Below are positions 1 through 64,000 of a stretch of 64,000 bases of DNA, piece after piece. Each line of letters opens with the position of its first letter. The stretch's first letter is position 1. The stretch covers positions 572-64,571 of the forward strand of contig JBBTUL010000012.1 in assembly GCA_038063755.1 (NCBI GenBank). The letters are read 5' to 3'. The notes beneath the pieces are model-generated. The model made no database searches. It saw only the letters and a list, made by a program, of their open reading frames with translations, and was not told where the DNA came from. The DNA comes from Patescibacteria group bacterium. Lineage in GTDB: Bacteria > Patescibacteriota > Minisyncoccia > UBA6257 > 2-01-FULL-56-20. A program made the position numbers and the translations under genes.

Positions 1-700
1 GTCCCCGTCCGACCTGCGCGTTGTATATGTTGCGCCAAAGGGATCAGGTTGGTCGCTTTTTACCCTGGACACGAAAAGTAAAACCGCAAAACCGCAGAGC
101 CTTTCTTCTTTTTCTCACGAAGGACTCTTTCCTTCTTGGATTTTTCCGGACAAGATTTTTCTCTCCGAAAAGCCCTCTGCCCTTGTCGACACTTCGGTTT
201 TTAGCTTTGACCTCGCCAAAAAAATTCTTTCGCGAATAGTGCAGGGTCGTGGAGCGCTCGCGCTATGGGACAGGGACGCAAGCAGGGGGATTGTTTTTGT
301 TGGAAACGCGCGCGGAGGGGGATCTCTTGCTCTTGTAGACAGCAGCGGGAATATTGAAAAGCAGTTTTCTTTTGTCACGCTTCCTTCAAAGTGCGCCTTC
401 GAAACAAAAACGCTTGGTCCACAGGCGGGAGTAAAGGCAAAGAAAAAATCTTGGCTTGTTTGCGCCGTTCCTCGCGACAGAAGAGCCTTCGAATCCTCCA
501 TTCTCCCCGATGCGTATTTTCAGAAGGAGCTCCGCACCGAAGACGGCTTTTACCGCATCGACATCGAGACCGGAACGATTACCACGCTTTTTGACGAAGA
601 GGCGAGCTCTCTCGACGCAGCAGACGTGAAAACAAAAAACGGAAGGGTTTATTTCCTAAACCAATACGACAATTTTCTTTATAGCATCTCTTTGGAGTAG
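1..700 (+). CDS. hypothetical protein, 5'-truncated at window edge (beta-propeller-like Gly/Asp-rich repeats)
   Basis: Reading frame 2 is open from nt 2 through the stop at 698-700. The ORF-track entry 239..700 (GTG start) is the tail of this longer frame. Motifs such as GSGWSLFTLD and GALALWDRDASRGIVFVGN suggest a beta-propeller. It is followed by a hairpin terminator. Confidence 0.35.
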   Translation, partial: SPSDLRVVYVAPKGSGWSLFTLDTKSKTAKPQSLSSFSHEGLFPSWIFPDKIFLSEKPSALVDTSVFSFDLAKKILSRIVQGRGALALWDRDASRGIVFVGNARGGGSLALVDSSGNIEKQFSFVTLPSKCAFETKTLGPQAGVKAKKKSWLVCAVPRDRRAFESSILPDAYFQKELRTEDGFYRIDIETGTITTLFDEEASSLDAADVKTKNGRVYFLNQYDNFLYSISLE

Positions 701-712
701 CATCATAAAAGT

Positions 713-734
713 AAAAGCCCCGAAAGGGGCTTTT
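713..734. terminator. bidirectional rho-independent terminator between convergent genes
   Basis: aaaagcccc-gaaa-ggggctttt: a perfect 9-bp stem with a GNRA-like loop and A/T runs on both sides. It sits between the stop of the plus-strand ORF (700) and the stop of jag (733). Confidence 0.5.
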
Positions 735-1203
735 ACTTTTCTTCTTCGGGAGGTCCTAGCGGAGGCTTCTCCCCGTCTACGAGGCGGATCGTTACGCACC
801 TGCTCTTTCCTACCCCGTCGCTTACCGTCATGACGTCCGGATGCGCCGCAAGCTCGACGTGTATAAGGCGTCTCTCGTAAGAATTCATCGCCGGCAAAGA
901 GACCGCTTCTTTTGTCGCCCTTACCTTCCGTGCCGCAGCCCTTGCAAGCTCTCCCAGAAGCTTCTCTCTTTCTTTGCGATAGTTGTTCACATCAAAAACC
1001 ATCGGGTGTTCTCCCTCTTTTTGCGCAAGAACCTGCGAAAGATGGTTCAGCGCGTCTACGAGCTCAGGAAGGTGTCCTTGAAATGCTGGTGGTTGATTAT
1101 ATATAAAAACACTGCCGTGGTGATGCTCCAGGTCAAGCTCAACTGTATGCTCCCCGAATCCCATTCCTTCAATTGTCTTTTTTATGAATTGATCCCACTG
1201 CAT
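733..1203 (-). CDS. jag: Jag/KhpB-like R3H-domain RNA-binding protein
   Basis: C-terminal R3H signature (ERRLIHVEL) and a KH-like region. Position immediately downstream of yidC is the conserved yidC-jag arrangement. Confidence 0.7.
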   Translation of the reverse strand: MQWDQFIKKTIEGMGFGEHTVELDLEHHHGSVFIYNQPPAFQGHLPELVDALNHLSQVLAQKEGEHPMVFDVNNYRKEREKLLGELARAAARKVRATKEAVSLPAMNSYERRLIHVELAAHPDVMTVSDGVGKSRCVTIRLVDGEKPPLGPPEEEK

Positions 1204-1906
1204 GCTGTGATAAAGATTCTTTATTTACGATCATCTGTTGCACCACCGAGACGAGCGACGAGACAAACCAGTAGAGAGGAACTGCCGCAGGTAGGCCGAA
1301 AAAGATAACCACGGTCATAAGCGGCCCCACGAGAACCATCGATCTCGCAACACGATCCATAGAAGATGCGCTGTTTTGCGATTGCGCTGCAAGGGTGATC
1401 TTTCCCTGGACGTACTGAGCCACGGCCGCCGCGACCACCATTAGAATACTTCTCTCGTTTAAATTAATCAACCCGAAGAGAGTCGCGTTTATTCCTGCCG
1501 GGACATCAACAAATGAATATAGATCCAAAATCGGTATAGGGCTTAGTCCGCGAAGAAAAATTCTGTAGAGCGCGATAAGTATTGGCAGTTGGACAACAAG
1601 GAGGATCATCCCTGAAAATGGATTCACTCCCGCCGTCTTATAAAGAGCCATCACTTCTGTTGTTTGTTTTTTTGGGTCTTTTTTGTACTTCTCCTGTAGC
1701 TCTTTCATTTTTGGCTGTAGCTCCTTCAGCTGTTTTTGATGTCTAAGGCTTTTTTGAAAGATCGGAAACAAAAGAAGCCGGACCAGCACCGTAAGAAGGA
1801 TTATTGCAACCCCAAGGTCCTGAAATCCGATCGTATTATAAAGCCCAACCAAAAGATTAATAAGCGGGCGATGAAGGGTTTCGTTGAAAAATTCACCAAT
1901 AATCAT
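1169..1906 (-). CDS. yidC: membrane protein insertase YidC (short Oxa1-type)
   Basis: Five predicted TM helices, a YidC/Oxa1 core and a Lys-rich C-tail. Located between rnpA and jag. Confidence 0.8.
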   Translation of the reverse strand: MIIGEFFNETLHRPLINLLVGLYNTIGFQDLGVAIILLTVLVRLLLFPIFQKSLRHQKQLKELQPKMKELQEKYKKDPKKQTTEVMALYKTAGVNPFSGMILLVVQLPILIALYRIFLRGLSPIPILDLYSFVDVPAGINATLFGLINLNERSILMVVAAAVAQYVQGKITLAAQSQNSASSMDRVARSMVLVGPLMTVVIFFGLPAAVPLYWFVSSLVSVVQQMIVNKESLSQHAVGSIHKKDN

Positions 1907-2229
1907 TTTTTTCTTTTTGCTTCGCCAAAAAGAGCATACACCTCTTCTTTAAGGGCGGCAAACGAAAGACTTGTTGCTCCTTTTTTTGCTATCACACAAA
2001 CATCAAGCCCGAGCATGTCTTCTGGATCAAAAAGGGCTACAACTTGCCTTTTTAGACGATGCCGGTCTACTGCGCGCTTTGCTGCTTCTTTTGAAACAAC
2101 CACCCCAAGTCTTCCGGGGGTTTTCTCCGTTCTCTTAAAAAGGAGCTTTAGGTTTTTAGAGCTCGCTCCCCCATGAATAGTCTCAAAAAAAGATGAATCG
2201 AGCGGAGTTCGGCGAATCCTAGGAAGCAT
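1903..2229 (-). CDS. rnpA: ribonuclease P protein component
   Basis: 108 aa basic protein with RnpA-like motifs (GRLGVVVSKEAAKRAVDRHRLKR). Immediately downstream of rpmH, a conserved synteny. Confidence 0.8.
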   Translation of the reverse strand: MLPRIRRTPLDSSFFETIHGGASSKNLKLLFKRTEKTPGRLGVVVSKEAAKRAVDRHRLKRQVVALFDPEDMLGLDVCVIAKKGATSLSFAALKEEVYALFGEAKRKK

Positions 2230-2244
2230 ATTTCCCTTTTTCCG

Positions 2245-2379
2245 TTATAGCGCCAGCCTCTTGCGCCCCTTCGCTCTTCTCCGTTTAAGAACCTTTTTTC
2301 CGCCGGGCTTCCTGCGTCTTGCAATAAACCCGTGCGTTCGCGCCCTTTTCCTCTTCTTTGGTTGATATGTTTGCGACAT
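2245..2379 (-). CDS. rpmH: 50S ribosomal protein L34
   Basis: Not in the ORF track because it is under 60 aa. Manual translation of the minus strand gives [44 protein letters not shown], a textbook L34 sequence. It is upstream of rnpA as in most bacteria. Confidence 0.85.
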
Positions 2380-2433
2380 ACAACCCACTGTATCACCTTT
2401 CTCTTTTTTTGTAAAATTTTTTCTCTGAAATAT

Positions 2434-2453
2434 TTATTCACAGCAAATCCACA
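2434..2453. promoter_or_regulatory. two adjacent DnaA-box-like 9-mers upstream of dnaA
   Basis: TTATTCACA (2434-2442) and AAATCCACA (2445-2453), versus the consensus TTATCCACA. They lie in the rpmH-dnaA intergenic region. Confidence 0.4.
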
Positions 2454-2473
2454 GAAAAGATTCAAAAACTTTT

Positions 2474-3865
2474 TTGACTCCTTTCGAATTACCCGTACAA
2501 TGGAACCTAATGAATCTCGAAGAACTTTGGCAGCTCACACTAGGCGAAATGGAGGTTCAGCTTTCGAGGGCTAACTTTGCAACGTGGCTAAAAAGCAGTC
2601 GTCTTTTAAACAAAGACGACGGCGTAATGTATGTTTCTTTGCCGAACCACTTCGCCCGAGAGTGGGTCGAGAATAAATATCACAAAAACCTCCTTGGTAT
2701 CATCCGTGGATTTGATCCTTCGACTAAAAAAATTGAGTTTGTCGTTCGCCAAGAACATCAGGAGCCACCTCCCGAGAAAATAACTTCGAAAGAATTTGAA
2801 AAATTTGAAAACCGCATCGACTTTCAGTTTAAAGTTGATGGAGATAGTAATTTAAATTCTCGCTATACAATGGATTCTTTCGTTGTTGGCCCGTCGAACG
2901 AGCTTGCTTTTGCGGCAGCAAGCGCAATCGTTCAAGATGTTGGAGTAAAGTATAATCCTTTCTTTGTATACGGTGGAGTTGGCCTGGGGAAAACGCACCT
3001 TATCCAAGCGATCGGAAACGGTATTCTCGAAAAATATCAGAAAAAAATTCGTCCTCGTTATGTTTCTTCGGAGAAGTTCACGAGCGACATTGTTTGGGCG
3101 CTTCGTAATAAAAGAATCGATGATATAAAAAAGAAATACAGGGACTGCGATGTCCTTATTATCGACGACATTCAGTTTATTAGCGGGAAAGAAAAAACAA
3201 TGGAAGAATTTTTCCATACCTTCAACGCTCTTTATGAAAACAATAAACAAATTATTATTTCTTCTGATCGCCCGCCTCAATCTCTTGCAACGCTCGAAGA
3301 TCGCCTGCGCTCTAGGTTTGAGGGCGGTCTCATCGCCGACATAGGATATCCTGAATATGAAATGCGCCTCGCTATTATTCGCAGCAAGCTCCAGGAAAAA
3401 AACCAGGTTTTAACCGATGAAATTATTGATCTTATTGCTCGTCGAGTTAAGAAAAATATCCGAGAGCTTGAGGGGGTTTTAAATAAAATAATCTTTTCTC
3501 AAGAAACAAAAAAACGCCCCCTTACAGAAGAAGAGGTGGAAGAGGTTATCAAAAAATCGTTGAAAAACTTCTCGCAAAGGGTCTCCGATGACCAAATATT
3601 AAAAGCAGTAGCCGACTTTTTCCGGGTTGCTCCTGAGGACCTTATGCGGCGGATTCGGAAGAAAGAAATCGTTGAACCCCGTCAAATCGCCATGTATCTT
3701 CTTCGGGATATCCTCGATATGTCATACCCATATATTGGGGAAAAGATGGGGAGAGATCACACTACCGCAATTCACGCTGTTGAGAAAATAACCCAGGAAA
3801 TCAATAAGAATTCTTCTTTGAGCCAAAAAATCAATCTTATCAAGGATTTAATATACAGAAATTAG
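2474..3865 (+). CDS. dnaA: chromosomal replication initiator protein DnaA
   Basis: AAA+ Walker A (GGVGLGKTHL), a sensor/box VII region and a C-terminal DnaA DNA-binding domain (RQIAMYLLRD...GRDHTTAIHA). Confidence 0.95.
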   Translation: MTPFELPVQWNLMNLEELWQLTLGEMEVQLSRANFATWLKSSRLLNKDDGVMYVSLPNHFAREWVENKYHKNLLGIIRGFDPSTKKIEFVVRQEHQEPPPEKITSKEFEKFENRIDFQFKVDGDSNLNSRYTMDSFVVGPSNELAFAAASAIVQDVGVKYNPFFVYGGVGLGKTHLIQAIGNGILEKYQKKIRPRYVSSEKFTSDIVWALRNKRIDDIKKKYRDCDVLIIDDIQFISGKEKTMEEFFHTFNALYENNKQIIISSDRPPQSLATLEDRLRSRFEGGLIADIGYPEYEMRLAIIRSKLQEKNQVLTDEIIDLIARRVKKNIRELEGVLNKIIFSQETKKRPLTEEEVEEVIKKSLKNFSQRVSDDQILKAVADFFRVAPEDLMRRIRKKEIVEPRQIAMYLLRDILDMSYPYIGEKMGRDHTTAIHAVEKITQEINKNSSLSQKINLIKDLIYRN

Positions 3866-3992
3866 GAACCTTTAATACTCTTCTTATAAACAGGTATAAC
3901 CCGGAAAAAGAACCATTCCATAAAGATATCAACAGTTCCCATAGTACAGTAACAACAGTAATAATATATTAACTAATAGTAATAATAGGAGA
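3866..3992. other. AT-rich dnaA-dnaN spacer; candidate oriC DNA-unwinding element
   Basis: A 127-nt intergenic stretch with very high A+T (aacagtaataatatattaactaatagtaataata) between dnaA and dnaN, where oriC lies in many bacteria. Confidence 0.35.
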
Positions 3993-5111
3993 ATGAACTT
4001 TGTTATTTTAAGAGATAAATTAAAAGAAGGGCTGGATATAGTTTCTCATTTCGTAAATGACGGAAATAATCTTCCCGTTTTAAAAAATATTCTCGTCCGA
4101 GCAGACGAAAATAAAATAACTCTTTCGGCAACAAATCTTGAAAGCGGAATTTCTTTTTATATTCCTTGCAAGGTAATTCAACAAGGATCGTTTACAGCTC
4201 CGGCAAATATTTTAAGCCAAGTTATAAATAATATTCAACAAGACAAAATAAACGTCGAACAGAAAAACAGTTTTTTTGAAATAAAAACAGAAAATTATCA
4301 AGCTTCGATTCAGGGAATTTCTTCGGAAGATTTTCCGATTATTCCAAGAATTAAAAACATAACGACCTCGCTCGAAATAGAAGGAAAAATATTAAAAGAG
4401 GCCCTTGATCAGACAACTACAGCAACGCAGTTTTCAGATCTTCGCCCAGAATTAAACAGCATTCTTTTTTCATACGGTTTGAATAATATTACTTTCGTAG
4501 GAACCGATAGCTTTCGATTAGCGGAAAAAAAACTCCAAGAAAGCCAATTCTCTTCAAACGAGAAAAAAGAATGGAGCGTTTTACTTCCTTTAAAAACAGC
4601 ACAAGAACTTTCGAAAACTATAAAGAACGAAGGGAAAATAAAAATAAATAAAGACGAAAACCAAATTCTTTTCAAAAGCGAAAACTTCGAAATAATTTCA
4701 AGAACAATTGAAGGAGCGTTTCCTGACTACCAAGCTATAATGCCAAAACAATTTTATGCAGAAATAACTGCTTCAAGAGAAGAGTTTATTAACGCCCTAA
4801 AACTCATTGGAATAATGGCCGATTTTGGAAACGAAATTACCGTTCGTATTTCTCCTGGGAAGAAAGCGATCGAGCTTTTTTCGAAAAGCAAGAACCAAGG
4901 AGATAATACATATGTTCTTTCAGCAAAGATTGACTGTAAGAAAGACGCGATAGAAACGAGTTTTAATTGGAGATTTTTACTCGAAGGGCTAAAAAGCATT
5001 TCCGCAGAAGAAATATTTTTTGGAATAAACGAAGAAAATAAACCAGCAATACTGCGTGCCCCACAAAAAGGATCGTATTTTTATATCCTTATGCCGATTC
5101 TTAAGGGATAG
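3993..5111 (+). CDS. dnaN: DNA polymerase III beta sliding clamp
   Basis: 372 aa, three-domain clamp architecture, directly downstream of dnaA. Confidence 0.9.
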   Translation: MNFVILRDKLKEGLDIVSHFVNDGNNLPVLKNILVRADENKITLSATNLESGISFYIPCKVIQQGSFTAPANILSQVINNIQQDKINVEQKNSFFEIKTENYQASIQGISSEDFPIIPRIKNITTSLEIEGKILKEALDQTTTATQFSDLRPELNSILFSYGLNNITFVGTDSFRLAEKKLQESQFSSNEKKEWSVLLPLKTAQELSKTIKNEGKIKINKDENQILFKSENFEIISRTIEGAFPDYQAIMPKQFYAEITASREEFINALKLIGIMADFGNEITVRISPGKKAIELFSKSKNQGDNTYVLSAKIDCKKDAIETSFNWRFLLEGLKSISAEEIFFGINEENKPAILRAPQKGSYFYILMPILKG

Positions 5112-5112
5112 A

Positions 5113-7752
5113 TCAGTAGAGGATAGAAAAGGATTTTCCAGTGCTTCCAGACTCATCTTCCGCTTCAACCGAAAGGATGTTTTGCGGAAAAAGAGGAGCA
5201 GAAAAAGAAAAACGGAGTTCATAGCTTGTTCCAAACGAGCCAAGGAAGGATTGTACTAAGCGCTCGTTAAAATAAACGCGAATAGTCTTCATGGGAGCCG
5301 AGCTTTTTAAGTTAGCGACAATAGAAACCGGATTTGTGTTCGTAAAGCTTCCCTCGGATGGATGGACAACCGTAATCTGCGGAGGAAAAAGGGGTTTTTG
5401 AGAGGCGAGGATGTCCGAGGCAGAATCCTGCTGAACAGGAGAAAATATTCCGAGATTGTCTTTTGCCCACGAAAGAACACCGAATTCCCAACGCAAGAAT
5501 TGAGAATCAGAGGCCGGATTTTGCGGAGGGGGGCCAAGAGGATTTTTTTTATCGACAAAATAAAGAATCGAATGAACCTCGCTACCCTCAAGGTAGTTTC
5601 CCCGCAAAATATTTTTTTCTGGAAAAACAGGATCCGGTTTTGAAAAAATTTCTGAAGGAACCGTCTTTAACGCCTCTCCAAAAAACTTACTCCAAGTTGG
5701 TATCGCGGCGAGAATGCTCGATCCTTGTTTTTGCATTGCCGAACTGTCGTTGTTTCCCGCCCAAACGCCCACAACGAGAGATGGGGTATATCCAACCGCC
5801 CATGCGTCAACGTAGTCGTTGCTTGTTCCTGTTTTTAGCGCAACCTCGTGATCCGAGAAAACCGTAAGCGCAAGACTGCTTGGAGAAAGAAGTCCGGAGC
5901 GCGCTTCAACGTCGGTAAGGATGCTGTTTACTAAGCGAGGAAGCTGCGGTTCCAAAACGATCTTTTCTTTGTTTATGTAAGACTCCAAAACTTCTCCATT
6001 TCGATCCCGAACTTCCATGACAAAGGATTGTTCGCGAAGGACGCCCTCTTGAGAAAGAACAGAATATGCTTTTACAAGATCGACAAGGCGAACTGCCCCA
6101 CCTCCCAAGACCAGGGAGAGGCCGTATCGCTCAGGATTAGTGAGCGTAGCAAGACCCAGGCTGTTCATGAGGCGCACCGTGTCGGATATTCCCGCAAGAT
6201 ACAGAACCTTAACCGCGGGGACGTTTATAGATTGCGCCAAGGCATTACGGAAAGAAACGGGGCCGCGAAATTTCTGATCAAAGTTTTCAGGGTGGAAACA
6301 TTGCGGGGGATCAGAGCTGAAATCCGGCTTTGCCGGACACGAAGAGATCGAAGAGAACTCTGTTGGAACATCAAAGACAACGGTTTCCGGAGTATAACCC
6401 TTCATGAACGCATTTAAATAAACAAAGGGCTTGAGAGATGATCCTGGCTGGCGCAGGCCCTGGAGGGCGACATTAAAATTTCCTTCATTTTTTATATCAA
6501 AATAATCTCGCGAACCAACAAGAGCAAGGATCTGGCCAGTCTTGGGATCTTCCGCGACAAGAGCAGCATTCTTCCCTTTGTAGAGGCGTTCGTTGTTTTC
6601 AGCCCCTTCTTTTACGGTTTTTTCGGCGATCTCCTGCAAATTCCAATCGAGCGTGGTAATAACGCGAAGTCCTCCTTTTTGCACTGCATCTTCTCCGTAC
6701 TTCTGTACCAAATGGTCTTGTACGGCGAAAACAAAATGAGGGGCTTTAATGCTTTGTGTTGATTGCGGCATGAAACGAACCGGTTCCGAAAGAGCAGATT
6801 TATATTGCGCATCCGTTATAAAGCCAAGATCTTTCATTTTTCTAAGAACGACATTAGCCCTTCTTAAAAGCTCGCTTGCTCGGGATCCCCAAGGAGAGTA
6901 ATAGCTTGGCGCCTGCGGAAGGGCTGCAAGAATTGATGACTCCCGAAGAGATATTTCGTGGACCGGCTTTCCGAAATAGGCCCGACTAGCCGCCTCTGCT
7001 CCGTAAAGGGTTGAGCCATAAGGGATTTCGTTTAAGTAAAGCTCAAGGATCTGATCTTTTGTGTAATTCTCTGAAAGGCGGACAGCAAGCATAAGTTCCC
7101 TGAGTTTTCGAGAGACGGTTTTTTCCGGACTCAGAAAAGCATTTCTGGCCAGCTGCTGGGTTATGGTAGAGCCGCCCTGACGAATTTCTCCGTGGCGCAG
7201 ATTTACGACGAAAGCCCGAACGATACCACGCAGATCGAATGCCGGCTCCGTATAAAACTTTTCGTCTTCAATCGCGATAGTCGCCTGTTCGAGATGGTCG
7301 GGTATTTCAACAAGAGAAGCAACGGTGCGCCTTTCTCCGGCGTTAATTTCGTACAAAAGAACCTCCCCGGTCCTATCATATATCTTTGTAGACTCGCTTA
7401 CTTCTCGCGCCCTGATCTGCTCAATCGTCGGAAGGGAGCGAAAAAGGAAAATCAAAAAAAGAGAAAAAGCAAAGAAAAAAACAAAGAAAGGGAAAAGAAA
7501 GAACCGATTGAAATTCTGCCCTCGACGAAGAAAAGAAAAAAAGCGACGCATGTTCCAATTATGAACAAACGCGCCAGGAAAGTCTATTTCCTGGCGCGTT
7601 TGTTCTATGGATAAAGCGAAGCTTTTATTCCTCGCTCTCTTCGGTGCCGAGAGGCTCATCGACCTCTTCTTCAAGAGGTTCTCCGATATCGTTCTCGCCG
7701 TCGTCAACGCCGGCGTCTCCCCCTGGAGGGGTAACACCCTCTTCTTCGTCAC
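5113..7752 (-). CDS. class A penicillin-binding protein (PBP1A-type, glycosyltransferase + transpeptidase)
   Basis: GT51 motifs (GGSTITQQLARN, RKLRELMLA) followed by a transpeptidase domain and a long Ser/Thr-rich C-terminal extension. The true start is probably the internal Met at 7551 (MRRFFSFLRRG, just before the TM helix), which would remove the overlap with the 7625-7891 ORF. Confidence 0.85.
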   Translation of the reverse strand: MTKKRVLPLQGETPALTTARTISENLLKKRSMSLSAPKRARNKSFALSIEQTRQEIDFPGAFVHNWNMRRFFSFLRRGQNFNRFFLFPFFVFFFAFSLFLIFLFRSLPTIEQIRAREVSESTKIYDRTGEVLLYEINAGERRTVASLVEIPDHLEQATIAIEDEKFYTEPAFDLRGIVRAFVVNLRHGEIRQGGSTITQQLARNAFLSPEKTVSRKLRELMLAVRLSENYTKDQILELYLNEIPYGSTLYGAEAASRAYFGKPVHEISLRESSILAALPQAPSYYSPWGSRASELLRRANVVLRKMKDLGFITDAQYKSALSEPVRFMPQSTQSIKAPHFVFAVQDHLVQKYGEDAVQKGGLRVITTLDWNLQEIAEKTVKEGAENNERLYKGKNAALVAEDPKTGQILALVGSRDYFDIKNEGNFNVALQGLRQPGSSLKPFVYLNAFMKGYTPETVVFDVPTEFSSISSCPAKPDFSSDPPQCFHPENFDQKFRGPVSFRNALAQSINVPAVKVLYLAGISDTVRLMNSLGLATLTNPERYGLSLVLGGGAVRLVDLVKAYSVLSQEGVLREQSFVMEVRDRNGEVLESYINKEKIVLEPQLPRLVNSILTDVEARSGLLSPSSLALTVFSDHEVALKTGTSNDYVDAWAVGYTPSLVVGVWAGNNDSSAMQKQGSSILAAIPTWSKFFGEALKTVPSEIFSKPDPVFPEKNILRGNYLEGSEVHSILYFVDKKNPLGPPPQNPASDSQFLRWEFGVLSWAKDNLGIFSPVQQDSASDILASQKPLFPPQITVVHPSEGSFTNTNPVSIVANLKSSAPMKTIRVYFNERLVQSFLGSFGTSYELRFSFSAPLFPQNILSVEAEDESGSTGKSFSILY

Positions 7753-7891
7753 TCAGGGAAAGACCCTGAAGGGCAACATCGTATTCTTGCATTGTTATAT
7801 CTTTCAGGATACGACCTTTCGTTTCTTGTTCTCGGAATTGTTTATGAGAATCAATTGTGGTGAAGTATATGCGAGCAAACGTAGCTGTCAA
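7625..7891 (-). CDS. small hypothetical protein with strongly acidic C-terminus
   Basis: 88 aa with a DEEEG...EEEVDEPLGTEESEE tail. Its start overlaps the ruvC stop by 4 nt (ATGA), which suggests translational coupling. Confidence 0.4.
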   Translation of the reverse strand: MTATFARIYFTTIDSHKQFREQETKGRILKDITMQEYDVALQGLSLSDEEEGVTPPGGDAGVDDGENDIGEPLEEEVDEPLGTEESEE

Positions 7892-8370
7892 TACCCCTTA
7901 ATCCTTGTTTTTGGATCGGAAAAAGCGACCAAGGAAAGGGCGATGGCGTCATATGCATCGTCTATAAGGTCAAGGGTCGGTTCCCCGAGAATCAGGCGGA
8001 CCATCTTAGCAACAGCCTTCTTGTCGGCGCCGCCATAGCCCGCGAGGCTTGATTTAACCTCTGTGGGCGTATATTCGAGGATGGGAACTCCTCTTTCTTC
8101 GGCGGCGAGTACGGCGACGCCGCGTGCTTCTGCGACAGCAATGGCTGTTTTCTGGTTTTTAGAGAAGTATAGCCGTTCGATTGCAAGGGCCGACGGCCGA
8201 TAGGAAAGGAAAAGGGAGTCAAGACGTTTCTTGATTGTGGCGAGAGAAACAGCGCCGCCATCGGGGGAGTCCAAAATTCCAGCTTCGAGAAGAGAGAGGA
8301 AAGAGCCCTCTTTTTTCACAACGCCGAAACCCATGCGTTTTGTTCCCGGATCAATGCCAAGGATAATCAT
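7888..8370 (-). CDS. ruvC: Holliday junction resolvase RuvC
   Basis: The N-terminus MIILGIDPGTKRMGFGVV is the RuvC catalytic-Asp motif. Length is 160 aa. Confidence 0.85.
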   Translation of the reverse strand: MIILGIDPGTKRMGFGVVKKEGSFLSLLEAGILDSPDGGAVSLATIKKRLDSLFLSYRPSALAIERLYFSKNQKTAIAVAEARGVAVLAAEERGVPILEYTPTEVKSSLAGYGGADKKAVAKMVRLILGEPTLDLIDDAYDAIALSLVAFSDPKTRIKGY

Positions 8371-8536
8371 AAGAAAGAAATATCAGTATACACATTCTGG
8401 ATCGACTCGCGTCCCTTCGATCGTGAGCGTCCAGCCACATATAAATACTATACGAAAAAAAAGAAATTTGCCGGGAAACGCGGCAGTAAGCGGATGGCGC
8501 ACTAGCGAAAGGCAAAAAGAGTAGAATGAAAGGATA

Positions 8537-10225
8537 ATGGCAGAGACGCCACAATCTATTCTTCAGGCAAAGCTTACGGACATCCATCGCCAAGCGGAGG
8601 AGCGTGATGCTGAGCGGAGGGCAAAAGACAGGAAGACTCCGTACGTTGATGTTCGGAAGCTTCCCGTCTCAATCGATGCGGTGAAATTCATTTCCGAAGA
8701 AGACGCACGGAAGGCGTATATTGCCGCGGTCCAGATGGGGACGAGCGAACTCGCTGTTATTGTGTATGATCCGCTCCTCGAAGAAACAAAAAAAGTCATA
8801 GGCGAGCTCGAGAAAAAAAACTACCACGCGAAGATGTTCGTGGTTTCGAAAAGCGGACTCGCGCAAGTTTGGAGAATGTACGAGTTCATTCCTCCAGAAG
8901 CAAAAGAGATCACTGGAAAGGTTGAAATAACCAAGAAGCGCCTCGAGGAGCTCTTGGCGAAGCTTACCACCATTGAGACCGTAAAGAAGGAGATCGAAGG
9001 ATTCGATTTTGGCCATCTTTCAACCACAAACCTCATCGAGGCGATTCTCGCCGGAGCCATGGCGAACAGAACCTCGGATATTCACTTCGAAGCGGAGGAA
9101 AAAACAGCCCGCATCAGATTTCGCATTGACGGGTTGCTTCACGATGTTGTCTCTGCACTTCCGGCGAAAAATTACGAATCGCTTGTGTCGCGCGTAAAAC
9201 TTTTCTCTGGACTGAAAATAAATATTCACGGAGAGGCGCAAGACGGGAGGTTTACTATTAAGTTGGAAAACAAAGAAATCGAAATGCGCGTTTCGATTAT
9301 TCCCTCAGAGTTTGGAGAAACCGTTGTTATGCGTATTCTCGACCCCGCTGCGATTATGACCGACCTTGAGCATCTGGGGCTGCGCGCGGACGACCTTGCC
9401 CTGGTAGACGAGGAGCTTCGGAGGCCGAATGGACTTATTTTAAACACCGGGCCAACCGGATCAGGAAAAACAACAACGCTTTACGCGTTTTTGCGGAAAC
9501 TAGTGAACCCCGAAACCAAGATTATAACCATCGAGGATCCAATTGAGTATCGCGTGGCGGGGGTTGAGCAAACACAGACGAACACAGAGGTCGGATACAC
9601 CTTTGCCGATGGGCTCCGAGCTATCGTGCGCCAGGATCCCGACGTCATTCTTGTCGGAGAAATTCGAGATTTTGAAACCGCCAACATTGCTCTTCAGGCA
9701 TCGCTTACCGGACACATGGTTTTTTCAACGCTTCATACGAACAGCGCAGTCGGTGCGGTTCCTCGGCTCGTAGACCTTGGAGTGAAGGCGGAGAGTATTG
9801 GCCCTGCGCTTTCTCTTATTATCGCCCAGAGGCTCGTCCGAGTTCTTTGTGAAAACTGCAAGAAGGCAGTGCCTACCCCTTCGGACTTAAAGAAAAAAAT
9901 TGAAAGCTTCTTTGAAAAACTTCCATCAAGAGTTGACCGTGCGCCCTACGAAACGATAAAAATGTTTTTTCCGGTAGGATGCGAGAAATGCAATATGCTT
10001 GGCTATAAGGGGAGAAGGGGAATTTTCGAATTCCTTCGCTGCGGAACGGAATTTCAGGAATTAGTGCTTAGTTCGTCGTCTGAGGTGGGGCTTCGCAAGT
10101 TTGCCAAAAAGCAAGAAATGGTTTCTATGCAGGAAGACGGAGTGCTAAAGACGCTTTTAGGCATTACCACATTCGAGGAGGTTGAGTCTGTCACTGGGCC
10201 TATTGTGTGGGAAGAGAAGGCGTGA
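8537..10225 (+). CDS. GspE/PilB-family type II/IV secretion (type IV pilus assembly) ATPase
   Basis: T2SSE N-domain, Walker A GPTGSGKTTT, Asp and His boxes, and a C4 zinc-binding motif (CENC...CEKC). Confidence 0.8.
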   Translation: MAETPQSILQAKLTDIHRQAEERDAERRAKDRKTPYVDVRKLPVSIDAVKFISEEDARKAYIAAVQMGTSELAVIVYDPLLEETKKVIGELEKKNYHAKMFVVSKSGLAQVWRMYEFIPPEAKEITGKVEITKKRLEELLAKLTTIETVKKEIEGFDFGHLSTTNLIEAILAGAMANRTSDIHFEAEEKTARIRFRIDGLLHDVVSALPAKNYESLVSRVKLFSGLKINIHGEAQDGRFTIKLENKEIEMRVSIIPSEFGETVVMRILDPAAIMTDLEHLGLRADDLALVDEELRRPNGLILNTGPTGSGKTTTLYAFLRKLVNPETKIITIEDPIEYRVAGVEQTQTNTEVGYTFADGLRAIVRQDPDVILVGEIRDFETANIALQASLTGHMVFSTLHTNSAVGAVPRLVDLGVKAESIGPALSLIIAQRLVRVLCENCKKAVPTPSDLKKKIESFFEKLPSRVDRAPYETIKMFFPVGCEKCNMLGYKGRRGIFEFLRCGTEFQELVLSSSSEVGLRKFAKKQEMVSMQEDGVLKTLLGITTFEEVESVTGPIVWEEKA

Positions 10226-10513
10226 TAGAACAAAAGAAGGGCAGAAAATAAACAGCCCCGAAGTGGGGATGTTCTGCCGATAGGCGGCTCAAAACTGGGG
10301 GCGAATTCCGGTCAGGGAATCAAGTCTCTTCTCGTAGATTGAAAGAGGTTAGAAATATTTCGAGGATGAGTCTCGTCGAGACCAGACCGTCCTTAGAACT
10401 AGAAATAATTCCCGCGCCCCCAGATTTGAACCGAGTATCAACTGAAAGCATCTTATCATAAAGAAATGCAAATGTCAATACCCGGAAGCCGTTAGAAAAT
10501 AAAGACTTTTTAC

Positions 10514-11530
10514 ATGAACAACAATCCCTTGCACGGCCCAGATCCGATCGTTTCAAACGAGGATCAAAGCATGGATTCGGCTCTTCGTCCTCGCGCATGG
10601 GAGGAGTATGTTGGCCAGGGCAAGGCAAAAGAGAATCTAAGAATAATTATTGATGCCGCGCGGAAAAGAGGCGAAGCGATGGATCATGTTCTTTTTTCGG
10701 GTCCTGCGGGGCTCGGGAAGACGACGCTTGCGTACCTTGTTGCTCGCGAACTTGGAGCGAACGTGAGAACAACGTCCGGACCAGCTCTCGAGAAGATGGG
10801 AGACATGGCCGCAATTCTCACCAACCTTGAGCCGCACGAAATATTATTTATTGACGAAGCGCATCGAATCAACAGGCTCATTGAAGAAGTTCTTTATCCC
10901 GCGATGGAGTCGCGCAAATTACACTTGATGATAGGGAAGGGGCCGAGCGCCCGATCGCTTACCATCGATCTTCCGCCGTTTACCCTGATCGCCGCAACAA
11001 CTAGAGAGAATCTTCTGTCCCAGCCGCTTCGTTCTCGTTTCGGAGCGATTTTTCGCCTCGAGTACTACGGTGAAAACGATATCCAAAAAATACTTTCGAG
11101 ATCGTCAGAGATTCTTAAAATAGCCGTTTCGAAAGAGGGAGTTAATGTTCTTGCGAGAGCGTCGAGGTCAACGCCTCGCGTCGCGAACCGAATATTAAAA
11201 CGAGCGAGGGATTTTATGGAGGTTCAAGGGAAAAAAGAAATTGACGAAGGAGTGGCGAAACAGACACTCGATCTCCTCGAGATAGACGAAGTCGGACTCG
11301 AACAGCACGATCGGAAGCTTTTAAACGCAATCATCGAAAAGTTTGGTGGAGGCCCCGTCGGGATTGGAACGCTTGCGGCTGCGCTTTCCGAAGAACGAGG
11401 AGTTATAGAAGACATTTACGAGCCCTACCTTATGAGCTTAGGATTTTTACAAAGGACTCCTTCTGGCCGTGTTGTGCTTCCTGCCGCATACGACCATCTG
11501 GGAACCAAGAGAAAGGGAGGACTTCTTTAG
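10514..11530 (+). CDS. ruvB: Holliday junction branch-migration ATPase RuvB
   Basis: AAA+ protein with LFSGPAGLGKTTLA, FIDEAHR and a C-terminal winged helix. Confidence 0.9.
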   Translation: MNNNPLHGPDPIVSNEDQSMDSALRPRAWEEYVGQGKAKENLRIIIDAARKRGEAMDHVLFSGPAGLGKTTLAYLVARELGANVRTTSGPALEKMGDMAAILTNLEPHEILFIDEAHRINRLIEEVLYPAMESRKLHLMIGKGPSARSLTIDLPPFTLIAATTRENLLSQPLRSRFGAIFRLEYYGENDIQKILSRSSEILKIAVSKEGVNVLARASRSTPRVANRILKRARDFMEVQGKKEIDEGVAKQTLDLLEIDEVGLEQHDRKLLNAIIEKFGGGPVGIGTLAAALSEERGVIEDIYEPYLMSLGFLQRTPSGRVVLPAAYDHLGTKRKGGLL

Positions 11531-11537
11531 ATCAAGC

Positions 11538-12089
11538 ATGGTCTATATAAGCGAAATCCTCACGAATCCGATCGGAGATGATGCGCGAGGAGAGTGGGTC
11601 GAGATAGGAAACAGCGGGACGGAGGTGGTTTCTCTTGTCGGGTGGAGTCTCACCACAAAAAGCGGGAAAAAAGCCGCGCTTTTTGGAGAGATTGCCCCCG
11701 GGGACCTTCGTGTTTTTTCTCGAAGCGAAACGCGCCTCTCATTTAGAAACACAGACGAGGAGCTTGCGCTCTTTCGTCCGGATGGAACGATGGTGGTCAG
11801 AGCTTCCTTCCCCGGAACATCTATCGAGGGGAAAAGCCTGAATTATGAAAAAAATTTTTTCCTACCAGGAAAGCCGACTCCCGGGAAAGAAAATATTTTA
11901 GCTCTGATTGGCGTGGTTGAGACGCCATATCTTGATGGCGCAAGTCTTGTGCCAAGCAATCTCCATGCTCCTGCAGGAGCGCTCGTTGGGGTCGCCATCT
12001 TGTGCGCTGGCAGCATTCTCTTTATTGTAAAAACAAATGCGGCATTACACCACCTATTCTTCGCGGGAGACAAAAAAACTCGCGAGTGA
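11538..12089 (+). CDS. lamin-tail-domain (LTD) protein with C-terminal TM helix
   Basis: ISEILTNP...EWVEIGNSG...VSLVGWSL matches the LTD consensus (EWVEL.N.g...vdLsGW.L). There is a hydrophobic C-terminal segment. The start is taken at the first ATG after the ruvB stop. Confidence 0.55.
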   Translation: MVYISEILTNPIGDDARGEWVEIGNSGTEVVSLVGWSLTTKSGKKAALFGEIAPGDLRVFSRSETRLSFRNTDEELALFRPDGTMVVRASFPGTSIEGKSLNYEKNFFLPGKPTPGKENILALIGVVETPYLDGASLVPSNLHAPAGALVGVAILCAGSILFIVKTNAALHHLFFAGDKKTRE

Positions 12090-12501
12090 GGTCGGAAAAA
12101 AACTTCTCGCGGCGAGAGCGCAACAAGGAGCACGGGTCATCCTGCTTTCGGGCGACCTGGGAAGCGGGAAGACCGTTTTTGTGCAGGGACTGCTCCGCTC
12201 GTTTGGGCTTTCGGGGCGGATAACCAGCCCGACGTTTGTTCTCATGAGGCAGTACAAGATTCCAACCGGAAAGAAGATTGTTTACAATCGTGCGTATCAT
12301 GTCGACGCGTATCGGCTCAACAAAAAAACGCTCCATCATGCTCTAAAGAAAGAGGCCCTACAAGATCCGCGAGCTGTGGTGCTTATCGAGTGGCCGGAGC
12401 ACACCGAGCTTTGGAAAAAGGCAAAAAAGGCGGTTAGGATCACTTTTTCTCACGGGAGAAAAAGAAATGAGCGGAATATCGCAATGCCGAAGTTGTTTTA
12501 G
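12037..12501 (+). CDS. tsaE: tRNA t6A37 threonylcarbamoyladenosine biosynthesis protein TsaE
   Basis: P-loop ILLSGDLGSGKTVFVQGL with a TsaE/YjeE-like length of 154 aa. Confidence 0.7.
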   Translation: MRHYTTYSSRETKKLASEVGKKLLAARAQQGARVILLSGDLGSGKTVFVQGLLRSFGLSGRITSPTFVLMRQYKIPTGKKIVYNRAYHVDAYRLNKKTLHHALKKEALQDPRAVVLIEWPEHTELWKKAKKAVRITFSHGRKRNERNIAMPKLF

Positions 12502-12513
12502 ACGACGTCTGGT

Positions 12514-13434
12514 ATGATGAGAGCGACCATGAAAAAACTTCTTCTCGTAGATGCTCATTCTCTTCTCCATCGAGCGTTTCACGCGATTCCTCCGCTCACG
12601 AGCCCGTCTGGAGAAGTTGTAAATGCACTTTACGGAGTGGCAAAAATTATTACCAAGATACTAAGAGAGGAGGCTCCGGATTACGTTGCCGTTTTAAGAG
12701 ATTTGCCAGAGCCGACATTCAGAAAAAAGGAATACGAAGCATATAAAGCGACGAGGCCAAAAACCGCCGATGAGCTTGTCTCACAGCTAAAGCGAGCTCC
12801 CGAGCTTTTTGACGCATTCGGGATTCGCGTCTTCGAATCCCCCGGGTTTGAGGCCGACGATCTCATTGCGACGCTTGTCCATCAATTCAGAGAGGAGGAT
12901 GTTTCTGTCGTGATCGTGACAAGCGACATGGACGCCCTGCAGCTTGTCTTAGGAGACAAGGTCGTTGTTCTTGCGCCGAAAGGTGGGCTAGGAGAGTTTA
13001 CGGTTTACAACGAAGAAGGGGTGCGAGAGAAGCTCGGTGTTTTTCCGAGACAGGTGGTTGGTTTTAAGTCGCTGGTTGGTGATCAGTCGGACAATGTGAA
13101 GGGCGTCCCAGGAATCGGCCCAAAAACCGCAGCGGAAATTCTTGTAAAATACGAAGACATAGAATCTTTTTTTGAAAAAGGAGGAGAGGAAGAGAAATAC
13201 AAAAAGTTTATGGCCTTCAAGGACGATGCGTTTCGTGCAAAATACCTTGTTGAGCTTCGAAAGGACGCGCCGATTTCTTCAAGGCCAGAGGAGCTTTTGT
13301 ATAGAGGACACACCGAGAGAGAAAAAGAATATTTTGAAGAAATGGGCTTCAAGAGCCTTCTTAGGGAGGGTGGGACCTCCGAAAAAGCAAAGAAAGATGC
13401 CGTAAGGACCGCAAAAGCACAGAAACTGTTCTGA
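12514..13434 (+). CDS. standalone 5'-3' exonuclease (FEN / Pol I N-terminal nuclease family)
   Basis: LLLVDAHSLLHRAFHA, a helix-hairpin-helix region (KGVPGIGPKTAAEIL) and acidic metal-binding residues. No polymerase domain is attached. Confidence 0.75.
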   Translation: MMRATMKKLLLVDAHSLLHRAFHAIPPLTSPSGEVVNALYGVAKIITKILREEAPDYVAVLRDLPEPTFRKKEYEAYKATRPKTADELVSQLKRAPELFDAFGIRVFESPGFEADDLIATLVHQFREEDVSVVIVTSDMDALQLVLGDKVVVLAPKGGLGEFTVYNEEGVREKLGVFPRQVVGFKSLVGDQSDNVKGVPGIGPKTAAEILVKYEDIESFFEKGGEEEKYKKFMAFKDDAFRAKYLVELRKDAPISSRPEELLYRGHTEREKEYFEEMGFKSLLREGGTSEKAKKDAVRTAKAQKLF

Positions 13435-13471
13435 TTTCTATACCGGCGCGAGTGCTGGTATACTTATCCAT

Positions 13472-15049
13472 ATGTCATCCTCTCCCGCGGGCGATCTGGG
13501 CGATCGCTATTGGGCCCTCCGACTCAAAAAGGAGCCGAAAGAGATTCCGCGCATCCACGTAGATGAGGTAGCCTCACAAGTTTCCTCTTTTTACGAAAGA
13601 GCGAGAAATATTATTGATTACCAAGAAGAGCATCTTTTAAGGAAGCATTTTATTGCGCGAACGCTTCGCAGGCGTCTTGCTTTGCAAAAGAAACAAGACG
13701 CAGCAGAGCCGCTCGTAAAAGACATTGTTCGCGCCGGACATCTTTCAAACGATGCCGTTCCGGAGACAAAGATAGCGGAAGTTCAGCGGATTATAAACGC
13801 GTATAGGAGCATCGGAAGAGCGCTAAAAGACAAGGAGGAGATGTCGCGCGAAATGGGAGAGTGGGTTTTCAAAATTACCGCAAGCGCAATAGAAGAGTGT
13901 TTGTTTCCGCCAGCCGCAGACGAGCTTATTGCGGAATTTATGTTTGCGAGCCTAAGAGAGGGTCTTACGGTTCACCACAAAGACAGTATGTCGGACGACG
14001 AGGTTAGCGTACAGCTTTTTATTGCCGTACAGAAGGCGCTTCTTCGGGTTGATGCTGATCAGCTACAATATCGTCTTCTTGGATTTATTTATCCCGACTG
14101 GGTTGAGGCGGCTGACTCCGAAAAGGGAGCAGAGGTTGCATCGTCGCTGCCGAAGGTAAAGAAAATGATGAAAAATTACATCCAGAACCAGCTCGGAGCT
14201 CCTTTTCTCGCGCTTGCGAATAGATACAATACCGTTTTCCATCTTATTGGAGACGTCATGGCCTCTTCGGAAAGCCAAGAAGATCTTGCGCGAGCGCTAC
14301 GCGACCCACAAGAGCTTGAGCCGAGGGTGAAGATCGCGTATCAGAAGCGATTTAGCAAGGAAAAACGAAGGTTAAGGAAGTTCGCCTTGCTATCGGTTAT
14401 TTCCTTTTTTATATCAAAGATCGCGGTTGCTCTTGCGGTCGAGATACCGCTCGAAAAGTATTTTACAAGTTCATTTTCAGCGACGACGACGGCAATCAAC
14501 ATTCTTTTCCCTCCCCTGCTCATGTTTGTGATAGTTCTCTTCGTTCGTATGCCGCCACAGAAAAACAGACTATTAGTATTTGAAGAAATTAAAAAAGTTT
14601 TGTTCGGGGAAGGACAGACGTACGAGGTGGTTATGCCGAGGGCTCGGCTCGGAATCGGAGGAGCCGTAGTCCGCCTGTTTTACGCGGGACTTTTCGTGGC
14701 GTTGATGTTCGCAGTTTCTCGCGCTCTTTTTTCCGCCGGCTTCAATATTCCAAATATTATTATTTTCGTGATATTCACGTCGCTCGTTGCCGCAACGGGA
14801 GTAAGGGTTCACAATCGAGCGAGCGAGCTCAGCTTGAGAGAGAAAAAGCCAACAATCATTTCTTTTCTTTGGGACATTGTCGTAATGCCGTTTGTCACCA
14901 TCGGAACATGGATCATCAGGGCGCTCGCGCGGTTTAACGTTGTCGTTTTCTTGTTTAACATGCTCATTGACTTCCCGCTTCAGATTTTTGTCGAGTTTAT
15001 AGAAAACTTCCGCGACTTTATCCGAGGAAAGAAAGACGCAATGAGATAA
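13472..15049 (+). CDS. hypothetical membrane protein (about 300 aa soluble helical N-domain + 5-6 C-terminal TM helices)
   Basis: Long ORF with a good coding signal. It sits 4 nt upstream of the sensor kinase gene. Confidence 0.5.
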   Translation: MSSSPAGDLGDRYWALRLKKEPKEIPRIHVDEVASQVSSFYERARNIIDYQEEHLLRKHFIARTLRRRLALQKKQDAAEPLVKDIVRAGHLSNDAVPETKIAEVQRIINAYRSIGRALKDKEEMSREMGEWVFKITASAIEECLFPPAADELIAEFMFASLREGLTVHHKDSMSDDEVSVQLFIAVQKALLRVDADQLQYRLLGFIYPDWVEAADSEKGAEVASSLPKVKKMMKNYIQNQLGAPFLALANRYNTVFHLIGDVMASSESQEDLARALRDPQELEPRVKIAYQKRFSKEKRRLRKFALLSVISFFISKIAVALAVEIPLEKYFTSSFSATTTAINILFPPLLMFVIVLFVRMPPQKNRLLVFEEIKKVLFGEGQTYEVVMPRARLGIGGAVVRLFYAGLFVALMFAVSRALFSAGFNIPNIIIFVIFTSLVAATGVRVHNRASELSLREKKPTIISFLWDIVVMPFVTIGTWIIRALARFNVVVFLFNMLIDFPLQIFVEFIENFRDFIRGKKDAMR

Positions 15050-15053
15050 TCGT

Positions 15054-16361
15054 ATGAGTAAGAAAACAAACAAAATTATTTTCTTTGTTATAACCGCCCT
15101 TGCGCTTATTCTTGTGGCCGGGCTCTGCCTGTTCTATGCCCCGTGGTACTTTGCGGCTCCGGCGGTTACAGCGCTCTTCTTGGTTACGATTCTCCTCGGA
15201 AAAAGACCGCCAGGAGGGCCGAATGAACAGCCAATATATTCCGCGGAGGCGGGCAGCGAAAAAGACCAATTCAAAAGCATCATCTCGGCAATAGAAGATG
15301 GGCTTGTCGTTTACAACAAAGACTTCACGATTCTGTTTTTTAACTCTGCCGCAGAAAGACTCTTCGGAATTCAGCAGAAAGAGGTTGTTGGGAAAAAGAT
15401 AGAGCCTCAGAACGTTGAAACACAAGGCCTAAAACGCCTTGTACAGGTCCTGTTTCCGACGCTTGCTCCGACCATGACTCCTCGCTCAAAAGCGGGTGAG
15501 TACCCTCAGATCGTAGACCTTTCATTCGACGCCCCCTATCTCGAGCTTCGAACGATAACGTCTCCCGTGTCAGATGGCGCCGGAGGGCTTTCCGGATTTA
15601 TGAAGATCGTGCGAGATCGAACGCGAGAGGCTTCGCTCGTGAAGTCAAAAAATGAATTCATCACCGTCGCGTCGCACCAGCTTCGCACCCCGATCACCAA
15701 CGTCGGATGGACGCTTGAATCGCTTGCAGGAAATAGTGCGCTTGATGCGACAACGAAAACGCTCGTTGAGAATGCCCTGGTTTCTGTAAAACAGCTTCGA
15801 GGAGTAGTCGAAGATCTTCTAAATATTTCAAAAATAGAAGAAGGCAGGTTCGGTTATCAGTTTGAAGAAATGTCTCTCTCGGCGTTTCTCGAAAAGATAT
15901 TAGCAGAGGCGCTTCCGCAGGCGCGCCGAGTTGGTATTGCTCTTTATTTTGACAAACCACCGGAAGAGCTTTCGAAGGTGCGCATAGACCCAAATAAACT
16001 TTCGATGGCGGTTTCAAACTTTCTCGACAATGCAATCCGGTACAACACACAAAGCGGGAAGGTGACGGTTGAAATCAAAAATGAAGCGCCGTTTTTAAAG
16101 GTTTCCATAAAAGATACCGGCATTGGGATTCCGAAAGAAGACCTGCAGAAGCTTTTCACCAGATTTTTCAGAGCGGGAAATGCGGTAAAATCCGCAGCCG
16201 ACGGATCGGGACTGGGACTCTATATCGCACAAAACATCATTCATGCTCATGGAGGAAAGGTGTGGGTAGAATCCGAGCTTGGCCGAGGAACAACGTTTTA
16301 TTTCACCATACCGACAGATCCCTCCCTCATTCCACCCAAAGAGGTTCCGCTTGAGTTTTAG
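15054..16361 (+). CDS. sensor histidine kinase (2 TM, PAS, HisKA, HATPase_c)
   Basis: H-box SHQLRTPITNV and G-boxes (GSGLGLYIAQNIIHAHGGKVWVESELGRGTTFYF). No response regulator gene is adjacent. Confidence 0.8.
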   Translation: MSKKTNKIIFFVITALALILVAGLCLFYAPWYFAAPAVTALFLVTILLGKRPPGGPNEQPIYSAEAGSEKDQFKSIISAIEDGLVVYNKDFTILFFNSAAERLFGIQQKEVVGKKIEPQNVETQGLKRLVQVLFPTLAPTMTPRSKAGEYPQIVDLSFDAPYLELRTITSPVSDGAGGLSGFMKIVRDRTREASLVKSKNEFITVASHQLRTPITNVGWTLESLAGNSALDATTKTLVENALVSVKQLRGVVEDLLNISKIEEGRFGYQFEEMSLSAFLEKILAEALPQARRVGIALYFDKPPEELSKVRIDPNKLSMAVSNFLDNAIRYNTQSGKVTVEIKNEAPFLKVSIKDTGIGIPKEDLQKLFTRFFRAGNAVKSAADGSGLGLYIAQNIIHAHGGKVWVESELGRGTTFYFTIPTDPSLIPPKEVPLEF

Positions 16362-16363
16362 TT

Positions 16364-17143
16364 ATGATCATTTTTCTTTCCGGTCCAGACGACTATCGTC
16401 GATGCGAGAGGCGACGGTTTTACGAGGAAGAGTTCTCAAGGAAATATCCCGCTGCTCCAATCGAGAGATTCGACGGGGAAGAAGAGGGCGAGGTGGAGCG
16501 CCTGAGAGAGTTTCTTCGCGGACAGTCTTTGTTTGCTTTAGAGAAAATGGCGGTTCTCTCCGACGGGTTTGCTTTTGCGAAGGAGCTGAAGAAGATTTTG
16601 ATCTCAGTCCAAGAAGGAAAAAAAAGCGTTGTTCTTATAACGAGCAAGGACGGTGCTCCTAAAAGTATGAGTTTTCTCGAGGAAGAGCCGACGCTTTTTA
16701 AAGAGTTTTCGCATCTTGCGGGACAGGCATGGGTTGCCTTTATCAAAAAAACAGCAGCCGAGGAGCGTGTTCAGATCGACCCCGGCGCGGTAAGGCTCCT
16801 TTCCCGCGCCTACGAAAAAGATTCCTGGGGGCTCGTAACAGAGCTAAGAAAGCTGGCGTTCGTTCCCGGGGGAAACATATCTCTCGAAAAAGCGGAAAGT
16901 CTTGGAATTGAAGAAACACCTTTTTTCTGGGGCGTTATTCAGGGACTTAAGGGGCAAAGCACGAAAACAAGACTCTCTTCGCTCGAGACGCTTCTTTCGA
17001 AAGGAGAACCGCCCGCGAAGCTGTTTAACATGCTCGCATCGCTTTGGGTACAAAAAATGCCGTTTTTCGCAAAAAACGACATTCTTATTAAGAACGGGAA
17101 GCTTGATTACGAAGAAGCCTTGCTGGATCTTGTTACCAGCTGA
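16364..17143 (+). CDS. holA: DNA polymerase III delta subunit-like (short HolA)
   Basis: Region IDPGAVRLLSRAYEKDSWGLVTELRKLAF resembles the HolA helical domain (…GDLRALESELEKLALY). At 259 aa it is shorter than typical HolA. Confidence 0.5.
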   Translation: MIIFLSGPDDYRRCERRRFYEEEFSRKYPAAPIERFDGEEEGEVERLREFLRGQSLFALEKMAVLSDGFAFAKELKKILISVQEGKKSVVLITSKDGAPKSMSFLEEEPTLFKEFSHLAGQAWVAFIKKTAAEERVQIDPGAVRLLSRAYEKDSWGLVTELRKLAFVPGGNISLEKAESLGIEETPFFWGVIQGLKGQSTKTRLSSLETLLSKGEPPAKLFNMLASLWVQKMPFFAKNDILIKNGKLDYEEALLDLVTS

Positions 17144-17382
17144 GCTAGCCGCGATTTTAGGCGGCTTGCCTTGTTTTTTGCAATAGTGTTTCCTTTCGCG
17201 GCCTTGTCAAGAGCTTTATTTGCGGCAGAAAGGAGCTTTTTGATCTCCTCCTCTTTTTTTAACGAGATGCTTGATCGAAGAGTTTTTACTGCGGACTTGT
17301 AAGAGTCTTTTCGGGCGTCATTTCGCTCTTTCCGGCGAGCGTTTTGGCGAAGCGCTTTCTTGGCGGATGAAGTAATTGGCAT
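17107..17382 (-). CDS. rpsT: 30S ribosomal protein S20
   Basis: From the internal Met the sequence is MPITSSAKKALRQNARRKERNDARKDSYKSAVKTL..., typical S20. The longer ORF-track N-terminus is probably untranslated. Confidence 0.8.
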   Translation of the reverse strand: MPITSSAKKALRQNARRKERNDARKDSYKSAVKTLRSSISLKKEEEIKKLLSAANKALDKAAKGNTIAKNKASRLKSRLAQLVTRSSKASS

Positions 17383-17485
17383 GTTCTTTTGTGAAAAAAG
17401 TATATCGCACTCCCAAAAAATAACAAGACCCCCGCAGGAAGCCGCGTGATGGGCAGGGAAGCCTTCGGGGCGTATAATGTAGAAA

Positions 17486-18082
17486 ATGATACATTTCGTA
17501 TCGGGAACCATCCAAGAGAAAAACGAAGATAAGGTTGTGGTCGAGGTGGGGGGGGTGGGCTTGATGCTTACGACAACCTCGACTACGGCAAAGCGTCTCC
17601 CCCGGGTAGGGGAAAAGGCTTTTCTTTTTTCATACCTTCACGTAAAAGAAGACGCGCTTGATCTTTATGGATTCAGCGACGCGGAAGAAAGATCTTTCTT
17701 TGAACTCCTTTTAACCGTCTCCGGAGTCGGTCCTCGATCGGCGCTCGCGGTTCTTGAGGTTGCACATCTCGCCAAGCTCAAAGCGGCCATTGTTGAAGGA
17801 AGGGCAGACCTTCTGACTCAAGCATCCGGAGTTGGAAAAAAGATTGCAGAGCGCATTGTTCTCGAGCTTAAGGCGAAGGTAAGATCGCTACACCCCGACT
17901 CGACTATCGTGGAGATGGAGGGAGATTCGGACATCGTCGAGGCGCTTACCGGTCTTGGTTATAAAAAAGAAACCGTACGGGAAATCGTTGCAGGTCTTCC
18001 GGGGGGGCTTCACGGGTTTGATGTTCGCCTAAAAAGCGCACTCAAGACACTCGGCGGCGGAAAGAAAAAAAATGACGCTTGA
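17486..18082 (+). CDS. ruvA: Holliday junction DNA helicase RuvA
   Basis: OB-fold N-terminus (MIHFVSGTIQEK...VVVEVGGVG), HhH motifs (LLTVSGVGPRSALAVL, ASGVGKKIAERI) and a C-terminal domain III. Confidence 0.8.
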   Translation: MIHFVSGTIQEKNEDKVVVEVGGVGLMLTTTSTTAKRLPRVGEKAFLFSYLHVKEDALDLYGFSDAEERSFFELLLTVSGVGPRSALAVLEVAHLAKLKAAIVEGRADLLTQASGVGKKIAERIVLELKAKVRSLHPDSTIVEMEGDSDIVEALTGLGYKKETVREIVAGLPGGLHGFDVRLKSALKTLGGGKKKNDA

Positions 18083-19307
18083 GGCCATAAAAAAAATCAG
18101 AGCTATCCGATATGTTTCTCAGGTCTCGATACTCAACAAAACATATCATTTACTATTAGCCCTTTTCGGGGCTATGTGGTTTCGTTTTCCCTCCCGAGAC
18201 GTCGCGGTTGTCGGGATTACGGGGACAAAGGGGAAGAGCACAACCCTGGAGCTTCTTTCGGCTATGCTTGAAGCCGGAGGAAAAAAAACAGCCCTTCTTT
18301 CTTCGATAAGGGTAAAAATCGGAGACGACTCCGAGAAAAACCTTACCGGAAACAGCATGCCTGGACGGTTCGCGATCCAAAGATTCTTAAGAAGGGCTGT
18401 GGCGGCCGGATGCGATGCGGCGCTCATCGAGGTTACATCTCAAGGCACTTCTTCCTTCAGGCATCGGTGGATTGATTGGCGGGATGCGCTTATTACCAAT
18501 ATTGCTCCCGAGCATATCGAAGCGCATGGATCGTTTGAAAACTATCGCGCCGCGAAGCTTTTATTTTTAAAATATGCCGCAAAAAAAGGCGCGGGAATAT
18601 TTTTAAATAGCGATGACGGAGCCTCGGCGTATTTTAAAGAAGCGCTTGTGCGGGGTGGAGAGATTGCGGAATACTCCGTATCTCACCTTGTGAAAATTCC
18701 TCACGAAACGGAAAGCGTTCTTCCCGGAAAATTCAATAAAGAAAATATTGCGGCAGCTGTCGCGATCGCAAAGAAATATGGCGTAGGCGACAACGCGATA
18801 TACGAAGGACTCGCCCGTTTTCGCGGGATTCCCGGGAGAGTCGAGTTTGTCGCACGCGAACCATTTTCGGTTATTGTCGATTACGCACACACACCCGACT
18901 CCCTTCAAGCGATCTATAGAACCGTACGACCAGCAGGACACAAGCTTGTATGTGTTCTTGGATCGTGCGGGGGAGGAAGGGATAAGTGGAAGCGACCTGT
19001 GCTCGGAGAAATAGCCGCAGAAAACTGCGATCATGTTATCTTAACCAACGAAGACCCCTACGATGAAAACCCGGAAGACGTTGTAAGCGCGATCGCCGAA
19101 GGGATGCGAAAGAAGAAAGCAGCATCTTTCGAGGTCTTAATTGATCGCGCGGAAGCTCTTAAAAAAGCGATTTCTCTGGCTCAAGCGGGAGATGTTGTTC
19201 TCGCGACAGGGAAAGGAAGCGAGCCGTATATGCATTTTGCCCGCGGAAAGAAGATTCCCTGGAGCGATCAGGAAATACTCAAAAAAGCGCTTCACGAAAA
19301 AAACTAA
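18072..19307 (+). CDS. murE: Mur ligase, most similar to MurE (UDP-MurNAc-tripeptide synthetase), compact form
   Basis: P-loop VGITGTKGKSTT, DYAHTPDSL, and CGGGRDKWKRPVLGEIAAENCDHVILTNEDPYDENPEDV, which aligns with MurE GCGGDRDKGKRP...TDDNPRTEDP. Confidence 0.6.
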   Translation: MTLEAIKKIRAIRYVSQVSILNKTYHLLLALFGAMWFRFPSRDVAVVGITGTKGKSTTLELLSAMLEAGGKKTALLSSIRVKIGDDSEKNLTGNSMPGRFAIQRFLRRAVAAGCDAALIEVTSQGTSSFRHRWIDWRDALITNIAPEHIEAHGSFENYRAAKLLFLKYAAKKGAGIFLNSDDGASAYFKEALVRGGEIAEYSVSHLVKIPHETESVLPGKFNKENIAAAVAIAKKYGVGDNAIYEGLARFRGIPGRVEFVAREPFSVIVDYAHTPDSLQAIYRTVRPAGHKLVCVLGSCGGGRDKWKRPVLGEIAAENCDHVILTNEDPYDENPEDVVSAIAEGMRKKKAASFEVLIDRAEALKKAISLAQAGDVVLATGKGSEPYMHFARGKKIPWSDQEILKKALHEKN

Positions 19308-19329
19308 AGGCCCGGACGTATCCGGGTTA

Positions 19330-19653
19330 TTACTTGCCGCGCCGAAGCGCATTATTGATGTAGTCCGATTTTTCTTGTGGCTCGATTCGGTCGAAAGGCT
19401 TATTGCTCGCACGATCCGGACAGGAGCGAAGCGCTTCCTTCGCGAGGTCGCAGACCCGTTCCCAGTCAGGCTGAGAAACAAAAGACGGCTTTGAGTTTTC
19501 CGCGAGATTCTCGTTTCGCTTAAAAACAGTTAATCGACCCAGCTTATCAAGGCCGAATTGAAAAATAGCTCCACGCACAGACGCGGTGACCGCCGGCCAT
19601 CCGACTCGAATGATTCTCACTGGAGGCTTTCGCGACATCTTGCTCCCTGACAA
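19330..19653 (-). CDS. hypothetical protein
   Basis: 107-aa ORF filling the gap between murE and the RNase gene. No family recognised. Confidence 0.3.
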   Translation of the reverse strand: MSGSKMSRKPPVRIIRVGWPAVTASVRGAIFQFGLDKLGRLTVFKRNENLAENSKPSFVSQPDWERVCDLAKEALRSCPDRASNKPFDRIEPQEKSDYINNALRRGK

Positions 19654-19737
19654 ACAACAGATGCTGCCGCCATTCTATTCTAAAACGAAGAATCATTGCA
19701 AGGCCCACCACGCCAACTTTCCTGTATAATAAGTGAT

Positions 19738-21084
19738 ATGAAAATAACATTCTACGGCGGAGCGAAAACGGTAACGGGAGCAAACTATCTTCTCGAGTCC
19801 GGTGACACGAAAATTCTTATCGACTGCGGGTTGAGCCAGGGAAACAAAGAAGCGGAGAGAAAAAATTTTGAGCCTCTCCCGTATAACCCCTCTTCAGTAC
19901 AAGCGCTTTTTATAACGCATGCCCACGTAGATCATGTCGGAAAGATTCCCAAGCTCGTAAAGAGCGGTTTTGACGGGGCCATATACTCTACCCCCCCAAC
20001 AAAAGACTTTGCAGAGCTTCTCCTGCTTGATTCAGAGCACCTGCTTCGCAGGGAAGCCGAAGAAGAAGGGAGGGCGCCTCTTTATCTTGAAGAAGATGTT
20101 CTTCGGGCGATGACGCAATGGAAGACACAAGATTATCACAGTCCCTTTGAGATTGGGCCGTTTGTCGTCGAGTTTTTTGATGCCGGACACATTCTGGGTT
20201 CGGCGAGCATAAAATTTACCGCAGAGGGGAAAAGCATCATTTTCTCAGGCGATCTCGGAAACGCTCCCGCCCCAGTAATTCGCGATCCGGACCCTCTTCC
20301 TGCGGCAGACTACTGCGTTATAGAGTCAACGTACGGAGATAGGGTTCACGATTCAGCAGATACGAGAGAGAGCGAGCTTGAGAATGCCATAGAGGATACC
20401 GTAAGGGCAGGCGGAGTGCTCATGGTGCCTGCTTTTGCGATGGAGCGAACACAAGACCTTCTCTATCATTTAAACGGACTCGTCGAGCAGGGGAGGGTTC
20501 CCCGGGTTCCAGTTTATATAGACAGCCCCCTCGCCATTCGACTAACGGATGTTTATAAGAAGTATAAAGAATATTTTAATAGAAGCGTGACAAAAGAGAT
20601 GAGGGCCGGCGACGATATCTTAAACTTTCCAGGACTACACTTCACGCTTACCGCCGAACAATCGAAAGAAATAAACAACGTTCACCCGCCCAAGATTATT
20701 ATCGCCGGTTCTGGAATGTCGAACGGAGGAAGGATCCTGCATCACGAAAGACGCTACTTAAGCGATCCAAAAAGCTGTCTCTTAATAGTTGGTTATCAGG
20801 CGGCAGGAACCATGGGGCGAGCGCTCGTAGACGGCGCAAAGACAGTGCGGATGTTTAAAGAAGAAATTCCAGTGAGATGCAGCATACGATCAATAACTGC
20901 TTATTCCGCTCATGCTGACCAGCCACATCTTCTGGCCTGGCTTCGTCCAAGAAGGGGATCGCTCAAGGAGGTATTCGTCGTTCAGGGAGAGGAAGAAGGG
21001 GCGATGGTGCTTGCGCAAAAAATAAGAGATGAGCTTGCGGTACAAGCATCGGTGCCAAGCTACGGAGAAGAGTTCATGCTATAA
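19738..21084 (+). CDS. beta-CASP family metallo-beta-lactamase ribonuclease (RNase J / CPSF-like)
   Basis: HAHVDHVG MBL motif followed by beta-CASP motifs and a C-terminal RNA-metabolising MBL domain. A consensus promoter TTGCAA-17-TATAAT lies upstream at 19693-19730. Confidence 0.75.
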   Translation: MKITFYGGAKTVTGANYLLESGDTKILIDCGLSQGNKEAERKNFEPLPYNPSSVQALFITHAHVDHVGKIPKLVKSGFDGAIYSTPPTKDFAELLLLDSEHLLRREAEEEGRAPLYLEEDVLRAMTQWKTQDYHSPFEIGPFVVEFFDAGHILGSASIKFTAEGKSIIFSGDLGNAPAPVIRDPDPLPAADYCVIESTYGDRVHDSADTRESELENAIEDTVRAGGVLMVPAFAMERTQDLLYHLNGLVEQGRVPRVPVYIDSPLAIRLTDVYKKYKEYFNRSVTKEMRAGDDILNFPGLHFTLTAEQSKEINNVHPPKIIIAGSGMSNGGRILHHERRYLSDPKSCLLIVGYQAAGTMGRALVDGAKTVRMFKEEIPVRCSIRSITAYSAHADQPHLLAWLRPRRGSLKEVFVVQGEEEGAMVLAQKIRDELAVQASVPSYGEEFML

Positions 21085-21092
21085 TCGAAATC

Positions 21093-21698
21093 ATGACGAC
21101 TAACGGAAAAAAACATAACCACGACGATGTATATCATTTGAAGTACAAAATTGCTATTTCCGGTTCTGCGGATACGAGCATGTGTGCGCCCGACGCGCTT
21201 GAGAAAACAGAAGAGCTCGGCAGGCTTATCGCAGAGCACGGAATGGTGCTCGTAACCGGAGCAACAACAGGAGCTCCGTATTGGGCCGCAAAAGGCGCGA
21301 AAAAAGCAGGAGGTTTTGTAATAGGCATTTCTCCCGCCTCATCAAAAGCGCATCACATGAAAACATACCGTCTTCCTGTCGACTATCACGATCTTATTAT
21401 CTATACAGGATTCGGGTACTCAGGACGAAACCTTCTTTTCACACGAGCCGCGGATGCGATCGTGACAACGTGCGGAAGAATAGGAACCCTGAACGAGTTT
21501 ACGGACGCGTTCGAAGACCAAAAGCCCCAAGGGGTTCTTACTGCGACCGGAGGGACCACGGATCTTATCGACGAAATCTTGAAGGAGGCGAGAAGGGGGA
21601 GCGGTAAGGTTGTTTTCGATGATAACCCAAAGGCTCTTATCGAGAAGCTCATCGCGGTTCTCCAGGAAGAAGACAAAGACCTCGAAGAAGCCGCATGA
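21093..21698 (+). CDS. TIGR00725/LOG-family Rossmann-fold protein
   Basis: ISGSAD...LVTGATTGAPYWAAKGAKKAGGFVIGISP is a pattern of the LOG/DprA-like SLOG superfamily. Confidence 0.55.
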   Translation: MTTNGKKHNHDDVYHLKYKIAISGSADTSMCAPDALEKTEELGRLIAEHGMVLVTGATTGAPYWAAKGAKKAGGFVIGISPASSKAHHMKTYRLPVDYHDLIIYTGFGYSGRNLLFTRAADAIVTTCGRIGTLNEFTDAFEDQKPQGVLTATGGTTDLIDEILKEARRGSGKVVFDDNPKALIEKLIAVLQEEDKDLEEAA

Positions 21699-22054
21699 AG
21701 AAGCTATTTAAAAAACTAAAAAAAGCACTTGTGCCGAGGAAAAAGAGCGTGAAGAAGCCAAAAAAGAAAGCGGTTCGGGCGGTGAAGAAGAAGGCGACAA
21801 AAAAGAAAGAAGACGTTTTGGGCGTCGTTACCCATTTTTACGGACACATTAAGGTTGCCGTGCTTCGTGTAAAGAAGCCGTTTCGTGCCGGAGTAAAAAT
21901 AAAATTCCGTGGTGCGACGACCGATTTCGAGCAGACTGTCGCATCCCTACAGTACAACCACAAACCAATCGCTCTTGCGCCGAAGGGCAAGCAGGTTGGC
22001 ATGAAGGTGAAGGCGAGAGTGAGAGAGGGAGACATCGTATACAGGGCGCAATAG
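21695..22054 (+). CDS. small protein with histone-H1-like Lys-rich N-terminus and conserved beta-rich C-domain
   Basis: KKLFKKLKKALVPRKKSVKKPKKKAVRAVKKKATKKK followed by a globular domain. A 4-nt overlap with the upstream gene suggests coupling. Confidence 0.5.
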   Translation: MKKLFKKLKKALVPRKKSVKKPKKKAVRAVKKKATKKKEDVLGVVTHFYGHIKVAVLRVKKPFRAGVKIKFRGATTDFEQTVASLQYNHKPIALAPKGKQVGMKVKARVREGDIVYRAQ

Positions 22055-22062
22055 GGCGACGC

Positions 22063-23175
22063 ATGAAGGCTGTCGATTTAGGAAAAACAATTGGCGTCCT
22101 GGTTGCCGGGACCATGGGGGCCGGTATTTTTGCGCTTCCGGCGCTTTTTAGGGTATCCGGTTGGGCAACCGGCTTTTTTTATCTTTTTGCCCTCGGAGCC
22201 CTTGTCTCTTCCGTACACCTTCTTTACTGGAAGGTTCTCGAGAAAACGAACGGTGAGCATCGTCTTTTCGGGCTCGTTGAGAGATTTCTCGGGAAAAACT
22301 ACGCCGTATTCGCCTTTCTGCTTGTTGTTTTTGGTCTCGCGCTTGTCCTCCTTATCTATCTTCTTCTGGGCGAGAAGTTCCTAAGTTTTCTTTTCCCAGA
22401 GCTTAATGGGGTTGCGATTTATGCGTTTTGGATTGCCGCGTCAGTTCCTCTCTTTTTCGGAATAAAAAAAGTCGCAGGCGGCGAATCTCTCGTTGCTCTC
22501 GCAACAGGCGGGATTGCACTTTTCCTTTTCGCAAAGACACAAGAGCCGTTCGCAATTTTTGAAGGAAGCGCTTTTAGTTTAAAAAACATTGCCCTACCCT
22601 TCGGCCCAATCCTCTTCGCGGTTTCCGGATGGGTTTCGACACAAACAATGTTCAATGCCTGGAGAGCCAATAAGCGTCCGGGGACGCCTCGCTTTCTTAT
22701 TGCCGCCGGAACATTAACGGTGCTTTTAATCTATTCTATATTCGTGATGAGTACGGCACAGGTTGCGGGAGGTGTTTCTGGAGGGATAGATCTTCCTTCA
22801 TGGGCCGGAGTGTTCGGGAAAGAAATCACGACCATCATCGCTCTTTTTGGGCTACTTGCCGTTTGGGCCGCATACATCCCGCTTGCACTTGAAATAAAAA
22901 GCACGATGGAAAGCGACTTGCGTATGTCAAAAGCGCACTCTCTTCTTGTTGCACTTCTTACTCCCCTTGCATTATTCTCTCTCGGGCTCAAGAACTTTTT
23001 GGGTATAGTCGGTCTCGTGGGAGGAGTATTCGGTGCGGCTCAATATATTCTTTTGCTTCTTGTTGCAAAAAAAGCGCTCGACAAGAATACGTGGCAATCA
23101 GCGCTTATCGGACTTGGAATTGCAGTGTTTTCGCTCGGTGGAGCATATGAGATTTACCATTTCCTTTTCGCTTGA
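22063..23175 (+). CDS. amino acid transporter (Aa_trans/HAAAP-like, 10-11 TM)
   Basis: N-terminal GTMGAGIFALPALF motif typical of the amino acid/auxin permease and aromatic amino acid permease families. Confidence 0.55.
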   Translation: MKAVDLGKTIGVLVAGTMGAGIFALPALFRVSGWATGFFYLFALGALVSSVHLLYWKVLEKTNGEHRLFGLVERFLGKNYAVFAFLLVVFGLALVLLIYLLLGEKFLSFLFPELNGVAIYAFWIAASVPLFFGIKKVAGGESLVALATGGIALFLFAKTQEPFAIFEGSAFSLKNIALPFGPILFAVSGWVSTQTMFNAWRANKRPGTPRFLIAAGTLTVLLIYSIFVMSTAQVAGGVSGGIDLPSWAGVFGKEITTIIALFGLLAVWAAYIPLALEIKSTMESDLRMSKAHSLLVALLTPLALFSLGLKNFLGIVGLVGGVFGAAQYILLLLVAKKALDKNTWQSALIGLGIAVFSLGGAYEIYHFLFA

Positions 23176-23251
23176 GTATACTAGTGGGAGAATTGGAGGC
23201 GCAGAAAAAGCGCCCCGAAACGAAAGGCTTTTTATCACAAACTCGACAAAC

Positions 23252-23268
23252 CGCGCCCGTAGTTCAAC
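23252..23268 (+). repeat. 17-nt direct repeat CGCGCCCGTAGTTCAAC (copy 1); copy 2 at 23593-23609 is the 5' end of tRNA-Arg
   Basis: An exact 17/17 match of the two copies brackets the GIY-YIG ORF. Copy 1 is a truncated tRNA 5' fragment. Confidence 0.6.
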
Positions 23269-23324
23269 CCCGACGCGCGAAGCGGCCGGGGCTCCGACCC
23301 CAAAAGGCGTCGGAGCGGATAACC

Positions 23325-23588
23325 ATGAAAGGAATCGTATATATTCTTCAAGACAAGCTCGGCCGGTATTATATCGGAAGCACGGTTGATATTGATCGTC
23401 GAATGAAGCAGCACAAGGCTTGTCACACGGCGACAACAAAGCGAATGCAGAGCCCACGGCTGGTGCTCAAACAGGAATACGCCTCGATTGAGGAGGCAAG
23501 AAGAACCGAAGCGCGCCTGAAAAAACTAAAAAGAAAGGACTACATTGAAAAAATAGTCGCAGAAGGGTACATTAGAGGCGCTGGATAA
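23325..23588 (+). CDS. GIY-YIG nuclease domain protein (homing-endonuclease-like, free-standing)
   Basis: MKGIVYILQDKLGRYYIGSTVDIDRRMKQHK carries the GIY-YIG signature (G-I-V-Y...Y-Y-I-G-S-T...R...H). The Met at 23325 has a good context. Confidence 0.7.
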   Translation: MKGIVYILQDKLGRYYIGSTVDIDRRMKQHKACHTATTKRMQSPRLVLKQEYASIEEARRTEARLKKLKRKDYIEKIVAEGYIRGAG

Positions 23589-23593
23589 TTTTC

Positions 23594-23665
23594 GCGCCCG
23601 TAGTTCAACGGATAGAATGCATCCCTCCGAAGGATGAGATTGAAGTTCAATTCTTCACGGGCGCA
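23594..23665 (+). tRNA. tRNA-Arg (anticodon CCG)
   Basis: Manual fold: acceptor GCGCCCG/CGGGCGC, D-arm GTTC..GAAC, anticodon stem CATCC/GGATG with loop CTCCGAA (anticodon CCG), T-arm TGAAG-TTCAATT-CTTCA, discriminator A. CCA is not encoded. Confidence 0.8.
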
Positions 23666-23734
23666 CAAGAACTTGACCCTGGTGAGTGGTTGTGATAAAA
23701 ATCAAAGTAGCAAAGACTGAGGAAAGGGAAAACG

Positions 23735-24196
23735 ATGGCCAAGGCTCCTCGCGATATTTTAGCTGAATTTCGTGCCGCTAGTTCAGAAAAAATGCTTCGT
23801 ATGTCGTGGGAGGATTTTTTTGCGATACCGTTGCTAGCCAATGCCGCTGAGGCGAAACAGGACCACTTGGAGCGGATTGATTATGCGATCAGGCTGCGGA
23901 TGTTGAAGCTCCTCTCTGGGGGGGCGCCGCCGCTTTTTGAGCTTAAAGAGTCCTATAGGGCGGTAGCGACCCTCGCCGCTAGCGTCGCGAGCGCTCCGGC
24001 CAAGAGCGCCTTGGTCAAGAGAGAAGACTTGAGGATGGCAGGGAGATGGTGGGCCTTTGCCAGCCTTCTTGACTTGCATATTTTAAATCTTGACTCGCGA
24101 AAAGCCTTCGAAGATCAAGGCATCTCCAGGGGAGTTGAGGAAGCAATAGCCACCCCCGAAGACGACGACTCCGCCGCCCGGGGTCCCGAGTTGTGA
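23735..24196 (+). CDS. hypothetical protein encoded in a GC-rich segment
   Basis: 153 aa. G+C is visibly higher than the flanks. An intrinsic terminator follows. Confidence 0.45.
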   Translation: MAKAPRDILAEFRAASSEKMLRMSWEDFFAIPLLANAAEAKQDHLERIDYAIRLRMLKLLSGGAPPLFELKESYRAVATLAASVASAPAKSALVKREDLRMAGRWWAFASLLDLHILNLDSRKAFEDQGISRGVEEAIATPEDDDSAARGPEL

Positions 24197-24216
24197 AGTG
24201 TCTGTTATCTGCCCAG

Positions 24217-24241
24217 AAACCCGCCAAAAATGCGGGTTTTT
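24217..24241 (+). terminator. rho-independent terminator
   Basis: acccgc-caaaaat-gcgggt followed by TTTTT. Confidence 0.5.
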
Positions 24242-24250
24242 AATTTCAAA

Positions 24251-24277
24251 TAAAAAAACTCGGCAAGAGAGGCCGAG
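24251..24277 (-). terminator. rho-independent terminator for the minus-strand zinc-ribbon gene
   Basis: Minus strand reads ctcggcctctcttgccgag followed by TTTTTTTA, immediately after the stop at 24278. Confidence 0.45.
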
Positions 24278-24733
24278 CTAGAACCGACGATCCGATGTTC
24301 TGGTAAGCGCTTTGATGGTAAATGCCGAAAAACTGCTTGGGCAAAGAAGGAGATGCTCCAGCTTCCACCTGTCGCCCTCGGGGGCATCGACTTCTTGAAA
24401 ATACCTTCCGATTACGGGGTGCTTTGCCCCGCACGAAGGACAATCGCCATTTATTAGGTCTTTGATGGGGACAGCCTTGAATCCACGAGGGTCTTCGCCT
24501 TTAAGAAGTTCTTCAACAATAACCCTCTCGCCGGCACCGTCTAAAAAGAAAAAAGCATCCGAATGTTTTCCCGGGTCGTCTTCCCTCCAGGAAGAAAAGA
24601 TACCGCGAAATGCTTTTTCGAAAAGCAAGGTGCGGGCAATTTTTTCTTTAAGTTCGTCCACTCTTTTTGAGAGATCAGAAAAGCGCGATTCAAGAACTTT
24701 TCTGTGTTCTTCGGCTGTTCCCGCAAATCTCAT
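24278..24733 (-). CDS. coiled-coil + C4 zinc-ribbon protein (COG1579-like)
   Basis: Coiled-coil N-terminal part and a C-terminal CPSCG...C...C pattern. Start taken at the internal Met (MRFAGTAEEH). Confidence 0.4.
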   Translation of the reverse strand: MRFAGTAEEHRKVLESRFSDLSKRVDELKEKIARTLLFEKAFRGIFSSWREDDPGKHSDAFFFLDGAGERVIVEELLKGEDPRGFKAVPIKDLINGDCPSCGAKHPVIGRYFQEVDAPEGDRWKLEHLLLCPSSFSAFTIKALTRTSDRRF

Positions 24734-24834
24734 AGCGCCTCTTCTTGCGTCAGAGTTCTGGAAAAAAAATAGCACGCACGCGCCCCAAAAGCAAGAGATT
24801 TTCTCTATCGGTGCAGAAGGGATATAATTTCGAA

Positions 24835-25431
24835 ATGGACAAAGAAGAGGCATTGAAGAAACTTTTTCAAGAAGTAGTGAGCGACAAAAACCTTCCGCTT
24901 CAAGAGCCGAATTTGGTTTTTGGCGAAGGGAACGTTGACGCTGAGGTGATGTTTGTCGGGGAAGCGCCCGGGTTTCACGAAAACGAAGAGAAGCGTCCCT
25001 TTGTTGGGCGCGGCGGACAACTCCTGAACAGGAATATCGAAAAAATCGGCTGGAGACGCGAAGATGTTTATATTACGAATATCGTAAAGCGCAGGCCGCC
25101 CGACAATCGAGATCCGCTTCCGGAGGAGATCGAAGCTTATAAGCCCTACCTCACGAAGCAGATCGAGATCATAAATCCGCTTGTTGTGGCCACCCTCGGA
25201 AGGTTTTCAATGAATTATTTTTTGCCGGGCGCGAAGATAACACGAGACCAAGGAAAGGTGTTTCGCGTGGGAGGCCGATTCATCGTGCCAATACTCCATC
25301 CGGCGGCCGCGCTTCGCGCGACCGGAATGCTCGAAGCCTTTGAGGAGGTTTTTCAGAAGCTTCCTCGAATCGTTTCGCGATGCAAGAAAGAACTCGCAAA
25401 AACCGAGAACGAGAGTACGACCGCGAATTAA
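24835..25431 (+). CDS. uracil-DNA glycosylase, family 4
   Basis: GEGNVDAEVMFVGEAPGFHENEEKRPFVGRGGQLL and HPAAALR are UDG family 4 motifs. Confidence 0.8.
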   Translation: MDKEEALKKLFQEVVSDKNLPLQEPNLVFGEGNVDAEVMFVGEAPGFHENEEKRPFVGRGGQLLNRNIEKIGWRREDVYITNIVKRRPPDNRDPLPEEIEAYKPYLTKQIEIINPLVVATLGRFSMNYFLPGAKITRDQGKVFRVGGRFIVPILHPAAALRATGMLEAFEEVFQKLPRIVSRCKKELAKTENESTTAN

Positions 25432-25494
25432 GAGGCAGGAGCTTCTTGCGCAGAAAAGGGAAAAAGCCAAAGGAAGCTGATATAATATGGATAC

Positions 25495-25857
25495 ATGAAC
25501 TTTGCCTTTGTGTACGTCGTCAATAGATTCTTTTTCCGTCTTTCGGATTTTTTTCATCACTGGTATATTGACGGGTCGCGGACCATCGCACATGGATTTG
25601 TTTCTTTCCTGGAGCGGGTGGATCAGGTCATAGCGCTTCGCATTACCTTTCTTCATTTTTTTCAGCCGCTATACAAAGACTTCACGTTTATCGGAAGAGT
25701 TCTTGGTGTTGTGTTCCGATCAATCCGGCTCATTATTGGCATCGCAGTGTATGCGGGAATATGCGCTTTTTTCCTAGGCTTCTATTTGGCCTGGATTTTT
25801 TTACCGCTCTTTTTCCTGATATCCTCATACGCCGCATTTAAGAAAGGCTATGTATAG
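25495..25857 (+). CDS. small hypothetical membrane protein
   Basis: 120 aa with 2-3 TM helices, directly upstream of the Clp-like gene with an 8-nt overlap. Confidence 0.35.
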   Translation: MNFAFVYVVNRFFFRLSDFFHHWYIDGSRTIAHGFVSFLERVDQVIALRITFLHFFQPLYKDFTFIGRVLGVVFRSIRLIIGIAVYAGICAFFLGFYLAWIFLPLFFLISSYAAFKKGYV

Positions 25858-28372
25858 AGAAACGATAACCGGAGAGCAGGTTCGTTCCCTCGAGCCATAC
25901 TTCGACGATCCGCGACTTGGCATGACGGCGCCCGGGCGACTACTGGTCCGGATGATCGGAGGGGTCGGGTACGCGGCGATTGTGGCCGCAACGCTAACGG
26001 CGCTTATTTCAGATGTTTCTTGGCTTCGTTTTTTGGGGATGTTTCTTTCACTCGTCGTGCTTGACCGGATTGTTCATGCAGGAAAAGGAGACATTCCACT
26101 CTCTGAGCTTCCCGAAAAGGGAAGGGTGAATCTTTTGCATCACACCACCCCGGCGGCGCTTCGCATTATCGAACGAGCAAGCGAGAGAAGTAAAATCAAA
26201 AAAACCGATTTTTATATCGAAGTTGCGCGGGAGCTTGTTCGGCTGCGGCAAATTCGCGAGGGCCTTGTTCGTCTCGATGTCCGCCCGGAGGAGTTCGAGG
26301 GCAAAATCAAAGAATTTTTAAAGAAAGAAAAGGCAGACGATACTGAAGAGACTAACAAGCTCATCTTTCGCATGATGCAACGATCGTTCGCTGGAGCTTT
26401 GGGACACCAGGATAAATACATTGACCCATCCGATCTTTTTTCGGCGCTTGCAGATGCTCCCGGATATACGGAGCGACTTTTCTCCACGTTTGATATCGAG
26501 GCGGGAGACCTTGAGCGCGCGTTGCTTTTTACGCTCGAACACAGATCTTCGTGGCTGAGAAGGATACCCCGCTCTCTCGGAGGCTTCGTGTTTGAGTCGG
26601 ATAGGCAACCGAGACATCGTGTTATGAATAGGGCTTGGACGGCGCGCCCAACCCCCACGCTTGATCGATACGGGGCAGACTTCACCGATGCGGCTCGATC
26701 CTCAAAAATTGGATTTTTAATAGGACACGAAGAAGAATACAACCGTTTAATAGAAGCGCTTTCGCGCCCGTCAAAACCAAACGCACTTTTGATCGGGGAT
26801 GCGGGGATTGGAAAAGAAACGATTATTTCTCATTTCGCATTCGCTCTCGTAAAAGACAAAGTGCCAAAAGCGCTTTTCGATAGGCGTTTGGTCGCGCTTG
26901 ACGTCGCGCGCCTCATCGCGGGAGCCGGTCCCGAAGAACTACAAGCGCGCCTCGCCGTCATTGTTGATGAAATTGTCGCGGCAGGAAATATTATTCTTTA
27001 TATTCCGGACCTTCATAATCTCGCGAAGACCTCAGGCGCCGCATATCTTTCAGCCGCGGACGCTCTTATGCCAATCATTTTAAGCGACCTTTTTCCGATC
27101 ATTGGGACCACATATCCGCGGGAGTTTAAAGAATACATAGAAAGCAGAAGTGATTTTCGCGGCGCGTTCGAGACCATTCAAGTGCAGGAGATATCGGAAA
27201 GCGAGGCTCAGACCGTCCTCGTATACGACAGCCTCATTCTTGAGAGGAAAACGGGAAAAGTCATAACGCTAGGGGCGATAAAGGGATCGGTGAGGCTTGC
27301 AAAAAAGTATTTTCGTTCAAAGTTCCTTCCCTCAAGCGCCGAAGACCTCTTAAAGAGCGCGCTTGCCTACGCCGAGCAGCATGATGAAAAAACCATAACG
27401 CCGGCGACAATTATTAAGGTTGCGGAGGAAAAAGTGAACATCCCGATTCACGAGGCAGACGGAAAAGAAGCCGAACGGTTGCTCAACATGGAGAGTCTTA
27501 TCCACGAACGCCTTATCGACCAGGAAGAGGCGGTAAAGGCCGTTTCAGACTCCCTGAGGGAATATCGGAGCGGACTTTCACGTCCCGGCGGGCCAATCGC
27601 AAGCTTCCTCTTTGTTGGACCGACCGGCGTCGGAAAGACAGAACTTGCGAAAACTCTCGCCACCATCGAGTTCGGGTCGAAAGAATCAATGGCGCGCTTC
27701 GACATGACCGAATATCAAGACAAACAGAGTTTTTACCGATTTATTGGAGCTCCGGATGGATCAACGCGCGGAGCTCTGACCGATGCGGTGAAAGAAAAAC
27801 CCTACTGCATTGTGCTGCTCGATGAATTTGAGAAAGCCTACCCGGACATTCTTGACCTTTTCCTCCAGGTTTTAGACGACGGAAGACTTACCAATAATCT
27901 TGGAGAAACAGTCGATTTTACCCACACGGTCATTATCGCAACATCAAACGCACATTCGGACATCATCAACTCCGCGCTTCGGGAAGGGCAACAGATGTCG
28001 GAAATCGCTGAATATTTAAGACGAAAGCTTACGGACGTGTTCAAGCCGGAACTTCTGAATCGATTTTCTCGAGTCGTGGTTTTTAAGAGCCTTAGCATGG
28101 CGGACATGAAAAAAGTTGCAGCACTTCAGCTTCGAGAAGTGGCTGAAACGGCCTCGGGCCGCGGCATCACGCTTACATTTGACGAGGAAGTAATAAGCGA
28201 ACTTGCGAAACTTGGATACGATCCGGCGTTCGGTGCCCGACCATTACGGAGGGTGATAGACGAGAAAATAAGAAGCGCTCTCGCATCAAGCATTCTTGAG
28301 AAAAAATCTCCGCGAGGAACGGCGTTTCGTGTATCGATAAAAGACGGGGCATTCGTATTTTCTCTGGTATAG
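25850..28372 (+). CDS. ClpB/ClpC-like double-AAA+ chaperone with atypical hydrophobic N-terminal region
   Basis: NBD1 with degenerate P-loop LIGDAGIGKET, NBD2 with LFVGPTGVGKTELAK, and a sensor-2/ClpB_D2-small region. The N-terminal ~80 aa contain two predicted TM helices instead of a Clp_N domain. Confidence 0.7.
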   Translation: MYRETITGEQVRSLEPYFDDPRLGMTAPGRLLVRMIGGVGYAAIVAATLTALISDVSWLRFLGMFLSLVVLDRIVHAGKGDIPLSELPEKGRVNLLHHTTPAALRIIERASERSKIKKTDFYIEVARELVRLRQIREGLVRLDVRPEEFEGKIKEFLKKEKADDTEETNKLIFRMMQRSFAGALGHQDKYIDPSDLFSALADAPGYTERLFSTFDIEAGDLERALLFTLEHRSSWLRRIPRSLGGFVFESDRQPRHRVMNRAWTARPTPTLDRYGADFTDAARSSKIGFLIGHEEEYNRLIEALSRPSKPNALLIGDAGIGKETIISHFAFALVKDKVPKALFDRRLVALDVARLIAGAGPEELQARLAVIVDEIVAAGNIILYIPDLHNLAKTSGAAYLSAADALMPIILSDLFPIIGTTYPREFKEYIESRSDFRGAFETIQVQEISESEAQTVLVYDSLILERKTGKVITLGAIKGSVRLAKKYFRSKFLPSSAEDLLKSALAYAEQHDEKTITPATIIKVAEEKVNIPIHEADGKEAERLLNMESLIHERLIDQEEAVKAVSDSLREYRSGLSRPGGPIASFLFVGPTGVGKTELAKTLATIEFGSKESMARFDMTEYQDKQSFYRFIGAPDGSTRGALTDAVKEKPYCIVLLDEFEKAYPDILDLFLQVLDDGRLTNNLGETVDFTHTVIIATSNAHSDIINSALREGQQMSEIAEYLRRKLTDVFKPELLNRFSRVVVFKSLSMADMKKVAALQLREVAETASGRGITLTFDEEVISELAKLGYDPAFGARPLRRVIDEKIRSALASSILEKKSPRGTAFRVSIKDGAFVFSLV

Positions 28373-28377
28373 CGAAT

Positions 28378-30120
28378 TTGTCCATGCAACATACATCGAA
28401 CGGAGACATCGCGCGTATCTTGCGGGGAGTCGCCGAATATCTCACGATGGAGAGCGCGAACCCGTTTCGCATTCGCGCTTACGGGCGCGCCGCAGAGGCC
28501 ATAGAGTCCCTCGAAGAGGATATTTTTTTAATCTATAAAAACGGAGGAGAGAAGGCGCTGGAGGCCGTCCCCGGGGTAGGGATGGCGATAAGAGATCACG
28601 TCATAGAAATTTTCCGCACCGGAAAGCTCGGTGAATATGAGAGGCTGAAAAAGAAGACGCCGGTGCGCCTCGACGAGCTTACGAAGATTGAAGGACTTGG
28701 GCCAAAGTCTGTCAAAAAATTATACGAAAAACTGGGCGTGCGAAATATAAAAGACCTTGAGCGCGCGGTTCGGAAGGGCTTGGTTCAGGAAATTCCTGGA
28801 TTTGGCGAAAAAACAGAAAAGAGAATATTGCGCTCGCTTGAGTTTTCGAAAAAAACGAGCGGAAGGATTCTTCTCGACAAGGCATCGGCGATTGCGCAAT
28901 CGATAAAAAAAAGAATAGGAGGAATCGAGGGTGTTTCTCTCTGTGAGGTTGCAGGGTCCTTCAGGCGGAGAAAGGAAACCATCGGGGATCTCGACCTTCT
29001 CGTTGTTGCAAAGAATCCCGCGCGAATCATGGATTCTTTTGTGCGCATGGAGGGAGTAGGACGGGTTTTGGCGCACGGGAAGACAAAATCTTCGATAACG
29101 CTCAAAAGCGGCCTTGATGTGGATCTGCGCATTGTTCCGAAAGAGTCTTGCGGAGCAGCGCTTAATTATTTCACGGGTTCAAAAGAGCACAATATTGCGT
29201 TGCGCGAGATTGCGATCAAAAAGGGATTAAAGCTCAACGAGTACGGACTTTTCAAAGGAGAAAAAGTAATTGCCGGGAAAAATGAAGAAAAGCTCTACGA
29301 GGCGTTGGGGCTTGAATATGTTCCGCCAGAACTTCGCGAAAACACAGGAGAGATCGAAGCCAGCATGCGAAGGAAGGGCAGCAGGCTCCCGAAGCTTATC
29401 GGATACGACACCTTAAAAGGCGACCTTCAGGTGCAGACCGAGTGGAGCGACGGAGTTGCCTCAATCGAAGAAATGGCGCGCGAAGCGCTCCGGAGGGGGC
29501 TCTCGTATATTGCGATAACCGATCACACCAAACGACTCACCATTGCAAATGGCCTCAATGAAAAGCGCCTTACCCTTCAAGCGAAAGAGATTGACCGCGC
29601 AAATATTGCCCTGAAGGGAAAAATAACAATCTTAAAAGGGACCGAGTGCGACATCTTAAAAGACGGCTCACTTGATCTTTCGGACAAGGTGCTCGCAAAG
29701 CTTGATGTTGTTGGCGCATCGGTGCATTCATATTTTAATCTCGAACGAAAGGCGCAAACGGAGCGCATTATAAAAGCCATGGAGAATCCGAATGTAGACA
29801 TTATTTTTCACCCAACCGGACGCCTTATCGGAAGGCGTGATGCTTACGCGATAGATATTGACGCGATTATTAAGGCGGCGAAGCGGACCGGAACCATTCT
29901 CGAAATAGACGCCTTTCCCGACAGGCTTGATCTATGCGATGAATATATAAAGAAGTGCGTTGTCTCCGGCGTAAAGCTTGCGATAGACTCCGACGCGCAT
30001 GCTCCAGAGCACTTCTCTGTTTTGGAATTCGGCTTGGCGCAGGCGCGCCGAGGTTGGGCGACAAAGGGAGACGTCATAAACACGAGAAATCTCTTTGACC
30101 TCAAGAAGCTCTTAAAATAA
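28378..30120 (+). CDS. polX: DNA polymerase X family protein with C-terminal PHP (3'-5' exonuclease) domain
   Basis: HhH motifs (IEGLGPKSVKKLYEKLGV, IPGFGEKTEKRI), pol beta-like palm (DLDLLVV) and PHP motifs (ITDHT...HPTGR...DSDAH). Confidence 0.8.
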   Translation: MSMQHTSNGDIARILRGVAEYLTMESANPFRIRAYGRAAEAIESLEEDIFLIYKNGGEKALEAVPGVGMAIRDHVIEIFRTGKLGEYERLKKKTPVRLDELTKIEGLGPKSVKKLYEKLGVRNIKDLERAVRKGLVQEIPGFGEKTEKRILRSLEFSKKTSGRILLDKASAIAQSIKKRIGGIEGVSLCEVAGSFRRRKETIGDLDLLVVAKNPARIMDSFVRMEGVGRVLAHGKTKSSITLKSGLDVDLRIVPKESCGAALNYFTGSKEHNIALREIAIKKGLKLNEYGLFKGEKVIAGKNEEKLYEALGLEYVPPELRENTGEIEASMRRKGSRLPKLIGYDTLKGDLQVQTEWSDGVASIEEMAREALRRGLSYIAITDHTKRLTIANGLNEKRLTLQAKEIDRANIALKGKITILKGTECDILKDGSLDLSDKVLAKLDVVGASVHSYFNLERKAQTERIIKAMENPNVDIIFHPTGRLIGRRDAYAIDIDAIIKAAKRTGTILEIDAFPDRLDLCDEYIKKCVVSGVKLAIDSDAHAPEHFSVLEFGLAQARRGWATKGDVINTRNLFDLKKLLK

Positions 30121-30140
30121 CTTTGTCGTAAAAATCAGTC

Positions 30141-30737
30141 TTGCTGTGCTTTTTTCGGCATCCACCATGCGCGTGGTATGATGGACTAGTGACGCAACCG
30201 ACACACAAGGAACATCGGGAAGAAAAGGGCGCTTCGCAGGCGCGCCCGCAACTTCGCATAAAAAAACAAGTGGTTGCCGGTTTCGTGGTGTTCCGACGAA
30301 CACAGGAGGGGATAAAGTTCCTGCTTCTCTATAAGCGAGGAAACTATTGGAACTTTCCAAAGGGGCATTTTGAAACAGGCGAGAACAGTTTGGCGACCGC
30401 GCTTCGCGAAACCGAAGAGGAGACGGGAATCAAAAGAAGCGAACTCAGAATCATTCCCGAGTTTCGCGCCTACGAGCAGTTTTCGTTCAGGAGCGGGAAT
30501 CAGAAGATTCACGACACTGTTATTTTGTATCTTGCGGAGACGAGGAGGGCCGATGTGCGTATCGCCCCCCGAGAGCATAGCGGATTTGCCTGGTTTTTGC
30601 ACCAAGACGCGCTAAAAGCGCTCGGAAGCAAGTACGTCGGAACGAAGCGAGTTTTAAAACAAGCAAATGATTTCCTTCGCAGAAAAAGTGTTGAGCGTCG
30701 TGCGGCGCATCCCCCGAGGAAAGACGCTCACGTATAA
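30141..30737 (+). CDS. NUDIX hydrolase
   Basis: Nudix box GHFETGENSLATALRETEEETGI. The start may be downstream of the first Met. Confidence 0.7.
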   Translation: MLCFFRHPPCAWYDGLVTQPTHKEHREEKGASQARPQLRIKKQVVAGFVVFRRTQEGIKFLLLYKRGNYWNFPKGHFETGENSLATALRETEEETGIKRSELRIIPEFRAYEQFSFRSGNQKIHDTVILYLAETRRADVRIAPREHSGFAWFLHQDALKALGSKYVGTKRVLKQANDFLRRKSVERRAAHPPRKDAHV

Positions 30738-30924
30738 AGAAGTGGCGCGCATGGCCGGGAGTCCTCGTGCCTACCGCGCGGTGGGGAATATTTTAAATCG
30801 TCACGGCGGGGTGGATCGTGGTATTCCTTGCCACCGGGTTACAAAGTCAGACGGCACGGTGGGCGGCTACGCTCACGGGATAAAGAAAAAGGCAGAACTT
30901 CTTCGAAGAGAGGGAGCCGTCTAA
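30667..30924 (+). CDS. MGMT-family DNA-binding domain protein (O6-alkylguanine alkyltransferase C-domain, standalone)
   Basis: YKEVARMAGSPRAYRAVGNILNRH...IPCHRV contains the PCHRV active-site motif. It is only 85 aa with no N-domain. It overlaps the Nudix ORF by about 70 nt in another frame. Confidence 0.6.
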   Translation: MISFAEKVLSVVRRIPRGKTLTYKEVARMAGSPRAYRAVGNILNRHGGVDRGIPCHRVTKSDGTVGGYAHGIKKKAELLRREGAV

Positions 30925-30937
30925 AGAAAAGCGAGGG

Positions 30938-30967
30938 TTGACACAAAGCGCATAGCCGTGTTATAAT
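30938..30967 (+). promoter_or_regulatory. near-consensus sigma70 promoter (TTGACA-18-TATAAT)
   Basis: ttgacacaaagcgcatagccgtgttataat, followed by a structured ~65-nt 5'UTR (ggctgg...ccagcc) and an AGGAG RBS. Confidence 0.55.
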
Positions 30968-31033
30968 TTATCCTAGCAGGCTGGAAACTGAGGCCTAATG
31001 AAAGGCCCAGGTCACCCAGCCAAAGGAGCAGAA

Positions 31034-31354
31034 ATGAGAAGCAAGGGAGCGTTTTTGATTCTCCTGGCTGTCGCGATTCTCGGCGCCGCGTGCGCCGAGA
31101 AGCCGCGCTCCGCAGACTTCGTGACGGCGAGGGTGCTGGCTATGGACCAGGGCTACGCCCTGGAAAACACGTGGATCGAGACCATGTACAAAGGTGGTCG
31201 GTGGGTTGTTGTGGTTTCAGGGGTCGCGGTAAATGTGGCTAGAATTGACGGCCGCGATATCTATTGGGCCCGCACGAATACCTGCCTTGCTCCGGTGCCG
31301 GTTCGGCGCGAGACCTTCAAGTGCAATCCCAGCCGACTCGCTCGTATGCCGTAG
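31034..31354 (+). CDS. small secreted/lipoprotein-like hypothetical protein, GC-rich
   Basis: Signal peptide MRSKGAFLILLAVAILGAACAEK, G/C-dominated third codon positions, and its own strong promoter and RBS. Confidence 0.5.
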   Translation: MRSKGAFLILLAVAILGAACAEKPRSADFVTARVLAMDQGYALENTWIETMYKGGRWVVVVSGVAVNVARIDGRDIYWARTNTCLAPVPVRRETFKCNPSRLARMP

Positions 31355-31427
31355 TGGTAGTGCATCACCCCCCGACGAAATCGGGGGCGTAGCATTTTAA
31401 AAGCGCCGCGAAAAGAAAAACAGCGAC

Positions 31428-31775
31428 CTACTTGGTCGCCGCTTCAACTACTTTTTTAAATACCGCCGGTTCGTTTGCCGCGAGATCCGCAAGGATTTTG
31501 CGGTCAAGCGCGATTTTTTTCTTTTTGAGTATTCCGATGAACTTGCTATACGTAGTTCCCTCGGCGCGCAGTGCGGCGTTCATGCGAACATTCCAGAGCG
31601 CGCGGAAGGTGCGCTTCTTTTCCTTTCGTCCTCGGAACTCTCTTGAGAGCGCGTGGAGCAGCGCTTCTTTCGCGGCTCGTTCTTTTGACTTACGACCCCA
31701 ACGGAACCCCTTTGTTCGTTTTAAAAGTTTTTCACGTTTCTTATGAGCAATCGTTCCTCGTTTTACCCTTGGCAT
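31428..31775 (-). CDS. rplT: 50S ribosomal protein L20
   Basis: MPRVKRGTIAHKKREKLLKRTKGFRWGRKS... is canonical L20. Confidence 0.9.
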   Translation of the reverse strand: MPRVKRGTIAHKKREKLLKRTKGFRWGRKSKERAAKEALLHALSREFRGRKEKKRTFRALWNVRMNAALRAEGTTYSKFIGILKKKKIALDRKILADLAANEPAVFKKVVEAATK

Positions 31776-31783
31776 GAGAGCTG

Positions 31784-31951
31784 TTAGTAATTAATAACTT
31801 TTTTGTATGTATGGTTCAGTCCGAGCGTTTTGCGTTTTCCGCGGACGTTTCGGCTCGATTTTCTGGTTCGAAAATGGTTCACGCCCATTGGTCGGCGGAC
31901 AATCTTTCCATTTTTCGTAACTTTAATCCTTTTTGACTGGCTCTTTCGCAT
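31784..31951 (-). CDS. rpmI: 50S ribosomal protein L35
   Basis: Not in the ORF track (55 aa). Manual translation gives MRKSQSKRIKVTKNGKIVRRPMGVNHFRTRKSSRNVRGKRKTLGLNHTYKKVINY*. It ends 8 nt before rplT. Confidence 0.85.
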   Translation of the reverse strand: MRKSQSKRIKVTKNGKIVRRPMGVNHFRTRKSSRNVRGKRKTLGLNHTYKKVINY

Positions 31952-32303
31952 GGCAAAATGTAATCCCTATGATAGCCCAAGCCGGGCGTTTGTGCAAGAG
32001 GACGCGCCGCCGTCCGCCACCTCGTTGTTTTCGAGTACCGACTGTTCGCATGCTCCTGCGGCATGCGCCAGTCTGCGCTCTCGGCTTCGAATATCCTGCG
32101 GATGCCAAGCACTCGAAGCCTCCGAGAGCTACTCCAGAAACAACGAGGTGGTGTACGTCTGTCTTCCCGTGCGCCTACGAAAAGGCCTGCCGCGCGCCCC
32201 AAGGGAGGGTAAGACTTGGCCAAGCGGCCCTGGAGCGCACTCCCGTGGGTGTGCGGCAGGCAATATTGTCTCAGAACGGAAAGACGGAAAGGGCGGTGCC
32301 TGC
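31952..32303. ncRNA. GC-rich, highly structured ~350-nt RNA element between infC and rpmI: candidate L20-responsive leader (minus strand) or RNase P RNA
   Basis: No credible ORF. Several long complementary segments, e.g. CCACCTCGTTGTTTTCG/CCAGAAACAACGAGGTGG (32028-32044 / 32134-32150), GCTCTCGGCTTCGA/TCGAAGCCTCCGAGAGC, and GCATGC...GCATGC. RNase P-like strings appear on both strands: plus has AGGGTAAG, GAGCGCAC and CAGAAC..GCTTAC; minus has ACAAACGCCCGGCTTGGG, which resembles the CR-V ACAGAACCCGGCTTA. Confidence 0.4.
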
Positions 32304-32804
32304 TTACGAAGGCTTCTTGGTCGAGAGGATCTGCGTTGTAAATCCGCTGCCTCCGAAGGCGGGCTGGCTTAACACGCGATATTCTACGGTAATGAGTTTC
32401 ATGAAATCCCTTAGTTTCTGCGCCGCCCATTCCTTGTTCCGTTTCTCGCGCCCCCGAAGGCGCAAAAAAATCTCAACCGGATGTCCCTCCTCCAAAAATT
32501 TCTCGAGCTGACGCACTTTTACCGAAAGGTCATTTTGAGCCGCCTTCGCGCTTATCTGTACGCGCTTCGAACCGGTAGCTTTTTGAAGTTGGCGCTCTTT
32601 TTTTGCAGCCTTCTCTTGTTCGTAGCGGAATTTGTCGAAGCTCATGATGCGGGTAACCGGAGGCTTTGCATTCGGGGAGATTTCGATAAGATCAAGCCCT
32701 TTTTCGCGCGCAAGAGAAAGCGCCTCATCGCGCGTAAGGACTCCGAGGTTTCCTCCTTCGGGGTCGATCACGCGCACTTCAGGCGCCGTAATAGCAGTAT
32801 TTAT
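32304..32804 (-). CDS. infC: translation initiation factor IF-3
   Basis: IF3 N- and C-domains (RVIDPEGGNLGVLTRDEALSLAREKGLDLIEI...). The frame stays open upstream of the first ATG (…KINTAITAPEVRVID), so a non-AUG (AUU/AUA) start is likely, as is usual for infC. Confidence 0.8.
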   Translation of the reverse strand: MNTAITAPEVRVIDPEGGNLGVLTRDEALSLAREKGLDLIEISPNAKPPVTRIMSFDKFRYEQEKAAKKERQLQKATGSKRVQISAKAAQNDLSVKVRQLEKFLEEGHPVEIFLRLRGREKRNKEWAAQKLRDFMKLITVEYRVLSQPAFGGSGFTTQILSTKKPS

Positions 32805-32850
32805 TTTTGCGAGATGGTGAAGAATGTGAGTAGGATATGTGTTACAGGTA

Positions 32851-32880
32851 CAGTATAAAACAGAGACTGGTTTTTAGCAA
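32851..32880 (-). promoter_or_regulatory. candidate infC promoter (minus strand TTGCTA-17-TATACT)
   Basis: Minus strand reads ttgctaaaaaccagtctctgttttatact, about 45 nt upstream of the inferred infC start. Confidence 0.35.
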
Positions 32881-32995
32881 AAAAAAGAGGACGAGCGGAG
32901 GATAAAAACCCGGTGTCTCAATAAAGAAGCGAGAGAGAGGATTGGTCCCCTTCGGCTTGGTTCGTTTGGTAGGCGCGCATTAGAAAAGTGTTATG

Positions 32996-33071
32996 TTCTA
33001 CTGTTTGACGATCGTCAAACAGTAGAATCCGAGAGATTAAGGTTGACACGGGGGCTGGGACGTGATAGAAT
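32996..33071 (+). promoter_or_regulatory. 32-nt perfect palindrome (operator-like) followed by a TTGACA-17-TAGAAT promoter
   Basis: TTCTACTGTTTGACGATCGTCAAACAGTAGAA (32996-33027) is a perfect inverted repeat. TTGACA at 33043-33048 and tagaat at 33066-33071 follow, then a GAGGAG RBS upstream of the 33150 gene. Confidence 0.5.
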
Positions 33072-33149
33072 GCCAAACGGCATTGCAGTCCGCGAATGGT
33101 AATCGGGAGCCTTCGTGGGCTGAAAAACAAATCCCGAGAGGAGCAAGTC

Positions 33150-33593
33150 ATGACCTGGATCCTCGCCGTAGCCCTCTTGATCGTTTCCATTTCCGGGGTC
33201 ATCGCCTCCCGGAAAAACCGGAGGGCGCTCAATCAACTCTACGCCGAGATCGCGGCGGCGCGCACCCGCCTGTTCGGCCTCAAAGAGGCCAAGGCGGTCG
33301 GACAGTACCTGGAAAACGCTGGCGACGACGCGGCGGCGGCCGTCCGCGGAGTAGTGCTCGGCGTCCTGGGATACGTGAACAACGTACCCTCCGAGCTCGC
33401 CGAGCTCAGGGCGCAGACGGAGAAGATTTGCACCTCCGAGGCCGCCAAAATCGACGGCCTGAAGGCCAAGGTGCGTCAGTTCGAGTCCGCGATCGAGGAC
33501 GCTTACACGCGTTCGGCGGATGCCGAAAACGAGCTCTTCGACACCGAGCTCGTCGCCGAGCCCTTCCTCGACGAGGAGAGTGTCGGCGACTGA
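33150..33593 (+). CDS. hypothetical membrane-anchored coiled-coil protein encoded in a very GC-rich insert
   Basis: N-terminal TM (MTWILAVALLIVSISGVIA), a helical Ala/Glu-rich body and an acidic tail. G+C is far above the neighbouring genes, which produces spurious overlapping ORFs in other frames. Confidence 0.5.
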   Translation: MTWILAVALLIVSISGVIASRKNRRALNQLYAEIAAARTRLFGLKEAKAVGQYLENAGDDAAAAVRGVVLGVLGYVNNVPSELAELRAQTEKICTSEAAKIDGLKAKVRQFESAIEDAYTRSADAENELFDTELVAEPFLDEESVGD

Positions 33594-33630
33594 CGTCCTT
33601 CCAGCACTTTGTAGTCATGTAGTCATCGAC

Positions 33631-33659
33631 GCCCGGCAATCCAGCCGGGCTCGTTTTTT
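33631..33659 (+). terminator. rho-independent terminator
   Basis: gcccggc-aatcca-gccgggc followed by tcgtttttt. Confidence 0.55.
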
Positions 33660-33757
33660 ATATACAAAAACAGACAGGCGCGCTTTGGCAATAATGTATA
33701 ATCATTTATTAGCAGGTGAATCGGTCGACACCTCGAAATGAAAAACAAAGAAACAAT

Positions 33758-34153
33758 ATGCTTTCCAAATTAAAGAATCCAGACTTAGGACTTTTTCTCG
33801 TACGCCTCGCGCTTGCGCTTGTTTTTATCGCGCATGGCTTTGGGAAGTTCGCAGACATCGCGGGAACAACTGCATTTTTTGGAAAAATTGGCCTTGCGCC
33901 GTTTTTCGTCTACCTTGTTGCCGCGGTTGAATTTGTTGGAGGCCTCGCGATGCTTCTGGGGCTTTTTACGGATGTCGCCGGAGTTGCGCTTGCACTCGTC
34001 ATGCTTTTCGCGATCATTCTCGTGAAGGGAGGAAAAGGGTTTTTCGGATTTGAACTCGATCTAACTCTTCTTCTTGCGGCTTTGGGTGTTGCAATGGCTG
34101 GACCTGGCAAATATGCGGTAAAGTGGTTTCAAAAACCACCCGCACAGGTATAA
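33758..34153 (+). CDS. DoxX-family membrane protein
   Basis: LGLFLVRLALALVFIAHGFGKF...GGLAMLLGLFT is the DoxX pattern, with 4 TM helices. A TTGGCA...TATAAT promoter lies upstream at 33685-33712. Confidence 0.7.
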   Translation: MLSKLKNPDLGLFLVRLALALVFIAHGFGKFADIAGTTAFFGKIGLAPFFVYLVAAVEFVGGLAMLLGLFTDVAGVALALVMLFAIILVKGGKGFFGFELDLTLLLAALGVAMAGPGKYAVKWFQKPPAQV

Positions 34154-34170
34154 GCTCCTTACCAAAAACT

Positions 34171-34200
34171 GCCCTCGACCTTCGTCGGGGCGGTTTTTTT
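34171..34200 (+). terminator. rho-independent terminator
   Basis: ccctcgac-cttc-gtcgggg-cgg followed by TTTTTTT. Confidence 0.5.
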
Positions 34201-34242
34201 ATTGACTGATTTTTGCAGGCGACGTAGGATAATCGGAGAAGC

Positions 34243-34509
34243 TTGACTGGAAGAGCGAGGGGACTGGTGCCACCGAACGAAGGCCCAAAACGCGTAGAGA
34301 CAATCGAAGAATTCGCTCAAGCGATTGATTTGCTTCCCGACGGAGCGGTTGAATGCTTCAGCGTTCCGGCAAACGACGATTTTTCCGATATGCGGAAGGT
34401 TTCCGAAAAACTTCTTCTTGTCCTGGGAGCAGATTGGAGAATTTCCCTCCGGAAAATTGGCGTGGACAAGAACGATACTCAAAGATTTTTTATCCTCGTA
34501 AGCACCTAA
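34243..34509 (+). CDS. small hypothetical protein
   Basis: 88 aa, downstream of a TTGACT...TAGGATAAT promoter-like element at 34198-34232. Low confidence. Confidence 0.3.
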   Translation: MTGRARGLVPPNEGPKRVETIEEFAQAIDLLPDGAVECFSVPANDDFSDMRKVSEKLLLVLGADWRISLRKIGVDKNDTQRFFILVST

Positions 34510-34540
34510 AACCCAAACCCAGAAAGGAAAGGAGACAGAG

Positions 34541-34786
34541 ATGTCAGAAGAAATTAAATGGATCGGTGGCCTCGACGAACTTGAGACGGAGATCGCCAAG
34601 ATGAAGATTGGCGATGAGAGGGAGTTCATGTTTGATGGAGCGATCGGGCAGGCAGAGGCATCCGAACGCGCATTCAGAATCAATCTTTTAAGAAAAGAGG
34701 GTCGCGCATGGATTCAGGTCGGGGCGTGGGGGCTGATGCCGGACCCCACGACGAAAATTAAGGTTCGTGTTCGAATTTCTCACTAG
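34541..34786 (+). CDS. small hypothetical protein
   Basis: 81 aa with a strong RBS (ggaaaggagacagagATG) and followed by a clean terminator. Confidence 0.4.
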   Translation: MSEEIKWIGGLDELETEIAKMKIGDEREFMFDGAIGQAEASERAFRINLLRKEGRAWIQVGAWGLMPDPTTKIKVRVRISH

Positions 34787-34790
34787 AATA

Positions 34791-34817
34791 GCCGCAAAAC
34801 GCGGCTTTTTTCTTTTT
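34791..34817 (+). terminator. rho-independent terminator
   Basis: gccgc-aaaac-gcggc followed by ttttttcttttt. Confidence 0.6.
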
Positions 34818-34958
34818 AAGAGGGGAATCGTCTCTTTCGGGTGTCGTCGCAGCAAGGGTAAGGTCTGGCCTAGCGGCCTTGGAGCGCCCGAGCGGAGACG
34901 ATACCCGAAAAAGACCGCATTCCGGGGAGATTTATTGTTATGCACAGCGCCACAACAA

Positions 34959-35029
34959 ATCTCGACCATCGAGGTGTATAATGCTTATATGTACAAAAAA
35001 GCTGATTTTTCCGCATCTCGACCATCGAG
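34959..35029 (+). promoter_or_regulatory. two copies of a 15-nt direct repeat ATCTCGACCATCGAG flanking an extended -10 element; putative operator/promoter of the HTH-TM regulator gene
   Basis: Copy 1 is at 34959-34973 and copy 2 at 35015-35029, both exact. TGTATAAT lies at 34975-34982 between them. The start of the 35051 gene is 22 nt after copy 2. Confidence 0.45.
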
Positions 35030-35050
35030 ATTATTGATTTTAAAGGATTT

Positions 35051-35455
35051 ATGACCGAAAGCGGGGAAAAGTACATAAGCCTTAAAGAAGCCGCAAGATT
35101 GTCGGGTTATTCGCCGGACTATGTCGGACAGCTTATCAGAAAAGGAAAGCTCCCCGGAAAACAAATATATTCGAATATTGCCTGGGTGACGACCGAAGAG
35201 GCCATTAAAAAATACATGGAAGGATCGCTTCCCGAAAACGGAGGCGAAGCGGGAGCTCCCTGGCTAGAGCGAAAGGCGGCAATTCTTGAGAAAAAAAAGC
35301 TTTTTCGGCGGGTAACGATTTTACTAAGAGTAATTCTTAGTGCCATGATTTTTTTCGCGATAGTTCTTTTCTATGTATTTACCGCAAGCGTTGAACAGCG
35401 CCTTGAACAGCGCGCACTTCGACAGGCAGAGGTAGGCCAAGAAAAAATGAAATGA
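35051..35455 (+). CDS. helix-turn-helix DNA-binding protein with a C-terminal TM helix (membrane-anchored regulator)
   Basis: ISLKEAARLSGYSPDYVGQLIRKGKLPG is a MerR/excisionase-type HTH. The hydrophobic segment is VTILLRVILSAMIFFAIVLFYVF. Confidence 0.55.
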   Translation: MTESGEKYISLKEAARLSGYSPDYVGQLIRKGKLPGKQIYSNIAWVTTEEAIKKYMEGSLPENGGEAGAPWLERKAAILEKKKLFRRVTILLRVILSAMIFFAIVLFYVFTASVEQRLEQRALRQAEVGQEKMK

Positions 35456-37083
35456 AAAACGAGCATGAGGAAAAGAAGTGTTTCATGCGCGATATTGTTT
35501 TTTATCCCGCGAGCACAGCCCGGCCGAAAAAAGAAAGAAAAGCCGGCGATCTATTTTCGAGATGCGTTGCGATCATGGCAATGTGCTCGATTATCTTTTT
35601 TCCGCTGGCTCCGGTTCGCGGAGAAGAGGCTTCCCCTGATGCGAGTGTCGATGTTTCCGAGGTCATCCAGCCCACAGGCGAAATAAACGAGACAGCAGAG
35701 GACGGCGAAAAAATTTTATCAGAACTTCCTTCGGAGCAAGTAGAACAGATCGAACTTGTTCCGGACGAGAACCCCTTTTCTGAAGAGCAGTCCGTCGAGA
35801 GCTCTTCTGGCGCAGAAAACGCAGTGCCCGAGCCAAAAGCAGAAGAAGTGCTTGTCGAAAACAACGGGGAGACACAGAGCGTCGTCTCTTCCGAAGAAAC
35901 GTCAAGCGAACCCGATCCCCTGATAAACACCGAAGAGAGCGGAGGATCGACGGGGAGTCTCTCAGCAACATCATCATCGTCAGAAGAACCGGCTGTGCCG
36001 CGTGAAGAAGAAAACAGGAGCTCAGCACCGGAGGACGAGAACGAGCCGATCCTTGAAGCTCAAGACGCAAGTACTCCATACGAGGACTTAACTACCGAAG
36101 AACTTTCCGCCAAGCTCAAAGACCAAGAAGCGCGATACCAGGAAGAGCTTGAGCGGAAAAATCGTGTCATCGAAGAGCTTACAGAAAACGCAACCCAAAG
36201 GCCGCGGAGGGAAGCGGAAAAAGAGCTTCAGGCGAGATGTGTCGCGCTTGCGCACGGATACTTTTGTCTTGACGGAGATGGCGCTGCTTCATCCGGAGAA
36301 GTGCTTGCGAGCCCGTCAGATAACGGATTTTTACGCGCCGAGCGTGTTTCCGGTAACTATGAAATATATCTGACGGGAGCGTCTGGAGAAGAGCGTATTA
36401 CTGAAAATGACTACGACGATATTTTTCCGGAACGTGATCGAGGCGGAGCAATGATCGTCTGGCAGGGAAACCCCGGAGGTACGTGGCAGATTTTTGTAAA
36501 AAATGGGCTTGATCCGGTGGAGCAGCTTACCAACACGAACGACTCGAATATGAACCCGCGCGTTTCGAGCGATTTCGTGGTCTGGCAGGGATGGCGCGAC
36601 GGGAATTGGGAAATATTTTTAGCGGAGAAAAAAAACAATATAGAAGATGGCGCGACGAGCACTGTTTCAAAAGAGTCGTGGAGCGTTGAGCGGTTAACCA
36701 CGAATATCACAAATGACATGTTTCCCAGCATCGCACGAGGACTGGTAACGTGGCAGTCATGGAATGGTTCGGGGTGGGAGATTCTTGTGTACGATATTAA
36801 AAATAAAAAAATCGAAAAACTTGAGGGTTCCGGAGTTGCAGAAAGTCCTCGCTTCGCGCTCATTGCCGAGGAGCGAAATACGGACGGAACGTTTCGAACG
36901 GTTGGATATGACCTTGCTTCAGGAAGGAAGCTAGAGCTTCACCTTGATCGTTTGCCGATTACGATACCAGTCGATCCTCCCGCCCCACCGCTTCACGAAC
37001 AGGATGGAGTTTTTCCTGCGCCTTCCGGCGGACATACAGAGAAGAAGGTTGAGGGAGGCGAAGATGGAGCTACACCAGAATGA
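35452..37083 (+). CDS. secreted protein: acidic low-complexity region + PD40/TolB-like beta-propeller repeats
   Basis: Hydrophobic N-region, a long E/S/D-rich linker, then at least 3 repeats of the form ...VWQG.(R)DG.WEIF(L/V). Confidence 0.55.
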   Translation: MKNEHEEKKCFMRDIVFYPASTARPKKERKAGDLFSRCVAIMAMCSIIFFPLAPVRGEEASPDASVDVSEVIQPTGEINETAEDGEKILSELPSEQVEQIELVPDENPFSEEQSVESSSGAENAVPEPKAEEVLVENNGETQSVVSSEETSSEPDPLINTEESGGSTGSLSATSSSSEEPAVPREEENRSSAPEDENEPILEAQDASTPYEDLTTEELSAKLKDQEARYQEELERKNRVIEELTENATQRPRREAEKELQARCVALAHGYFCLDGDGAASSGEVLASPSDNGFLRAERVSGNYEIYLTGASGEERITENDYDDIFPERDRGGAMIVWQGNPGGTWQIFVKNGLDPVEQLTNTNDSNMNPRVSSDFVVWQGWRDGNWEIFLAEKKNNIEDGATSTVSKESWSVERLTTNITNDMFPSIARGLVTWQSWNGSGWEILVYDIKNKKIEKLEGSGVAESPRFALIAEERNTDGTFRTVGYDLASGRKLELHLDRLPITIPVDPPAPPLHEQDGVFPAPSGGHTEKKVEGGEDGATPE

Positions 37084-40000
37084 CAAGCGCGATTCGATTT
37101 TTTGAGAAAAGAAGACAGCGCATCGAGGCGACGCTTGCGATTCTGCTTGCTGCCCTTTCTGCATATACGCTTCTTGTCGGTAACCAATCATTGCACGAAC
37201 TTATCCCTATTCCTCCGAAAGAAGCGAAGGCCGCGCAGGTGACGATTGATACGACCGTTTCGATTACCATCGGAAAGCACATGCTTTCCGGAAAGCAGAC
37301 GGTGTGCACGTCGGACACCGCATGTTATGCATTCTATATTGATGCGACCCCGAACGCGGAAGATATTGCCTTCGTTTCTTCGACAAACGGCGGAGCTTCC
37401 TGGGGGACGCCACATATAGTCGCCGCAGGAACGTGGCTCGGTGTCGTTATTTGGTACGATCGCTGGACTCCGGGAGATACGACCGGAAACACGGTACACA
37501 TGGTTACGTTCGAGTCCACGCTCGACCGGCTTTATTACACAAGCTTCGATACGGTAACAGAGGCGACCACAAGCGTAGTCGATGCCTCCGGAGCGGCCGA
37601 AGGGGCGCTTGCGGCAGGAAACGACCTTGCAATCACCAAGGCAACAAACGGTTATCTTTACCTTGGGACGGTCGACGCGACTGCCCCTACCGCCGGAGCG
37701 AACTTTATCGAAAAATGCCCGGCAAATTGCACGGCAACGACAAGCTGGGTGGCCGCAGGAACAAACCCGTGGACGAATGCGGGGGACAACCTCGACGGGA
37801 ATTTCGATCTTGTGATGATGCCGCTTCCTGCGGGAGATATTATGCTCGTTGCCCGCGATGTGGCGCTTGAGGACATCGAATATCAGATTTACACGAGCTC
37901 CACGAACACTTGGAATGCGAGCTTCACGGACCTCGACACCGGCGCGCAGGACATTACTACGTTTCCCTTTACTATCTCGGGCATTGCGGACACATTCAAC
38001 AACGATCTTTATCTTGCGTATGTGGCGAGCACGAGCGTTACGAACAGAAGCGAGCTTCGCGCATGGCGATATTCGTCCTCCACGTGGGCACAGCTTGCGA
38101 GTCCCTGGCCCGAGGCAACGGATGCTGTTTCCCTCATTAACGACGTATCGATTGGGATGGATTATTCCTCGGGCGATCTTTACGTCGCCTACGTGAGAGA
38201 CCCCACGAACGATGCGACGAACAACGGCAACGTTTACTACTCAAAGTCGACCGACGGAGGGACAACGTGGACCATCGACACGCTTCTTTCGAACGGCACC
38301 GTGGGAGACCTGCGCGGCATTTCAATAAATAACATCTCGAATGAACGTATCTTCGGGGTTTGGTTTAACCCGACACCGGACGACATTTTCGGAAACACGG
38401 CTCAAGACCTTACCCCGCCGACGTTTTCACAGTCCGCATATCGTTGGTTTGAAAACACAAACGCCACTTCCGTTGGCGTGGCGCTTGCCGCACAAGACAC
38501 AGCCACTACGCTTACCACCTCAAGCCAAGTATTTCGACTGCGACTCTCAGTGGATGCAGCAAACAACGGCGGGCGAAGATACTGGGTGAATGCGAAATTG
38601 CAATACGCCACCTCAACGGGCGCATGCGATGTCGGATATTCCGGCGAGACATATATAGACGTGGCAACTTCGTCTGGGCCGATTATTCTTTTCGACAACG
38701 CGCTTCCGCTCGATGGGGCAACCTCGACCGCGACTTCGAGCGATCCCGTTCACGGGGGACATCCTGCAACCGCACAGACCTACGAAGAGGCAAACCCGTT
38801 TACGAATTCAATTTCTCGTGTCGCAAGCGGCACGGACGGCATTTGGGATTTCGCTCTCAAAGACAACAACGCGCCGACAGTAACAACGTATTGTTTTAGA
38901 ATCGTTGACGCGAGCGGATCGCTCTTGGGAGCACCGAGCGTTATCCCACAGGTTACAACCTTTGCGGTTCCGACCTACACACAAAATTACTATCGATGGT
39001 ACGTGGACAACGGCACGACAACACCTTCTGATCCTTGGCCTTCGGGCGCCGTAGATATTGGGGAAAACGCTCCGATCACATATGCACAAGATCCCCCTGC
39101 CTCAGGCGAGCATTTGCGCTTGCGCATGACAAGTCAGATTGGGACAGAAGTGCTTGCAACGACAACGCAAGATTTCAAATTGCAATTCGGTACGCCATCC
39201 GCAACCTGCGGAGACGTCTCTTCATGGAACGATCTTGGCGCGCTGGGGAGCGGGGTGATTTGGCGTGGGTGGAATAGCGCCCCGGCCGACGGCACAGTAC
39301 TCGCTTCGAGCTCTCCGCAGGCGGGCGAGCTTTTGCTTTCAGTCTCGGATAGAGGAGGGACGTATGAAGAGCAAAACGGCACCGGACAAAATCCCTATCG
39401 AGTGAATATCGGGGAAGACGTGGAATACGATTGGTCCATTGAAGACAACGGAGCAACCGCATCGACGACGTATTGTTTCCGCATGACAAAAGAGAACGGA
39501 GCTGAGTTCGGGTCTTATAGTTTTTATCCAACGCTTTCTACGTCAGGATACCGACCGAAGACTCAAAACTGGAGGTGGTACGATGACGAAGCAAGCGAAA
39601 CTCCAACCACCTTTCTAGCCGCCGAAAATACTGCACCGACGAACATTGCGAATCAAAACTCCATAAAGCTGAGAATTACGATCAAAGACACGGCAAACGC
39701 TTCTGGCGTAAACGAGAAGTTTAAGCTTCAATTTTCGGAATATTCCGATTTCTCAGGAAGCGTGCAAGACGTTACTCCTGGTTCAGGTTGTTCGGGAAAT
39801 AGTATTTGGTGTTATACAGATGGCGGCGGACTAGACAACGGAATTATTACTACCAAAGTTCTCTCCGATGCAGATGCCTGCACCGGAGGAGCCGGAAATG
39901 GATGCGGAATGCACAATGAAGTTCCAACATCGACAAGCTCGTTTAGTCCAGCAGCAAACGCTGCAACGGAGTACGAGTTTACCATCAAGCAAGATGGAGC

Positions 40001-40625
40001 AAGGGCAAGCGCGGTATATTTCTTTCGGGTGTATAACGTAACGCGGAATCTTGCGACTCCACTGAACACCTCCGAGATATATCCGAGCCTTACCGTAGAA
40101 GGCGGGTCTCTTACGTTTAGTATTGGGGGCGTTGCAAGCGGAACAATAACAGAAGGGATTACGACGGATACCGAAACAACCGCAAGCACGATTCCTTTTG
40201 GAGTATTAGCGTTTGGAGCGGATAGAAAAGCCGCACACCGCCTTACGATCACCACAAACGCAACCGATGGATATAGGGTTTTCTTGTTTCAAGGACAAGG
40301 GTTTATAAACGAAGACGGGGATGAAATACCCCGCGTTGCAGGGACGAACGCGAGTCCTCTTGCCTGGGGCATCGGCTGTTATACAACCTCGAGCGGGTGT
40401 TATGGGTATCATTCAGGAGACGATGTTCTTTTCGGCGGGTCGACTCGGTTTAGCGCAGACGATACGTATGCGAAGCTCACGACATCCTCCGAGGAGATAG
40501 CGTTCAGCGCGATACCGGGAACGGCAGATACGCATGACGTTATATTCAGAACAAAGGCTTCGGGAAGCCAACCCGGCGGAACATATCAAAGCAGTATCGC
40601 CTATATCGCCGTGACATATTTCTGA
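37080..40625 (+). CDS. giant (1181 aa) Thr/Ser-rich surface protein with BNR/Asp-box repeats and a conserved C-terminal beta module
   Basis: N-terminal TM/signal, then BNR motifs (SSTNGGASWGT, KSTDGGTTWTI). N-terminal domain paralogous to the 51463 protein (AAQVTIDTTV...VIWYDRWTPGDTTGNTVHMVTFES versus AAQVTIDSTV...AIWYDRWTPGNATGTIIHVSTID). The C-terminal ~150 aa are shared with the 43136, 51463 and 58290 proteins. Confidence 0.7.
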   Translation: MTSAIRFFEKRRQRIEATLAILLAALSAYTLLVGNQSLHELIPIPPKEAKAAQVTIDTTVSITIGKHMLSGKQTVCTSDTACYAFYIDATPNAEDIAFVSSTNGGASWGTPHIVAAGTWLGVVIWYDRWTPGDTTGNTVHMVTFESTLDRLYYTSFDTVTEATTSVVDASGAAEGALAAGNDLAITKATNGYLYLGTVDATAPTAGANFIEKCPANCTATTSWVAAGTNPWTNAGDNLDGNFDLVMMPLPAGDIMLVARDVALEDIEYQIYTSSTNTWNASFTDLDTGAQDITTFPFTISGIADTFNNDLYLAYVASTSVTNRSELRAWRYSSSTWAQLASPWPEATDAVSLINDVSIGMDYSSGDLYVAYVRDPTNDATNNGNVYYSKSTDGGTTWTIDTLLSNGTVGDLRGISINNISNERIFGVWFNPTPDDIFGNTAQDLTPPTFSQSAYRWFENTNATSVGVALAAQDTATTLTTSSQVFRLRLSVDAANNGGRRYWVNAKLQYATSTGACDVGYSGETYIDVATSSGPIILFDNALPLDGATSTATSSDPVHGGHPATAQTYEEANPFTNSISRVASGTDGIWDFALKDNNAPTVTTYCFRIVDASGSLLGAPSVIPQVTTFAVPTYTQNYYRWYVDNGTTTPSDPWPSGAVDIGENAPITYAQDPPASGEHLRLRMTSQIGTEVLATTTQDFKLQFGTPSATCGDVSSWNDLGALGSGVIWRGWNSAPADGTVLASSSPQAGELLLSVSDRGGTYEEQNGTGQNPYRVNIGEDVEYDWSIEDNGATASTTYCFRMTKENGAEFGSYSFYPTLSTSGYRPKTQNWRWYDDEASETPTTFLAAENTAPTNIANQNSIKLRITIKDTANASGVNEKFKLQFSEYSDFSGSVQDVTPGSGCSGNSIWCYTDGGGLDNGIITTKVLSDADACTGGAGNGCGMHNEVPTSTSSFSPAANAATEYEFTIKQDGARASAVYFFRVYNVTRNLATPLNTSEIYPSLTVEGGSLTFSIGGVASGTITEGITTDTETTASTIPFGVLAFGADRKAAHRLTITTNATDGYRVFLFQGQGFINEDGDEIPRVAGTNASPLAWGIGCYTTSSGCYGYHSGDDVLFGGSTRFSADDTYAKLTTSSEEIAFSAIPGTADTHDVIFRTKASGSQPGGTYQSSIAYIAVTYF

Positions 40626-40627
40626 AC

Positions 40628-41671
40628 ATGATAAAATTCAAGAACTTTTTCCGCGGAAAAACATTTTTATATATAGTCACCGCTTTTTCTGTCGGAGTTT
40701 TTTACGTTACGCTTCCATTACCCGCGGAAGCGATTATTTCAGTAAGCCGGTTTTTAGAAATGCATCCGGCGGTCGTCGACCTGAAAGGAATGCCGCGTGA
40801 CATTTTAGGGGGAGAATTTCAAATTAGGAATATTGCCGATCATCGCATTGCGGTGTATCCATTCGTTTACGGAGTCGAAGAAGAAAACGGAGTACAGAAG
40901 TTTTTAGATTCATCACTTGCAGACCAAGCGGAGTCGCTTGCGAATTGGATATCGCTCCATCGCGGCGTCATCATGCTTGATCCCGGAGAAGAGAAAAAAG
41001 TGCAATTTAACTTGCAAATCAATTTGCGAGCAGAGCCCGGGTTCTACCACGCAGTTATCGGGGTTGGCGAAGGTGCGACAAGAGATGATGCCGAGCAAGA
41101 TATTTCTCGCGCAGCAACGCTTGCGGTAAATGTTGAAGTGATAAGCGATGTTCGGGTAGACTTTGCTCTCAAGTCATTCCGAGCGACAAAAACATTTCTC
41201 GTGGGATCATCTCCGGCATTCTCGTACCGCGTCCTAAATAACGGAAATCGGCCAGAAGCTCCTCGTGGTGAGCTTCGAATATATAACCGCCGAGGGAAAG
41301 AGATTTCGTTTATCCCAACGAACACTGAGGGAAAGATTGTCTCGCCAGGCGAGGAAGCACCCTTCTCGGTCAATTCGGAAGCCGTTTTCCCGATTGGAAG
41401 ACATAAGGCGTTTCTCGATGTTTCTTACGGAGAAGAGGGCGGAAAACACCTTACCGATACAGCTTTTTTCTGGGTTTTCCCGCTGATTTGGGTGTTTGCG
41501 GTTGGAGTGCTGTTTTTCGCGATTATCATAGCCGCCATTGCTTTACACTATATATATGAGCGACGGCACAGGAAAACGGTCCAGATGCACCCCATGAGGC
41601 CATATGCCCACGACATTATCGACCTTCGCAGGGGCGCGGGGCAAACAAGAGACAAGAACGGAAATGAATAG
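40628..41671 (+). CDS. membrane-anchored surface protein, paralog family A (signal peptide + two beta-sandwich domains with N-x-G-N motif + C-terminal TM)
   Basis: Signal peptide, then ...VLNNGNRPEAPRGELRIYNRRGKEISFI..., then C-terminal TM FFWVFPLIWVFAVGVLFFAIIIAAIAL and a basic tail. Paralogous to the proteins at 41664, 44389 and 60191. Confidence 0.6.
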   Translation: MIKFKNFFRGKTFLYIVTAFSVGVFYVTLPLPAEAIISVSRFLEMHPAVVDLKGMPRDILGGEFQIRNIADHRIAVYPFVYGVEEENGVQKFLDSSLADQAESLANWISLHRGVIMLDPGEEKKVQFNLQINLRAEPGFYHAVIGVGEGATRDDAEQDISRAATLAVNVEVISDVRVDFALKSFRATKTFLVGSSPAFSYRVLNNGNRPEAPRGELRIYNRRGKEISFIPTNTEGKIVSPGEEAPFSVNSEAVFPIGRHKAFLDVSYGEEGGKHLTDTAFFWVFPLIWVFAVGVLFFAIIIAAIALHYIYERRHRKTVQMHPMRPYAHDIIDLRRGAGQTRDKNGNE

Positions 41672-42983
41672 AATCCATCGCGTGCGCAGAGGGACGATTG
41701 CAGGTGTTATTCTTTTTTGCCTAATTACGTTTTCTCCCTTATCGCTTTTCGCCGCGGAAAAAGTTTCCCTCACCATCACCCCGCCGCTTTTTCAACTGAA
41801 CGTAAAACCTGGAGATTTCTGGTCGAGCTCAGTGAGGGTGATAAACGCGAATAACGCGCCACTCACTTTATATGCTCGTGTGTACGGATTTATCGCAGAG
41901 GGAGAAGACGGACACGGAGATTTTATTTCTATTAGCGAGGGTGCGAATGGAGACGACGCGATGCTTGCGCGATGGATTAATCTTCAAGAAAAAGAAATAG
42001 AACTTTCTCCTGGTGCAAGTGGAGAGATTCCATTTACCATTTCGATTCCAAAAAGCGCTCCTCCTGGAGGGCAGTATGCAGCAATCCTTGTTGGAACCGC
42101 TCCGCCGGAGTTTTCATCGGTGGGACCGGCAATGCTTGTCTCTGGATCTGTGTCGTCTCTTCTGTTTGTCCGGATCGATGGAGACGTGCGCGAGGAAGGG
42201 GTGATTAGAGAATTCGTCACCGAGGAAAGTGTTTATCAATCGCCAAGAGCAAATTTTTCTGTTCGCTTTGAAAATCTTGGAAATGTTCATCTGCGTCCGC
42301 AGGGCGATATCACGATCTATAATATGTGGGGAAAAGAACGCGGAAGGATACTGGTTAACCAACAGACAGATTTTGGAAATGTTCTTCCGAAGAGCACGAG
42401 AAAATTCGCCTTCGAATGGATTGGAGAGAGCAACCTCTTTGAAGCGGGAAGGTATCGCGCCGTCGCAACGCTGGCCTACGGCCGCGACGCGCGACAAAAT
42501 GTCTCGCGATCAGTCACTTTTTGGGTTATTCCGACGAAAGAGACCATCGCGGTTTTCGGAAGTCTCATTTTTGGAGTATGGTGCCTTATTCTTCTTATTC
42601 GAAGGTACGTCCGACGCGCACTTAGGCTGGAAATGGTGCGTCGCGGAATGCATGATGGGATAAACGGGCATGATGTTTCTCGTCTGCGTGATGAAAAACC
42701 ATTGTTGCGACCGGAAGTTCTCCTAAGACCGCTTGAGATTGGCATCGTTGATCTTCGAAAAACAAAAGAAGCACTTGAAAAAACAGAAAGCAAAAACAAA
42801 AAACTCATTGCAAGGGGCTTGCTCAGGAAATACGTTCTTGTTCTTGTTTTTATCCCGACAGCTTTATTTTTGATTCTTTGGTTCTTTGTATATTTTAAAG
42901 AGGTTCTCGTGAAAGAGAGAGTGTTCGAGATCAACATACAAAAAGAAAGCTCATCTCTCGCGCAGAGCCGAGCAATAGTCTAG
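41664..42983 (+). CDS. membrane-anchored surface protein, paralog family A
   Basis: RIDGDVREEGVIREF...FENLGNVHLRPQGDITIYNMWGKERGRIL, plus a C-terminal TM and a second TM near the end. An 8-nt overlap with the upstream paralog suggests an operon. Confidence 0.6.
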   Translation: MNRIHRVRRGTIAGVILFCLITFSPLSLFAAEKVSLTITPPLFQLNVKPGDFWSSSVRVINANNAPLTLYARVYGFIAEGEDGHGDFISISEGANGDDAMLARWINLQEKEIELSPGASGEIPFTISIPKSAPPGGQYAAILVGTAPPEFSSVGPAMLVSGSVSSLLFVRIDGDVREEGVIREFVTEESVYQSPRANFSVRFENLGNVHLRPQGDITIYNMWGKERGRILVNQQTDFGNVLPKSTRKFAFEWIGESNLFEAGRYRAVATLAYGRDARQNVSRSVTFWVIPTKETIAVFGSLIFGVWCLILLIRRYVRRALRLEMVRRGMHDGINGHDVSRLRDEKPLLRPEVLLRPLEIGIVDLRKTKEALEKTESKNKKLIARGLLRKYVLVLVFIPTALFLILWFFVYFKEVLVKERVFEINIQKESSSLAQSRAIV

Positions 42984-43018
42984 GACAGAGAAGGCGAAAA
43001 AGGAGGATTCGTGCAGGG

Positions 43019-43082
43019 TGTGGATAACTTGCGCATTTTGTGTGTACAAAGTTGCTATACTTAATTTAAGGCAAGTTATCCA
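43019..43082. promoter_or_regulatory. 12-bp inverted repeat TGGATAACTTGC / GCAAGTTATCCA (38-nt spacer) containing a perfect DnaA-box 9-mer
   Basis: The arms are at 43021-43032 and 43071-43082. tgtggataa (43019-43027) is the reverse complement of TTATCCACA. It lies upstream of the 43136 gene. The same TGTGGATAACTT 12-mer recurs at 58231-58242. Confidence 0.4.
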
Positions 43083-43135
43083 TTGCCGAAAAGGAAAGGT
43101 CGTCGGTATATTACCGCAATAACATTTAAAATTTC

Positions 43136-44260
43136 ATGACAGACGTACGTTTCATAGGAAAAGAAAAAATGGAGCTTATTGCGATCGCTCTTATTGTGAG
43201 CTTGGTAATGTGGACGGCTGGATTCTCTCTCTGGGTGCGTCACGCCGAAGCCGCAAACCTCACAAACGTAAGCGACGTATTAAGCAGTTCTGACCTCGGA
43301 GTGGTTGCAACGCATACAATTCAATACACCAATGCGACAACCACGATTTCCGGCCAGACGATCCGAATCACATTCGATCCAACAACCGACGCCTTTGGTG
43401 GCATACAAAGCCTTGTAACATCGAGCGTCACGTTTTCCGGAGCAAGCCTTGTGGGAACCTGTACGGGTGCCGCAAGCGAAGTGACGCTCACGACAAGCAC
43501 CGCGGCAAATGACGAAAGCGTTATTTTCACCGTGTGCGCGGGTGATACGGTTTCGGCTGGAGCAAAGACAATTACAATCAATGGGACTATTACGAATCCC
43601 GTGGGAGCAGGTTCTTATATTGTCCGCATTGCAGGAACACAGGACAATTCTGCTGACACGCGAGTCGCAATCATAAGCAGCGTAACGGTAACCGCTTCGG
43701 TTGATACAAGCTTCACGTTCACTATCGCAGCGGTAGCAACTGGAACGGATGTGAACGGGACGACCACAACCGCAAACAGCACCGCAACGGCAATCAACTT
43801 TGGAACTCTAGTTCCTGGACAAGCAAAGTTTATTGCTCAAGAGCTTTCGGTTACGACAAACGCAAAAAACGGATTCATAGTTACCGTAAAAGAAAATCAA
43901 AATCTTCTCTCCTCAACAGGAGCCGACATAGATCTCTTTAAGGACGGAAGCTCAATAGCAGCGCCGACCGCGTGGACGTCTCCACTCGGAACTCTCGATC
44001 AAGAGAATACTTACGGCCACATTGGTCTTACGAGCGAAGACTCAGATTTAAACGGTGATGAGTTTGCAGCAGGTCTCTACGCTGGAAACTTCCAAGCGAC
44101 ATCAAGCAGGCAGGTTTTCTCGCACACTGGACCGGCTGACGGAACGACTGCTGACAAGGGACTTACTCAGGTCGGCTATCGCATCCAGGTCACCGCACTC
44201 CAAGAAGCTGCGAACGACTACACGAATACGCTTACCTACGTGGCAACCCCGACCTTCTAG
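43136..44260 (+). CDS. secreted Thr-rich protein carrying the shared C-terminal pilin/WxL-like beta module
   Basis: Signal/TM with cleavage-like AEA-AN. Body INFGTLVPGQAKFIAQELSVTTNAKNGFIVTV aligns to IPFGVLAFGADRKAAHRLTITTNATDGYRVFL of the 37080 protein. The terminal strand is DYTNTLTYVATPTF. Confidence 0.55.
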   Translation: MTDVRFIGKEKMELIAIALIVSLVMWTAGFSLWVRHAEAANLTNVSDVLSSSDLGVVATHTIQYTNATTTISGQTIRITFDPTTDAFGGIQSLVTSSVTFSGASLVGTCTGAASEVTLTTSTAANDESVIFTVCAGDTVSAGAKTITINGTITNPVGAGSYIVRIAGTQDNSADTRVAIISSVTVTASVDTSFTFTIAAVATGTDVNGTTTTANSTATAINFGTLVPGQAKFIAQELSVTTNAKNGFIVTVKENQNLLSSTGADIDLFKDGSSIAAPTAWTSPLGTLDQENTYGHIGLTSEDSDLNGDEFAAGLYAGNFQATSSRQVFSHTGPADGTTADKGLTQVGYRIQVTALQEAANDYTNTLTYVATPTF

Positions 44261-44388
44261 TCGAGACGAAGCGGCAAACGTGTTTGACTTGTACCCCCGC
44301 CAGGAATGGCGGGGGTATGTCTTTTGTGATATAATCTCTACATTCAAGGCCGAGCGAATGGTGATCACCCGAAATAATTAAACGAAAA

Positions 44389-45480
44389 ATGAAACATATT
44401 TTACGATTTTGCCTGGTTTTCTGTGTTTTTCTGTTGTTTGTCGCCGTGTTTAACGTCTCGTCGGTTGCATTGGGGCAGGAGAGGGTAGGGGCAAAAGTCC
44501 AGCCAGCTTTTATCGACGGTCCCGAGGCGCGAATCGACCCTGGGAGCTCAAAGAACTATGTTTTGAAGGTAACCAACCTCGACTCAGAAGAGAAGACATA
44601 TTCTATTGTGACACGAGATATAAAGGGACTTTCCGAATCCGGCGACCCGGTTTTTGCCGATCCAGAAGAGGACATTCTTGCCGGTATAAGTTTGTGGGTG
44701 CGGACAAATAAAAAAATACTAACAGTTGGTCCGGGAGGAACAGGTGAGGTGCTTGCCACAATTTCCGTTCCAAGCGACGCCTCTCCAGGAGGACACTTCG
44801 GAGGAGTTTTCTTTGTTGTTGGAGCGAAGAGCCTGAGCGAAACCGGTTCGGGTGTCGGATATGAAATAGGAACATTAATAAATTTAAGAATTGCAGGGGA
44901 GATCAAAGAAGAGGCGCGGATACGAGAGTTTAGTTCGGAGAAGATGATTTACGGATCGCCAAACGTATTGTTTTCCACGCGCGTCGAAAACTTAGGAAAT
45001 GTTTTGGTGCGCCCCAGGGGTCCAGTTGAGATAACGAGCATGTTTGGGAAAAAGAAAAAAACAATCGTTATGAACGACGAACGTTCGGGTGTGTTCCCTG
45101 GCCAAGAGCGTTCGTTTGAATCTCGCTGGGAGGGAGACGGGTTTTCTTTCGGAAGATATCAGGCGACGATATCTCTCGCTTACGGAGAAGAAGTAAGCAG
45201 GACGATTTCTTCTTCAATCGCGTTCTGGGTTCTACCGCTCAAAACAATCCTTCCGGTTTTTGGGGGGCTCGTCGCTATCATATTGCTCGTGGCGTTCTCG
45301 TTTAAGATATATCTAAAGAGAAGGATAAAAGAATTCGAACAAGCAGGAGCGATTCAGGGAGGAAGCGTTCTTGGCAGAGGAGAGGCACGAACACCGTTTT
45401 CTCGGCTTCTTTTCGTAACGCTCGGAGTAATGTTCTTCGTACTTGTTCTTTTCTTACTGCTCTTCGTTTTCTTTGGATAG
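44389..45480 (+). CDS. membrane-anchored surface protein, paralog family A
   Basis: RIAGEIKEEARIREF...VENLGNVLVRPRGPVEITSMFGKKKKTIV, plus a C-terminal TM (LPVFGGLVAIILLVAF) and a second hydrophobic tail. Confidence 0.6.
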   Translation: MKHILRFCLVFCVFLLFVAVFNVSSVALGQERVGAKVQPAFIDGPEARIDPGSSKNYVLKVTNLDSEEKTYSIVTRDIKGLSESGDPVFADPEEDILAGISLWVRTNKKILTVGPGGTGEVLATISVPSDASPGGHFGGVFFVVGAKSLSETGSGVGYEIGTLINLRIAGEIKEEARIREFSSEKMIYGSPNVLFSTRVENLGNVLVRPRGPVEITSMFGKKKKTIVMNDERSGVFPGQERSFESRWEGDGFSFGRYQATISLAYGEEVSRTISSSIAFWVLPLKTILPVFGGLVAIILLVAFSFKIYLKRRIKEFEQAGAIQGGSVLGRGEARTPFSRLLFVTLGVMFFVLVLFLLLFVFFG

Positions 45481-45484
45481 GCTC

Positions 45485-45877
45485 ATGAAAAAAGAGATAA
45501 GCACACTCGTCCTGGGAGCGCTTACGCTTCTTGCGGGAGGAATTTCGTTTTACGGTGTTTCTGCGCTTACAAAAAATACTTCAGGCGATTTATTTCTCGC
45601 GCAGCTCGGATCGGCCATCGGGATCACGGTTGGCGTGTTGCCAAACGAGGCGAACACGCTCCTTGCGCAGCTAAAGGAAAAAGAACAAGCGCTTGATGTG
45701 CGAGAGCAAAATATTTCATTTCGAGAAGCGGAGTTGCGTGGAGAGTCCGCGCTGGACGAAGCCGAGTACTACGGACGAGTAGTAAAAGCTTTAATAGCGG
45801 CGGTGTGCGCCCTTCTTGTGCTTGTGGCCGTGAACTTTTGGTTTGACCATCGACGCTCCCGAAAGGAAAGAGCATAA
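45485..45877 (+). CDS. small two-TM hypothetical protein with central coiled coil
   Basis: MKKEISTLVLGALTLLAGGISFYGVSAL is an N-terminal TM, and there is a C-terminal TM. It starts 4 nt after the preceding gene. Confidence 0.4.
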   Translation: MKKEISTLVLGALTLLAGGISFYGVSALTKNTSGDLFLAQLGSAIGITVGVLPNEANTLLAQLKEKEQALDVREQNISFREAELRGESALDEAEYYGRVVKALIAAVCALLVLVAVNFWFDHRRSRKERA

Positions 45878-45884
45878 TATTTGG

Positions 45885-47609
45885 ATGAAAGACAGAGTAG
45901 CGAGGCGGCAGGCTCTATTTCTTTTCCTGGCAGCATGCCTCTTTTTTCGTTCGTGGATTGCGCACGGAGCAATCATTCCCTATATAAACGATACTATTTC
46001 TACGTCAGAGCCGGGAGCGGCGGCAGACCAAACGATTGTGTTTCAAGTCGCAAGAAGCGTTCCGCCTGGAGGAGCGATCGTGATTACGCCGCAGGCAGGA
46101 GCGTTTTCGATTCCTTCTGATCTTGATGCGACAGATGTTGATTTTGCGACCTCTTCCTCGCCGACGGGAGCTTGGCAAGAACGAGCGCTTTCGTCTTTTG
46201 CGTCAACAACGGCAGACGAGGTGAGCGTCGTTTCGGGGAGTTTTGGATCTATCACGATCACCCTTTCCTCCGGAGAGGGGCTTGAGGCCGGTATTTTTTC
46301 GCGAGTTAAAGTTGGACTACATGCAGAATCAGGGGACGCAGGGGACAAGCAGATAACAAACTCAACTTCTACCGGTTCATACCGAATATTTGTCGAAACG
46401 AGAAGCAGCACGTCTTCGCTCATCGATCAGGGAACAACGATGATTGCGATTGTTGCGCCAATAAATTCCGGAGCAGGAAGAACGGATTTCGATCCACCGC
46501 TTAGATCAAACGGTCTTCCGGCGAGCGCGCTTCCTGGAGGAACCTCTAACGTAGAAATATCACTTAATACTGATGAGCTTGCATTTTGTAGATACGCAAC
46601 ATCATCGGGAATTGCGTATGCGGGCATGGTGAATTATTTTTCGAACACGACAAGCACGCTTCATTCGATGGTTATCACGGGACTTGCAAGCGGAGCGGCG
46701 TATTCTTTCTACACGCGATGCGGCGATCTTTTCGGAAACAACAATCCGGACGACTTCGAAATTGCATTTACAATCGACCCGCCGCTTCCTCCGCCTCCAT
46801 CCGGACAAGGAACCGTTGTTGGCGGGACGGGCGCAGGTAGTGGAGGCGGGGGTGGCGCTCCGTTTCCGGTACCGCTCGGGCAGCCATCGGTAACATTTAA
46901 AGGAAGAGCATATTCGTCCGCAGAGGTCATCCTATTAAAAGACGGGAAACAAGAGAAGCAAGTGTTTGCCGATAGCGAAGGAGTTTTTGAGTTGACCGCG
47001 CAAAATCTTTCGCAGGGAGTTTATGGGTTTTCTCTTTTTGCGGCCGATTCGAAGGGAAGAAAGTCGGGATCATACGGAACGACCCTTACTCTTGTTTCCG
47101 GAACGCGTAATGTGATTTCAAATATATTCCTTCCGCCCACCATAGGAGCGCTTCGGACAAACCTCAAAAAAGGTGAGCAATTATTAGTTGAAGGACAAAC
47201 CATTCCGCACGCAACCCTCGAAGTGCTTCTCTATAGGCGTTCAGATGCCGCACAGCTTGAGCAGAAGGCGCTGAAGTACAGCGCAACAGCAAAAAGCAGC
47301 GGTGCTTGGCAATTCGTCATTCCAACAGTCTCTCTTTCGGAAGATGTCTATGAGGTCAGGGCTCGAGCGACATCCGATGATATTGGAACAAGTATCTTGG
47401 GTTCTCCTATTGCGGTGGGAGTTGGGCGAGACGTAGGTGCTTCTGCTTCAAAGAGCGCAGACTTCAATCGGGATGGGAGAGTAAATCTTGTAGACTTCTC
47501 GATTTTTCTTGTGTATTTAAACGGAAAAAACGTCGAAGGTGATTTAAACGATGATGCAAAGGTAAACATCGCGGATTTTAGCATCCTGCTCTTCCAGTGG
47601 ACCGGGTAA
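45885..47609 (+). CDS. secreted multi-domain protein with C-terminal tandem dockerin-type calcium-binding repeats
   Basis: Signal peptide, Ig/Fn-like repeats and a poly-Pro/Gly linker. The C-terminus DFNRDGRVNLVDFSIFLVYL...DLNDDAKVNIADFSILLFQW is two dockerin segments (D-x-N-x-D-G-x-V-N-x-x-D + helix). Confidence 0.6.
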   Translation: MKDRVARRQALFLFLAACLFFRSWIAHGAIIPYINDTISTSEPGAAADQTIVFQVARSVPPGGAIVITPQAGAFSIPSDLDATDVDFATSSSPTGAWQERALSSFASTTADEVSVVSGSFGSITITLSSGEGLEAGIFSRVKVGLHAESGDAGDKQITNSTSTGSYRIFVETRSSTSSLIDQGTTMIAIVAPINSGAGRTDFDPPLRSNGLPASALPGGTSNVEISLNTDELAFCRYATSSGIAYAGMVNYFSNTTSTLHSMVITGLASGAAYSFYTRCGDLFGNNNPDDFEIAFTIDPPLPPPPSGQGTVVGGTGAGSGGGGGAPFPVPLGQPSVTFKGRAYSSAEVILLKDGKQEKQVFADSEGVFELTAQNLSQGVYGFSLFAADSKGRKSGSYGTTLTLVSGTRNVISNIFLPPTIGALRTNLKKGEQLLVEGQTIPHATLEVLLYRRSDAAQLEQKALKYSATAKSSGAWQFVIPTVSLSEDVYEVRARATSDDIGTSILGSPIAVGVGRDVGASASKSADFNRDGRVNLVDFSIFLVYLNGKNVEGDLNDDAKVNIADFSILLFQWTG

Positions 47610-47651
47610 GCGAAAAGAGAGGATTCTTCCTATGATATACTATGAGTAACG

Positions 47652-48158
47652 ATGACTTCGTTTCTCGAAAAACTGAACGAAAAACTTGGGAAAACCGTTA
47701 CGCAGACCGCGAAACCTGAGGGCGGTGAGACGGCTGGTCCAGAAGTGGCGCGACAAGAGGTGTTTACAAAAAACACCGACCTTCCCGCGGATATATATCA
47801 AAATCCAACACACATTATCGTTTATATTCCTGCCGCAGGGGTACATCCGCAGGATTTCGAAGTTGTCCTTGACGAAGAGCATGATCTTTTAACGATTCGA
47901 GGATTGAGGACAAGACCACAAGACGTTGCTGGTATCGAAAAGGACGAAGATGGGCATTTCATTTCTCAGGAGTGCAAGTGGGATTCACTATTTAGAAAAA
48001 TAATACTTCCTGCCGAAGTTGATCCATCTCGCGTCGAGGCTATTTTTACAAAGGGAGTGCTGGTGATTAAGCTCCCCATATTAAAACCAGGAGAGGGCGT
48101 AAAGCTTCGCGTGAAAGAAGTGGAAAGCCCGGCAAAGACCGTTCAAAAAGCGACATGA
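47652..48158 (+). CDS. Hsp20/alpha-crystallin family small heat-shock protein
   Basis: Alpha-crystallin domain (FEVVLDEEHDLLTIRG...IILPAEVDPSRVEAIFTKGVLVIKLP). Confidence 0.8.
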   Translation: MTSFLEKLNEKLGKTVTQTAKPEGGETAGPEVARQEVFTKNTDLPADIYQNPTHIIVYIPAAGVHPQDFEVVLDEEHDLLTIRGLRTRPQDVAGIEKDEDGHFISQECKWDSLFRKIILPAEVDPSRVEAIFTKGVLVIKLPILKPGEGVKLRVKEVESPAKTVQKAT

Positions 48159-49942
48159 TTTCAAGAAGAAAAAGGAACCTATACGCTCTTCTTCTGTGTG
48201 CCGCATGCGTTGCAGCGGTCACCCCTTTTTTTATTCAACGAGCTGATGTTTTTGCGGCCGGGCCATCTCTTGGCATAAGTCCAGCAAGCGGTTCGTATGG
48301 AACCGGGGGAACGTTTACCGTAAAAATTATGCTTCAAGGATCGGGCGGAGTCGGTATAAATGCCGCAGATGGGGTTTTAGTTTTTGACAAAACCCTCCTC
48401 TCCGTGCAGAGCGTGTCAAAAGAGAATTCAATTTTCAGTCTGTGGACTGCCGATCCAAGCTTCTCGAATGGGGCAGGTACGGTAAGCTTCAGCGGCGGAA
48501 CGCCGACTCCGTTTACAAAAGAAAGCGGAGCAGTTATGTCGGTGGTGTTTAAAGCCGTTGCTCCGGGCGATGCAAGCGTCGAGCTTTCCGAGGGATCCAT
48601 TCTTGCTGCGGATGGAAAAGGAACGAACGTATTAAGTTCGCTCGGGAAAGCGACGTACACGCTTGGCGGATTATCTGCGAATCCGAAGAAGGCACCAGAG
48701 ATAACTGGAGCAGGAACGGCACCAGCAGAGTTGAAGGTCGAGACGAAAGGACAATTCGCTCCTTCAACGGAGATCGTTTCGCAAAGTCACCCGAATGCTG
48801 ACAGCTGGTATTCAAATAAAAACCCAGAATTTTCGTGGAAGCTTGACCCGCTTATCGCAGGCGTAAGCACGGCCCTTACCGAGAAAGCAGGTTCCGATCC
48901 CGGCCGAGCATCAGAAGGGCTACAAGAGACGAAGAGGTTCAACGATGTCGAGGATGGTATTTGGTACTTCCATGTGCGGTTTAAAGATCAAAATGGAGCT
49001 TGGAGCGCTCCAATGCATCGGAGGGTTGGAATTGATACGATTGCTCCTCTCGCATTTGACCTTGCTGTGCAGAAAGAGCTGTCGGAAGAGGGCTATCGGT
49101 TGTCGTTCATTGCGGAAGACGCACTTTCCGGAATTGATCACTACGAAATTCGACTCGATGGAAAGGAGATCGCCTCGCTTGGCGTAGATGTTCCGACGAA
49201 AGGACCATATCGTATGTCGGCGCTTTTGTCGGGGAAGCACGCAGTGACGGTCCGCGCGCTTGATAAAGCAGGGAACGCCACAGAATCAACAAAAGAGCTT
49301 GTTGCGGAAGGTATTGGAACGCCGAAGATCACAAATTTCCCAGACACAACGAAAGAACATGTGCCGGTCGTGATTCAGGGTATCGCGGACTCAAAAGCGA
49401 CGGTGCTCGTGATGATCGACAAGGAAGGGAAGGAATTTTCAAGAGAACGAGTGCGAGCGACTGATGATGGTGGATGGGTGTATGGGAGGCAAGAGGGAGT
49501 TCCGCCGGGAAATTACACCATTACCGCAAAGATGCTTGGTGCATACGGAACAGAAAGCCAGACCTCAGAGTCGATTTCGATTTATGTTTCAAGAACTCCG
49601 CTTGTCGAGCGATTCGGACTCATTGCAATTATCGTGCTCGCCCTTGCGGTCGCAGGCCTCGTGAGCGCTCTTTGGTACGAAAGGAAGATTTTCATACGGA
49701 GCAAGAGCCGAGCGCTTGAAGAGGTGAAAGAGATACAAGCAAAAACAAAAGCAGTATTCGAGGCTCTTCGCGAGGAAGTTGAAGAAAAAGTAAAAATGCT
49801 TGACGAGAAGCCATCTACCCCAGAAGAGGCGATCGATGCCATCGATACGGATCGCGTTGTTGATAGCATACGCGAGGCACTCGATGTTTCTGAGGACATG
49901 ATCTCGAAAGAGGTCGAGGATGTCCAAAAAGCGCTCGAATGA
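48155..49942 (+). CDS. membrane-anchored protein with N-terminal cohesin-like domain (putative dockerin receptor/scaffold)
   Basis: Signal peptide. GTFTVKIMLQG...INAADGVLVFDKTLLSVQSV...VMSVVFKAVAPGDASVEL resembles the cohesin signature (CDFVYSYDPNVLEIIEI...ATIVAKVKSGAPNG). There is an SGIDHYE...RALDKAGN module shared with the 62327 protein, a C-terminal TM (LIAIIVLALAVAGLVSALWY) and a cytoplasmic coiled-coil tail. Confidence 0.55.
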   Translation: MISRRKRNLYALLLCAACVAAVTPFFIQRADVFAAGPSLGISPASGSYGTGGTFTVKIMLQGSGGVGINAADGVLVFDKTLLSVQSVSKENSIFSLWTADPSFSNGAGTVSFSGGTPTPFTKESGAVMSVVFKAVAPGDASVELSEGSILAADGKGTNVLSSLGKATYTLGGLSANPKKAPEITGAGTAPAELKVETKGQFAPSTEIVSQSHPNADSWYSNKNPEFSWKLDPLIAGVSTALTEKAGSDPGRASEGLQETKRFNDVEDGIWYFHVRFKDQNGAWSAPMHRRVGIDTIAPLAFDLAVQKELSEEGYRLSFIAEDALSGIDHYEIRLDGKEIASLGVDVPTKGPYRMSALLSGKHAVTVRALDKAGNATESTKELVAEGIGTPKITNFPDTTKEHVPVVIQGIADSKATVLVMIDKEGKEFSRERVRATDDGGWVYGRQEGVPPGNYTITAKMLGAYGTESQTSESISIYVSRTPLVERFGLIAIIVLALAVAGLVSALWYERKIFIRSKSRALEEVKEIQAKTKAVFEALREEVEEKVKMLDEKPSTPEEAIDAIDTDRVVDSIREALDVSEDMISKEVEDVQKALE

Positions 49943-49970
49943 ACTTGAGGCATAACGCCCATGACAAGTT

Positions 49971-51410
49971 ATGACTCCATCCCTTCACAACATAAGCTTC
50001 CGCGATAGCGGGAAAACAATAGTAATACAGAGCAAGTTTTTACTACAAAGTTTCCCAAAAAGGAAAAAAATAATCGGGATTATCTTGACGCTTTTTGCAA
50101 TAGGCGTTCTTTGCTACGCCTTTATTACGAAGGCGGGTGTTGCGACGTTTTATCCATTCTCATGTCTTGGGAACTGGCACAATGTGCAGAACGCCCTTGG
50201 CAAGCCAGATCTCGTCGAGGGAGACCCAGACGAGCTTTTTACAGATGAGAATTCTGCGCGGTCGTGGGGATCTGACTCGCAGATATTTTGCGGAAGCTTT
50301 GTCGGAGACGGCGACGAAGAGAAGACATTCCAAGCCGCTCACCTCAGGTTATTTTGGGCGGTAAAAAACGAGAGCTCAAACGAAATTGCCCCTCCCCTCG
50401 ACACGGCAAGCGGTGGAACGGGAGGTTCTGCGGGCGAAACGGTCCCGTCGGAAGAGGCGAGCGCTACGGCGTGGGCGGAAGATGACGCACCGATCCCGGA
50501 AGATACGACGACATCTTCGCCGTCTGAGCCAGTGGCACCTTCGGAGGGCGTGTCCGGTTCTCCGGAGAACATTACTCCCGTCCCGACCGAAAGTCAGGAG
50601 CCGAGCGGGAATGCCACAACCACCAGTGCGCCGGATCCGGATGCATCCACTTCGTCCCCGCAAGCATCGCGTCCGCGCGAGGGCGGATTACTCGCCTCCA
50701 TTCTACGGTCCGTACGCGCCGAGGGGCCCGGAGTGGCGTCCGACACGCTCGTTATTCCATTCGATGTTTCTTCAAGCACGAATCTTATTGCCGCACCGCC
50801 GGTGTCGAGAGAAGACTCGGATGTACTCTATGAGGTTGCAATGTCTCTTGATGGCAGTATGTGGGATTCTCTCATTAAAATGAAGTCTCCGGAAGACGAG
50901 GCGACCATTCAGCTCCCGATACGATCCTGGGACGAGCTCAAGCGGCTTCAAATCCGGATTCGTGAGATCGCCGCCGGGAAACTCCAAAAAACCATGTACC
51001 TCGACGGGATGATTGTCGACGTCGAATATGGCATTCCGGAAGAAAGCACCGGGCAGGTTGCGCCAAGCCCCACCGAGAAAGAGAGGGAGGTGTACGATGC
51101 GCGCGCGGAACATAGTTGTACCGTCGAGCCATTTTCGGTGAATGTCGCAAAAGGAGCGAGCGCCGTCATAACGCTTTCGCTACACCCGGCACATCAGGAG
51201 CGAATTTACCAAACCGAGATGGGGCCACTTCCGTCGGGCGTATTGGTTGAAGTTGGAGAGGGGAAGGATCCACAGGACAAAACGCTCACGTTTCGCGTAG
51301 GCGAAGATGCGCTTGTTGGGTCATTCAACGCCGTTATCGTATACAAAGAAATTCAGAAAGACGGAGGTGTCATTCCCTCGGCGTGTCAGTATAATTTGGT
51401 GATCGAATAG
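49971..51410 (+). CDS. secreted protein with long acidic Ser/Pro/Glu-rich low-complexity region
   Basis: N-terminal TM/signal (IIGIILTLFAIGVLCYAFI) followed by an E/S/P/T-rich linker and a globular C-domain. Confidence 0.5.
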   Translation: MTPSLHNISFRDSGKTIVIQSKFLLQSFPKRKKIIGIILTLFAIGVLCYAFITKAGVATFYPFSCLGNWHNVQNALGKPDLVEGDPDELFTDENSARSWGSDSQIFCGSFVGDGDEEKTFQAAHLRLFWAVKNESSNEIAPPLDTASGGTGGSAGETVPSEEASATAWAEDDAPIPEDTTTSSPSEPVAPSEGVSGSPENITPVPTESQEPSGNATTTSAPDPDASTSSPQASRPREGGLLASILRSVRAEGPGVASDTLVIPFDVSSSTNLIAAPPVSREDSDVLYEVAMSLDGSMWDSLIKMKSPEDEATIQLPIRSWDELKRLQIRIREIAAGKLQKTMYLDGMIVDVEYGIPEESTGQVAPSPTEKEREVYDARAEHSCTVEPFSVNVAKGASAVITLSLHPAHQERIYQTEMGPLPSGVLVEVGEGKDPQDKTLTFRVGEDALVGSFNAVIVYKEIQKDGGVIPSACQYNLVIE

Positions 51411-51462
51411 GCATTCTTCGGCTTCTCTGTGTCTTGTTCTACAATATAGGAAATAGGCGCTT

Positions 51463-54093
51463 ATGCGCAGTGTCCTTATGAAGAAAGAATTTGTTCATGT
51501 CAGTGTTATAGCTCTCGCCATCGGACTTTTGTGGTTCGGGAGCGTGCGCCTCCTTTTCCTTTCTCCCCCGAACGAGGGGCGCGCTGCCCAGGTGACGATT
51601 GATTCGACCGTGCACACCACGGCGACCACCCACAACGGTACGACGCTTACCGTTGCCTTCACGAGCGATCAGACCGGATACTCATTTTACAGGGACGCGA
51701 GCGGCAGTTGTGGATATCGGAAAACCACCGACGGCGGAGCGACATGGACGACGACCACGACACTCATAGATACGCAGACGGATTGTCTCCGTATCGCGAT
51801 CTGGTATGACCGCTGGACGCCGGGAAACGCCACCGGAACCATTATCCATGTTTCGACGATCGACTCCGGAAGTGACAACGTGTGGTACAACTATCTCGAC
51901 ACATCGGGTGACACGCTCGGAAGCACAACCGCGGTAAACGCGACCGGCATAAATCAAGGAGGAACGTTCGCTGCCGGATCGAATCTTCAGGCGATAACAA
52001 GAGGAACGGACGGAACATTGTATATGGGTGTTCAGGATGCGAGCGATTCGTTCGTGATCCAGTGCACGGGAAGTTGCGTGGCGACATCGGGGAGCTGGAC
52101 GGAGGCCGGGACGAACCCTTTTAGTTTGGCGAACGACTGGCTACTACTCGCGCCCATCACGAACGGGCGCATCCTCGCGGTCCGTTGGAGTCTCACGCTC
52201 GACGATGTGCAGTCTAAAATTTGGACCCCCGCATCGAGCTCGTGGAGCGGAGCGTGGACCAATATCGACACGAACTGTATTCAGAACGGTACCTACGACG
52301 GACACTTCGGTCTTTCAATCAACAAAAATACAAATAGCGTGTTGATGGCCTTCGGTTGCGATCTGAGCACCATTGGAGCGAACAACGACGACATCCGGAC
52401 CGCAATTTTTAACTCGTCGAACAGTACCTGGGCTACCACCACAGATGCGGTTACGAACGATACGAAGGGTATCACCGGAGTAAAGCTCGGACTCGACGAC
52501 AATACCGGAAATATTTATGTGGTTTACAGCGCGAGGGCGACGTCGACCATCTCCACCTCGACGAACGTCTATTATAAGGTTTCGACGAGCACCATGTTGT
52601 CGTGGGGAGCAGAGCAAGGGCCATTAAACACCGCACCCGACGACATATACGGCCTGCGCATCGATGGATTGAACGCGGACAGGATTTACGCGACATGGGT
52701 GGGTGTCACCGCGGACTCGCTTTACGGAAACACCGTTGCCGATCTTGTGCCGACCACATTCGAACAGTCGGGATATCGCTGGTTTACGAATCAAAACGCC
52801 ACAAGCGTGGGGCCTCCATTCGCGCTTCAGAATACATCATCCGTTGCGCCGAGCATCGGCAATCCGTTTCGTTTGCGCATGTTGGTCCATGTCGGAGGCG
52901 ACGGCGCGGACGTAAACAGGGAATCTTTTGATCTTCAGGTCGCGACAAGCACTGCGGGCGGGTGCGACACCGCTTTCTCCGGCGAAACATACGTCGACGT
53001 TTCGACATCGACCGGAGAAATCCGTTTCTACGACAACAGCTCGTCGAGCGACAATACCGCCCTCAAGGCGACATCGACGGATCCGGTTCACGGAATCGAC
53101 ACCGTCGTAAACCAAACCTACGAAGAGGCGAATCCATTCACGAATTCGATAGCGAAAATATTCGGCGGACAGGACGGGAAATGGGACTTCTCGCTCTACA
53201 ACGCATCGGCGACCCCGATGAGCACGTATTGTTTTCGTATTGTGAGGGACGACGGATCCCCTCTAAGTACATATTCGGCCGTTCCCGAAATAACGATAGA
53301 CGACCCGCCATCCGTTTCGGGCGTCGTGCTAAACGATGATACAAATATTGCGCTTACTGAGGGGGTAACGTGGCAGATTTTTGCGAGCGGAACTATTACC
53401 GATAGCAACGGATATGCTGATATCGTCGGCGCGCAAGCAAAAGTATATCGATCCGGCGTAGGACGGTCATGTTCGCCGAATGACAACAACTGCTACCAAG
53501 ATAGTTCATGTTCTCTTGCGGGGTGTTCTGGGACGACGTGCAAGGCTCTTTGTTTTGTGAATGTGCAGTATTTTGCCGATCCGACAGATACCGATACGCC
53601 ATACGAAGCAGAGTCCTGGCTTGCAAGTATTGAAGCCGTTGACGCGCGATCCGCAACAAGCACGGCAACAAGCACGGCGATTGTCGATGTGCTTTCGCTT
53701 CTCGCGCTTGCTGTGACGCCGCAGATAAATTATGGAAGCCTGAGTCCAGGCGCGATTATCGATCCGCTCTCCGCGACATCAAGCGTGTCCGCAAGCGGCA
53801 ATGTTTCGATTGACACAACCCTTTACGGTGCGAACATGACTTCGGGGGCGGAGAGTATCAGCGTCTCGAATGAGCGGTACGCAACCACGTCAATTCCTTT
53901 TTCATCGGGGACAGTGCTTCTTGCAAGTCCGGGAGCCGCGCTCGATTTAAACATTCCAAAAACGTCAACCTCAACCTCACAAGCAAGCTCAACTGTTTTC
54001 TGGGGCATACAGGTTCCACTACCGCAGCCAACCGGAAACTATACCGGCATTAATACGTTTATCGCCACAGAGAACACTCTTCCCTGGCCGTAG
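51463..54093 (+). CDS. giant (876 aa) BNR/Asp-box surface protein, paralog of the 37080 protein
   Basis: Conserved N-domain and a BNR motif (KTTDGGATWTT). Shared internal block DPVHGIDTVVNQTYEEANPFTNSIAKIFGGQDGKWDF, versus DPVHGGHPATAQTYEEANPFTNSISRVASGTDGIWDF in the 37080 protein. Shared C-terminal module ends NYTGINTFIATENTLPWP. Confidence 0.7.
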   Translation: MRSVLMKKEFVHVSVIALAIGLLWFGSVRLLFLSPPNEGRAAQVTIDSTVHTTATTHNGTTLTVAFTSDQTGYSFYRDASGSCGYRKTTDGGATWTTTTTLIDTQTDCLRIAIWYDRWTPGNATGTIIHVSTIDSGSDNVWYNYLDTSGDTLGSTTAVNATGINQGGTFAAGSNLQAITRGTDGTLYMGVQDASDSFVIQCTGSCVATSGSWTEAGTNPFSLANDWLLLAPITNGRILAVRWSLTLDDVQSKIWTPASSSWSGAWTNIDTNCIQNGTYDGHFGLSINKNTNSVLMAFGCDLSTIGANNDDIRTAIFNSSNSTWATTTDAVTNDTKGITGVKLGLDDNTGNIYVVYSARATSTISTSTNVYYKVSTSTMLSWGAEQGPLNTAPDDIYGLRIDGLNADRIYATWVGVTADSLYGNTVADLVPTTFEQSGYRWFTNQNATSVGPPFALQNTSSVAPSIGNPFRLRMLVHVGGDGADVNRESFDLQVATSTAGGCDTAFSGETYVDVSTSTGEIRFYDNSSSSDNTALKATSTDPVHGIDTVVNQTYEEANPFTNSIAKIFGGQDGKWDFSLYNASATPMSTYCFRIVRDDGSPLSTYSAVPEITIDDPPSVSGVVLNDDTNIALTEGVTWQIFASGTITDSNGYADIVGAQAKVYRSGVGRSCSPNDNNCYQDSSCSLAGCSGTTCKALCFVNVQYFADPTDTDTPYEAESWLASIEAVDARSATSTATSTAIVDVLSLLALAVTPQINYGSLSPGAIIDPLSATSSVSASGNVSIDTTLYGANMTSGAESISVSNERYATTSIPFSSGTVLLASPGAALDLNIPKTSTSTSQASSTVFWGIQVPLPQPTGNYTGINTFIATENTLPWP

Positions 54094-54125
54094 GATTCTC
54101 GAAAACTCCTGGTACAATAAGAGGT

Positions 54126-55625
54126 GTGAAGAAGAATTTTAAGAAAGAAGACTCCGTTAGAGTACTCATTCTTGTGTTCGCCATCGTTTTTTTTGCTGCG
54201 TCCACGAATCGGTTTCTTGAGCGTGCGATAGCAGAGGATGCATCGCCGCCGAAAATATCACAAATAAAGATTCTTGAGACAAACGCCACCTCTGCAGTGA
54301 TTACCTGGATCACCGATGAGCCAGCAGATTCACTTCTGAACTATGGACTTGATACCCGATATGGCACGGCCAGAGATCCGCAGCCACTTGTCCGCGATCA
54401 CTCCGTTGCCGTCACCGAACTAGAGCCTTCAACGACTTACTACTTTCGAGTAATGTCGGTTGATGCAACCGGAAACCAGAGCATCTCGGGGCATTACTCT
54501 TTCACGACGCCAACAACAAAAGAAATTTCAGGAATTGAGAAGATCGAAGAGCCAACTCAGCGCTCGCTTGTCGAGAAGGCAGCCTCCCTCGTCGAGAAAA
54601 TTACAGACCCAGATGCGCTAAAGCTTGTTGCGAAAGAAATCGGGAATGCTGCCGAGCGCATCGTTGATCGGCCACAGATCGTCGGTGCACCCGAGCTCCA
54701 GATCGGATCTGATCAGGTGTCCGTGCGGTGGGAAACAGATATAGATGCGAATTCGCTTGTTTCATTCGCGACAGAGGAAGAGTACGACGGTGAAGATTCA
54801 TATCGCCGAAAAGAAGGGGACGAAGGAGCATATACAAAAAATCATGAAGTAATTCTTTATGGCCTCCGTTCGGCGACAAAATATCATTATCAGATTTCTT
54901 CAAGAGGGGAGGTTGGACCTACCGCAAAAACGAACGACAAGACCTTTGTTACGCGCGCCCTTCTTCCGCAGATTTTCGACTCGCGCATCGATAAGGTCGA
55001 GGAGTACGCGGTGACGGTAAGCTGGGCGACGACCATCCCTTCCGCTGCGCTTGTGGAGTACACCAACATGCGAACGGGGGAGAGCAAGTCAATCGGCAAT
55101 CCGTCTTTTCTCGTGAGTCATGTTCTCCGCATTCAAGATTTAAGCTATAAAACTCCTTATGCGATTACTATTAAAGCCAGGAATCAGCTTGGAGAAGAGG
55201 CGGTGAGCAATCCATTAAACTTCACAACGACAAAGGACGAATATTCCCCCGCCATTTCTCGCGTGAGCAACGAATCGACCCTTTATCCGGCGGCCGATGC
55301 GAAGATACAGACGATTGTAAACTGGGAGACCGACGAACCCGCAGCTTGCCAACTTTTCTACGGACAAGGGCTTTCGATTGACGAAAAAAGCACGTTTTCA
55401 CTTCCTGAAAACCCATATTTTACAACAAGCCACGTAGAGGTCATTACCGCGTTTGCTCCGTCAACGGTCTACAAATTCTGGATTTCATGCCGCGACCGAA
55501 ACGAAAACAAGAGTCGATCCGAGGATTTTGTGCTTTTTACGCCCCAGAAAGAAAAAAATATTATTGATATCATTCTCGAAAATTTTCAAGGAACTTTTGG
55601 CTGGTTGGGTTCGGTGGGAAAATAA
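54126..55625 (+). CDS. secreted protein with about four fibronectin type III-like domains
   Basis: GTG start followed by a signal peptide. Fn3/PAP-N-like repeats (PPKISQIKILETNATSAVITWITDEP...TTYYFRVMSVDATGN). Confidence 0.6.
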   Translation: MKKNFKKEDSVRVLILVFAIVFFAASTNRFLERAIAEDASPPKISQIKILETNATSAVITWITDEPADSLLNYGLDTRYGTARDPQPLVRDHSVAVTELEPSTTYYFRVMSVDATGNQSISGHYSFTTPTTKEISGIEKIEEPTQRSLVEKAASLVEKITDPDALKLVAKEIGNAAERIVDRPQIVGAPELQIGSDQVSVRWETDIDANSLVSFATEEEYDGEDSYRRKEGDEGAYTKNHEVILYGLRSATKYHYQISSRGEVGPTAKTNDKTFVTRALLPQIFDSRIDKVEEYAVTVSWATTIPSAALVEYTNMRTGESKSIGNPSFLVSHVLRIQDLSYKTPYAITIKARNQLGEEAVSNPLNFTTTKDEYSPAISRVSNESTLYPAADAKIQTIVNWETDEPAACQLFYGQGLSIDEKSTFSLPENPYFTTSHVEVITAFAPSTVYKFWISCRDRNENKSRSEDFVLFTPQKEKNIIDIILENFQGTFGWLGSVGK

Positions 55626-55635
55626 TCACGACAAT

Positions 55636-56946
55636 ATGCCAGAACCAATCATCACAGGAAAAGATCTTCGCGTAGTGTACAATCTTGGGAAGTCCAACGA
55701 GTATCTTGCTCTTAAGATCGACGATTTCGAGATATACCCGCAAGAATACATTATTTTATTCGGTCCTTCTGGGTGCGGGAAGTCAACACTGCTTTACTCC
55801 CTTCTTGGGGTTCTTCCCCCGACATCGGGAGAGCTTCTTATCAAAGGTGAGAACCCGTACAAATATTCGGATGCGAAAATGGTTCGTTTCCAGCAGTCGG
55901 TTGTCGGAATCATTTATCAGTCATTTAACCTTATCCCCTCGCTTTCCGTTTTGGACAACGTTGCCTTGCCGAGAATTTTCGCAAATGCACCCAAAGCAGA
56001 ACGCGAACGACAAGGATTCGCACTGCTTCGAAGATTCGGAGTCGAAGCACAGGCGCGCAAGCTTCCAACGTCTCTCTCGGGAGGACAAATGCAGCGTATC
56101 GCCGTTGCCCGTTCGCTCGTAAACGATCCGGAAATACTTTTGGGCGATGAGCCGGTAGGAAACCTTGACAGCGTTTCGACGAAGCAGGTCATGGACACGT
56201 TGGACGAAATCAATATGCGAGATAGAAAAACAATCATTCTCGTTACGCACGATGCGAAGCATTTGCCATATGCGCACCGCGTTTACCACATGAGAGACGG
56301 AAAGATTGTCCGAGAGGTCATTAATCCGGAAAAGCCGCAGATAAAAAAAGTTGAGAAGGGAAAAACGATTTTAACCGAGATCGAAAAGCTTTCACGCATA
56401 TTCCCATATGCAACTCCAGAAGAGCTTCGCGTGAAGAGCATTGTAAACTTTCTGACACAAGAACTTACCTTCGATCAGCTGCAGCGACTGGAGGTTCTTG
56501 TGGAATCTTTTTTGAACGGAAGACTCGAAGAAGCGACATTTTTATGGAGCCTTCGCGCTCCATTCGACAAGGGAGGCGCCGGGGTTCCGGAACGCACCGC
56601 AGAAGAAATGGTTCACCGAGTATCGAAAATCGTCACGGATGCAAGGAATATAAGCAGATTCAGAAGGCGATTCGAAGAGCGTGTGAAGTCCTCGAAACAG
56701 CAGGAAAGAATCATTGATTTAAGAAAAAGCCTACTTGATGCTTACGAAGGGCAAGTAACACTCGAAGAGCTCGGTCGCCTTGAGGGGGCTCTCCAGAGGC
56801 GCGTATCGGGCCTTATGACCCTCGAGGAATTTAGGGAGGAGCTCCACAAGCCGCTTGAGCAGGGCGGGATTGGATTTCACACCTCGACCGCGCATAGATT
56901 TTCTCAACATCTTGAGAAGTTGATTGCGCAAGGAACGCATTTATAA
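55636..56946 (+). CDS. ABC transporter ATP-binding protein (MacB/LolD-type) with about 200-aa helical C-terminal extension
   Basis: Walker A GPSGCGKSTLL, signature LSGGQMQRIAVARSL, Walker B ILLGDEP, and a long extra C-terminal domain of unknown function. Start taken at the first ATG after the upstream gene. Confidence 0.8.
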   Translation: MPEPIITGKDLRVVYNLGKSNEYLALKIDDFEIYPQEYIILFGPSGCGKSTLLYSLLGVLPPTSGELLIKGENPYKYSDAKMVRFQQSVVGIIYQSFNLIPSLSVLDNVALPRIFANAPKAERERQGFALLRRFGVEAQARKLPTSLSGGQMQRIAVARSLVNDPEILLGDEPVGNLDSVSTKQVMDTLDEINMRDRKTIILVTHDAKHLPYAHRVYHMRDGKIVREVINPEKPQIKKVEKGKTILTEIEKLSRIFPYATPEELRVKSIVNFLTQELTFDQLQRLEVLVESFLNGRLEEATFLWSLRAPFDKGGAGVPERTAEEMVHRVSKIVTDARNISRFRRRFEERVKSSKQQERIIDLRKSLLDAYEGQVTLEELGRLEGALQRRVSGLMTLEEFREELHKPLEQGGIGFHTSTAHRFSQHLEKLIAQGTHL

Positions 56947-56947
56947 C

Positions 56948-58156
56948 ATGAGACTAGACGATACCATAAAACTTTCCACGCGCATGTTTAAGACGAATCC
57001 GGCACGTACGTGGCTCACCATCCTCGGTATGGGCGTGGGAACTTCCGCGGTTGTCCTTCTGGTCGGACTTGGATTCGGACTGCAAGGCATTCTTCTCGAG
57101 CAGATTGTTTTTGGAGATACGCTCTTAAGCTTAAACGTTACAAATCCCGGATCTCGCGTAGTGGTTCTTGATCAGTCGCGACTCGAAGAGTTTTTGAAAA
57201 TAGAAAACGTAGAGGACGTCTCGCCGCTCGGAAGCGTTTCGGCGCTCATCACATTCAACAACCTAACCGGAAACATAACGCTTCAAGGAAGCGGACCATC
57301 GTATTTTCGCTACACCGGGACGCTTGCTGACAAAGGAGGAATTTTTAAAAAAGGGGAGGAGGCGGAGGACCGAAACAAAGTTCTTCTTTCTAAAGGAGCG
57401 CTGAAACTTTTTGGAATCGAGAACACAGAAGACGCATTGGGTAAGCCCGTTAGGTTTCGCGCGTTTGTAAAAAATCCGACGAATGGCACGACGCAAGAGG
57501 TTTCGATTGAAAAGGAGTATACCGTGAAGGGAGTAACGAACGATGCAGCTTCGATAATCGCCATGCTCACCCTCGAGGAATTTTCTTCGCAGGTTCCGAT
57601 TTCTTCCTACGAGCGCGTTCAGGTCAAGGTGACGAATAGCAACTTCCTCACTCAAGTACAAGACGCCATTGTGGGGAAAGGGTTCGTGGTAACGGCGCTT
57701 TCAAAAACGGTCGAACAAGCGAATAAAATTTTTAAAGGAGTACAGGCCGTGCTCGCATGTTTCGGAGGAATAGCACTTCTGGTTTCTGCAATCGGAATGT
57801 TTAATACGATGACCGTCACCCTGCTTGAGAGAACGAACGAAATCGGCATTATGCGAACCATTGGGGCATCACCGCGAGACATCAAGATACTGTTTCTTTC
57901 CGAATCGGTTGTCGTGGGATTTTTGGGCGGGGTAATCGGAATACTGATCGGAGTAATAATAGGCGTCGGATTAAACCTGATTTTAAACGCCGTGGCGAGT
58001 CATTTCGGAGGAGTTGCTGTCCGTCTTTTCAGATATCCATGGCTCTTTCTCATTTTTATTGCCACATTTTCCGGCGTAGTGGGGTTCCTGACCGGACTTT
58101 TTCCTGCAAAAAGAGCTTCGGGGCTGAACCCGCTCGACGCAATTCGATATAAGTAG
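56948..58156 (+). CDS. ABC transporter permease, FtsX/MacB-like (N-terminal TM, large extracytoplasmic domain, 3 C-terminal TM)
   Basis: MacB-PCD-like periplasmic region followed by an FtsX domain ending in the GLNPLDAIRYK motif. Starts 2 nt after the ATPase stop. Confidence 0.75.
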   Translation: MRLDDTIKLSTRMFKTNPARTWLTILGMGVGTSAVVLLVGLGFGLQGILLEQIVFGDTLLSLNVTNPGSRVVVLDQSRLEEFLKIENVEDVSPLGSVSALITFNNLTGNITLQGSGPSYFRYTGTLADKGGIFKKGEEAEDRNKVLLSKGALKLFGIENTEDALGKPVRFRAFVKNPTNGTTQEVSIEKEYTVKGVTNDAASIIAMLTLEEFSSQVPISSYERVQVKVTNSNFLTQVQDAIVGKGFVVTALSKTVEQANKIFKGVQAVLACFGGIALLVSAIGMFNTMTVTLLERTNEIGIMRTIGASPRDIKILFLSESVVVGFLGGVIGILIGVIIGVGLNLILNAVASHFGGVAVRLFRYPWLFLIFIATFSGVVGFLTGLFPAKRASGLNPLDAIRYK

Positions 58157-58230
58157 TTTTTGTGTTCAGCCTTCTTCCGCTCTTCCTCTTGCGAGGGGAA
58201 AGTGCTTATTTTCCGAAATAAAAGACCGGA

Positions 58231-58242
58231 TGTGGATAACTT
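58231..58242. promoter_or_regulatory. second copy of the TGTGGATAACTT motif, upstream of the 58290 gene
   Basis: Exact 12/12 identity with 43019-43030. It lies about 50 nt upstream of the start codon. Confidence 0.3.
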
Positions 58243-58289
58243 CTGGATTTCCTGTGTGTTAAGATAAGGCTATAAGGAATTTTGAAAGA

Positions 58290-60110
58290 ATGAACGAAAG
58301 AAAAGCAGGAAAAATAACGATTTCAGTTGTGCTTGTCAGCGCAATTATATTCGTTTCGGCAATGGCCATTCGGTTTTCTCCGTTCGTTCCGGTTCATTTA
58401 AGTAGCGTAAATGCGGATACCGCAACAACGAGCGTGACGGTAGTAAACACTCCGCCGAATTGGAGCGTGGATGCGCAGGAATATGTTGTGTCATCGACGA
58501 GTACGCCGACAAATGCAAGCTCCACGGTAACCTGGGTCGGTACGGCCATCGACGACAACAGCGAAAACTATTATTTATTGCTTTGCAAGACGACCTCAAC
58601 CCCAACCGCAAACGCGAGCGCCGCGCCTACTTGTGCCGGCGGGGCATCGAATCAATGGGGAGTCTCTCCTTCAACAATAAGTAGCATTCAGGCTACCACC
58701 ACCTATATTGCCAAGGTGACAGATGTTGAGGCAAACGACTGGTATGCCTGGATATGTGATGGAAACCCCGCAAATCCCCGTTGTAATACCACATACAAAA
58801 CAGGAACCGGCAATACCGCCTCCCCCTTTGTGGTGAACCATCGGCCGGCATTTACCTCTTTTGTTGACGATTCGCCCAAAAACCCAGGCGACACGGTTAC
58901 TTGGACTTCAGTATCAAGCGATGCCGATGTTTATGGCGGACAAGATCTAGTAACGCTCTATGTGTGCAAGGCAAGTGATTTTAATGGAACAGCATGTGGT
59001 GCAGGCGGAACATATTGCACTTCGAGTGCAACATCTTCCAATCCAACCTGCAACTTCGCGCTTGAAAATCCGAAGCAAGACACGAACTACTCCGCGTATG
59101 GTTATGTAATCGATAACCATAATTTCGCGGCGCTGGGCGGATCACATGGATCCGATTCGTCGATTACTATTTCAAACGTTGCGCCAAGCATCGCGTCTTC
59201 GAGCATACAACTTCTTGACACCGATGAAGCAGGAGGGCTTACGCTTACGAGTCCTTCGGCACAAACTAGCGGTTTTAAAGTTAAGCTTACCGTGACAGAC
59301 AACAATAGCTGTCAAAACGCATCCGCAGGACAGGAGATCGCCTCAGCGCTTGTTAATGTGTATCGATCGGGTATTGGACAGGCAGGCTGTCAGACGAGTG
59401 GAAATTATAACGCAAATAATTGTTATGCGGGAGCAGTCAGTACTTCAACCTGGAATGTTTCCTGCACGCAAGATGGAGGATCGTGTTCTGGCGGATCTGA
59501 TTCAACGGCGACCTGGACGTGTACTTTCCCACTCTGGTTTCTCGCAGATCCGACCGACGGCTCTTCGCTTACCGACTCAACATGGTTTGCCGAAAACTGG
59601 CTTCCTTCAGTTCGTGTGACGGACGACAATACTGCAACGAGCACACTCACCGAAGCAAGCTCTGGAAACGAGGTGTTGAGCTTTATGGCGTATACGCTCA
59701 ATACTTCGCAAATCAGCTATGGCTCTCTTGAACCAGGACAGAGGAACGATCCCGTCTCTCAGACAACACTTTTTTCGGCTACCGGAAACGTTGGGCTTGA
59801 CCAAACGCTCTATGGAAACGATATGTGTACAACATATCCAAGCTGCAATCCTGTAAGCACCACATCAACCATTCCCAAGGGGAAACAGCACTATGCGACC
59901 TCAGGTCTTGCCTACGCCTCGGCCATAGCGCTTATAGTGGATCCGGGAGCAGAGCTTGAGCTAAATGTCCTAAAAACGACATCAACGAGCACTCCAGCAA
60001 ATGCAAACACCTTCTGGGGGATCGAAATTCCGTCAAGCATTACTCTCGCAGGAGACTATACCGGCCAAAACACGTTTATTGGGATAAAAGGGGAAGCGCA
60101 AAGCTGGTAG
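58290..60110 (+). CDS. secreted Thr/Ser/Cys-rich surface protein carrying the shared C-terminal beta module
   Basis: Signal peptide. The C-terminal ~170 aa (ISYGSLEPGQRNDPVSQTTLFSATGNVGLDQTLYGNDM...DYTGQNTFIGIKGEAQSW) align with the C-termini of the 51463 and 37080 proteins. Confidence 0.6.
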   Translation: MNERKAGKITISVVLVSAIIFVSAMAIRFSPFVPVHLSSVNADTATTSVTVVNTPPNWSVDAQEYVVSSTSTPTNASSTVTWVGTAIDDNSENYYLLLCKTTSTPTANASAAPTCAGGASNQWGVSPSTISSIQATTTYIAKVTDVEANDWYAWICDGNPANPRCNTTYKTGTGNTASPFVVNHRPAFTSFVDDSPKNPGDTVTWTSVSSDADVYGGQDLVTLYVCKASDFNGTACGAGGTYCTSSATSSNPTCNFALENPKQDTNYSAYGYVIDNHNFAALGGSHGSDSSITISNVAPSIASSSIQLLDTDEAGGLTLTSPSAQTSGFKVKLTVTDNNSCQNASAGQEIASALVNVYRSGIGQAGCQTSGNYNANNCYAGAVSTSTWNVSCTQDGGSCSGGSDSTATWTCTFPLWFLADPTDGSSLTDSTWFAENWLPSVRVTDDNTATSTLTEASSGNEVLSFMAYTLNTSQISYGSLEPGQRNDPVSQTTLFSATGNVGLDQTLYGNDMCTTYPSCNPVSTTSTIPKGKQHYATSGLAYASAIALIVDPGAELELNVLKTTSTSTPANANTFWGIEIPSSITLAGDYTGQNTFIGIKGEAQSW

Positions 60111-60190
60111 TCTTCTTGAGCGAAGAAGATCTAGCGCTCAGGCGTGATTTTCGCGTATAATCAAGGATGTTCGGCTAGGAACATGTTTTT

Positions 60191-61138
60191 ATGACACGAA
60201 CGAAGATTGAATGTACCCGGATTATTTTTCTGTTTGTTTTCGGAGTTATTTTTGCAACGAACACCGCGCTTGCCGGTTTTGGAATTACTCCACCATACGT
60301 GAAGAACGACGGTCTTACCAAAAGCTCACACTACGAACAAAAAATAGTTTTAGTCCGCGGTGATCCCGTGGAAGATCTTCGCGCAAAAATTACCGTGAAC
60401 GTCCCCGGTGCGGACGAGTGGATATCTGTTGATCGCGGACTCGAATTCATGCTTCCCAAAGGAGAGCAGCAAACACCGATCGTTGTAAGCGTTGATGTCC
60501 CTAAAAAAGTAAAATTCGGAGAGTACAAAGGAAACATCCGTGTTGTCATTTCTCCGCTTGGCGGGCCGCAGGCAGGAACCGTTGGGGTCGTGCTCGGTGC
60601 GCAGATCGACGTTGTTTTGAATATTATCGACAAGCAAGTTGCAACATTCCGCGTATGGACCGTAAACATTTCCGATCTCGAAGAAGGAAGGAAAGTTGCA
60701 TGGATGGATTTCCCCGGGAAAATTCGTTTTACTATGCAGATCGAAAACTCCGGAAATGTTGCGATCGCGCCGAGCAGGGTTGAATTTGAAATCCGCGATA
60801 GCCAAGGAAACGTTATCGAAAAGACCCAAAATACTGGTTCAATAAAAAAGCTGCAGCCGTTTGAGGTCAAGCAGGTTATTGCCGAGCTCCCGACGTGGGT
60901 GAAGGCTGGAAACTATACTGTTGGGTACAAAATTTACAACAAAGAGGAGGTGGTCCATTCCGGCGATCTTTCGCTCAGCATCCTTCCGAGAGGTTCGCTT
61001 CCGGGTTATTTGGGATACGGAGTCCTAGGTCTTTCCGTTGGCGATCTCGGAGTTCTCATCCTCATAATAGGAGCGGCGCTTCTCACCCTTGGGGTGGGTA
61101 TCCGCTGGGTCATTCTCCATGTCCGAATTAGGCAATAA
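60191..61138 (+). CDS. membrane-anchored surface protein, paralog family A (fourth copy)
   Basis: Signal peptide, ...IENSGNVAIAPSRVEFEIRDSQGNVIEK..., and a C-terminal TM (LGVLILIIGAALLTLGVGI) with a basic tail. Confidence 0.55.
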   Translation: MTRTKIECTRIIFLFVFGVIFATNTALAGFGITPPYVKNDGLTKSSHYEQKIVLVRGDPVEDLRAKITVNVPGADEWISVDRGLEFMLPKGEQQTPIVVSVDVPKKVKFGEYKGNIRVVISPLGGPQAGTVGVVLGAQIDVVLNIIDKQVATFRVWTVNISDLEEGRKVAWMDFPGKIRFTMQIENSGNVAIAPSRVEFEIRDSQGNVIEKTQNTGSIKKLQPFEVKQVIAELPTWVKAGNYTVGYKIYNKEEVVHSGDLSLSILPRGSLPGYLGYGVLGLSVGDLGVLILIIGAALLTLGVGIRWVILHVRIRQ

Positions 61139-62288
61139 ACGCCGAAAACAAAGGGTTCTCGAGCGGCCTTGTTTATGTATTCGAGTCGCTGTTTTAACCT
61201 TTACGGCCATTTTGCTTGCCGGAGTTCCGCCGACGAGCTTTGCGACGGATCCGATTGTTGCAACGACGACCGTGACGGTAAGTATTTGCGGAAATGGAGC
61301 TATTGAGTCCGGGGAGGCTTGCGACGACGGCATAAACCCAGGAGGGTATGCGACATCGACCGCGGGGCGAGAGTGTGCGCCTGGATGTACCTCGTTCGGC
61401 CCATATTGCGGCGATCAAGTTCTTCAAGTGCTCTATATGGAACAGTGCGATGACGGAAACAACACATCGGGAGACAGATGTTCGGATGTGTGTGTCATAG
61501 AGAATATTTCTGCGATGGGAGGATCGAGCGGGGGAGCGGGCCCTTTTCCTGGCGGATCGTTCAATCAACCCCAAGCGACAAAGGTGGTGATACAGGGCAA
61601 GGCATACCCCGATGCAAACGTGAGCATCTTGAAGGATGGAACCGCCATCGGAGTTGTTCGCGCAAATGCTCAGGCTGATTTCTACTTCGCCTCGCCGGAA
61701 ATATCCCCAGGAGTGACTACGTTCGGATTTTGGGCAGAAGACAACAAGGGACTTCGATCAATTGCTCTTACGACAACGCTTACGGTTACCGCGAACGCAA
61801 TAACTACCATTTCGGGAGCATTTCTTCCTCCGACAATAAACATCGACAAGCGGAGTGTTAAAAAAGGCGAGGTATTAAATATTTCCGGACAATCCGCTCC
61901 ACTCGTGAGCGTTGTGGCGCACGTAAACTCAGAAACAAAAATAACCGAGGAAGTAAAGACAAACACTCAAGGTGAGTGGAAGGTGCCATTCGACACGGCG
62001 CCGCTTTCCGAAGAAGAGTTTCATAGCGCGAAAGCACAATTCAGGACCGTAAGCGAAGGGAATATAATTTCGAGCGCATTTAGCCAAACACTAAGCTTCT
62101 ACGTTGGCGTTAAGGGGGAGGGGAGGGCGTTTGTTGCGGACTTAAACCAAGACAAGAAGGTAAATCTTGTCGACTTTTCGATCCTCCTGTTTTATTGGGG
62201 GACGGCAACGCCGCTTGCGGATTTAAACCAAGACAAGAAGGTAAATCTCACCGACGTGTCGATATTATTGTTTTACTGGACTGGATAA
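61119..62288 (+). CDS. secreted protein with Cys-rich CGxG...CDDGN repeats and C-terminal tandem dockerin-type repeats
   Basis: CGNGAIESGEACDDGINPG and CGDQVLQVLYMEQCDDGNNTSGDRCSDVC are a Myxococcus-type Cys-rich repeat pattern. The C-terminus has two repeats of ADLNQDKKVNL(V/T)D(F/V)SILLFYW. Paralogous to the 45885 protein. Confidence 0.55.
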   Translation: MSELGNKRRKQRVLERPCLCIRVAVLTFTAILLAGVPPTSFATDPIVATTTVTVSICGNGAIESGEACDDGINPGGYATSTAGRECAPGCTSFGPYCGDQVLQVLYMEQCDDGNNTSGDRCSDVCVIENISAMGGSSGGAGPFPGGSFNQPQATKVVIQGKAYPDANVSILKDGTAIGVVRANAQADFYFASPEISPGVTTFGFWAEDNKGLRSIALTTTLTVTANAITTISGAFLPPTINIDKRSVKKGEVLNISGQSAPLVSVVAHVNSETKITEEVKTNTQGEWKVPFDTAPLSEEEFHSAKAQFRTVSEGNIISSAFSQTLSFYVGVKGEGRAFVADLNQDKKVNLVDFSILLFYWGTATPLADLNQDKKVNLTDVSILLFYWTG

Positions 62289-62326
62289 GGACGAATTGAG
62301 CTTTTCTTCATATTTAATGTGTTAAT

Positions 62327-63307
62327 ATGAACAATATACTTATGAGAAGTTCATTCTACGGTCTTCTTGTCGGCTTCCTCGTCCTACTTGCGGCGTCTCC
62401 TGCCGCGTATGCAGCAAAGCTTTACCTTTCTCCTGCGGATGGAGTTTTTGCGCAAGGGGAAGCATTTAAGGTGCAGATTCGGGTTGATAACGAAAAAGAA
62501 TGCGTGAATGCGGCACAGGTAAATCTTTCATACGACAAATCATTGCTCGAGGTTCTCGATGTTTCTCGAGGCGATTCGATATTTACCTTGTGGGTGAGCG
62601 ACCCGTTTATCAATCCGAAGTTTGGAACCATATCTTTTTCCGGAGGGATCCCTGGCGGTTACTGTGGACGAGTTTCCGGTGATCCAAGTCTTACGAACAC
62701 GATCGCAACGGTGGTGCTTCGATTCGCTTCTTTGCCCGATGGAATAGGGGCTTCTCCGTCGGCAGCGGTTGGTTTTCTCGGGGGGACCGAAGTTTTGTTA
62801 AACGATGGACTAGGGACGCCGGCAAAGCTGTCTCTCGAGGGGGCATCATTTACAACAAAGAAGGGAGACGGCGCTTCTCGAAATCAGTGGATCGACGAAA
62901 TCAAGAAAGACAAAGTTCCGCCAGAACCATTTTCGGTAGAAGTACACCAAGACGAAGCGCTTTTCGGGGGAGGCCACTTTATAGTTTTCTCAACCCTTGA
63001 TAAGCAAAGCGGGATCGATCATTACGAAGTGATAGAGTCCGATGCCCAGGGGTTTGATCAGGGAGGGTTCAGAAAAGCAAAATGGCGCCGTGTTACCAGC
63101 CCCTATCTTTTGAAAGATCAGGAGGTGAGAAGTTTAATTAAAGTTCGGGCGCTTGATAAGGCTGGGAATGAAAGAATAGGAGAATTTGTTCCAGAAAACG
63201 TCCGTCAGGCACCATTCAAGACAAAATCATTCTTCTGGACGACAGCGGCCCTCGTGATAAGCGCACTTGCCGCGTTCTTCCGCATATTCATTTTAAAGAA
63301 GCTCTAA
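62327..63307 (+). CDS. membrane-anchored protein with N-terminal cohesin-like domain (second scaffold paralog)
   Basis: Signal peptide. AFKVQIRVDNEKECVNAAQVNLSYDKSLLEVLDVS...ATVVLRFASLPDG is a cohesin-like signature. Shares the SGIDHYEV...RALDKAGN module and has a C-terminal TM (FFWTTAALVISALAAFF). Confidence 0.55.
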   Translation: MNNILMRSSFYGLLVGFLVLLAASPAAYAAKLYLSPADGVFAQGEAFKVQIRVDNEKECVNAAQVNLSYDKSLLEVLDVSRGDSIFTLWVSDPFINPKFGTISFSGGIPGGYCGRVSGDPSLTNTIATVVLRFASLPDGIGASPSAAVGFLGGTEVLLNDGLGTPAKLSLEGASFTTKKGDGASRNQWIDEIKKDKVPPEPFSVEVHQDEALFGGGHFIVFSTLDKQSGIDHYEVIESDAQGFDQGGFRKAKWRRVTSPYLLKDQEVRSLIKVRALDKAGNERIGEFVPENVRQAPFKTKSFFWTTAALVISALAAFFRIFILKKL

Positions 63308-63317
63308 CACTCTCCCC

Positions 63318-64000
63318 TTAGGCTTGCTTGCGTTCTCCAAGGTGAGTGTAGTACCACCGTTTTACCAACTCGGTTGTAATGAAGTAGGCAACAACGATTC
63401 CGATGGCCACGAGGAAGAGGTGGAGAGGAGGCTTTCCAAAAGAGAACAATACGCTGCCCCACGGCGAAAGGGGAAGAAGTATTGCAAGAATAGCCATGAA
63501 GCCGGTAAGGGCGAAAACGGTTACGCTTGGCATGGTTGAGCGGAAAAACCAGCGCGATGTTCGAATTGAGAAAAGAAGAGCGAGCTCGGTGAGTACGCTT
63601 CCCACGAACCAAAGCGCTTGTAGATTCGATTCTCCGTAACGGACGAATATGCCGAAAAACGAGAAATCGAAGAGCGTGCTTATGAGGCCAAGAGTGATTG
63701 CAAGAAAGGCGATTTCTTTAACGTTATATTTTTTTGGAGTAAGCAATTCTTCCTCGTCTACGTGGTCGGTTGATATGCTGAGCATTGGGAAGTCTGACAG
63801 GAGATTTAAAAGCAGTATTTGGACCGGAAGCATGGGGAGGTAGTCAACCACAAGAGACGCAAAAGCGAGCGCATAGAAGTTTCCGAAGTTGGAAGCGAGG
63901 GTCGCTTTGATGTAGGTGGTAGTATTTGCGAAAACACGACGTCCCTCTCTGATTCCGTCGATTATTACCTCAAGGCTTTTGTTGAGAAGGATAATGTCAG
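63318..64000 (-). CDS. P-type cation-transporting ATPase, C-terminal part (gene continues beyond window end)
   Basis: The frame is open to nt 64000. Upstream translation reads ...DGIREGRRVFANTTTYIKATLASNFGNFYALAFASLVVDYLPMLPVQILLLNLLSD, the conserved TM5-TM6 region of P-type ATPases (cf. [22 protein letters not shown]...LPLQILWVNLVTD). Confidence 0.7.
   Translation of the reverse strand, partial: DIILLNKSLEVIIDGIREGRRVFANTTTYIKATLASNFGNFYALAFASLVVDYLPMLPVQILLLNLLSDFPMLSISTDHVDEEELLTPKKYNVKEIAFLAITLGLISTLFDFSFFGIFVRYGESNLQALWFVGSVLTELALLFSIRTSRWFFRSTMPSVTVFALTGFMAILAILLPLSPWGSVLFSFGKPPLHLFLVAIGIVVAYFITTELVKRWYYTHLGERKQA

Follow-up and report, generated by a model that had tools for sequence, protein, structure and literature searches.

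CPR bacteria are generally regarded as living in attachment to host cells, yet to our knowledge almost nothing is known of their attachment organelles in lineages other than Saccharibacteria. The DNA stretch of 64,000 nucleotides analyzed here (the window) comes from an uncultured groundwater CPR bacterium, the lineage being Paceibacteria/Parcubacteria. It raises the question of what is built by four of its secreted proteins, for which an earlier note had claimed one homologous C-terminal module of ~150 aa, pilin- or WxL-like, and had suggested a shared anchoring or polymerisation mechanism. The four open reading frames, o37080, o43136, o51463 and o58290, lie where the earlier note had placed them, on the + strand, the terminal strands quoted for them are exact, and each product carries an N-terminal signal or transmembrane (TM) segment. 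Together with their neighbors they are arranged as follows (window coordinates).

37080..40625, + strand: o37080, 1181 aa; signal/TM segment, weakly BNR-like propeller region and repeated Ig-like domains; conserved linker strand and type A domain at residues ~1010-1181 (nt 40107-40622)
40628..41671, + strand: o40628, 347 aa; WxLIP-like paralogue 1, signal peptide and C-terminal TM helix 275-312
41682..42983, + strand: o41604, 433 aa as called from nt 41682; WxLIP-like paralogue 2, signal peptide and C-terminal TM helices
43136..44260, + strand: o43136, 374 aa; pilin-sized type A subunit, signal peptide ending in AEA ahead of A; N-terminal beta-sandwich 43-179, linker strand 193-199, C-terminal domain ~215-374; type A module including the linker strand at residues ~185-374 (nt 43688-44257)
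44389..45480, + strand: o44389, 363 aa; WxLIP-like paralogue 3, two Ig-like domains and C-terminal TM helices
45485..45877, + strand: 130-aa membrane protein, hydrophobic segments at the N- and C-terminus
51463..54093, + strand: o51463, 876 aa; type B C-terminal domain at residues ~741-876 (nt 53683-54090)
54126..55625, + strand: o54126, 499 aa; FN3-repeat protein with N-terminal TM segment (matches to fn3 and Pur_ac_phosph_N)
55453..58156, + strand: MacB-type ABC transporter; ATPase ORF 55453-56946 (true start uncertain) and FtsX/MacB_PCD permease 56924-58156
58290..60110, + strand: o58290, 606 aa; signal peptide, Cys-rich Ig-like domains; type B C-terminal domain at residues ~458-606 (nt 59661-60107)
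60191..61138, + strand: o60191, 315 aa; fourth, divergent WxLIP-like protein directly 3′ of the type B gene o58290; signal peptide and C-terminal TM helix 273-311

The position of the 130-aa membrane protein directly after a WxLIP-like gene is conserved, and the protein may be an anchor or an accessory component. A phage origin of the region had been considered on the grounds of a weak tail-tube match and the location of almost all genes on one strand; it was dropped, all relatives being found on CPR genome contigs with conserved cellular neighbors.

Judged by sequence comparison, the four C-terminal modules are two families: type A, on o37080 and o43136, and type B, on o51463 and o58290. Within type A, BLASTP aligns the two proteins over 102 aa (E 6e-8) and the HMM of the o43136 family covers the entire o37080 module, linker strand included (E 2.1e-16); within type B, BLASTP aligns 264 aa (E 2e-34) and the family HMM gives E 7e-41. 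Neither module was found on any other ORF of the window. Both define large conserved families, and type B is an undescribed one, comprising ~1,880 clusters at 50% identity without a Pfam or NCBIfam description. That the motifs arise from the composition of Thr/Ser-rich secreted proteins, with no common module behind them, is extremely improbable; the proteins are indeed rich in T, S, A and G and the similarity between the pairs is short, but the E-values refute this explanation for the homology within the pairs, each module recurs as a large conserved family, and other beta domains of the same proteins, as well as shuffled and reversed profiles, score lower. The passengers, described in the earlier note as otherwise different, turned out to be partly related, since ~620 N-terminal residues of o37080 and o51463 are homologous (BLASTP, 37% identity, E 4e-105); internal repeats were also detected in o37080. 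The occurrence of homologous passengers with either module argues that the A and B modules are functionally interchangeable.

Between the pairs, BLASTP gave no link from type A to type B, and neither did HMM and jackhmmer searches over the full set of collected sequences. Profile-profile comparison (hhalign, P 0.003-0.015, probability 3-10%) aligns only two short motif blocks, which are collinear in the two families: I-x-[FY]-G-x-L-x-P-G (P 0.015) and the final hairpin, h-x-h-x-h, 8 residues and [DN]-Y-T-x-x-x-T-[FY], whose spacing is identical in both types (P 0.003, score 24.6; P 0.009 in another comparison). The score of 24.6 exceeds those of 60/60 column shuffles (maximum 16.1) and of five unrelated beta-domain and reversed-B controls (at most 17.4), and compares with 21.0 for the reversed type A profile used as a self-palindrome control. 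The AlphaFold models of type A and type B also have their secondary-structure elements in a similar order. The similarity is above chance and the homology between pairs is unproven, so that the single module proposed earlier is shown inside each pair only.

The proteins encoded next to the modules provide a second line of evidence. In Firmicutes, WxL-interacting proteins (WxLIPs) have the architecture DUF916-DUF3324 (PF06030 PGBD and PF11797 HBD) followed by a C-terminal TM helix (PMC9772566, PMC10599100). Profile comparisons identify o40628, o41604, o44389 and o60191 as homologues of these proteins. o40628 is paralogous to o41604 and o44389 according to BLASTP, and an HMM of the WxLIP-like family detects o40628 (E 1.1e-33), o41604 (E 1.9e-75) and o60191 (E 2.8e-7). 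Aligned by hhalign with seven Firmicute WxLIPs, the family gives a probability of 97.8% and E 8.5e-13; the alignment has 235 columns and extends through both domains (residues 22-268). The family profile matches EfmWxLIP1 in the PDB (E 4e-5). In Pfam, the proteins of the window do not pass the threshold on their own (o41604 against PF06030 WxLIP_PGBD, E 0.003); PF06030 matches 49 of the 57 members of the o44389 family (best 9e-12) and PF11797 just one. Orthologues of o44389 carry PF06030 and one of them is annotated as a DUF916 protein. A WxLIP-like gene adjoins both module classes, in the window and in other genomes. The type A cluster has the order o37080, two WxLIP-like genes, o43136 and one WxLIP-like gene. 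In the type B cluster the gene after o58290 is WxLIP-like and o51463 lies four genes upstream; the place of o60191 behind the type B gene is also taken by a WxLIP-like gene in three other genomes (L090, L092 and L093).

For type A, the closest described counterpart is the Pam pilus of the CPR bacterium Ca. Mycosynbacter amalyticus, composed of PamA/PamB pilins and PamC/PamD chaperones (bioRxiv 10.64898/2026.03.03.709456). The C-terminal domain of the Pam pilins is a truncated Ig fold assembled by donor-strand exchange, a conserved linker being reported for the donor strand; the filaments have been solved by cryo-EM and the Pam pilin model has been built on them; the operon encodes two-domain chaperones keeping a C-terminal TM helix, and an usher is absent (10.64898/2026.03.03.709456). 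The NCBIfam Pam models include NF058581 (CPR_Pam_pilin_C, 148 positions, curated cut-off 55 bits) and NF058579. NF058581 matches o43136 (E 1.8e-4, 21.6 bits) and o37080 (E 7.6e-4, 19.6 bits) across model positions 2-148 of 148, and both matches end at the exact C-terminus of the protein (residues 1034-1181 in o37080). Twelve of 56 members of the o43136 family are matched, as are 14 of 16 C-terminal domains from the ~455-aa class, the giants and o37080 (best E 4.4e-9); one scored relative reaches 30.8 bits, and the curated cut-off is reached by no type A match, whether of window proteins or relatives. These profile matches show type A to be distantly related to the Pam-pilin C-terminal domain of CPR bacteria. 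Sequence searches of a PDB copy in which the Pam pilin structures were not found, using the profiles of both module types and Firmicute WxL proteins as queries, returned no solved relative.

The AlphaFold model of o43136 (pLDDT 92.7) consists of a signal helix (9-33), a beta-sandwich of ~9-10 strands across 43-179, a linker strand standing by itself (193-199) and, at the C-terminus, a beta domain (231-372), a predicted domain order that is the same as in PamA/PamB. In the N-terminal domain the Cys109/Cys134 pair is invariant in the family. The linker residues V183, A187, V189, T191 and F195 are among the invariant or near-invariant family columns, and the linker is conserved across pilin-sized, ~455-aa and giant type A proteins, as the donor strand is in Pam. 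Relatives of o43136 are present in at least 191 species genomes. In o37080, matches of the propeller region to BNR_2/BNR_4 are sub-threshold, and giants of 1143-2317 aa in other genomes bear its C-terminal domain. As in the Pam operon, chaperone-like proteins with a C-terminal TM helix are co-encoded: o40628, o41604, o44389 and o60191 all combine a signal peptide and Ig-like domains with at least one such helix, a feature of PamC/PamD and WxLIP alike. None of the NCBIfam Pam-chaperone models matched the WxLIP-like family, and the putative equivalence with PamC/PamD is one of architecture.

Type B proteins present a different picture, with no significant match to any Pam, WxL or SCPU model. NF058581 does not match the type B proteins of the window and matches only 1/30 type B domains (E 0.043). 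Giants of 4244-5436 aa in L090 and L092 end in the type B domain of o51463. A 151-aa protein in L093 that looked like a bare type B module begins at a masked N run; as it probably represents the truncated end of the giant gene upstream, it was left out of account. Conserved synteny ties the FN3 protein o54126, the ABC ATPase and the MacB/FtsX permease to the type B cluster; the type A cluster lacks all three. This gene content, like the isolated NF058581 hit, the failure of BLAST, HMM and jackhmmer searches to bridge the families and the low hhalign probability, would fit a type B module that is unrelated to type A and serves as a sorting or attachment domain for the co-encoded MacB-type ABC machinery, its Thr/aromatic hairpin being convergent. 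We consider this improbable in view of the WxLIP-like gene behind the type B gene in the window and three other genomes, the two collinear blocks with identical hairpin spacing and a score above all shuffles, the similar order of secondary-structure elements, the homologous passengers that carry A or B, and the co-occurrence of both clusters in one conserved super-locus.

The two protein families named in the earlier note were not recovered by HMM in either module family. PF13731 (WxL) gave zero matches in the four window proteins (E up to 1), in 56 type A and in 82 type B members, and PF05229 (SCPU) gave none in the window proteins or in either family. The WxL motifs, D-x-R-G-T-x-A-G-W-x-L and Y-x-T-x-h-x-W-x-L on adjacent strands, correspond at the aligned positions to N-A-x-N-G-F-x-V and D-Y-T-N-x-L-T-Y-V-A in type A and to T-G-N-V-G-L-D and Y-T-G-x-N-T-F in type B. 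The two conserved W-x-L motifs as such are thus absent in A and B; spacing and strand positions are similar and the residues are not conserved, the Trp and Leu of both motifs being replaced in type A (G-F-x-V, T-Y-V-A). Against WxL profiles made from 7-8 plasmid sequences, hhalign gave P 0.0049 (45 columns) for type A with large WxL and P 0.011 with small WxL, P 0.05-0.09 for type B, and P 0.099-0.82 for controls. The greedy alignment of type A with WxL is collinear over h-x-F-G, the 'first WxL' strand and the 'Y-x-T-x-T-W-x-L' tail. Neither HMM nor jackhmmer searches of the complete sequence collection gave a bridge from A or B to WxL, and Firmicute WxL proteins did not match NF058581. What stands of the pilin/WxL-like module and its shared mechanism is the Pam match of type A and the WxLIP-like neighbors of both A and B, with two module families in place of the single one proposed.

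Current descriptions present WxL proteins as anchors that bind peptidoglycan (PMC9772566, PMC10599100), and polymerisation is not known for them. The module might by analogy be a non-polymerising surface anchor that binds the wall and/or the WxLIP-like protein and displays its passengers, with no fibre formed. The partners are true WxLIP homologues, the cluster layout mirrors that of Firmicute WxL clusters, the module always stands at the C-terminus of highly varied passengers (108-3571 aa) as in large WxL proteins, and the weak collinear similarity of type A to the WxL profiles points the same way. Against it, type A matches a pilin model derived from filaments solved by cryo-EM, o43136 shows every part of the pilin layout, including a strongly conserved linker strand for which an anchor would have no use, and PF13731 matches and true W-x-L motifs are absent. 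A pure anchor is on balance unlikely, though a more serious contender than an unrelated type B.

Directly observed were two families of module, homology to the Pam model and to WxLIP, the arrangement of the domains and the conservation of gene neighborhoods. We prefer to explain them by two adjacent paralogous clusters encoding surface fibres or adhesins of Pam- and WxL-like kind, assembled with chaperones but no usher, and give this a probability of about 0.6; strand insertion, polymerisation and adhesin function are the parts of it that we infer. The C-terminal module would be an Ig-like acceptor domain missing one strand. After Sec export it would be held by a membrane-anchored two-domain WxLIP-like protein inserting a beta-strand into the gap, the candidate partners being o40628, o41604 and o44389 for type A and o60191 for type B. 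In type A, the linker strand upstream of the module would displace the chaperone strand in the neighboring subunit (donor-strand exchange) and a linear fibre would result, with o43136 as the putative major subunit and o37080 as a subunit whose N-terminal domain may have been swapped for a large propeller-plus-Ig adhesin. A second, divergent class would be formed by type B (o58290, o51463), operating in the same mode with its own partner, the MacB-type ABC transporter and the FN3 protein. The locus is a concrete and widely conserved candidate attachment apparatus for Paceibacteria/Parcubacteria, in which giant adhesin heads appear swappable on common assembly modules.

Because Pam-like subunits adjoin bona fide WxLIP homologues, this Paceibacteria locus would form a bridge between Pam and WxL, and the presence of WxLIP relatives beside each module family suggests that the Pam pilus and the WxL clusters are versions of one system. 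This link is new: it appears in neither the Pam nor the WxL source papers, and the two literatures do not cite each other. We tentatively extend it to a possible single ancient, monoderm-type, chaperone-using and usher-less system comprising the CPR Pam pilus and the Firmicute WxL/WxLIP clusters, in which WxLIP and PamC/PamD would be one membrane-anchored chaperone family and WxL, the Pam pilin C-terminal domain and types A and B would all be strand-deficient Ig acceptor domains. If this is true, strand complementation/exchange would underlie the assembly of WxL proteins in Enterococcus, Listeria and lactobacilli, possibly into fibres, and the largest CPR class, Paceibacteria, would possess two such systems whose subunits include giant adhesins. 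For the WxL surface proteins of enterococcal and listerial virulence, the WxLIP homology suggests strand complementation/exchange in a testable form.

Among known systems, chaperone-usher pili, especially those of the archaic Csu/SCPU type (PF05229; PDB 7zl4, 8cio), differ from the clusters described here. They depend on an usher, an outer membrane and a soluble periplasmic chaperone, none of which is found here (no usher or PapD family match in the 20 neighboring proteins scanned); their donor strand is an N-terminal extension, whereas here it would be an internal linker, and the subunits described here, unlike theirs, have two or more domains. Foldseek comparison of the whole o43136 model with the PDB yielded nothing beyond generic matches to two-Ig-domain proteins, at poor TM-scores. 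The Pam pilus shares with this locus a CPR host, but the lineage differs, the preprint highlighting Saccharimonadia and Microgenomatia (10.64898/2026.03.03.709456) and the present locus belonging to Paceibacteria/Parcubacteria. Unlike in Pam, no ATP-synthase neighborhood was seen in the examined part of this locus, the type A module also terminates giants of 1181-2317 aa whose passengers are propeller and Ig domains, and the chaperone-like genes are demonstrable WxLIP (DUF916) homologues, a connection absent from the Pam preprint; the type B module class with its ABC transporter has no counterpart there. Firmicute WxL clusters comprise small WxL, large WxL, WxLIP and a small LPXTG protein (PMC9772566, PMC10599100). 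Unlike them the window encodes no LPXTG protein or sortase, and it falls under the definition of a WxL cluster (Hassan et al. 2023) only if the A and B modules are allowed to stand in for WxL domains. Gene set and order are nevertheless alike, with a large module protein, a small module protein, a two-Ig-domain membrane partner and a small anchored protein, and the partner is homologous to WxLIP over both of its domains.

The window comes from a contig of an uncultured member of the Patescibacteria (CPR). The four secreted-protein reading frames o37080, o43136, o51463 and o58290 (1181, 374, 876 and 606 aa) are as the earlier note described them, with exactly quoted terminal peptides, and each begins with an N-terminal hydrophobic segment. 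All-against-all BLASTP joined their tails in two pairs, o37080 with o43136 (E 6e-8) and o51463 with o58290 (E 2e-34 over 264 aa). The module HMM of the o43136 family (residues 185-374) found o37080 at residues 1010-1179 (E 2.1e-16, model positions 8-187), and that of the second module found o51463 with E 7e-41; neither family HMM found a module in further ORFs of the window. By these HMMs the two pairs are solid homologues, with chance excluded as the source of the similarity within them. The C-terminal modules of the first and second pair are designated type A and type B, respectively.

The passengers had been thought otherwise different, which fails for o37080 and o51463 since they have in common ~620 N-terminal residues (37% identity, E 4e-105) and an internal repeat, also seen by BLASTP. 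The head regions are:

37080-38950, head of o37080, weak BNR/sialidase-like propeller matches
51463-53300, homologous ~620-aa head of o51463, weak BNR/sialidase-like propeller matches

The repeated unit of ~190 aa occupies residues 632-820 and 831-1025 of o37080 and 432-611 of o51463. As the heads are homologous and the C-termini differ, the head has been conserved and the C-terminal module swapped.

The proposal of one homologous module on all four proteins held within the pairs but not between them. No connection between types A and B was found by BLAST, HMM or iterative HMM searches, and profile-profile alignment recovered two blocks only, I-x-[FY]-G-x-L-x-P-G (P 0.015) and the terminal hairpin (P 0.003, score 24.6; P 0.009 in another comparison), so we treat the modules as two families. 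At low stringency of alignment the blocks come out collinear, and in both types eight residues separate the penultimate strand from [DN]-Y-T. Each of 60 column shuffles scored below the A-B pairing (maximum 16.1), as did five controls with unrelated domains or reversed type B (≤17.4); the nearest control was the reversed type A profile (21.0). The AlphaFold models have a similar order of elements: strand, FG loop, long strand, tight turn, strand, long penultimate strand and final strand. On these profile comparisons types A and B may be remotely related.

Type A was recognized by NF058581 (CPR_Pam_pilin_C), an NCBIfam model of length 148 added in 2026, which aligns end to end (2-148 of 148) at the exact C-termini of o43136 (E 1.8e-4) and o37080 (E 7.6e-4), both scores of ~20 bits lying below the cut-off of 55. 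Matches extend to 12 of 56 o43136-family members and to 14 of 16 C-terminal domains (best E 4.4e-9) from the ~455-aa class, the giants of other genomes and o37080 itself; one of these domains also touches the PamT model. NF058581 originates from a 2026 preprint (10.64898/2026.03.03.709456) in which filaments of Ca. Mycosynbacter amalyticus were solved by cryo-EM. Their two pilins, PamA and PamB, are each built of a beta-sandwich at the N-terminus and a truncated-Ig domain at the C-terminus, with a linker strand between them, and polymerise via donor-strand exchange; PamC and PamD, from the same operon, are PapD-like chaperones of two domains that retain a C-terminal TM helix (10.64898/2026.03.03.709456). 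The AlphaFold model of o43136 (pLDDT 92.7) predicts this architecture too: a signal helix (cleavage site AEA|A) precedes a sandwich of ~9-10 strands (43-179), after which come a lone strand (193-199) and the C-terminal beta domain. The Cys pair of the N-terminal domain is invariant, and linker residues V183, A187, V189, T191 and F195 are among the best-conserved segments of the pilin family, a conservation that extends across pilin-sized, ~455-aa and giant proteins; the Pam donor strand is likewise conserved (10.64898/2026.03.03.709456). Foldseek with the whole o43136 model returned generic two-Ig-domain matches only, which agrees with a predicted pilin-like Ig fold; since Ig-like folds readily match one another and aligned regions were not reported, this does not decide the matter.

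The o43136 family is large and well conserved (>1,327 clusters at 90% identity). Relatives occur in 191 genomes at species level, and almost every one bears a generic MAG label or the name Paceibacteria, Paceibacterota, Parcubacteria, Lloydbacteria, Sungbacteria, Kaiserbacteria or Minisyncoccia. The type A module occurs in 131 ORFs of 82 loci, in size classes of ~375 aa, ~455 aa and 1143-2317 aa. Many relatives have one to three extra type A proteins of ~450 aa upstream of the ~375-aa pilin, a pair resembling PamA/PamB in size; the window is without this class:

L003 (a locus of another genome) 5635-9745, extra ~450-aa type A proteins; also in L009, L013-L015 and other loci

Three neighbouring paralogues, o40628, o41604 and o44389, each encode a signal peptide and at least one C-terminal TM helix. 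PF06030 (WxLIP_PGBD) is found in many o44389 orthologues, one of them named DUF916 protein, and matches 49 of 57 family members (best E 9e-12). The family profile reaches the E. faecium WxLIP (WxL-interacting protein) structures 9i1y and 9i25 (E 4e-5), and hhalign against seven Firmicute WxLIPs from enterococcal, listerial, lactococcal and lactobacillal plasmids gave 97.8% probability (E 8.5e-13) over 235 columns covering both Ig-like domains. A fourth, more divergent member, o60191 (E 2.8e-7), lies directly 3′ of the type B gene o58290. An identical copy of o44389 is recorded in NCBI (AAB495_03340, Patescibacteria group bacterium), and the sequence also occurs in both assembly GCA_964357965.1 and a metagenome from Hainich groundwater. 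In Firmicute WxL clusters, WxLIP (DUF916-DUF3324-TM) is accompanied by a small WxL protein and by a large one ending in a WxL domain (PMC9772566, PMC10599100). The plasmid order of large WxL, LPXTG protein, small WxL and WxLIP is paralleled by the type A cluster. Immediately 3′ of the WxLIP-like gene, the window (45485-45877) and several other genomes (L003, L004, L092) keep a 130-aa protein that is hydrophobic at both ends and helical in between; it stands where Firmicute WxL clusters have the small LPXTG protein. Neither WxL nor DUF916 is mentioned in the Pam preprint (10.64898/2026.03.03.709456), or together with CPR in the literature searched.

The WxL-like tail also proposed in the earlier note drew strong support from these neighbours and weak direct support. 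PF13731 did not match either family, nor NF058581 the Firmicute WxL proteins. Against limited WxL profiles, built from 7-8 plasmid sequences only, hhalign aligned type A at the FG motif plus first 'WxL' strand (P 0.0049) and at the final strand (P 0.011); type B gave P 0.05-0.09, the controls ~0.1 or more (0.099-0.82). Greedy alignment kept all three type A motif blocks collinear, G-F-x-V and T-Y-V-A standing where WxL has its two W-x-L motifs. The main rival reading, that the module is a surface anchor only, follows the current description of WxL; the WxL/WxLIP interaction as published is donor-strand complementation in all but name, and the conserved linker and Pam-like layout of type A point to assembly.

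The type B profile (last 148 residues) collected 1,880 clusters at 50% identity (E up to 1e-3), nearly always at the extreme C-terminus of proteins of 108 to 3,571 residues, and the C-terminal 273 residues of o58290 were modelled confidently (pLDDT 95.4). No Pfam or NCBIfam model describes this module. L090, L092, L093 and the window keep one order: giant with terminal module, FN3 protein, ABC ATPase, MacB/FtsX permease, ~420-aa module protein, WxLIP-like gene and dockerin protein. Several genomes have the type A cluster next to the type B cluster. Between the giant and mid-sized genes lies:

54126-58156, FN3-repeat protein and MacB-type ABC transporter (ATPase and FtsX/MacB_PCD permease); also in L090, L092 and L093

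Although reminiscent of the RbmA-like PamR, the FN3 protein has its anchor at the N-terminus. A second rival makes type B a sorting or attachment domain that is unrelated to type A and linked to this MacB transporter; the homologous head on the type B module of o51463 argues that types A and B do equivalent jobs. In a different lineage (L091, 1-9068) the type B protein P0332 is encoded directly 3′ of genes for a sortase and a 2465-aa SpaA-domain protein, so that the module there adjoins a classical sortase-pilus locus.

Other genes accompany these clusters. Within the same conserved super-locus are:

45885-47609, 48155-49942, 61089-62288 and 62327-63307, cohesin/dockerin genes

Cohesin-like N-termini (PF00963) and a C-terminal TM helix occur in o48155 and o62327, terminal dockerin repeats in o45843 and o61089 (36% identity over 257 aa); the pairs suggest a second, cellulosome-style docking of proteins to the surface of the CPR cell. 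Embedded among the surface-protein genes, a small heat-shock gene of the HSP20 family (47652-48158) keeps its synteny in another genome, L004. Upstream of o37080 (35051-37083) are genes for a 134-aa protein with HTH-like N-terminus and TM segment and for a membrane-anchored 543-aa protein (called as 532 aa) with beta-propeller repeats (TIGR04275, E 4e-14), which may act as a regulator and as an additional surface component. Almost every gene at ~35-64 kb is on the + strand. G+C is 0.39-0.41 at 2-6 kb (2001-6000) and ~0.49 elsewhere, and a single tRNA-Arg(CCG) (23594-23666) is the window's only detected RNA gene.

The homologies, layouts and synteny observed here are best accounted for by two paralogous Pam/WxL-type systems, for which we infer strand insertion, polymerisation and adhesion. 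Subunits would be Sec-exported with a strand-deficient C-terminal domain, capped by the membrane-anchored WxLIP-like chaperone, and at least in type A the conserved linker strand would join them head to tail. The major subunit would be o43136, and o37080 a subunit whose adhesin head consists of a propeller (weak BNR matches) and, after it, repeated Ig-like domains.

The type B domain family has no earlier description. Type A is related, distantly and with sub-threshold profile scores, to a system whose description dates from no earlier than 2026; here it occurs in a CPR class not highlighted by the Pam preprint and is carried on giant putative adhesin subunits. The chaperone-like genes, as WxLIP homologues, provide a link found in neither literature, which ties Pam pili to the Firmicute WxL clusters.

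Follow-up and report, generated by a model that had tools for sequence, protein, structure and literature searches.

CscA-type WxL-interacting proteins (WxLIP; DUF916-DUF3324-TM) of Firmicutes csc clusters carry a signal peptide, two Ig-like domains and a C-terminal transmembrane (TM) helix in ~320–380 aa, with a basic tail after the TM helix described in the WxLIP paper, and are encoded beside secreted proteins. In the published model they are static peptidoglycan- or host-binding anchors, not assembly chaperones, and published AlphaFold2 predictions let a WxLIP hairpin strand enter the gap of the WxL beta-sandwich, a C-terminal domain predicted to be completed in this way by its partner. A second system, the Pam pilus of the Candidate Phyla Radiation (CPR; Ca. 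Mycosynbacter amalyticus), has PamA and PamB pilins built from an N-terminal domain (NTD) sandwich, a linker and a C-terminal domain (CTD); AlphaFold places strands of the proposed chaperones PamC and PamD, which end in a C-terminal TM helix and basic tail, in the open pilin CTD, while the anchor PamR is assigned an RbmA fold and proposed to donate its N-terminal strand, and Saccharimonadia and Microgenomatia are named as lineages (bioRxiv 10.64898/2026.03.03.709456). The linker and C-terminal strand are reported as the most conserved parts of Pam pilins.

Here we describe a 64,000-nt stretch ('the window') of contig JBBTUL010000012.1 (GCA_038063755.1) from a Patescibacteria group bacterium, an ultra-small member of the CPR, which encodes four anchored proteins, A (ORF 40628), B (41664), C (44389) and D (60191); other genes are named by their start positions (Table 1). 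We place A–D in the WxLIP (DUF916) superfamily as Paceibacteria-type counterparts of PamC/PamD, with a probability of about 0.6. Because a pilus-chaperone two-domain fold is combined with adjacent pilin-like subunit genes, the four most likely take part in building or holding a surface fibre; fibres of this kind were first described in 2023–2026. They are best read as membrane-anchored PapD-fold proteins of the WxLIP/PamC-PamD type, which would act as chaperones or anchors for surface subunits completed by strand complementation. New here are the second TM helix kept in the B and C types, the standing of D as a subfamily of its own, and the cohesin–dockerin pairs linked to both gene modules.

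Table 1. Positions and main characteristics of the features discussed.
Feature	Position	Strand	Length (aa)	Characteristics
Large secreted protein	37080..40625	+	1181	BNR/sialidase-like N-terminal part, repeated beta domains, pilin-CTD-like domain ~1010–1176
A	40628..41671	+	347	Signal peptide, two beta domains, one TM (286–304), basic cytoplasmic tail; A1 HMM 8.6e-79
B	41664..42983	+	439	Ectodomain as A; TM1 294–312, ~80-aa basic cytoplasmic loop, TM2 391–409
Sigma-70-like promoter match	43083..43112	+		In 152-nt gap 5' of pilin-like gene; 9/12 consensus, not enriched over shuffles in region
Pilin-like subunit	43136..44260	+	374	Signal peptide, NTD beta-sandwich ~43–179, linker 175–199, C-terminal beta domain 193–374
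Stem-loop and T tract	44290..44319	+		13-bp stem (8 G-C), 30 nt past pilin stop; terminator- or attenuator-like
C	44389..45480	+	363	Directly 3' of pilin gene; TM1 287–305, TM2 340–358
Conserved small membrane protein	45485..45877	+	130	Hydrophobic N- and C-terminal segments, coiled-coil-like middle
Dockerin protein	45885..47609	+	574	Signal peptide, pilin-NTD-like domain without CTD, Big_13 Ig domain, C-terminal dockerin
HSP20/alpha-crystallin	47652..48158	+		Inside cluster; PF00011 4e-11
Cohesin-domain protein	48155..49942	+	595	Ig domains, C-terminal TM 488–506
Paralogue of 37080	51463..54093	+	876	C-terminal module of second type, common to 58290
MacB-type ABC transporter pair	55636..58156	+		ATPase 55636–56946, FtsX/MacB permease 56948–58156
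Secreted subunit	58290..60110	+	606	Cys-rich middle, conserved C-terminal beta module ending in W
D	60191..61138	+	315	Remote superfamily member; one TM (286–304)
Cys-rich repeat/Ig/dockerin-like protein	61119..62288	+		Counterpart of 45885; myxo_disulf_rpt 1.8e-13, weak dockerin_GC
Cohesin-domain protein	62327..63307	+	326	C-terminal TM 305–323; counterpart of 48155

Architecture and paralogy of the anchored proteins

All four ORFs, and the 8-nt overlap of A and B (41664–41671), are as a preliminary description of this DNA had them. Each protein starts with a signal-like segment, basic and hydrophobic, that contains an AxA-like site; two beta domains follow, then a hydrophobic 19-mer within residues ~286–312 (Kyte–Doolittle 2.5–3.0) and a basic stretch. 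This bears out the proposed plan of signal peptide, two beta domains, TM helix and basic tail. A single C-terminal TM helix, as first assumed for every member, is found in A and D; B and C add a conserved second helix at the extreme C-terminus. These topologies are largely kept among relatives, with one TM in 36/37 A-type loci and two in 30/37 B-type and 69/75 C-type loci.

The paralogy of A, B and C is clear by BLASTP (A–B 6.8e-24, A–C 1.5e-18, B–C 3.2e-46). That of D is remote but real: pairwise BLASTP against the other three reaches 0.006–0.011 at best, while the A/B/C HMM matches the D ORF at 1.8e-6 and hhalign of the D family against the A/B/C family profile gives a probability of 98.3% (E 2.1e-14, 254 columns). 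D thus belongs with the others by descent, as the preliminary description had grouped it, but forms a subfamily of its own and is encoded in another gene module.

A shared motif block was also confirmed, with F198, N204, G206, N207, P212, I218, G223 and G257 (A numbering) invariant in A–D and N-x-G-N present in all 52 relatives. Its supposed resemblance to CARDB/DUF11 goes no further than a generic Ig-type motif with sub-threshold matches. A–D might be independent CARDB/DUF11-like membrane adhesins, unrelated to their neighbours within a surface-protein island. The N-x-G-N motif is common in CARDB/DUF11-like Ig domains, other Ig/FN3 proteins are plentiful in the island, and there are sub-threshold matches to CARDB, DUF11, fn3_5, NPCBM_assoc and CopC; we give this explanation a very slim chance, as every CARDB and DUF11 match lies below cutoff, and the fold and gene order argue against it as well.

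Fold and family assignment

The AlphaFold2 model of C (pLDDT 88.8) has two all-beta domains (35–168 and 176–281) followed by helices, in agreement with the beta-sandwich fold that had been predicted. Its best Foldseek match is the solved Enterococcus faecium WxLIP (9i1y_A/9i25_C, E 7e-13), the 9i25_C entry being WxLIP 'bound to long WxL'. Next come the chaperone–usher (CU) chaperones CfaA, CsuC, FimC, Caf1M, PapD, DraB and CupB2 (2.5e-10 to 5e-7), aligned over ~250 columns and both domains. Top matches of this kind, rather than adhesin domains, speak against independent adhesins. At the sequence level, EfmWxLIP1 was the sole significant match of profile A1 among PDB sequences (E 1.2e-5), and 43 of the 52 relatives match PF06030 (DUF916; best 9e-12). 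Together with the synteny described below, these results support the proposed likeness to DUF916/DUF3324 proteins or to chaperone and anchor sets. The Pfam matches suggested alongside it were borne out among relatives for PF06030 but stay below cutoff in the window, where the two proteins with a match (among them B, E 0.0028) score 18.1 and 12.8 bits against 27.3, and A and D have no match; the D family likewise lacks a DUF916 match, and PF11797 is nearly absent (2/52 relatives).

Compared with WxLIP, then, the window proteins share signal peptide, two domains, TM helix and secreted neighbours, but fall below the PF06030 cutoff, essentially lack PF11797 and show no visible NQIDKxxxYFDLK motif; they also differ in the second TM of the B and C types, in a CPR rather than Firmicutes host, and in clusters that combine three plus one paralogues with cohesin–dockerin genes. 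CU chaperones are alike in their two Ig-like domains and in the proposed function, by which a donated strand caps an incomplete subunit fold. They are soluble, whereas A–D are membrane-anchored, with no usher-like or outer-membrane component noticed in the cluster and without a sequence match to PF00345 or PF02753 in A–D or the 52 relatives.

The proteins could instead be static anchors or receptors in the published WxLIP sense, each holding a neighbouring secreted protein 1:1 at the membrane or cell-wall surface, with domain 2 possibly contacting peptidoglycan or host, and without polymerisation or strand exchange. The closest solved structure is a WxLIP crystallised with a long WxL protein stably bound to it (9i25), peptidoglycan- and host-binding roles are proposed in the WxLIP paper, TM anchoring is permanent, and several paralogues adjoin several large adhesin-like proteins. 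RbmA-like Foldseek matches (4kkp_B, rank 40, E 3e-7) recall the PamR anchor, described as two tandem Ig/FnIII-like domains with a C-terminal TM, and the invariant mature N-terminal strand of D, GFGITPPY, might serve as a donor, the role proposed for that of PamR; RbmA ranks far below WxLIP and the CU chaperones for the C model, however. We consider static anchoring rather unlikely.

Synteny and the pilin-like partner

Of 84 related loci, 75 have a pilin gene directly upstream of the C-type gene. The order large protein–A–B–pilin–C–dockerin protein recurs across Paceibacteria, in full (p-C-C-P-C-p) in 26 loci and with one flanking gene missing in 10 more, and orthology follows position in 36/36 syntenic loci for A, 35/36 for B and 36/36 for C. 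Such strict synteny and position-specific orthology are not expected of independent adhesins, and three position-fixed paralogues around one pilin gene also count against static anchors. We regard C as the core partner of the pilin gene. Since A, B and C are ancient and position-fixed, they are probably functionally specialised. Homologues with a named source carry the labels Patescibacteria, Paceibacteria, Parcubacteria or Minisyncoccia; exceptions are many MAG titles reading 'uncultured Candidatus Saccharibacteria', two titles with 'uncultured Gammaproteobacteria' and several with plain 'bacterium'.

The 43136 family is large (>1327 homologues, identity 50–70%). The protein (AlphaFold2 pLDDT 91.4) shows the PamA/PamB layout of NTD sandwich, linker and CTD and ends in an invariant TPTF; as in Pam pilins, conservation is highest in the linker (0.76) and C-terminal strand (0.85), against 0.57 in the NTD. 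NF058581 (NCBIfam CPR_Pam_pilin_C) matches residues 217–374 over model positions 3–148 of 148 (E 1.8e-4); matches of window proteins to this model are weak, about 20 bits against the NCBI cutoff of 55, and just 5 of 52 pilin relatives reach E<=0.01. Among the 50 Foldseek matches listed for the 43136 model there are only generic two-Ig matches and no WxL or CU pilin chain, a chain of the PapC–PapD–PapG complex (6cd2_B) standing at rank 29. No WxL domain is detectable in the partner proteins, which weakly match the CPR Pam pilin CTD instead. That the most conserved partner is small, two-domain and pilin-like in its conservation, with this weak CTD match, again disfavours static anchors.

The 'tight operon' of the preliminary description is broken by gaps of 152 nt and 128 nt on either side of 43136. 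In these gaps lie a promoter-like site and a stem-loop, the latter first in the scan's table and with the longest stem there. A promoter-like site and strong stem-loop flanking the pilin gene alone fit a subunit made in excess over chaperones, and suggest excess over the membrane protein, contrary to a 1:1 static anchor.

The 37080 protein is a candidate tip adhesin: its C-terminus is matched by the pilin-family HMM (A3) at 4e-18 and by NF058581 at E 7.6e-4 (residues 1034–1181, model 2–148 of 148); its BNR_2 and BNR_4 matches are weak. By description, the Pam operon likewise combines several paralogues (FimC/PapD-like two domains, C-terminal TM) with two-domain pilins and a larger pilin-CTD-bearing protein in a CPR host, and has no usher. 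The present locus differs in its Paceibacteria/Parcubacteria-like lineage, in that reading of the ORF list revealed no ATP synthase genes near the cluster in the window, and in its extras: second TM helices in B and C, cohesin–dockerin pairs, HSP20 and a MacB-type ABC transporter. In the cluster gene list and domain scans, which included no targeted search, we noticed no usher-like or outer-membrane component.

If A–D are chaperones of the PamC/PamD type, they would be exported by Sec and stay tethered to the cytoplasmic membrane by the one or two helices at their C-terminus. In domain 1, the final beta-hairpin (~134–168 in C, where the loop at 145–157 is of lower confidence) might contact a new subunit and complete its C-terminal beta domain, the candidates being the 43136 pilin, the 37080 adhesin and the 58290/51463 proteins. 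Exchange of the donated strand for that of the next subunit would let the fibre grow without an usher. The paralogues may divide this labour, with C working for the major pilin, A and B for the large adhesin and D for the second module, and one or more may be a PamR-like terminal membrane anchor rather than a chaperone.

Cohesin–dockerin pairs and the second module

Downstream of C, the 45885 protein has Big_13 (2.3e-7) and Dockerin_1 (1.2e-5) matches above cutoff and is matched by the A3 HMM over residues 28–207 of its ORF, 45843 (1.3e-15). It occupies the downstream 'p' position in most related loci and is a candidate pilus base or terminator. The 48155 protein (Cohesin 3.2e-5, 24.6 bits against a cutoff of 24.1; Big_13 1.7e-10) is a candidate membrane receptor for it. 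A similar pair lies behind D: the 61119 protein matches the 45843 ORF (BLASTP 3e-33) and has homologues with Dockerin_1, and 62327 carries a cohesin domain (9.7e-7, 29.5 bits against 24.1) and matches 48155 at 3.9e-15. With a separate anchoring pair in each module, a second static anchor would be redundant.

These pairs could also point to a cellulosome-like complex or an S-layer, with 43136 as lattice or coat and A–D as membrane pedestals. The cluster has two cohesin-TM and two dockerin proteins, all conserved, homologues of 43136 are very numerous and strongly conserved, and D and 5/52 relatives weakly match a PACE-CTERM 'putative S-layer protein'. Yet none of A–D has a cohesin or dockerin domain in Pfam searches, their fold matches are chaperones and WxLIP, and it is a pilin model, not S-layer families, that the 43136 CTD matches; a scaffold of this type seems very unlikely.

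In two related loci (L085, L086) a 58290-type gene always lies directly upstream of the D-type gene, an adjacency at odds with independent adhesins, and the transporter pair is kept 5' of the second module as homologues with ABC_tran and MacB_PCD/FtsX domains. The 51463 protein is related to both 37080 (BLASTP 3e-105) and 58290 (1.8e-34). Between the C-terminal module of 58290/51463 and the pilin CTD, hhalign gives no significant relation (E 0.12), so that these two proteins are no more than candidate clients of D. The small 45485 protein, for which no informative Pfam match was found, has counterparts of like size and place in L001 (138 aa) and L003 (130 aa), and the HSP20 gene recurs in matching position in L001/L002 and L085.

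Architecture, paralogy and fold of the anchored proteins

The preliminary description had proposed four paralogous, membrane-anchored beta-sandwich proteins in this region, and most of that picture stands. All four open reading frames (A, B, C and D; see table) are real, and the 8-nt overlap of A with B was confirmed. By hydropathy, each has a signal-like N-terminus, a hydrophobic 19-mer at residues ~286–312 that is predicted to be a C-terminal transmembrane (TM) helix, and basic residues after it. Paralogy is clear among A, B and C (BLASTP: A–B 6.8e-24, A–C 1.5e-18, B–C 3.2e-46). For D, the claim is marginal on pairwise alignment (0.006–0.011) but is upheld by comparison of family profiles: the D profile (46 sequences) aligned with the A/B/C profile (52 relatives) over 254 columns across both domains and the TM helix (hhalign probability 98.3%, E 2.1e-14), and the A/B/C HMM matched the D reading frame at 1.8e-6. 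An HMM scan of all open reading frames in the window returned exactly A, B, C and D as family members. The shared motif block proved genuine as well, with F, N-x-G-N, P, I and G invariant in the four proteins and N-x-G-N occurring without exception in the 52 relatives. The four paralogues are about 40% identical to their own relatives. The family is large: when 1.84 billion representatives were searched by profile, 18,122 representative clusters matched at E ≤ 1e-3, of which 2,414 reached E ≤ 1e-30.

Both B and C end in a second hydrophobic helix (residues 391–409 and 340–358, respectively), which the preliminary description lacks. Across related loci, two TM helices were predicted in 30 of 37 B-type and 69 of 75 C-type genes, as against one in 36 of 37 A-type genes; the B and C types thus share, as a conserved trait, a predicted hairpin of TM helices joined by a basic loop in the cytoplasm.

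The beta-sandwich fold was borne out by an AlphaFold2 model of C built from a 52-sequence alignment (pLDDT 88.8), with all-beta domains at residues 35–168 and 176–281, helices at 284–322 and 339–362, and a loop of lower confidence (145–157) within the last hairpin of domain 1. Its top Foldseek matches in the PDB were two Enterococcus faecium WxL-interacting protein (WxLIP) chains, 9i1y_A (6.7e-13) and 9i25_C (‘bound to long WxL’, 7.9e-13), aligned over 257–259 columns of targets of 251–267 aa, with a TM-score of just 0.45–0.48. These were followed by CfaA, CsuC, FimC, Caf1M, PapD, DraB, CupB2 and EcpB (2.5e-10 to 5e-7), each over ~250 columns and so over both domains. The sole significant PDB sequence match of the A/B/C profile was EfmWxLIP1 (E 1.2e-5, domain 1); C as a single sequence matched none of the PDB sequences.

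The suggested likeness to DUF916-type proteins holds at the level of the family, where 43 of the 52 relatives matched PF06030 (DUF916/WxLIP_PGBD) at E ≤ 0.01 (best 9e-12). It does not extend to formal membership of the window proteins, of which B and C scored 18.1 and 12.8 bits where 27.3 are required and A and D gave no match, nor was DUF916 matched among the 46 D relatives (Pfam). The companion domain PF11797 (DUF3324/WxLIP_HBD) was hit by two of the 52 A/B/C-type (best 0.0042) and one of the 46 D-type relatives (0.081). Membership of the adhesion folds CARDB or DUF11, to which the motif had been likened, was rejected because all matches in the four proteins and their relatives were sub-threshold: CARDB (PF07705) in D only (E 0.068, 13.8 bits against 22.7), and DUF11 (PF01345) in one of the 52 relatives. 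NCBIfam yielded no Pam (CPR pilus)-related model among the 52 A/B/C relatives, 18 of which weakly matched ‘choice-of-anchor T’ (best 6.6e-4). Neither PapD_N (PF00345) nor PapD_C (PF02753) was matched by Pfam in A–D or their relatives. The basic cleft residues R8 and K112 of PapD hold the C-terminus of the subunit; an alignment of A, B, C and D shows no basic residue common to all four.

The pilin-like subunit and two conserved modules

The gene at 43136 encodes a 374-aa secreted, pilin-like protein that is far better conserved than A–D (> 1327 homologues at 50–70% identity). In its AlphaFold2 model (pLDDT 91.4), an N-terminal sandwich (NTD, ~43–179) is connected to a C-terminal beta domain (CTD) by a linker (180–192), which the monomer shows as coil. 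Conservation within the family peaks in the C-terminal strand (0.85, with an invariant TP-F end) and the linker (0.76), compared with 0.57 in the NTD. A new NCBIfam entry for Pam pilins, NF058581 (‘CPR_Pam_pilin_C, Pam pilus system pilin subunit’), aligned over its whole length with residues 217–374 of 43136 (21.6 bits, E 1.8e-4) and with the last 148 residues of 37080, a 1181-aa secreted protein (19.6 bits, E 7.6e-4), both below the 55-bit cutoff, and just five of 52 pilin relatives matched it at E ≤ 0.01; we treat the relation of both proteins to the Pam pilin CTD as probable distant homology, not family membership. Our own pilin HMM matched the C-terminus of 37080 (4e-18, CTD only) and the N-terminus of the dockerin protein 45885, also numbered 45843 (1.3e-15, signal peptide and NTD only). 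No match to the pilin was found among PDB sequences, by single sequence or by profile, the WxL chain of 9i25 included. Pfam gave neither a WxL domain nor any other consistent family for the 43136 family (E ≤ 1), and no WxL-domain family in the other cluster proteins (E ≤ 0.1) or the module typical of the 58290 subunit (E ≤ 10). The Foldseek matches listed for the whole pilin model are generic two-Ig proteins at high rmsd (integrins, ClfB/SdrG, TasA; BslA for one domain) and are uninformative.

Sampling one genome per GTDB species, we found relatives of the A/B/C family in 208 species, with titles including Paceibacteria, Parcubacteria, Kaiser-, Sung-, Harrison-, Nomura- and Doudnabacteria. The same survey returned many bulk-submitted MAGs titled ‘uncultured Candidatus Saccharibacteria’ and two titled ‘uncultured Gammaproteobacteria’, which we suspect are generic labels. 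Among 84 loci annotated by HMM, 75 have the pilin gene directly upstream of a C-type gene. The complete arrangement, large CTD protein–A–B–pilin–C–dockerin protein, was seen in 26 loci; 10 more have partial forms lacking one flanking gene, and 32 have the minimal order pilin–C–dockerin. In 36/36, 35/36 and 36/36 loci respectively, window A, B and C have their closest counterpart at the corresponding position, and by this sequence similarity they are therefore ancient and probably specialised paralogues.

Downstream of the pilin, module 1 continues with C, a small membrane protein, the dockerin protein, HSP20 and a cohesin-TM protein. A second conserved module, which includes D, parallels this layout: FN3 protein, ABC ATPase, MacB/FtsX permease, the ~600-aa subunit 58290, D, a Cys-rich dockerin protein and a cohesin protein. 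The cohesin–dockerin pairs of this CPR surface cluster may tether the base of a fibre to the membrane. Within each module the dockerin protein and its subunit carry the same motif in the mature N-terminal strand, VSDT(L/V)(S/T)DS in module 1 (43136–43300 and 45885–46050) and ATT.VTV in module 2 (58290–58460 and 61119–61300), and these are candidate donor or chaperone-recognition strands.

Features of the cluster and of the wider window
Position (nt)	Feature	Details
2.5–5 kb	dnaA and dnaN
8537–10225	GspE/PilB-like protein	562 aa
~30900–32300	Region of raised G+C	0.52–0.54
37080–40625	Large secreted protein	Paralogue of 51463
40628–41671	A	+ strand
41664–42983	B	+ strand
43083–43112	Sigma-70-like match	In gap flanking gene 43136
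43136–44260	Pilin-like subunit
44290–44319	Stem-loop, 13 pairs (8 G-C), then T tract	30 nt past pilin stop codon
44389–45480	C	+ strand
45485–45877	Small protein, ~130 aa	138 aa in locus L001, 130 aa in L003
45885–47609	Dockerin protein, secreted, module 1	Conserved in loci L001, L085, L086
47652–48158	HSP20/alpha-crystallin gene	Same place in L001/L002, L085
48155–49942	Cohesin-domain protein, C-terminal TM helix, module 1	Conserved in L001, L085, L086
51463–54093	Large secreted protein	Paralogue of 37080
54126–55625	FN3-repeat protein
55636–58156	MacB-type ABC ATPase and FtsX/MacB_PCD permease	Kept in L085 and L086
58290 (start)	Subunit of module 2	~600 aa
60191–61138	D	+ strand
61119–62288	Dockerin protein, secreted, module 2	Conserved in L001, L085, L086
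62327–63307	Cohesin-domain protein, C-terminal TM helix, module 2	Conserved in L001, L085, L086

Several neighbouring genes merit separate mention. The large secreted proteins 37080 and 51463 are paralogous (3e-105), and both have a weakly BNR/sialidase-like N-terminal region. Their C-terminal modules differ, being pilin-CTD-like in 37080 and 58290-like in 51463, as though a single adhesin head had been joined to either of two assembly modules. A relationship of the 58290/51463 module to the pilin CTD was considered and dropped (hhalign probability 0.5%, E 0.12, insignificant); its weak DUF4402 and MrpH_C matches (about 0.05) are hints only. The HSP20 gene, which lies between those of the dockerin and cohesin proteins, encodes a cytoplasmic small heat-shock protein lacking a signal peptide. 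The conserved small protein right after C has hydrophobic segments at both ends, a coiled-coil-like middle and no family match. The MacB-type pair, directly upstream of 58290–D and downstream of the FN3-repeat protein, might power export or release mechanically.

Two putative expression signals flank the pilin gene, and the G+C-rich stem of the downstream hairpin is the longest among terminator-like sites in the 13.5 kb scanned (35–48.5 kb). Promoter and terminator scans showed no overall enrichment over shuffles, and the position of this strongest stem-loop alone is noteworthy. The signals would fit a major subunit made in excess, and the stem-loop may be an attenuator that sets the pilin:chaperone ratio.

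Comparison with known systems and a proposed assembly pathway

WxLIPs consist of two Ig-like domains set perpendicular to each other and a TM helix, and in AlphaFold2 predictions a strand of the WxLIP hairpin occupies a gap in the beta-sandwich of WxL (Hassan et al., 2023, PMC10599100). A–D (315–439 aa, against ~320–380 aa for WxLIPs) likewise carry a signal peptide ahead of two beta-sandwich domains of Ig type, with a TM helix towards the C-terminus. If they act as the WxLIP literature would have it, they are static anchors, the main rival to the reading we prefer and in our judgement fairly unlikely. On its side are the fold matches that head the list for C. The window cluster has no WxL-domain protein detectable with Pfam, whereas a WxL cluster is defined by at least two (Hassan et al., 2023, PMC10599100), and the A–D family is essentially without the PF11797 second domain.

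The second comparison is with filaments of Ca. Mycosynbacter amalyticus. Their pilins, as recognised by cryo-EM, are PamA and PamB (models 25PZ and 25QA); in both, an NTD sandwich is followed by a linker, whose strand is given to the next subunit, and by an open CTD, and conservation is highest in the linker and the CTD groove (2026 preprint, 10.64898/2026.03.03.709456). The same operon encodes PamC (WP_260763277.1) and PamD (WP_260763284.1), which are FimC/PapD-like with two domains and a C-terminal TM helix, as well as PamT, which is a tip protein, and PamR (WP_260763282.1), a membrane anchor resembling RbmA (10.64898/2026.03.03.709456). Going by these descriptions, A–D share with PamC and PamD both the FimC/PapD-like two-domain fold with C-terminal TM helix and a CPR (Patescibacteria) genome: C is identical to a GenBank protein from a ‘Patescibacteria group bacterium’ MAG, and most named relatives of A–D are Paceibacteria, Parcubacteria or Minisyncoccia. 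The second TM helix of the B and C types is undescribed for WxLIPs or PamC/PamD. The C model also has the two-domain Ig-like fold of chaperone–usher chaperones (Foldseek); those are soluble and periplasmic, whereas A–D are TM-anchored, and no usher family was found among the cluster's Pfam or NCBIfam matches. A–D appear to fit both the WxLIP and the PamC/PamD descriptions, which have in common a PapD-fold protein held in the membrane that supplies what the beta domain of a partner lacks.

From architecture, fold, homology and synteny we infer the contacts and order of assembly of an usher-less, chaperone-assisted fibre with A–D as chaperones acting through the domain-1 hairpin, a reading to which we give a probability of about 0.6. 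Exported via Sec, A–D would remain in the membrane, where the hairpin would cap the incomplete C-terminal domain of new subunits. The next subunit's strand would then displace the hairpin, and the fibre would grow outward from the membrane with no usher. In such a fibre 37080, with adhesin domains and only a CTD, would be the tip and 43136 the shaft; 45885, which has an NTD and a dockerin but no CTD, would be the final unit and be bound by the cohesin-TM protein 48155. A mixed picture, in which one paralogue (e.g. D or A) is a PamR-like anchor, is possible, and RbmA is among the Foldseek matches of the C model.

By the prevailing view, Patescibacteria live fixed to host cells; to our knowledge their surface machinery is almost unannotated. 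The kind of system described here is already known, from WxLIPs since 2023 and Pam pili since 2026. New in the window are divergent members from another CPR class, the conserved second TM helix in two paralogue types, the D subfamily without Pfam coverage, and the linked cohesin–dockerin pairs, for which we found no literature in Patescibacteria. If the chaperone reading is true, the idea of a Pam-like, chaperone-assisted pilus would reach Paceibacteria, beyond the Saccharimonadia and Microgenomatia of the preprint, and thousands of ‘hypothetical’ or DUF916 proteins would gain a testable function as membrane-anchored PapD-fold chaperones. The conserved cohesin–dockerin pairs suggest a checkable way to fix a fibre on a cell without an outer membrane or sortase signal.

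The most interesting by-product is the connection between WxLIPs, PamC/PamD and PapD-type chaperones. We did not find it stated in the papers examined on WxLIPs or Pam pili, two bodies of work that do not cite each other: WxL and DUF916 are nowhere mentioned in the Pam preprint (10.64898/2026.03.03.709456). No paper was found on the 9i1y/9i25 structures. If the chaperone reading is right, the connection would join the Firmicutes WxLIP literature, with its static anchor model, to donor-strand pilus biology. Tentatively, and with more doubt than confidence, we extend this to a wider proposal: that Paceibacteria build an usher-less, chaperone-assisted, strand-exchange fibre whose base subunit 45885 (pilin NTD plus dockerin) is kept on the cell by 48155, a cohesin anchored in the membrane, alongside a second module of parallel layout (58290–D–61119–62327), and that this system, the Firmicutes WxL/WxLIP (csc) clusters and the CPR Pam pili are branches of one ancient monoderm chaperone–subunit machinery, sharing its PapD-fold chaperone with Gram-negative chaperone–usher pili.

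Other features of the window

The region of raised G+C contains several long, mutually overlapping open reading frames on both strands and no convincing gene, and gave no Rfam match even at E ≤ 0.1. With dnaA, dnaN and many small housekeeping genes, the window reads like a CPR/Patescibacteria chromosome. One further protein, judged by eye from its Walker motifs, resembles GspE/PilB-type secretion or type IV pilus ATPases, and the genome may also make type IV pili.

Follow-up and report, generated by a model that had tools for sequence, protein, structure and literature searches.

What do two pairs of adjacent cohesin and dockerin genes do in a bacterium with a reduced genome? The window analyzed here, a stretch of 64,000 nucleotides from a Patescibacteria MAG (CPR, Parcubacteria-type), harbors two such pairs. 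CPR/Patescibacteria make up a large share of bacterial diversity, and their presumed lifestyle is attachment to host cells; to our knowledge, how they build and hold surface fibers is barely known, and the earliest structure we are aware of for a pilus specific to CPR dates only from 2026. Type I/II cohesin-dockerin interactions anchor cellulosomes to the cell surface, as in C. thermocellum (OlpA/OlpC/SdbA) and R. flavefaciens (ScaE). Non-cellulosomal examples include the Archaeoglobus fulgidus cohesin 2xdh and the NanJ/NagJ toxin complexes of Clostridium perfringens, for many non-cellulosomal dockerins no partner is known, and such modules were reportedly surveyed by Peer et al. in 2009 (FEMS Microbiol Lett 291:1). 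That cohesin-dockerin pairs exist outside cellulosomes is, as a general idea, long established (Peer et al. 2009, cited in PMC2930009).

Membrane-anchored cohesin proteins and secreted dockerin proteins

The four cohesin and dockerin genes were confirmed on the + strand at the coordinates below, within an ~26-kb array (37-63.3 kb) in which all genes lie on one strand. Gaps around these genes measure 7 to 42 nt, or the genes overlap.

45885..47609, + strand: DOC-L, 574 aa, secreted, dockerin-tailed
47460..47606, + strand: DOC-L dockerin module, two Ca-binding loop-helix repeats, DFNRDGRVNLVDFSIFLVYL and DLNDDAKVNIADFSILLFQW
47652..48158, + strand: Hsp20 / alpha-crystallin gene between DOC-L and COH-L (Pfam HSP20, E 4e-11)
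48155..49942, + strand: COH-L, 595 aa, membrane-anchored cohesin protein
61119..62288, + strand: DOC-Cys, 389 aa, secreted, dockerin-tailed, Cys-rich
62327..63307, + strand: COH-S, 326 aa, membrane-anchored cohesin protein

Pfam searches bear out the cohesin and dockerin identities that the initial annotation had read from sequence signatures, with all four proteins scoring above the gathering threshold by thin margins (0.5 to 5 bits): Cohesin (PF00963, threshold 24.1 bits) matches COH-L at 24.6 bits and COH-S at 29.5 bits, and Dockerin_1 (PF00404, threshold 22.9 bits) matches DOC-L and DOC-Cys at 25.9 bits each. Domain-level annotation exists for these proteins, NCBI already labeling the 62327 product a cohesin-domain protein. 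Independent evidence for the assignments, from paralogy, dockerin loops and homologs as described below, is strong. The cohesin modules show the nine-stranded flattened beta-sandwich (jelly-roll) fold, and the structures that match them best are those of type I cohesins that bind dockerin, determined in complex.

COH-L and COH-S are paralogous across the cohesin region (BLASTP E 4e-15), and each carries a single cohesin, with no further cohesin and no CBM found in either. In COH-S a signal peptide is followed by the cohesin (residues 30-178, nt 62414-62860), a second beta domain (202-287, nt 62930-63187) and a TM helix (295-325, nt 63209-63301). COH-L consists of a signal peptide, a cohesin at about residues 39-169 (nt 48269-48661), Ig-like domains (Big_13), a TM helix at 488-506 (nt 49616-49672) and an 89-aa acidic tail that is presumably cytoplasmic. 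Both proteins had been described as ending in a TM helix, which holds for COH-S; in COH-L the acidic tail follows the helix. The underlying claim of membrane anchoring is sustained across homologs, a signal peptide together with a TM helix at or near the C-terminus being present in 104 of 110 COH-S homologs and in all 88 COH-L homologs, where the tail after the helix has a median length of 83 aa.

Motif scanning recovered two tandem loops in each dockerin protein, as initially annotated; all four fit D1-x-N3-x-D5-x-x-V-N9-x-x-D12, and no further dockerin loop occurs elsewhere when the window is translated in all six frames. This agrees with the layout of type I dockerins, in which two tandem repeats of ~22 residues each consist of an F-hand Ca loop (D1, N/D3, D5, N/D9, D12) and a helix. 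The Ca-coordinating positions are conserved in both dockerin families. In the AF2 model of DOC-L (pLDDT 88.8), predicted helices at residues 535-544 and 562-573 follow one after each loop. The DOC-L family consensus, DLNxDGKVNLVDFSILL..W / DINxDGxVNLxDFSIMLfnWTG, is identical to that of DOC-Cys, so gene adjacency may not mirror binding specificity and the assignment of each dockerin to its neighboring cohesin is presumptive. The dockerin proteins are secreted, as had been claimed, and lack a C-terminal anchor, with a count of 0 C-terminal TM helices in 83 DOC-Cys homologs.

Cohesin and dockerin modules are the one feature that would suggest a minimal cellulosome-like enzyme complex, a reading to which we assign a very small probability. 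No GH, CE or PL domain was found in DOC-L, DOC-Cys or the other window genes scanned, upholding the reported absence of glycoside hydrolases, and the same genes include no dockerin-bearing CAZyme, no CBM and no multi-cohesin scaffoldin, which contradicts a cellulosome. The dockerin proteins are instead Ig, FN3, Cys-rich or pilin-like, and the host is a CPR bacterium with a reduced genome.

Conservation of the cohesin-dockerin gene pairs

The COH-S family is a large one, with 2194 clusters at 50% identity, and occurs in at least 247 species-level genomes. In 64 of 70 species-level loci, COH-S is preceded by a dockerin gene no more than 2.5 kb upstream, which is the immediate neighbor in 52, and the dockerin loop motif is kept in all 64 of these upstream genes; within a pilus-like cluster, members of the family nearly always have a dockerin gene as partner. 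DOC-Cys homologs number 1320, and about 70 full-length homologs of DOC-L were recovered; in both sets the majority have a precomputed PF00404 match. The gene order DOC-L / Hsp20 / COH-L is found again in 14 of 20 related loci, with one more locus containing an inserted cohesin gene. The pairing proposed in the initial annotation is in this respect supported by a strongly conserved gene neighborhood. Furthermore, an adaptor-scaffoldin-like protein of ~250 aa bearing both a cohesin and a dockerin is encoded in 33 of 82 related loci, which argues for a working cohesin-dockerin network.

These observations weigh against a reading without mutual binding, the dockerin being a Ca-stabilized C-terminal module for some other ligand (the host surface or the cell's own wall) and the cohesin-like domain one more beta-sandwich. 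Pfam scores barely above threshold and the many non-cellulosomal dockerins without a known partner would accommodate such a reading, but the co-conservation of the gene pairs, the single proteins with both modules and the kinship to type I cohesins solved with dockerin make it quite improbable. Previously described non-cellulosomal cases either link soluble enzymes or have unknown partners, whereas the pairs reported here are membrane-anchored, adjacent, conserved and embedded in a pilus-like cluster.

Pilus-like modules surrounding the gene pairs

The remaining genes of the array are as follows.

37080..40625, + strand: BIGa, 1181 aa, large BNR/propeller-like N-terminal part and Pam-type pilin C-terminal domain; candidate tip adhesin, module A
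40628-41671, + strand: chapA, signal peptide, beta-rich, C-terminal TM; candidate membrane-anchored chaperone
41604-42983 (ORF), + strand: chapB, signal peptide, beta-rich, C-terminal TM; chapA paralog, candidate membrane-anchored chaperone
43136..44260, + strand: pil374, 374 aa, pilin-like; N-terminal sandwich, linker, Pam-type C-terminal domain
44290-44319: strong, terminator-like stem-loop after pil374
44389-45480, + strand: chapC, chaperone-like, C-terminal TM
45485-45877, + strand: sTM, small TM / coiled-coil / TM protein
51463..54093, + strand: BIGb, 876 aa, candidate tip adhesin, module B
54126-55625, + strand: FN3-repeat protein (Pfam fn3)
55564-56946, + strand: MacB/LolCDE-type ABC transporter ATPase (Pfam ABC_tran; NCBIfam LolD/MacB-like)
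56984-58156, + strand: MacB/LolCDE-type ABC transporter permease (Pfam MacB_PCD, FtsX)
58290-60110, + strand: pil606, pilin-like; Pam-type C-terminal domain, mature N-terminal strand ATTSVTV
60191-61138, + strand: chap315, chaperone-like, C-terminal TM

Both modules combine a large adhesin-like protein with a pilin-like one that has the same Pam-type C-terminal (strand-acceptor) domain, and add one to three candidate membrane-anchored chaperones (signal peptide, beta-sandwich, C-terminal TM). On the 3' side, each closes with a secreted, acceptor-less protein that has a type-I-like dockerin tail, followed by the TM-held cohesin protein. The MacB-type ABC transporter is present in one of the two modules only. 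The dockerin/cohesin pair keeps its place at the 3' end of the pilin-chaperone module across tens of divergent genomes, the position of the FN3-repeat protein and ABC transporter is kept in related loci, and sTM immediately precedes DOC-L in 16 of 20. Since the pairs sit at the ends of pilus-like modules conserved across ultrasmall Patescibacteria, they probably serve to tether surface fibers or adhesins to the cell and not to build a cellulose-degrading machine. This pilus-like context had been missed in the initial annotation, whose reading corresponds to a stand-alone display of adhesins.

The Pam pilus of CPR is built from the pilins PamA/B, the TM-anchored chaperones PamC/D, the tip PamT and the TM-anchored terminator PamR, which inserts an N-terminal strand, and is often found detached in culture; its description makes no mention of a cohesin, dockerin, ABC transporter, Hsp20 or FN3 protein (bioRxiv 10.64898/2026.03.03.709456). 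The NCBIfam model of the Pam pilin C-terminal domain (NF058581, CPR_Pam_pilin_C) matches pil374 at 21.6 bits (E 1.8e-4, model positions 3-148 of 148) and the BIGa C-terminus at 19.6 bits (E 7.6e-4), about 20 bits against a cut-off of 55 bits that exceeds every match obtained here. In the pil374 family, 8 of 13 members match the model (best E 6.3e-6, whole model spanned). These scores, far under the cut-off, are consistent with a distant relative and, by NCBI's rule, do not confer membership. Profile comparison with hhalign aligned BIGa residues 960-1181 (99.8%) and pil606 residues 324-599 (99.6%) to the pilin family, the N-terminal part of BIGa having BNR matches. BIGb is paralogous to BIGa over its N-terminal 600 aa (BLASTP E 4e-105) and to pil606 in its C-terminal domain (E 2e-34).

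By the TM scan, each of the four candidate chaperones has a signal peptide ahead of a beta-rich body and a TM helix at the C-terminus, with chapA and chapB paralogous to chapC (44389; BLASTP E 1.7e-18 and 5e-46, respectively) and the C-terminal TM kept in 54 of 59 chap315 homologs; profile matches to these proteins are generic E-set ones rather than PapD/FimC-like, plus weak WxLIP and TcfC matches. The cluster resembles the Pam system in its two-domain pilin-like proteins with a C-terminal acceptor domain matching the Pam pilin model below cut-off, its chaperone-sized proteins with C-terminal TM, Sec signal peptides on all parts, the lack of an usher, and a CTD-less protein proposed to end the fiber at the membrane. 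It differs in lineage, Parcubacteria-type as opposed to Saccharimonadia or Microgenomatia, and in the conserved presence of Hsp20, the MacB-type ABC transporter and the FN3 protein. No PamR-type terminator (N-terminal strand, two FnIII domains, own C-terminal TM helix) was found in the cluster, whose CTD-less proteins end in dockerins without a C-terminal TM; the presumed terminator would carry a dockerin in place of its own TM helix, which resides on a separate cohesin protein. Judged jointly with the anchoring role considered below, the array has about an even chance, on these comparisons, of representing two surface-fiber modules distantly related to the Pam pilus.

Dockerin proteins resembling fiber subunits

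The dockerin-tailed proteins, initially characterized as Ig/Fn/Cys-rich passengers, look like fiber subunits in their sequences. The Cys-rich label is appropriate for the 61119 product, whereas the 45885 product begins with a pilin-type N-terminal domain. With limits taken from the AF2 model, DOC-L comprises a signal peptide (1-28), a pilin-type N-terminal beta-sandwich (29-190), an FN3-like domain (205-298), a disordered Gly/Pro linker (300-330), two Ig domains (335-415 and 420-513) and the dockerin (526-574); it also matches Pfam Big_13. Its residues 26 to about 200 align with the pilin family (hhalign, 99.6%, E 1.5e-24), a stretch that takes in the pilin N-terminal domain and runs into the linker, and the pilin C-terminal (acceptor) domain is absent from DOC-L both by hhalign and in the AF2 model. 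The linker is degenerate in the window's DOC-L (PINSGAGR), and most relatives have a V-x-V-x-type strand.

DOC-Cys has a signal peptide and then, at residues 46-56 (nt 61254-61286), the strand IVATTTVTVSI, followed by DUF4215 repeats rich in Cys (Pfam DUF4215 / myxo_disulf_rpt; TIGR02232, E 1.7e-13), two Ig-like domains and the dockerin (341-389, nt 62139-62285); over its last 250 aa it is a paralog of DOC-L (BLASTP E 3e-33). The mature N-terminal consensus of the family, ATT[TS]VTIS[IV], matches that of pil606, ATT[ST]VTVL. The common strand spans only about 7 residues, and the strict pattern is found in 21 of 60 DOC-Cys and 34 of 43 pil606 sequences. The N-termini of DOC-L and DOC-Cys each resemble the pilin of their own module, not that of the other.

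These N-termini bear on a reading in which TM-anchored cohesins hold dockerin-tailed adhesins as a stand-alone display and the pilus-like genes are separate, co-located through a role in host attachment. Domain, topology and synteny evidence would be the same under it, the DUF4215 repeats of DOC-Cys are typical of extracellular binding proteins, and the short DOC-Cys motif and degenerate DOC-L linker leave strand donation weakly supported. The complete pilin N-terminal domain of DOC-L, the module-specific resemblance of both N-termini and the fixed position of each pair behind a pilin-chaperone module speak against such a display, which we regard as possible but rather unlikely.

A putative cohesin-dockerin anchor at the fiber base

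We infer, with a confidence evenly balanced between its holding and failing, that Ca-dependent cohesin-dockerin docking anchors a basal, terminating fiber subunit to the membrane. All parts would be exported by Sec, with the cohesin ectodomain positioned just outside the membrane. The dockerin protein would enter the fiber through the N-terminal element that it has in common with the pilin of its module (for DOC-L, the pilin N-terminal domain plus linker; for DOC-Cys, the ATT[TS]VT[VI] strand) and, being unable to accept another subunit, would end the fiber at its base. Ca-dependent binding to the cohesin, for which cellulosome anchoring serves as a model, would then hold the fiber base on the cell, the pair standing in for the single-protein anchor PamR. 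More tentatively, and leaning against its holding in this general form, such a Ca-dependent plug-and-socket may be the basal anchor of donor-strand-assembled Pam-like pili in Parcubacteria-type CPR, in which an acceptor-less, dockerin-tailed pilin homolog would terminate the fiber and dock on a TM-anchored cohesin.

Compared with cellulosome anchoring, the pairs described here use a TM helix and not SLH domains or a sortase, carry one cohesin per protein without enzymes or CBMs, have pilin- or adhesin-like cargo and belong to a CPR host. In the sortase-dependent pili of Gram-positive bacteria, the basal pilin is linked to peptidoglycan, whereas no sortase or LPXTG motif was seen here and the proposed attachment would be non-covalent and Ca-dependent. 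If correct, fiber attachment would be modular and potentially exchangeable, a previously undescribed mode of anchoring bacterial pili beside ushers, sortases and TM-anchored terminators, and cohesin-dockerin modules would have a new, conserved physiological role unrelated to polysaccharide breakdown. Being small and soluble, the modules would also be open to expression and testing with no need to grow the organism. Should the pairs only display adhesins, they would still constitute a device for attachment that is widespread among ultrasmall bacteria and has gone unstudied.

The membrane cohesin could also act in assembly, recruiting the dockerin protein and the growing fiber beside the chaperones and the MacB-type transporter, with the fiber later released or otherwise held. 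A transporter of a class that acts mechanically on extracytoplasmic substrates, the detached Pam pili common in culture and the multi-step docking suggested by Coh+Doc adaptors would suit this alternative, but characterized cohesin-dockerin pairs are very tight, and we consider it improbable. The proposed basal anchor may itself extend further, via the Coh+Doc adaptors and through Hsp20 meeting the cytoplasmic tail of the cohesin protein; the Hsp20 gene encodes no signal peptide and overlaps the start of COH-L by 4 nt.

Cohesin and dockerin genes at the 3' ends of two modules

The cohesin and dockerin genes belong to an array of 18 consecutive genes on the + strand, running from 37080 to 63307 with short spacers or overlapping genes. 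On the basis of their Pam-type C-terminal domains (Pam being the published CPR pilus system) and of the PamC/D-like architecture of four transmembrane (TM) proteins, we read this array as two modules, both of which have at their 3' end a gene for a dockerin protein and then one for a membrane cohesin.

Genes of the array, in order
Module A
37080-40625, +, BIGa, large adhesin-like protein
40628-41671, +, chapA, candidate chaperone
41604-42983, +, chapB, candidate chaperone
43136-44260, +, pil374, pilin-like protein
44389-45480, +, chapC, candidate chaperone
45485-45877, +, sTM, protein with two membrane segments
45885-47609, +, DOC-L, secreted dockerin-tailed protein (574 aa)
47652-48158, +, Hsp20
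48155-49942, +, COH-L, membrane-anchored cohesin protein (595 aa)
Module B
+, g49971, first gene of the module
51463-54093, +, BIGb, large adhesin-like protein
54126-58156, +, FN3 protein, ABC (ATPase) and MacB, in this order
58290-60110, +, pil606, pilin-like protein
60191-61138, +, chap315, candidate chaperone
61119-62288, +, DOC-Cys, secreted dockerin-tailed protein (389 aa)
62327-63307, +, COH-S, membrane-anchored cohesin protein (326 aa)

The initial annotation had proposed two cohesin and two dockerin proteins at this locus, and Pfam searches bear out both identities. The Cohesin profile (threshold 24.1 bits) matches COH-L at 24.6 bits and COH-S at 29.5 bits, and Dockerin_1 (threshold 22.9 bits) matches DOC-L and DOC-Cys at 25.9 bits each. 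Because these margins are thin, we sought independent evidence. An AlphaFold2 model of COH-S built on 40 homologues (mean pLDDT 90.3) has a beta-sandwich at residues 30-178 and another beta domain at 202-287, between a signal-peptide helix and a TM helix (295-325), and its 50 top Foldseek matches in the PDB are all cohesins (best 2vn5_C, E 4.9e-9). COH-L is paralogous to COH-S across the cohesin (E 4e-15) and the domain behind it (E 3e-5). Sequence searches of the PDB with the pilin and COH-S, and with COH-S, chaperone and pilin profiles, returned a single weak cohesin match (E 0.13), the Pam pilins being undetectable in that PDB copy. Besides a signal peptide, both cohesin proteins carry a TM helix, which is present in 104/110 COH-S and 88/88 COH-L homologues. 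Both had been described as ending in this helix, which is true of COH-S, where it forms the extreme C-terminus, but not of COH-L, where it spans residues 488-506 and precedes an 89-residue acidic tail.

Each dockerin consists of two D-x-N-x-D-x-x-V-N-x-x-D repeats followed by a hydrophobic helix, with the canonical Ca-coordinating positions present in every loop, and the six-frame translation of the window contains no further instance of the loop motif. The DOC-L model (pLDDT 88.8) has a helix after each of its two Ca loops. The two dockerin proteins also bear signal peptides and lack any anchor at the C-terminus, and none of 83 DOC-Cys homologues has a C-terminal TM segment.

Pilin-like proteins and candidate chaperones

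The initial annotation's domain assignments for the four cohesin and dockerin proteins stand, but it had overlooked their pilus-like context. In NCBIfam, pil374 gives a weak match to NF058581 ("CPR_Pam_pilin_C, Pam pilus system pilin subunit"), a model that derives from a 2026 preprint (bioRxiv 10.64898/2026.03.03.709456), and the C-terminus of BIGa matches it too. Within the pil374 family, 8/13 members match the model over its full length, with a best E of 6.3e-6 and all scores under the 55-bit cut-off, which fits a distant Pam relationship, below the curated threshold. By profile comparison, the pil374-type C-terminal domain recurs in BIGa (99.8%) and pil606 (99.6%), and the C-terminal domain of BIGb is common to pil606 (E 2e-34). 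The preprint reports cryo-EM structures of two Pam pilins from a Saccharimonadia parasite and describes PapD-like chaperones that carry a TM helix at the C-terminus. In this system the tip subunit is made of the acceptor domain only, and the terminator, PamR, combines two FnIII domains with an N-terminal strand and a TM helix of its own (bioRxiv 10.64898/2026.03.03.709456).

The four proteins encoded at 40628, 41604, 44389 and 60191 are mutually related and beta-rich, each bearing a C-terminal TM helix besides its signal peptide, and they fit the PamC/D architecture, from which alone we designate them candidate chaperones. In Pfam, 13 chaperone-like members show scattered E-set matches only (CopC, CARDB, DUF7490), with WxLIP_PGBD, WxLIP_HBD and TcfC each appearing in one or two; one member, listed with 44389-45480, matches WxLIP_PGBD weakly (E 0.0027) and also WxLIP_HBD. 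The C-terminal tails of pil374, pil606 and BIGb (DYTNTLTYVATPTF, DYTGQNTFIG and NYTGINTFIA) resemble the C-terminal motif of Firmicutes WxL-domain surface proteins; the pilins give no WxL match in Pfam. A deep link between Pam-type systems and the WxL/DUF916 surface complexes of Firmicutes is conceivable.

A strong terminator-like stem-loop (44290-44319; 13-bp stem with 8 G-C pairs and a T-rich tail) lies 30 nt past the pil374 stop and was the sole stand-out in a promoter and terminator scan whose counts were no higher than the shuffled expectation. Many pilus operons use such a structure after the pilin gene as a means of over-expressing their major subunit. Module B also encodes, at 54126-58156, a protein with four FN3 domains and a MacB/LolCDE-type ABC transporter, whose ATPase has an additional C-terminal region of ~200 aa. 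Their position is kept in roughly 31-38 of 82 related loci. They are absent from the published pam operon and may supply energy for assembling or extracting precursors anchored in the membrane. In module A, sTM has a coiled coil between a signal/TM segment and a C-terminal TM helix with a basic tail, gives a weak GPS-CTERM-like match (E 6e-4), and lies immediately 5' of DOC-L in 16/20 related loci.

Dockerin proteins share N-terminal elements with pilins

In the DOC-L model, an N-terminal sandwich (29-190) is followed by an FN3-like domain and, past a disordered Gly/Pro linker, by two Ig domains and the dockerin. Foldseek searches with the whole model returned generic multi-Ig matches (S-layer proteins, receptors, complement), which left the N-terminal domain uninformed. 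Profile comparison aligned the DOC-L family with the pilin family (99.6% probability, E 1.5e-24) over the N-terminal pilin domain and the first part of the linker, past which the alignment diverges, DOC-L having no acceptor domain. Most DOC-L family members carry a V-x-V-x-type segment at the position of the pilin-linker strand; the window copy is degenerate there. Over its C-terminal 250 residues DOC-Cys is related to DOC-L (E 3e-33); it starts differently, with the strand consensus ATT[TS]VTIS[IV] directly past the signal-peptide cleavage site, followed by Cys-rich repeats. The family of the adjacent pil606 starts with ATT[ST]VTVLNTPP, and the strict N-terminal strand pattern occurs in 21/60 DOC-Cys and 34/43 pil606 sequences, as against 0 to 3 per family in seven others. 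Given these two likenesses, each dockerin protein appears to copy the N-terminal element of its own module's pilin without the acceptor part, the make-up that would be expected of a subunit terminating the chain at the base of the fibre. This would parallel PamR, except that here the membrane helix lies on a separate cohesin protein, with the dockerin as the link.

Conservation of cohesin-dockerin gene pairs

COH-S has 1412 database matches, relatives in at least 247 species-representative genomes and a family of 2194 clusters at 50% identity (E<=1e-30), and DOC-Cys has 1320 matches, most with precomputed PF00404. Homologues occur in Azam-, Sung-, Lipton-, Nealson-, Kaiser- and Nomurabacteria, Paceibacterota/Minisyncoccia and WWE3. 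We called ORFs in 82 COH-S loci, many truncated by contig ends, and matched them to the window proteins with phmmer. The usual order is BIGb, FN3, ABC, MacB, pil606, chap315, DOC-Cys, COH-S, COH-L. Where at least 1.4 kb of upstream sequence was available, a dockerin gene lies <=2.5 kb upstream of COH-S in 64/70 loci, directly adjacent in 52 of these, and the Ca-loop motif is kept in 64/64. A metagenome scan for the DOC-L family yielded 30 full-length loci, ordered [BIGa, chapA, chapB], pil374, chapC, sTM, DOC-L, Hsp20, COH-L.

This co-conservation, which is the main evidence that the cohesins and dockerins work together and stops short of proof of binding, speaks against the reading of the two domains as non-interacting modules, which we regard as unlikely. 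We reject chance or artefact on the fold, motif and conservation evidence.

A ~250-aa protein encoded in 33/82 loci (for instance L001 12694-13401, - strand; L024 3515-4240, - strand; L039 13445-14194, + strand), with no counterpart in the window, has a cohesin between an N-terminal TM segment and a C-terminal dockerin of another sequence type, and looks like an adaptor scaffoldin. Two giant proteins, P0328 and P0324 (2468 and 4269 aa), contain 18-31 copies of the second COH-S domain (profile positions 198-280), and in two related genomes (L088 14441-21698, L089 14385-21683) COH-L is followed by a 6220-aa giant DUF2341 protein.

The Hsp20 gene, which encodes no signal peptide, overlaps the COH-L start by 4 nt. 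The order dockerin, Hsp20, cohesin is found in 14-15 of 20 related loci (DOC-L/Hsp20/COH-L in 14/20 with enough downstream sequence, and one more with COH-S inserted), and an Hsp20 gene adjoins COH-S in four other loci. Hsp20 is presumably a cytoplasmic chaperone, and it is conserved within a surface-structure operon. COH-L homologues all have a ~83-aa tail after the TM helix, acidic in the window copy (49673-49939), and this tail could be an Hsp20 partner.

A putative mode of fibre anchoring

Signal peptides are seen on all parts of the proposed fibre system, which would be exported by Sec. The conserved TM helix would hold the cohesin ectodomain at the membrane, where the dockerin would dock in a Ca-dependent manner, as suggested by domain identity, Ca-loop conservation, synteny and the proteins combining both domains. 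We consider it likely that the cohesins and dockerins are true binding partners; since the two dockerins of the window have a common consensus, each may fit either of the cohesins. From the homology of its N-terminal element and the absence of an acceptor domain, the dockerin protein would be the last fibre subunit, anchored through the cohesin-dockerin pair. We put forward this anchoring role tentatively, at somewhat less than even confidence, and the statement combining docking with anchoring as evenly balanced. Stand-alone display of adhesins on membrane cohesins, the view of the initial annotation, is quite possible, if on the doubtful side, and recruitment of the dockerin proteins only transiently, during assembly, is a possibility of low probability. 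A cellulosome is ruled out for practical purposes because the locus has no enzymes; as the initial annotation had stated, no glycoside hydrolases were found in the window genes scanned.

Relation to known systems and other genes of the window

Cohesins and dockerins outside a cellulosome are not in themselves new: the literature on non-cellulosomal modules goes back at least to Peer et al. 2009, as listed among the references of PMC2930009, and NCBI names these proteins by domain, the one identical to COH-S being [quoted passage not shown]. No link of dockerins to CPR classes was found in the searchable literature, in which four features appear to be undescribed: single cohesins anchored by a TM helix and paired gene by gene with dockerin proteins across thousands of CPR sequences, the fixed placing of these pairs as the last genes of Pam-like pilus modules, a pilin homologue with a dockerin tail, and a conserved Hsp20 between the partners.

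Elsewhere in the window, dnaA and dnaN (2474-5111) lie beside a low-GC stretch (about 2000-6000; 0.39-0.41 versus about 0.49 elsewhere) that is probably the chromosomal replication origin region. The window also contains a PBP1 gene and a PilB/GspE-type ATPase (8537-10225; T2SSE, E 4e-119), the presence of which indicates that the organism has type IV pilus machinery in addition to the Pam-like genes.
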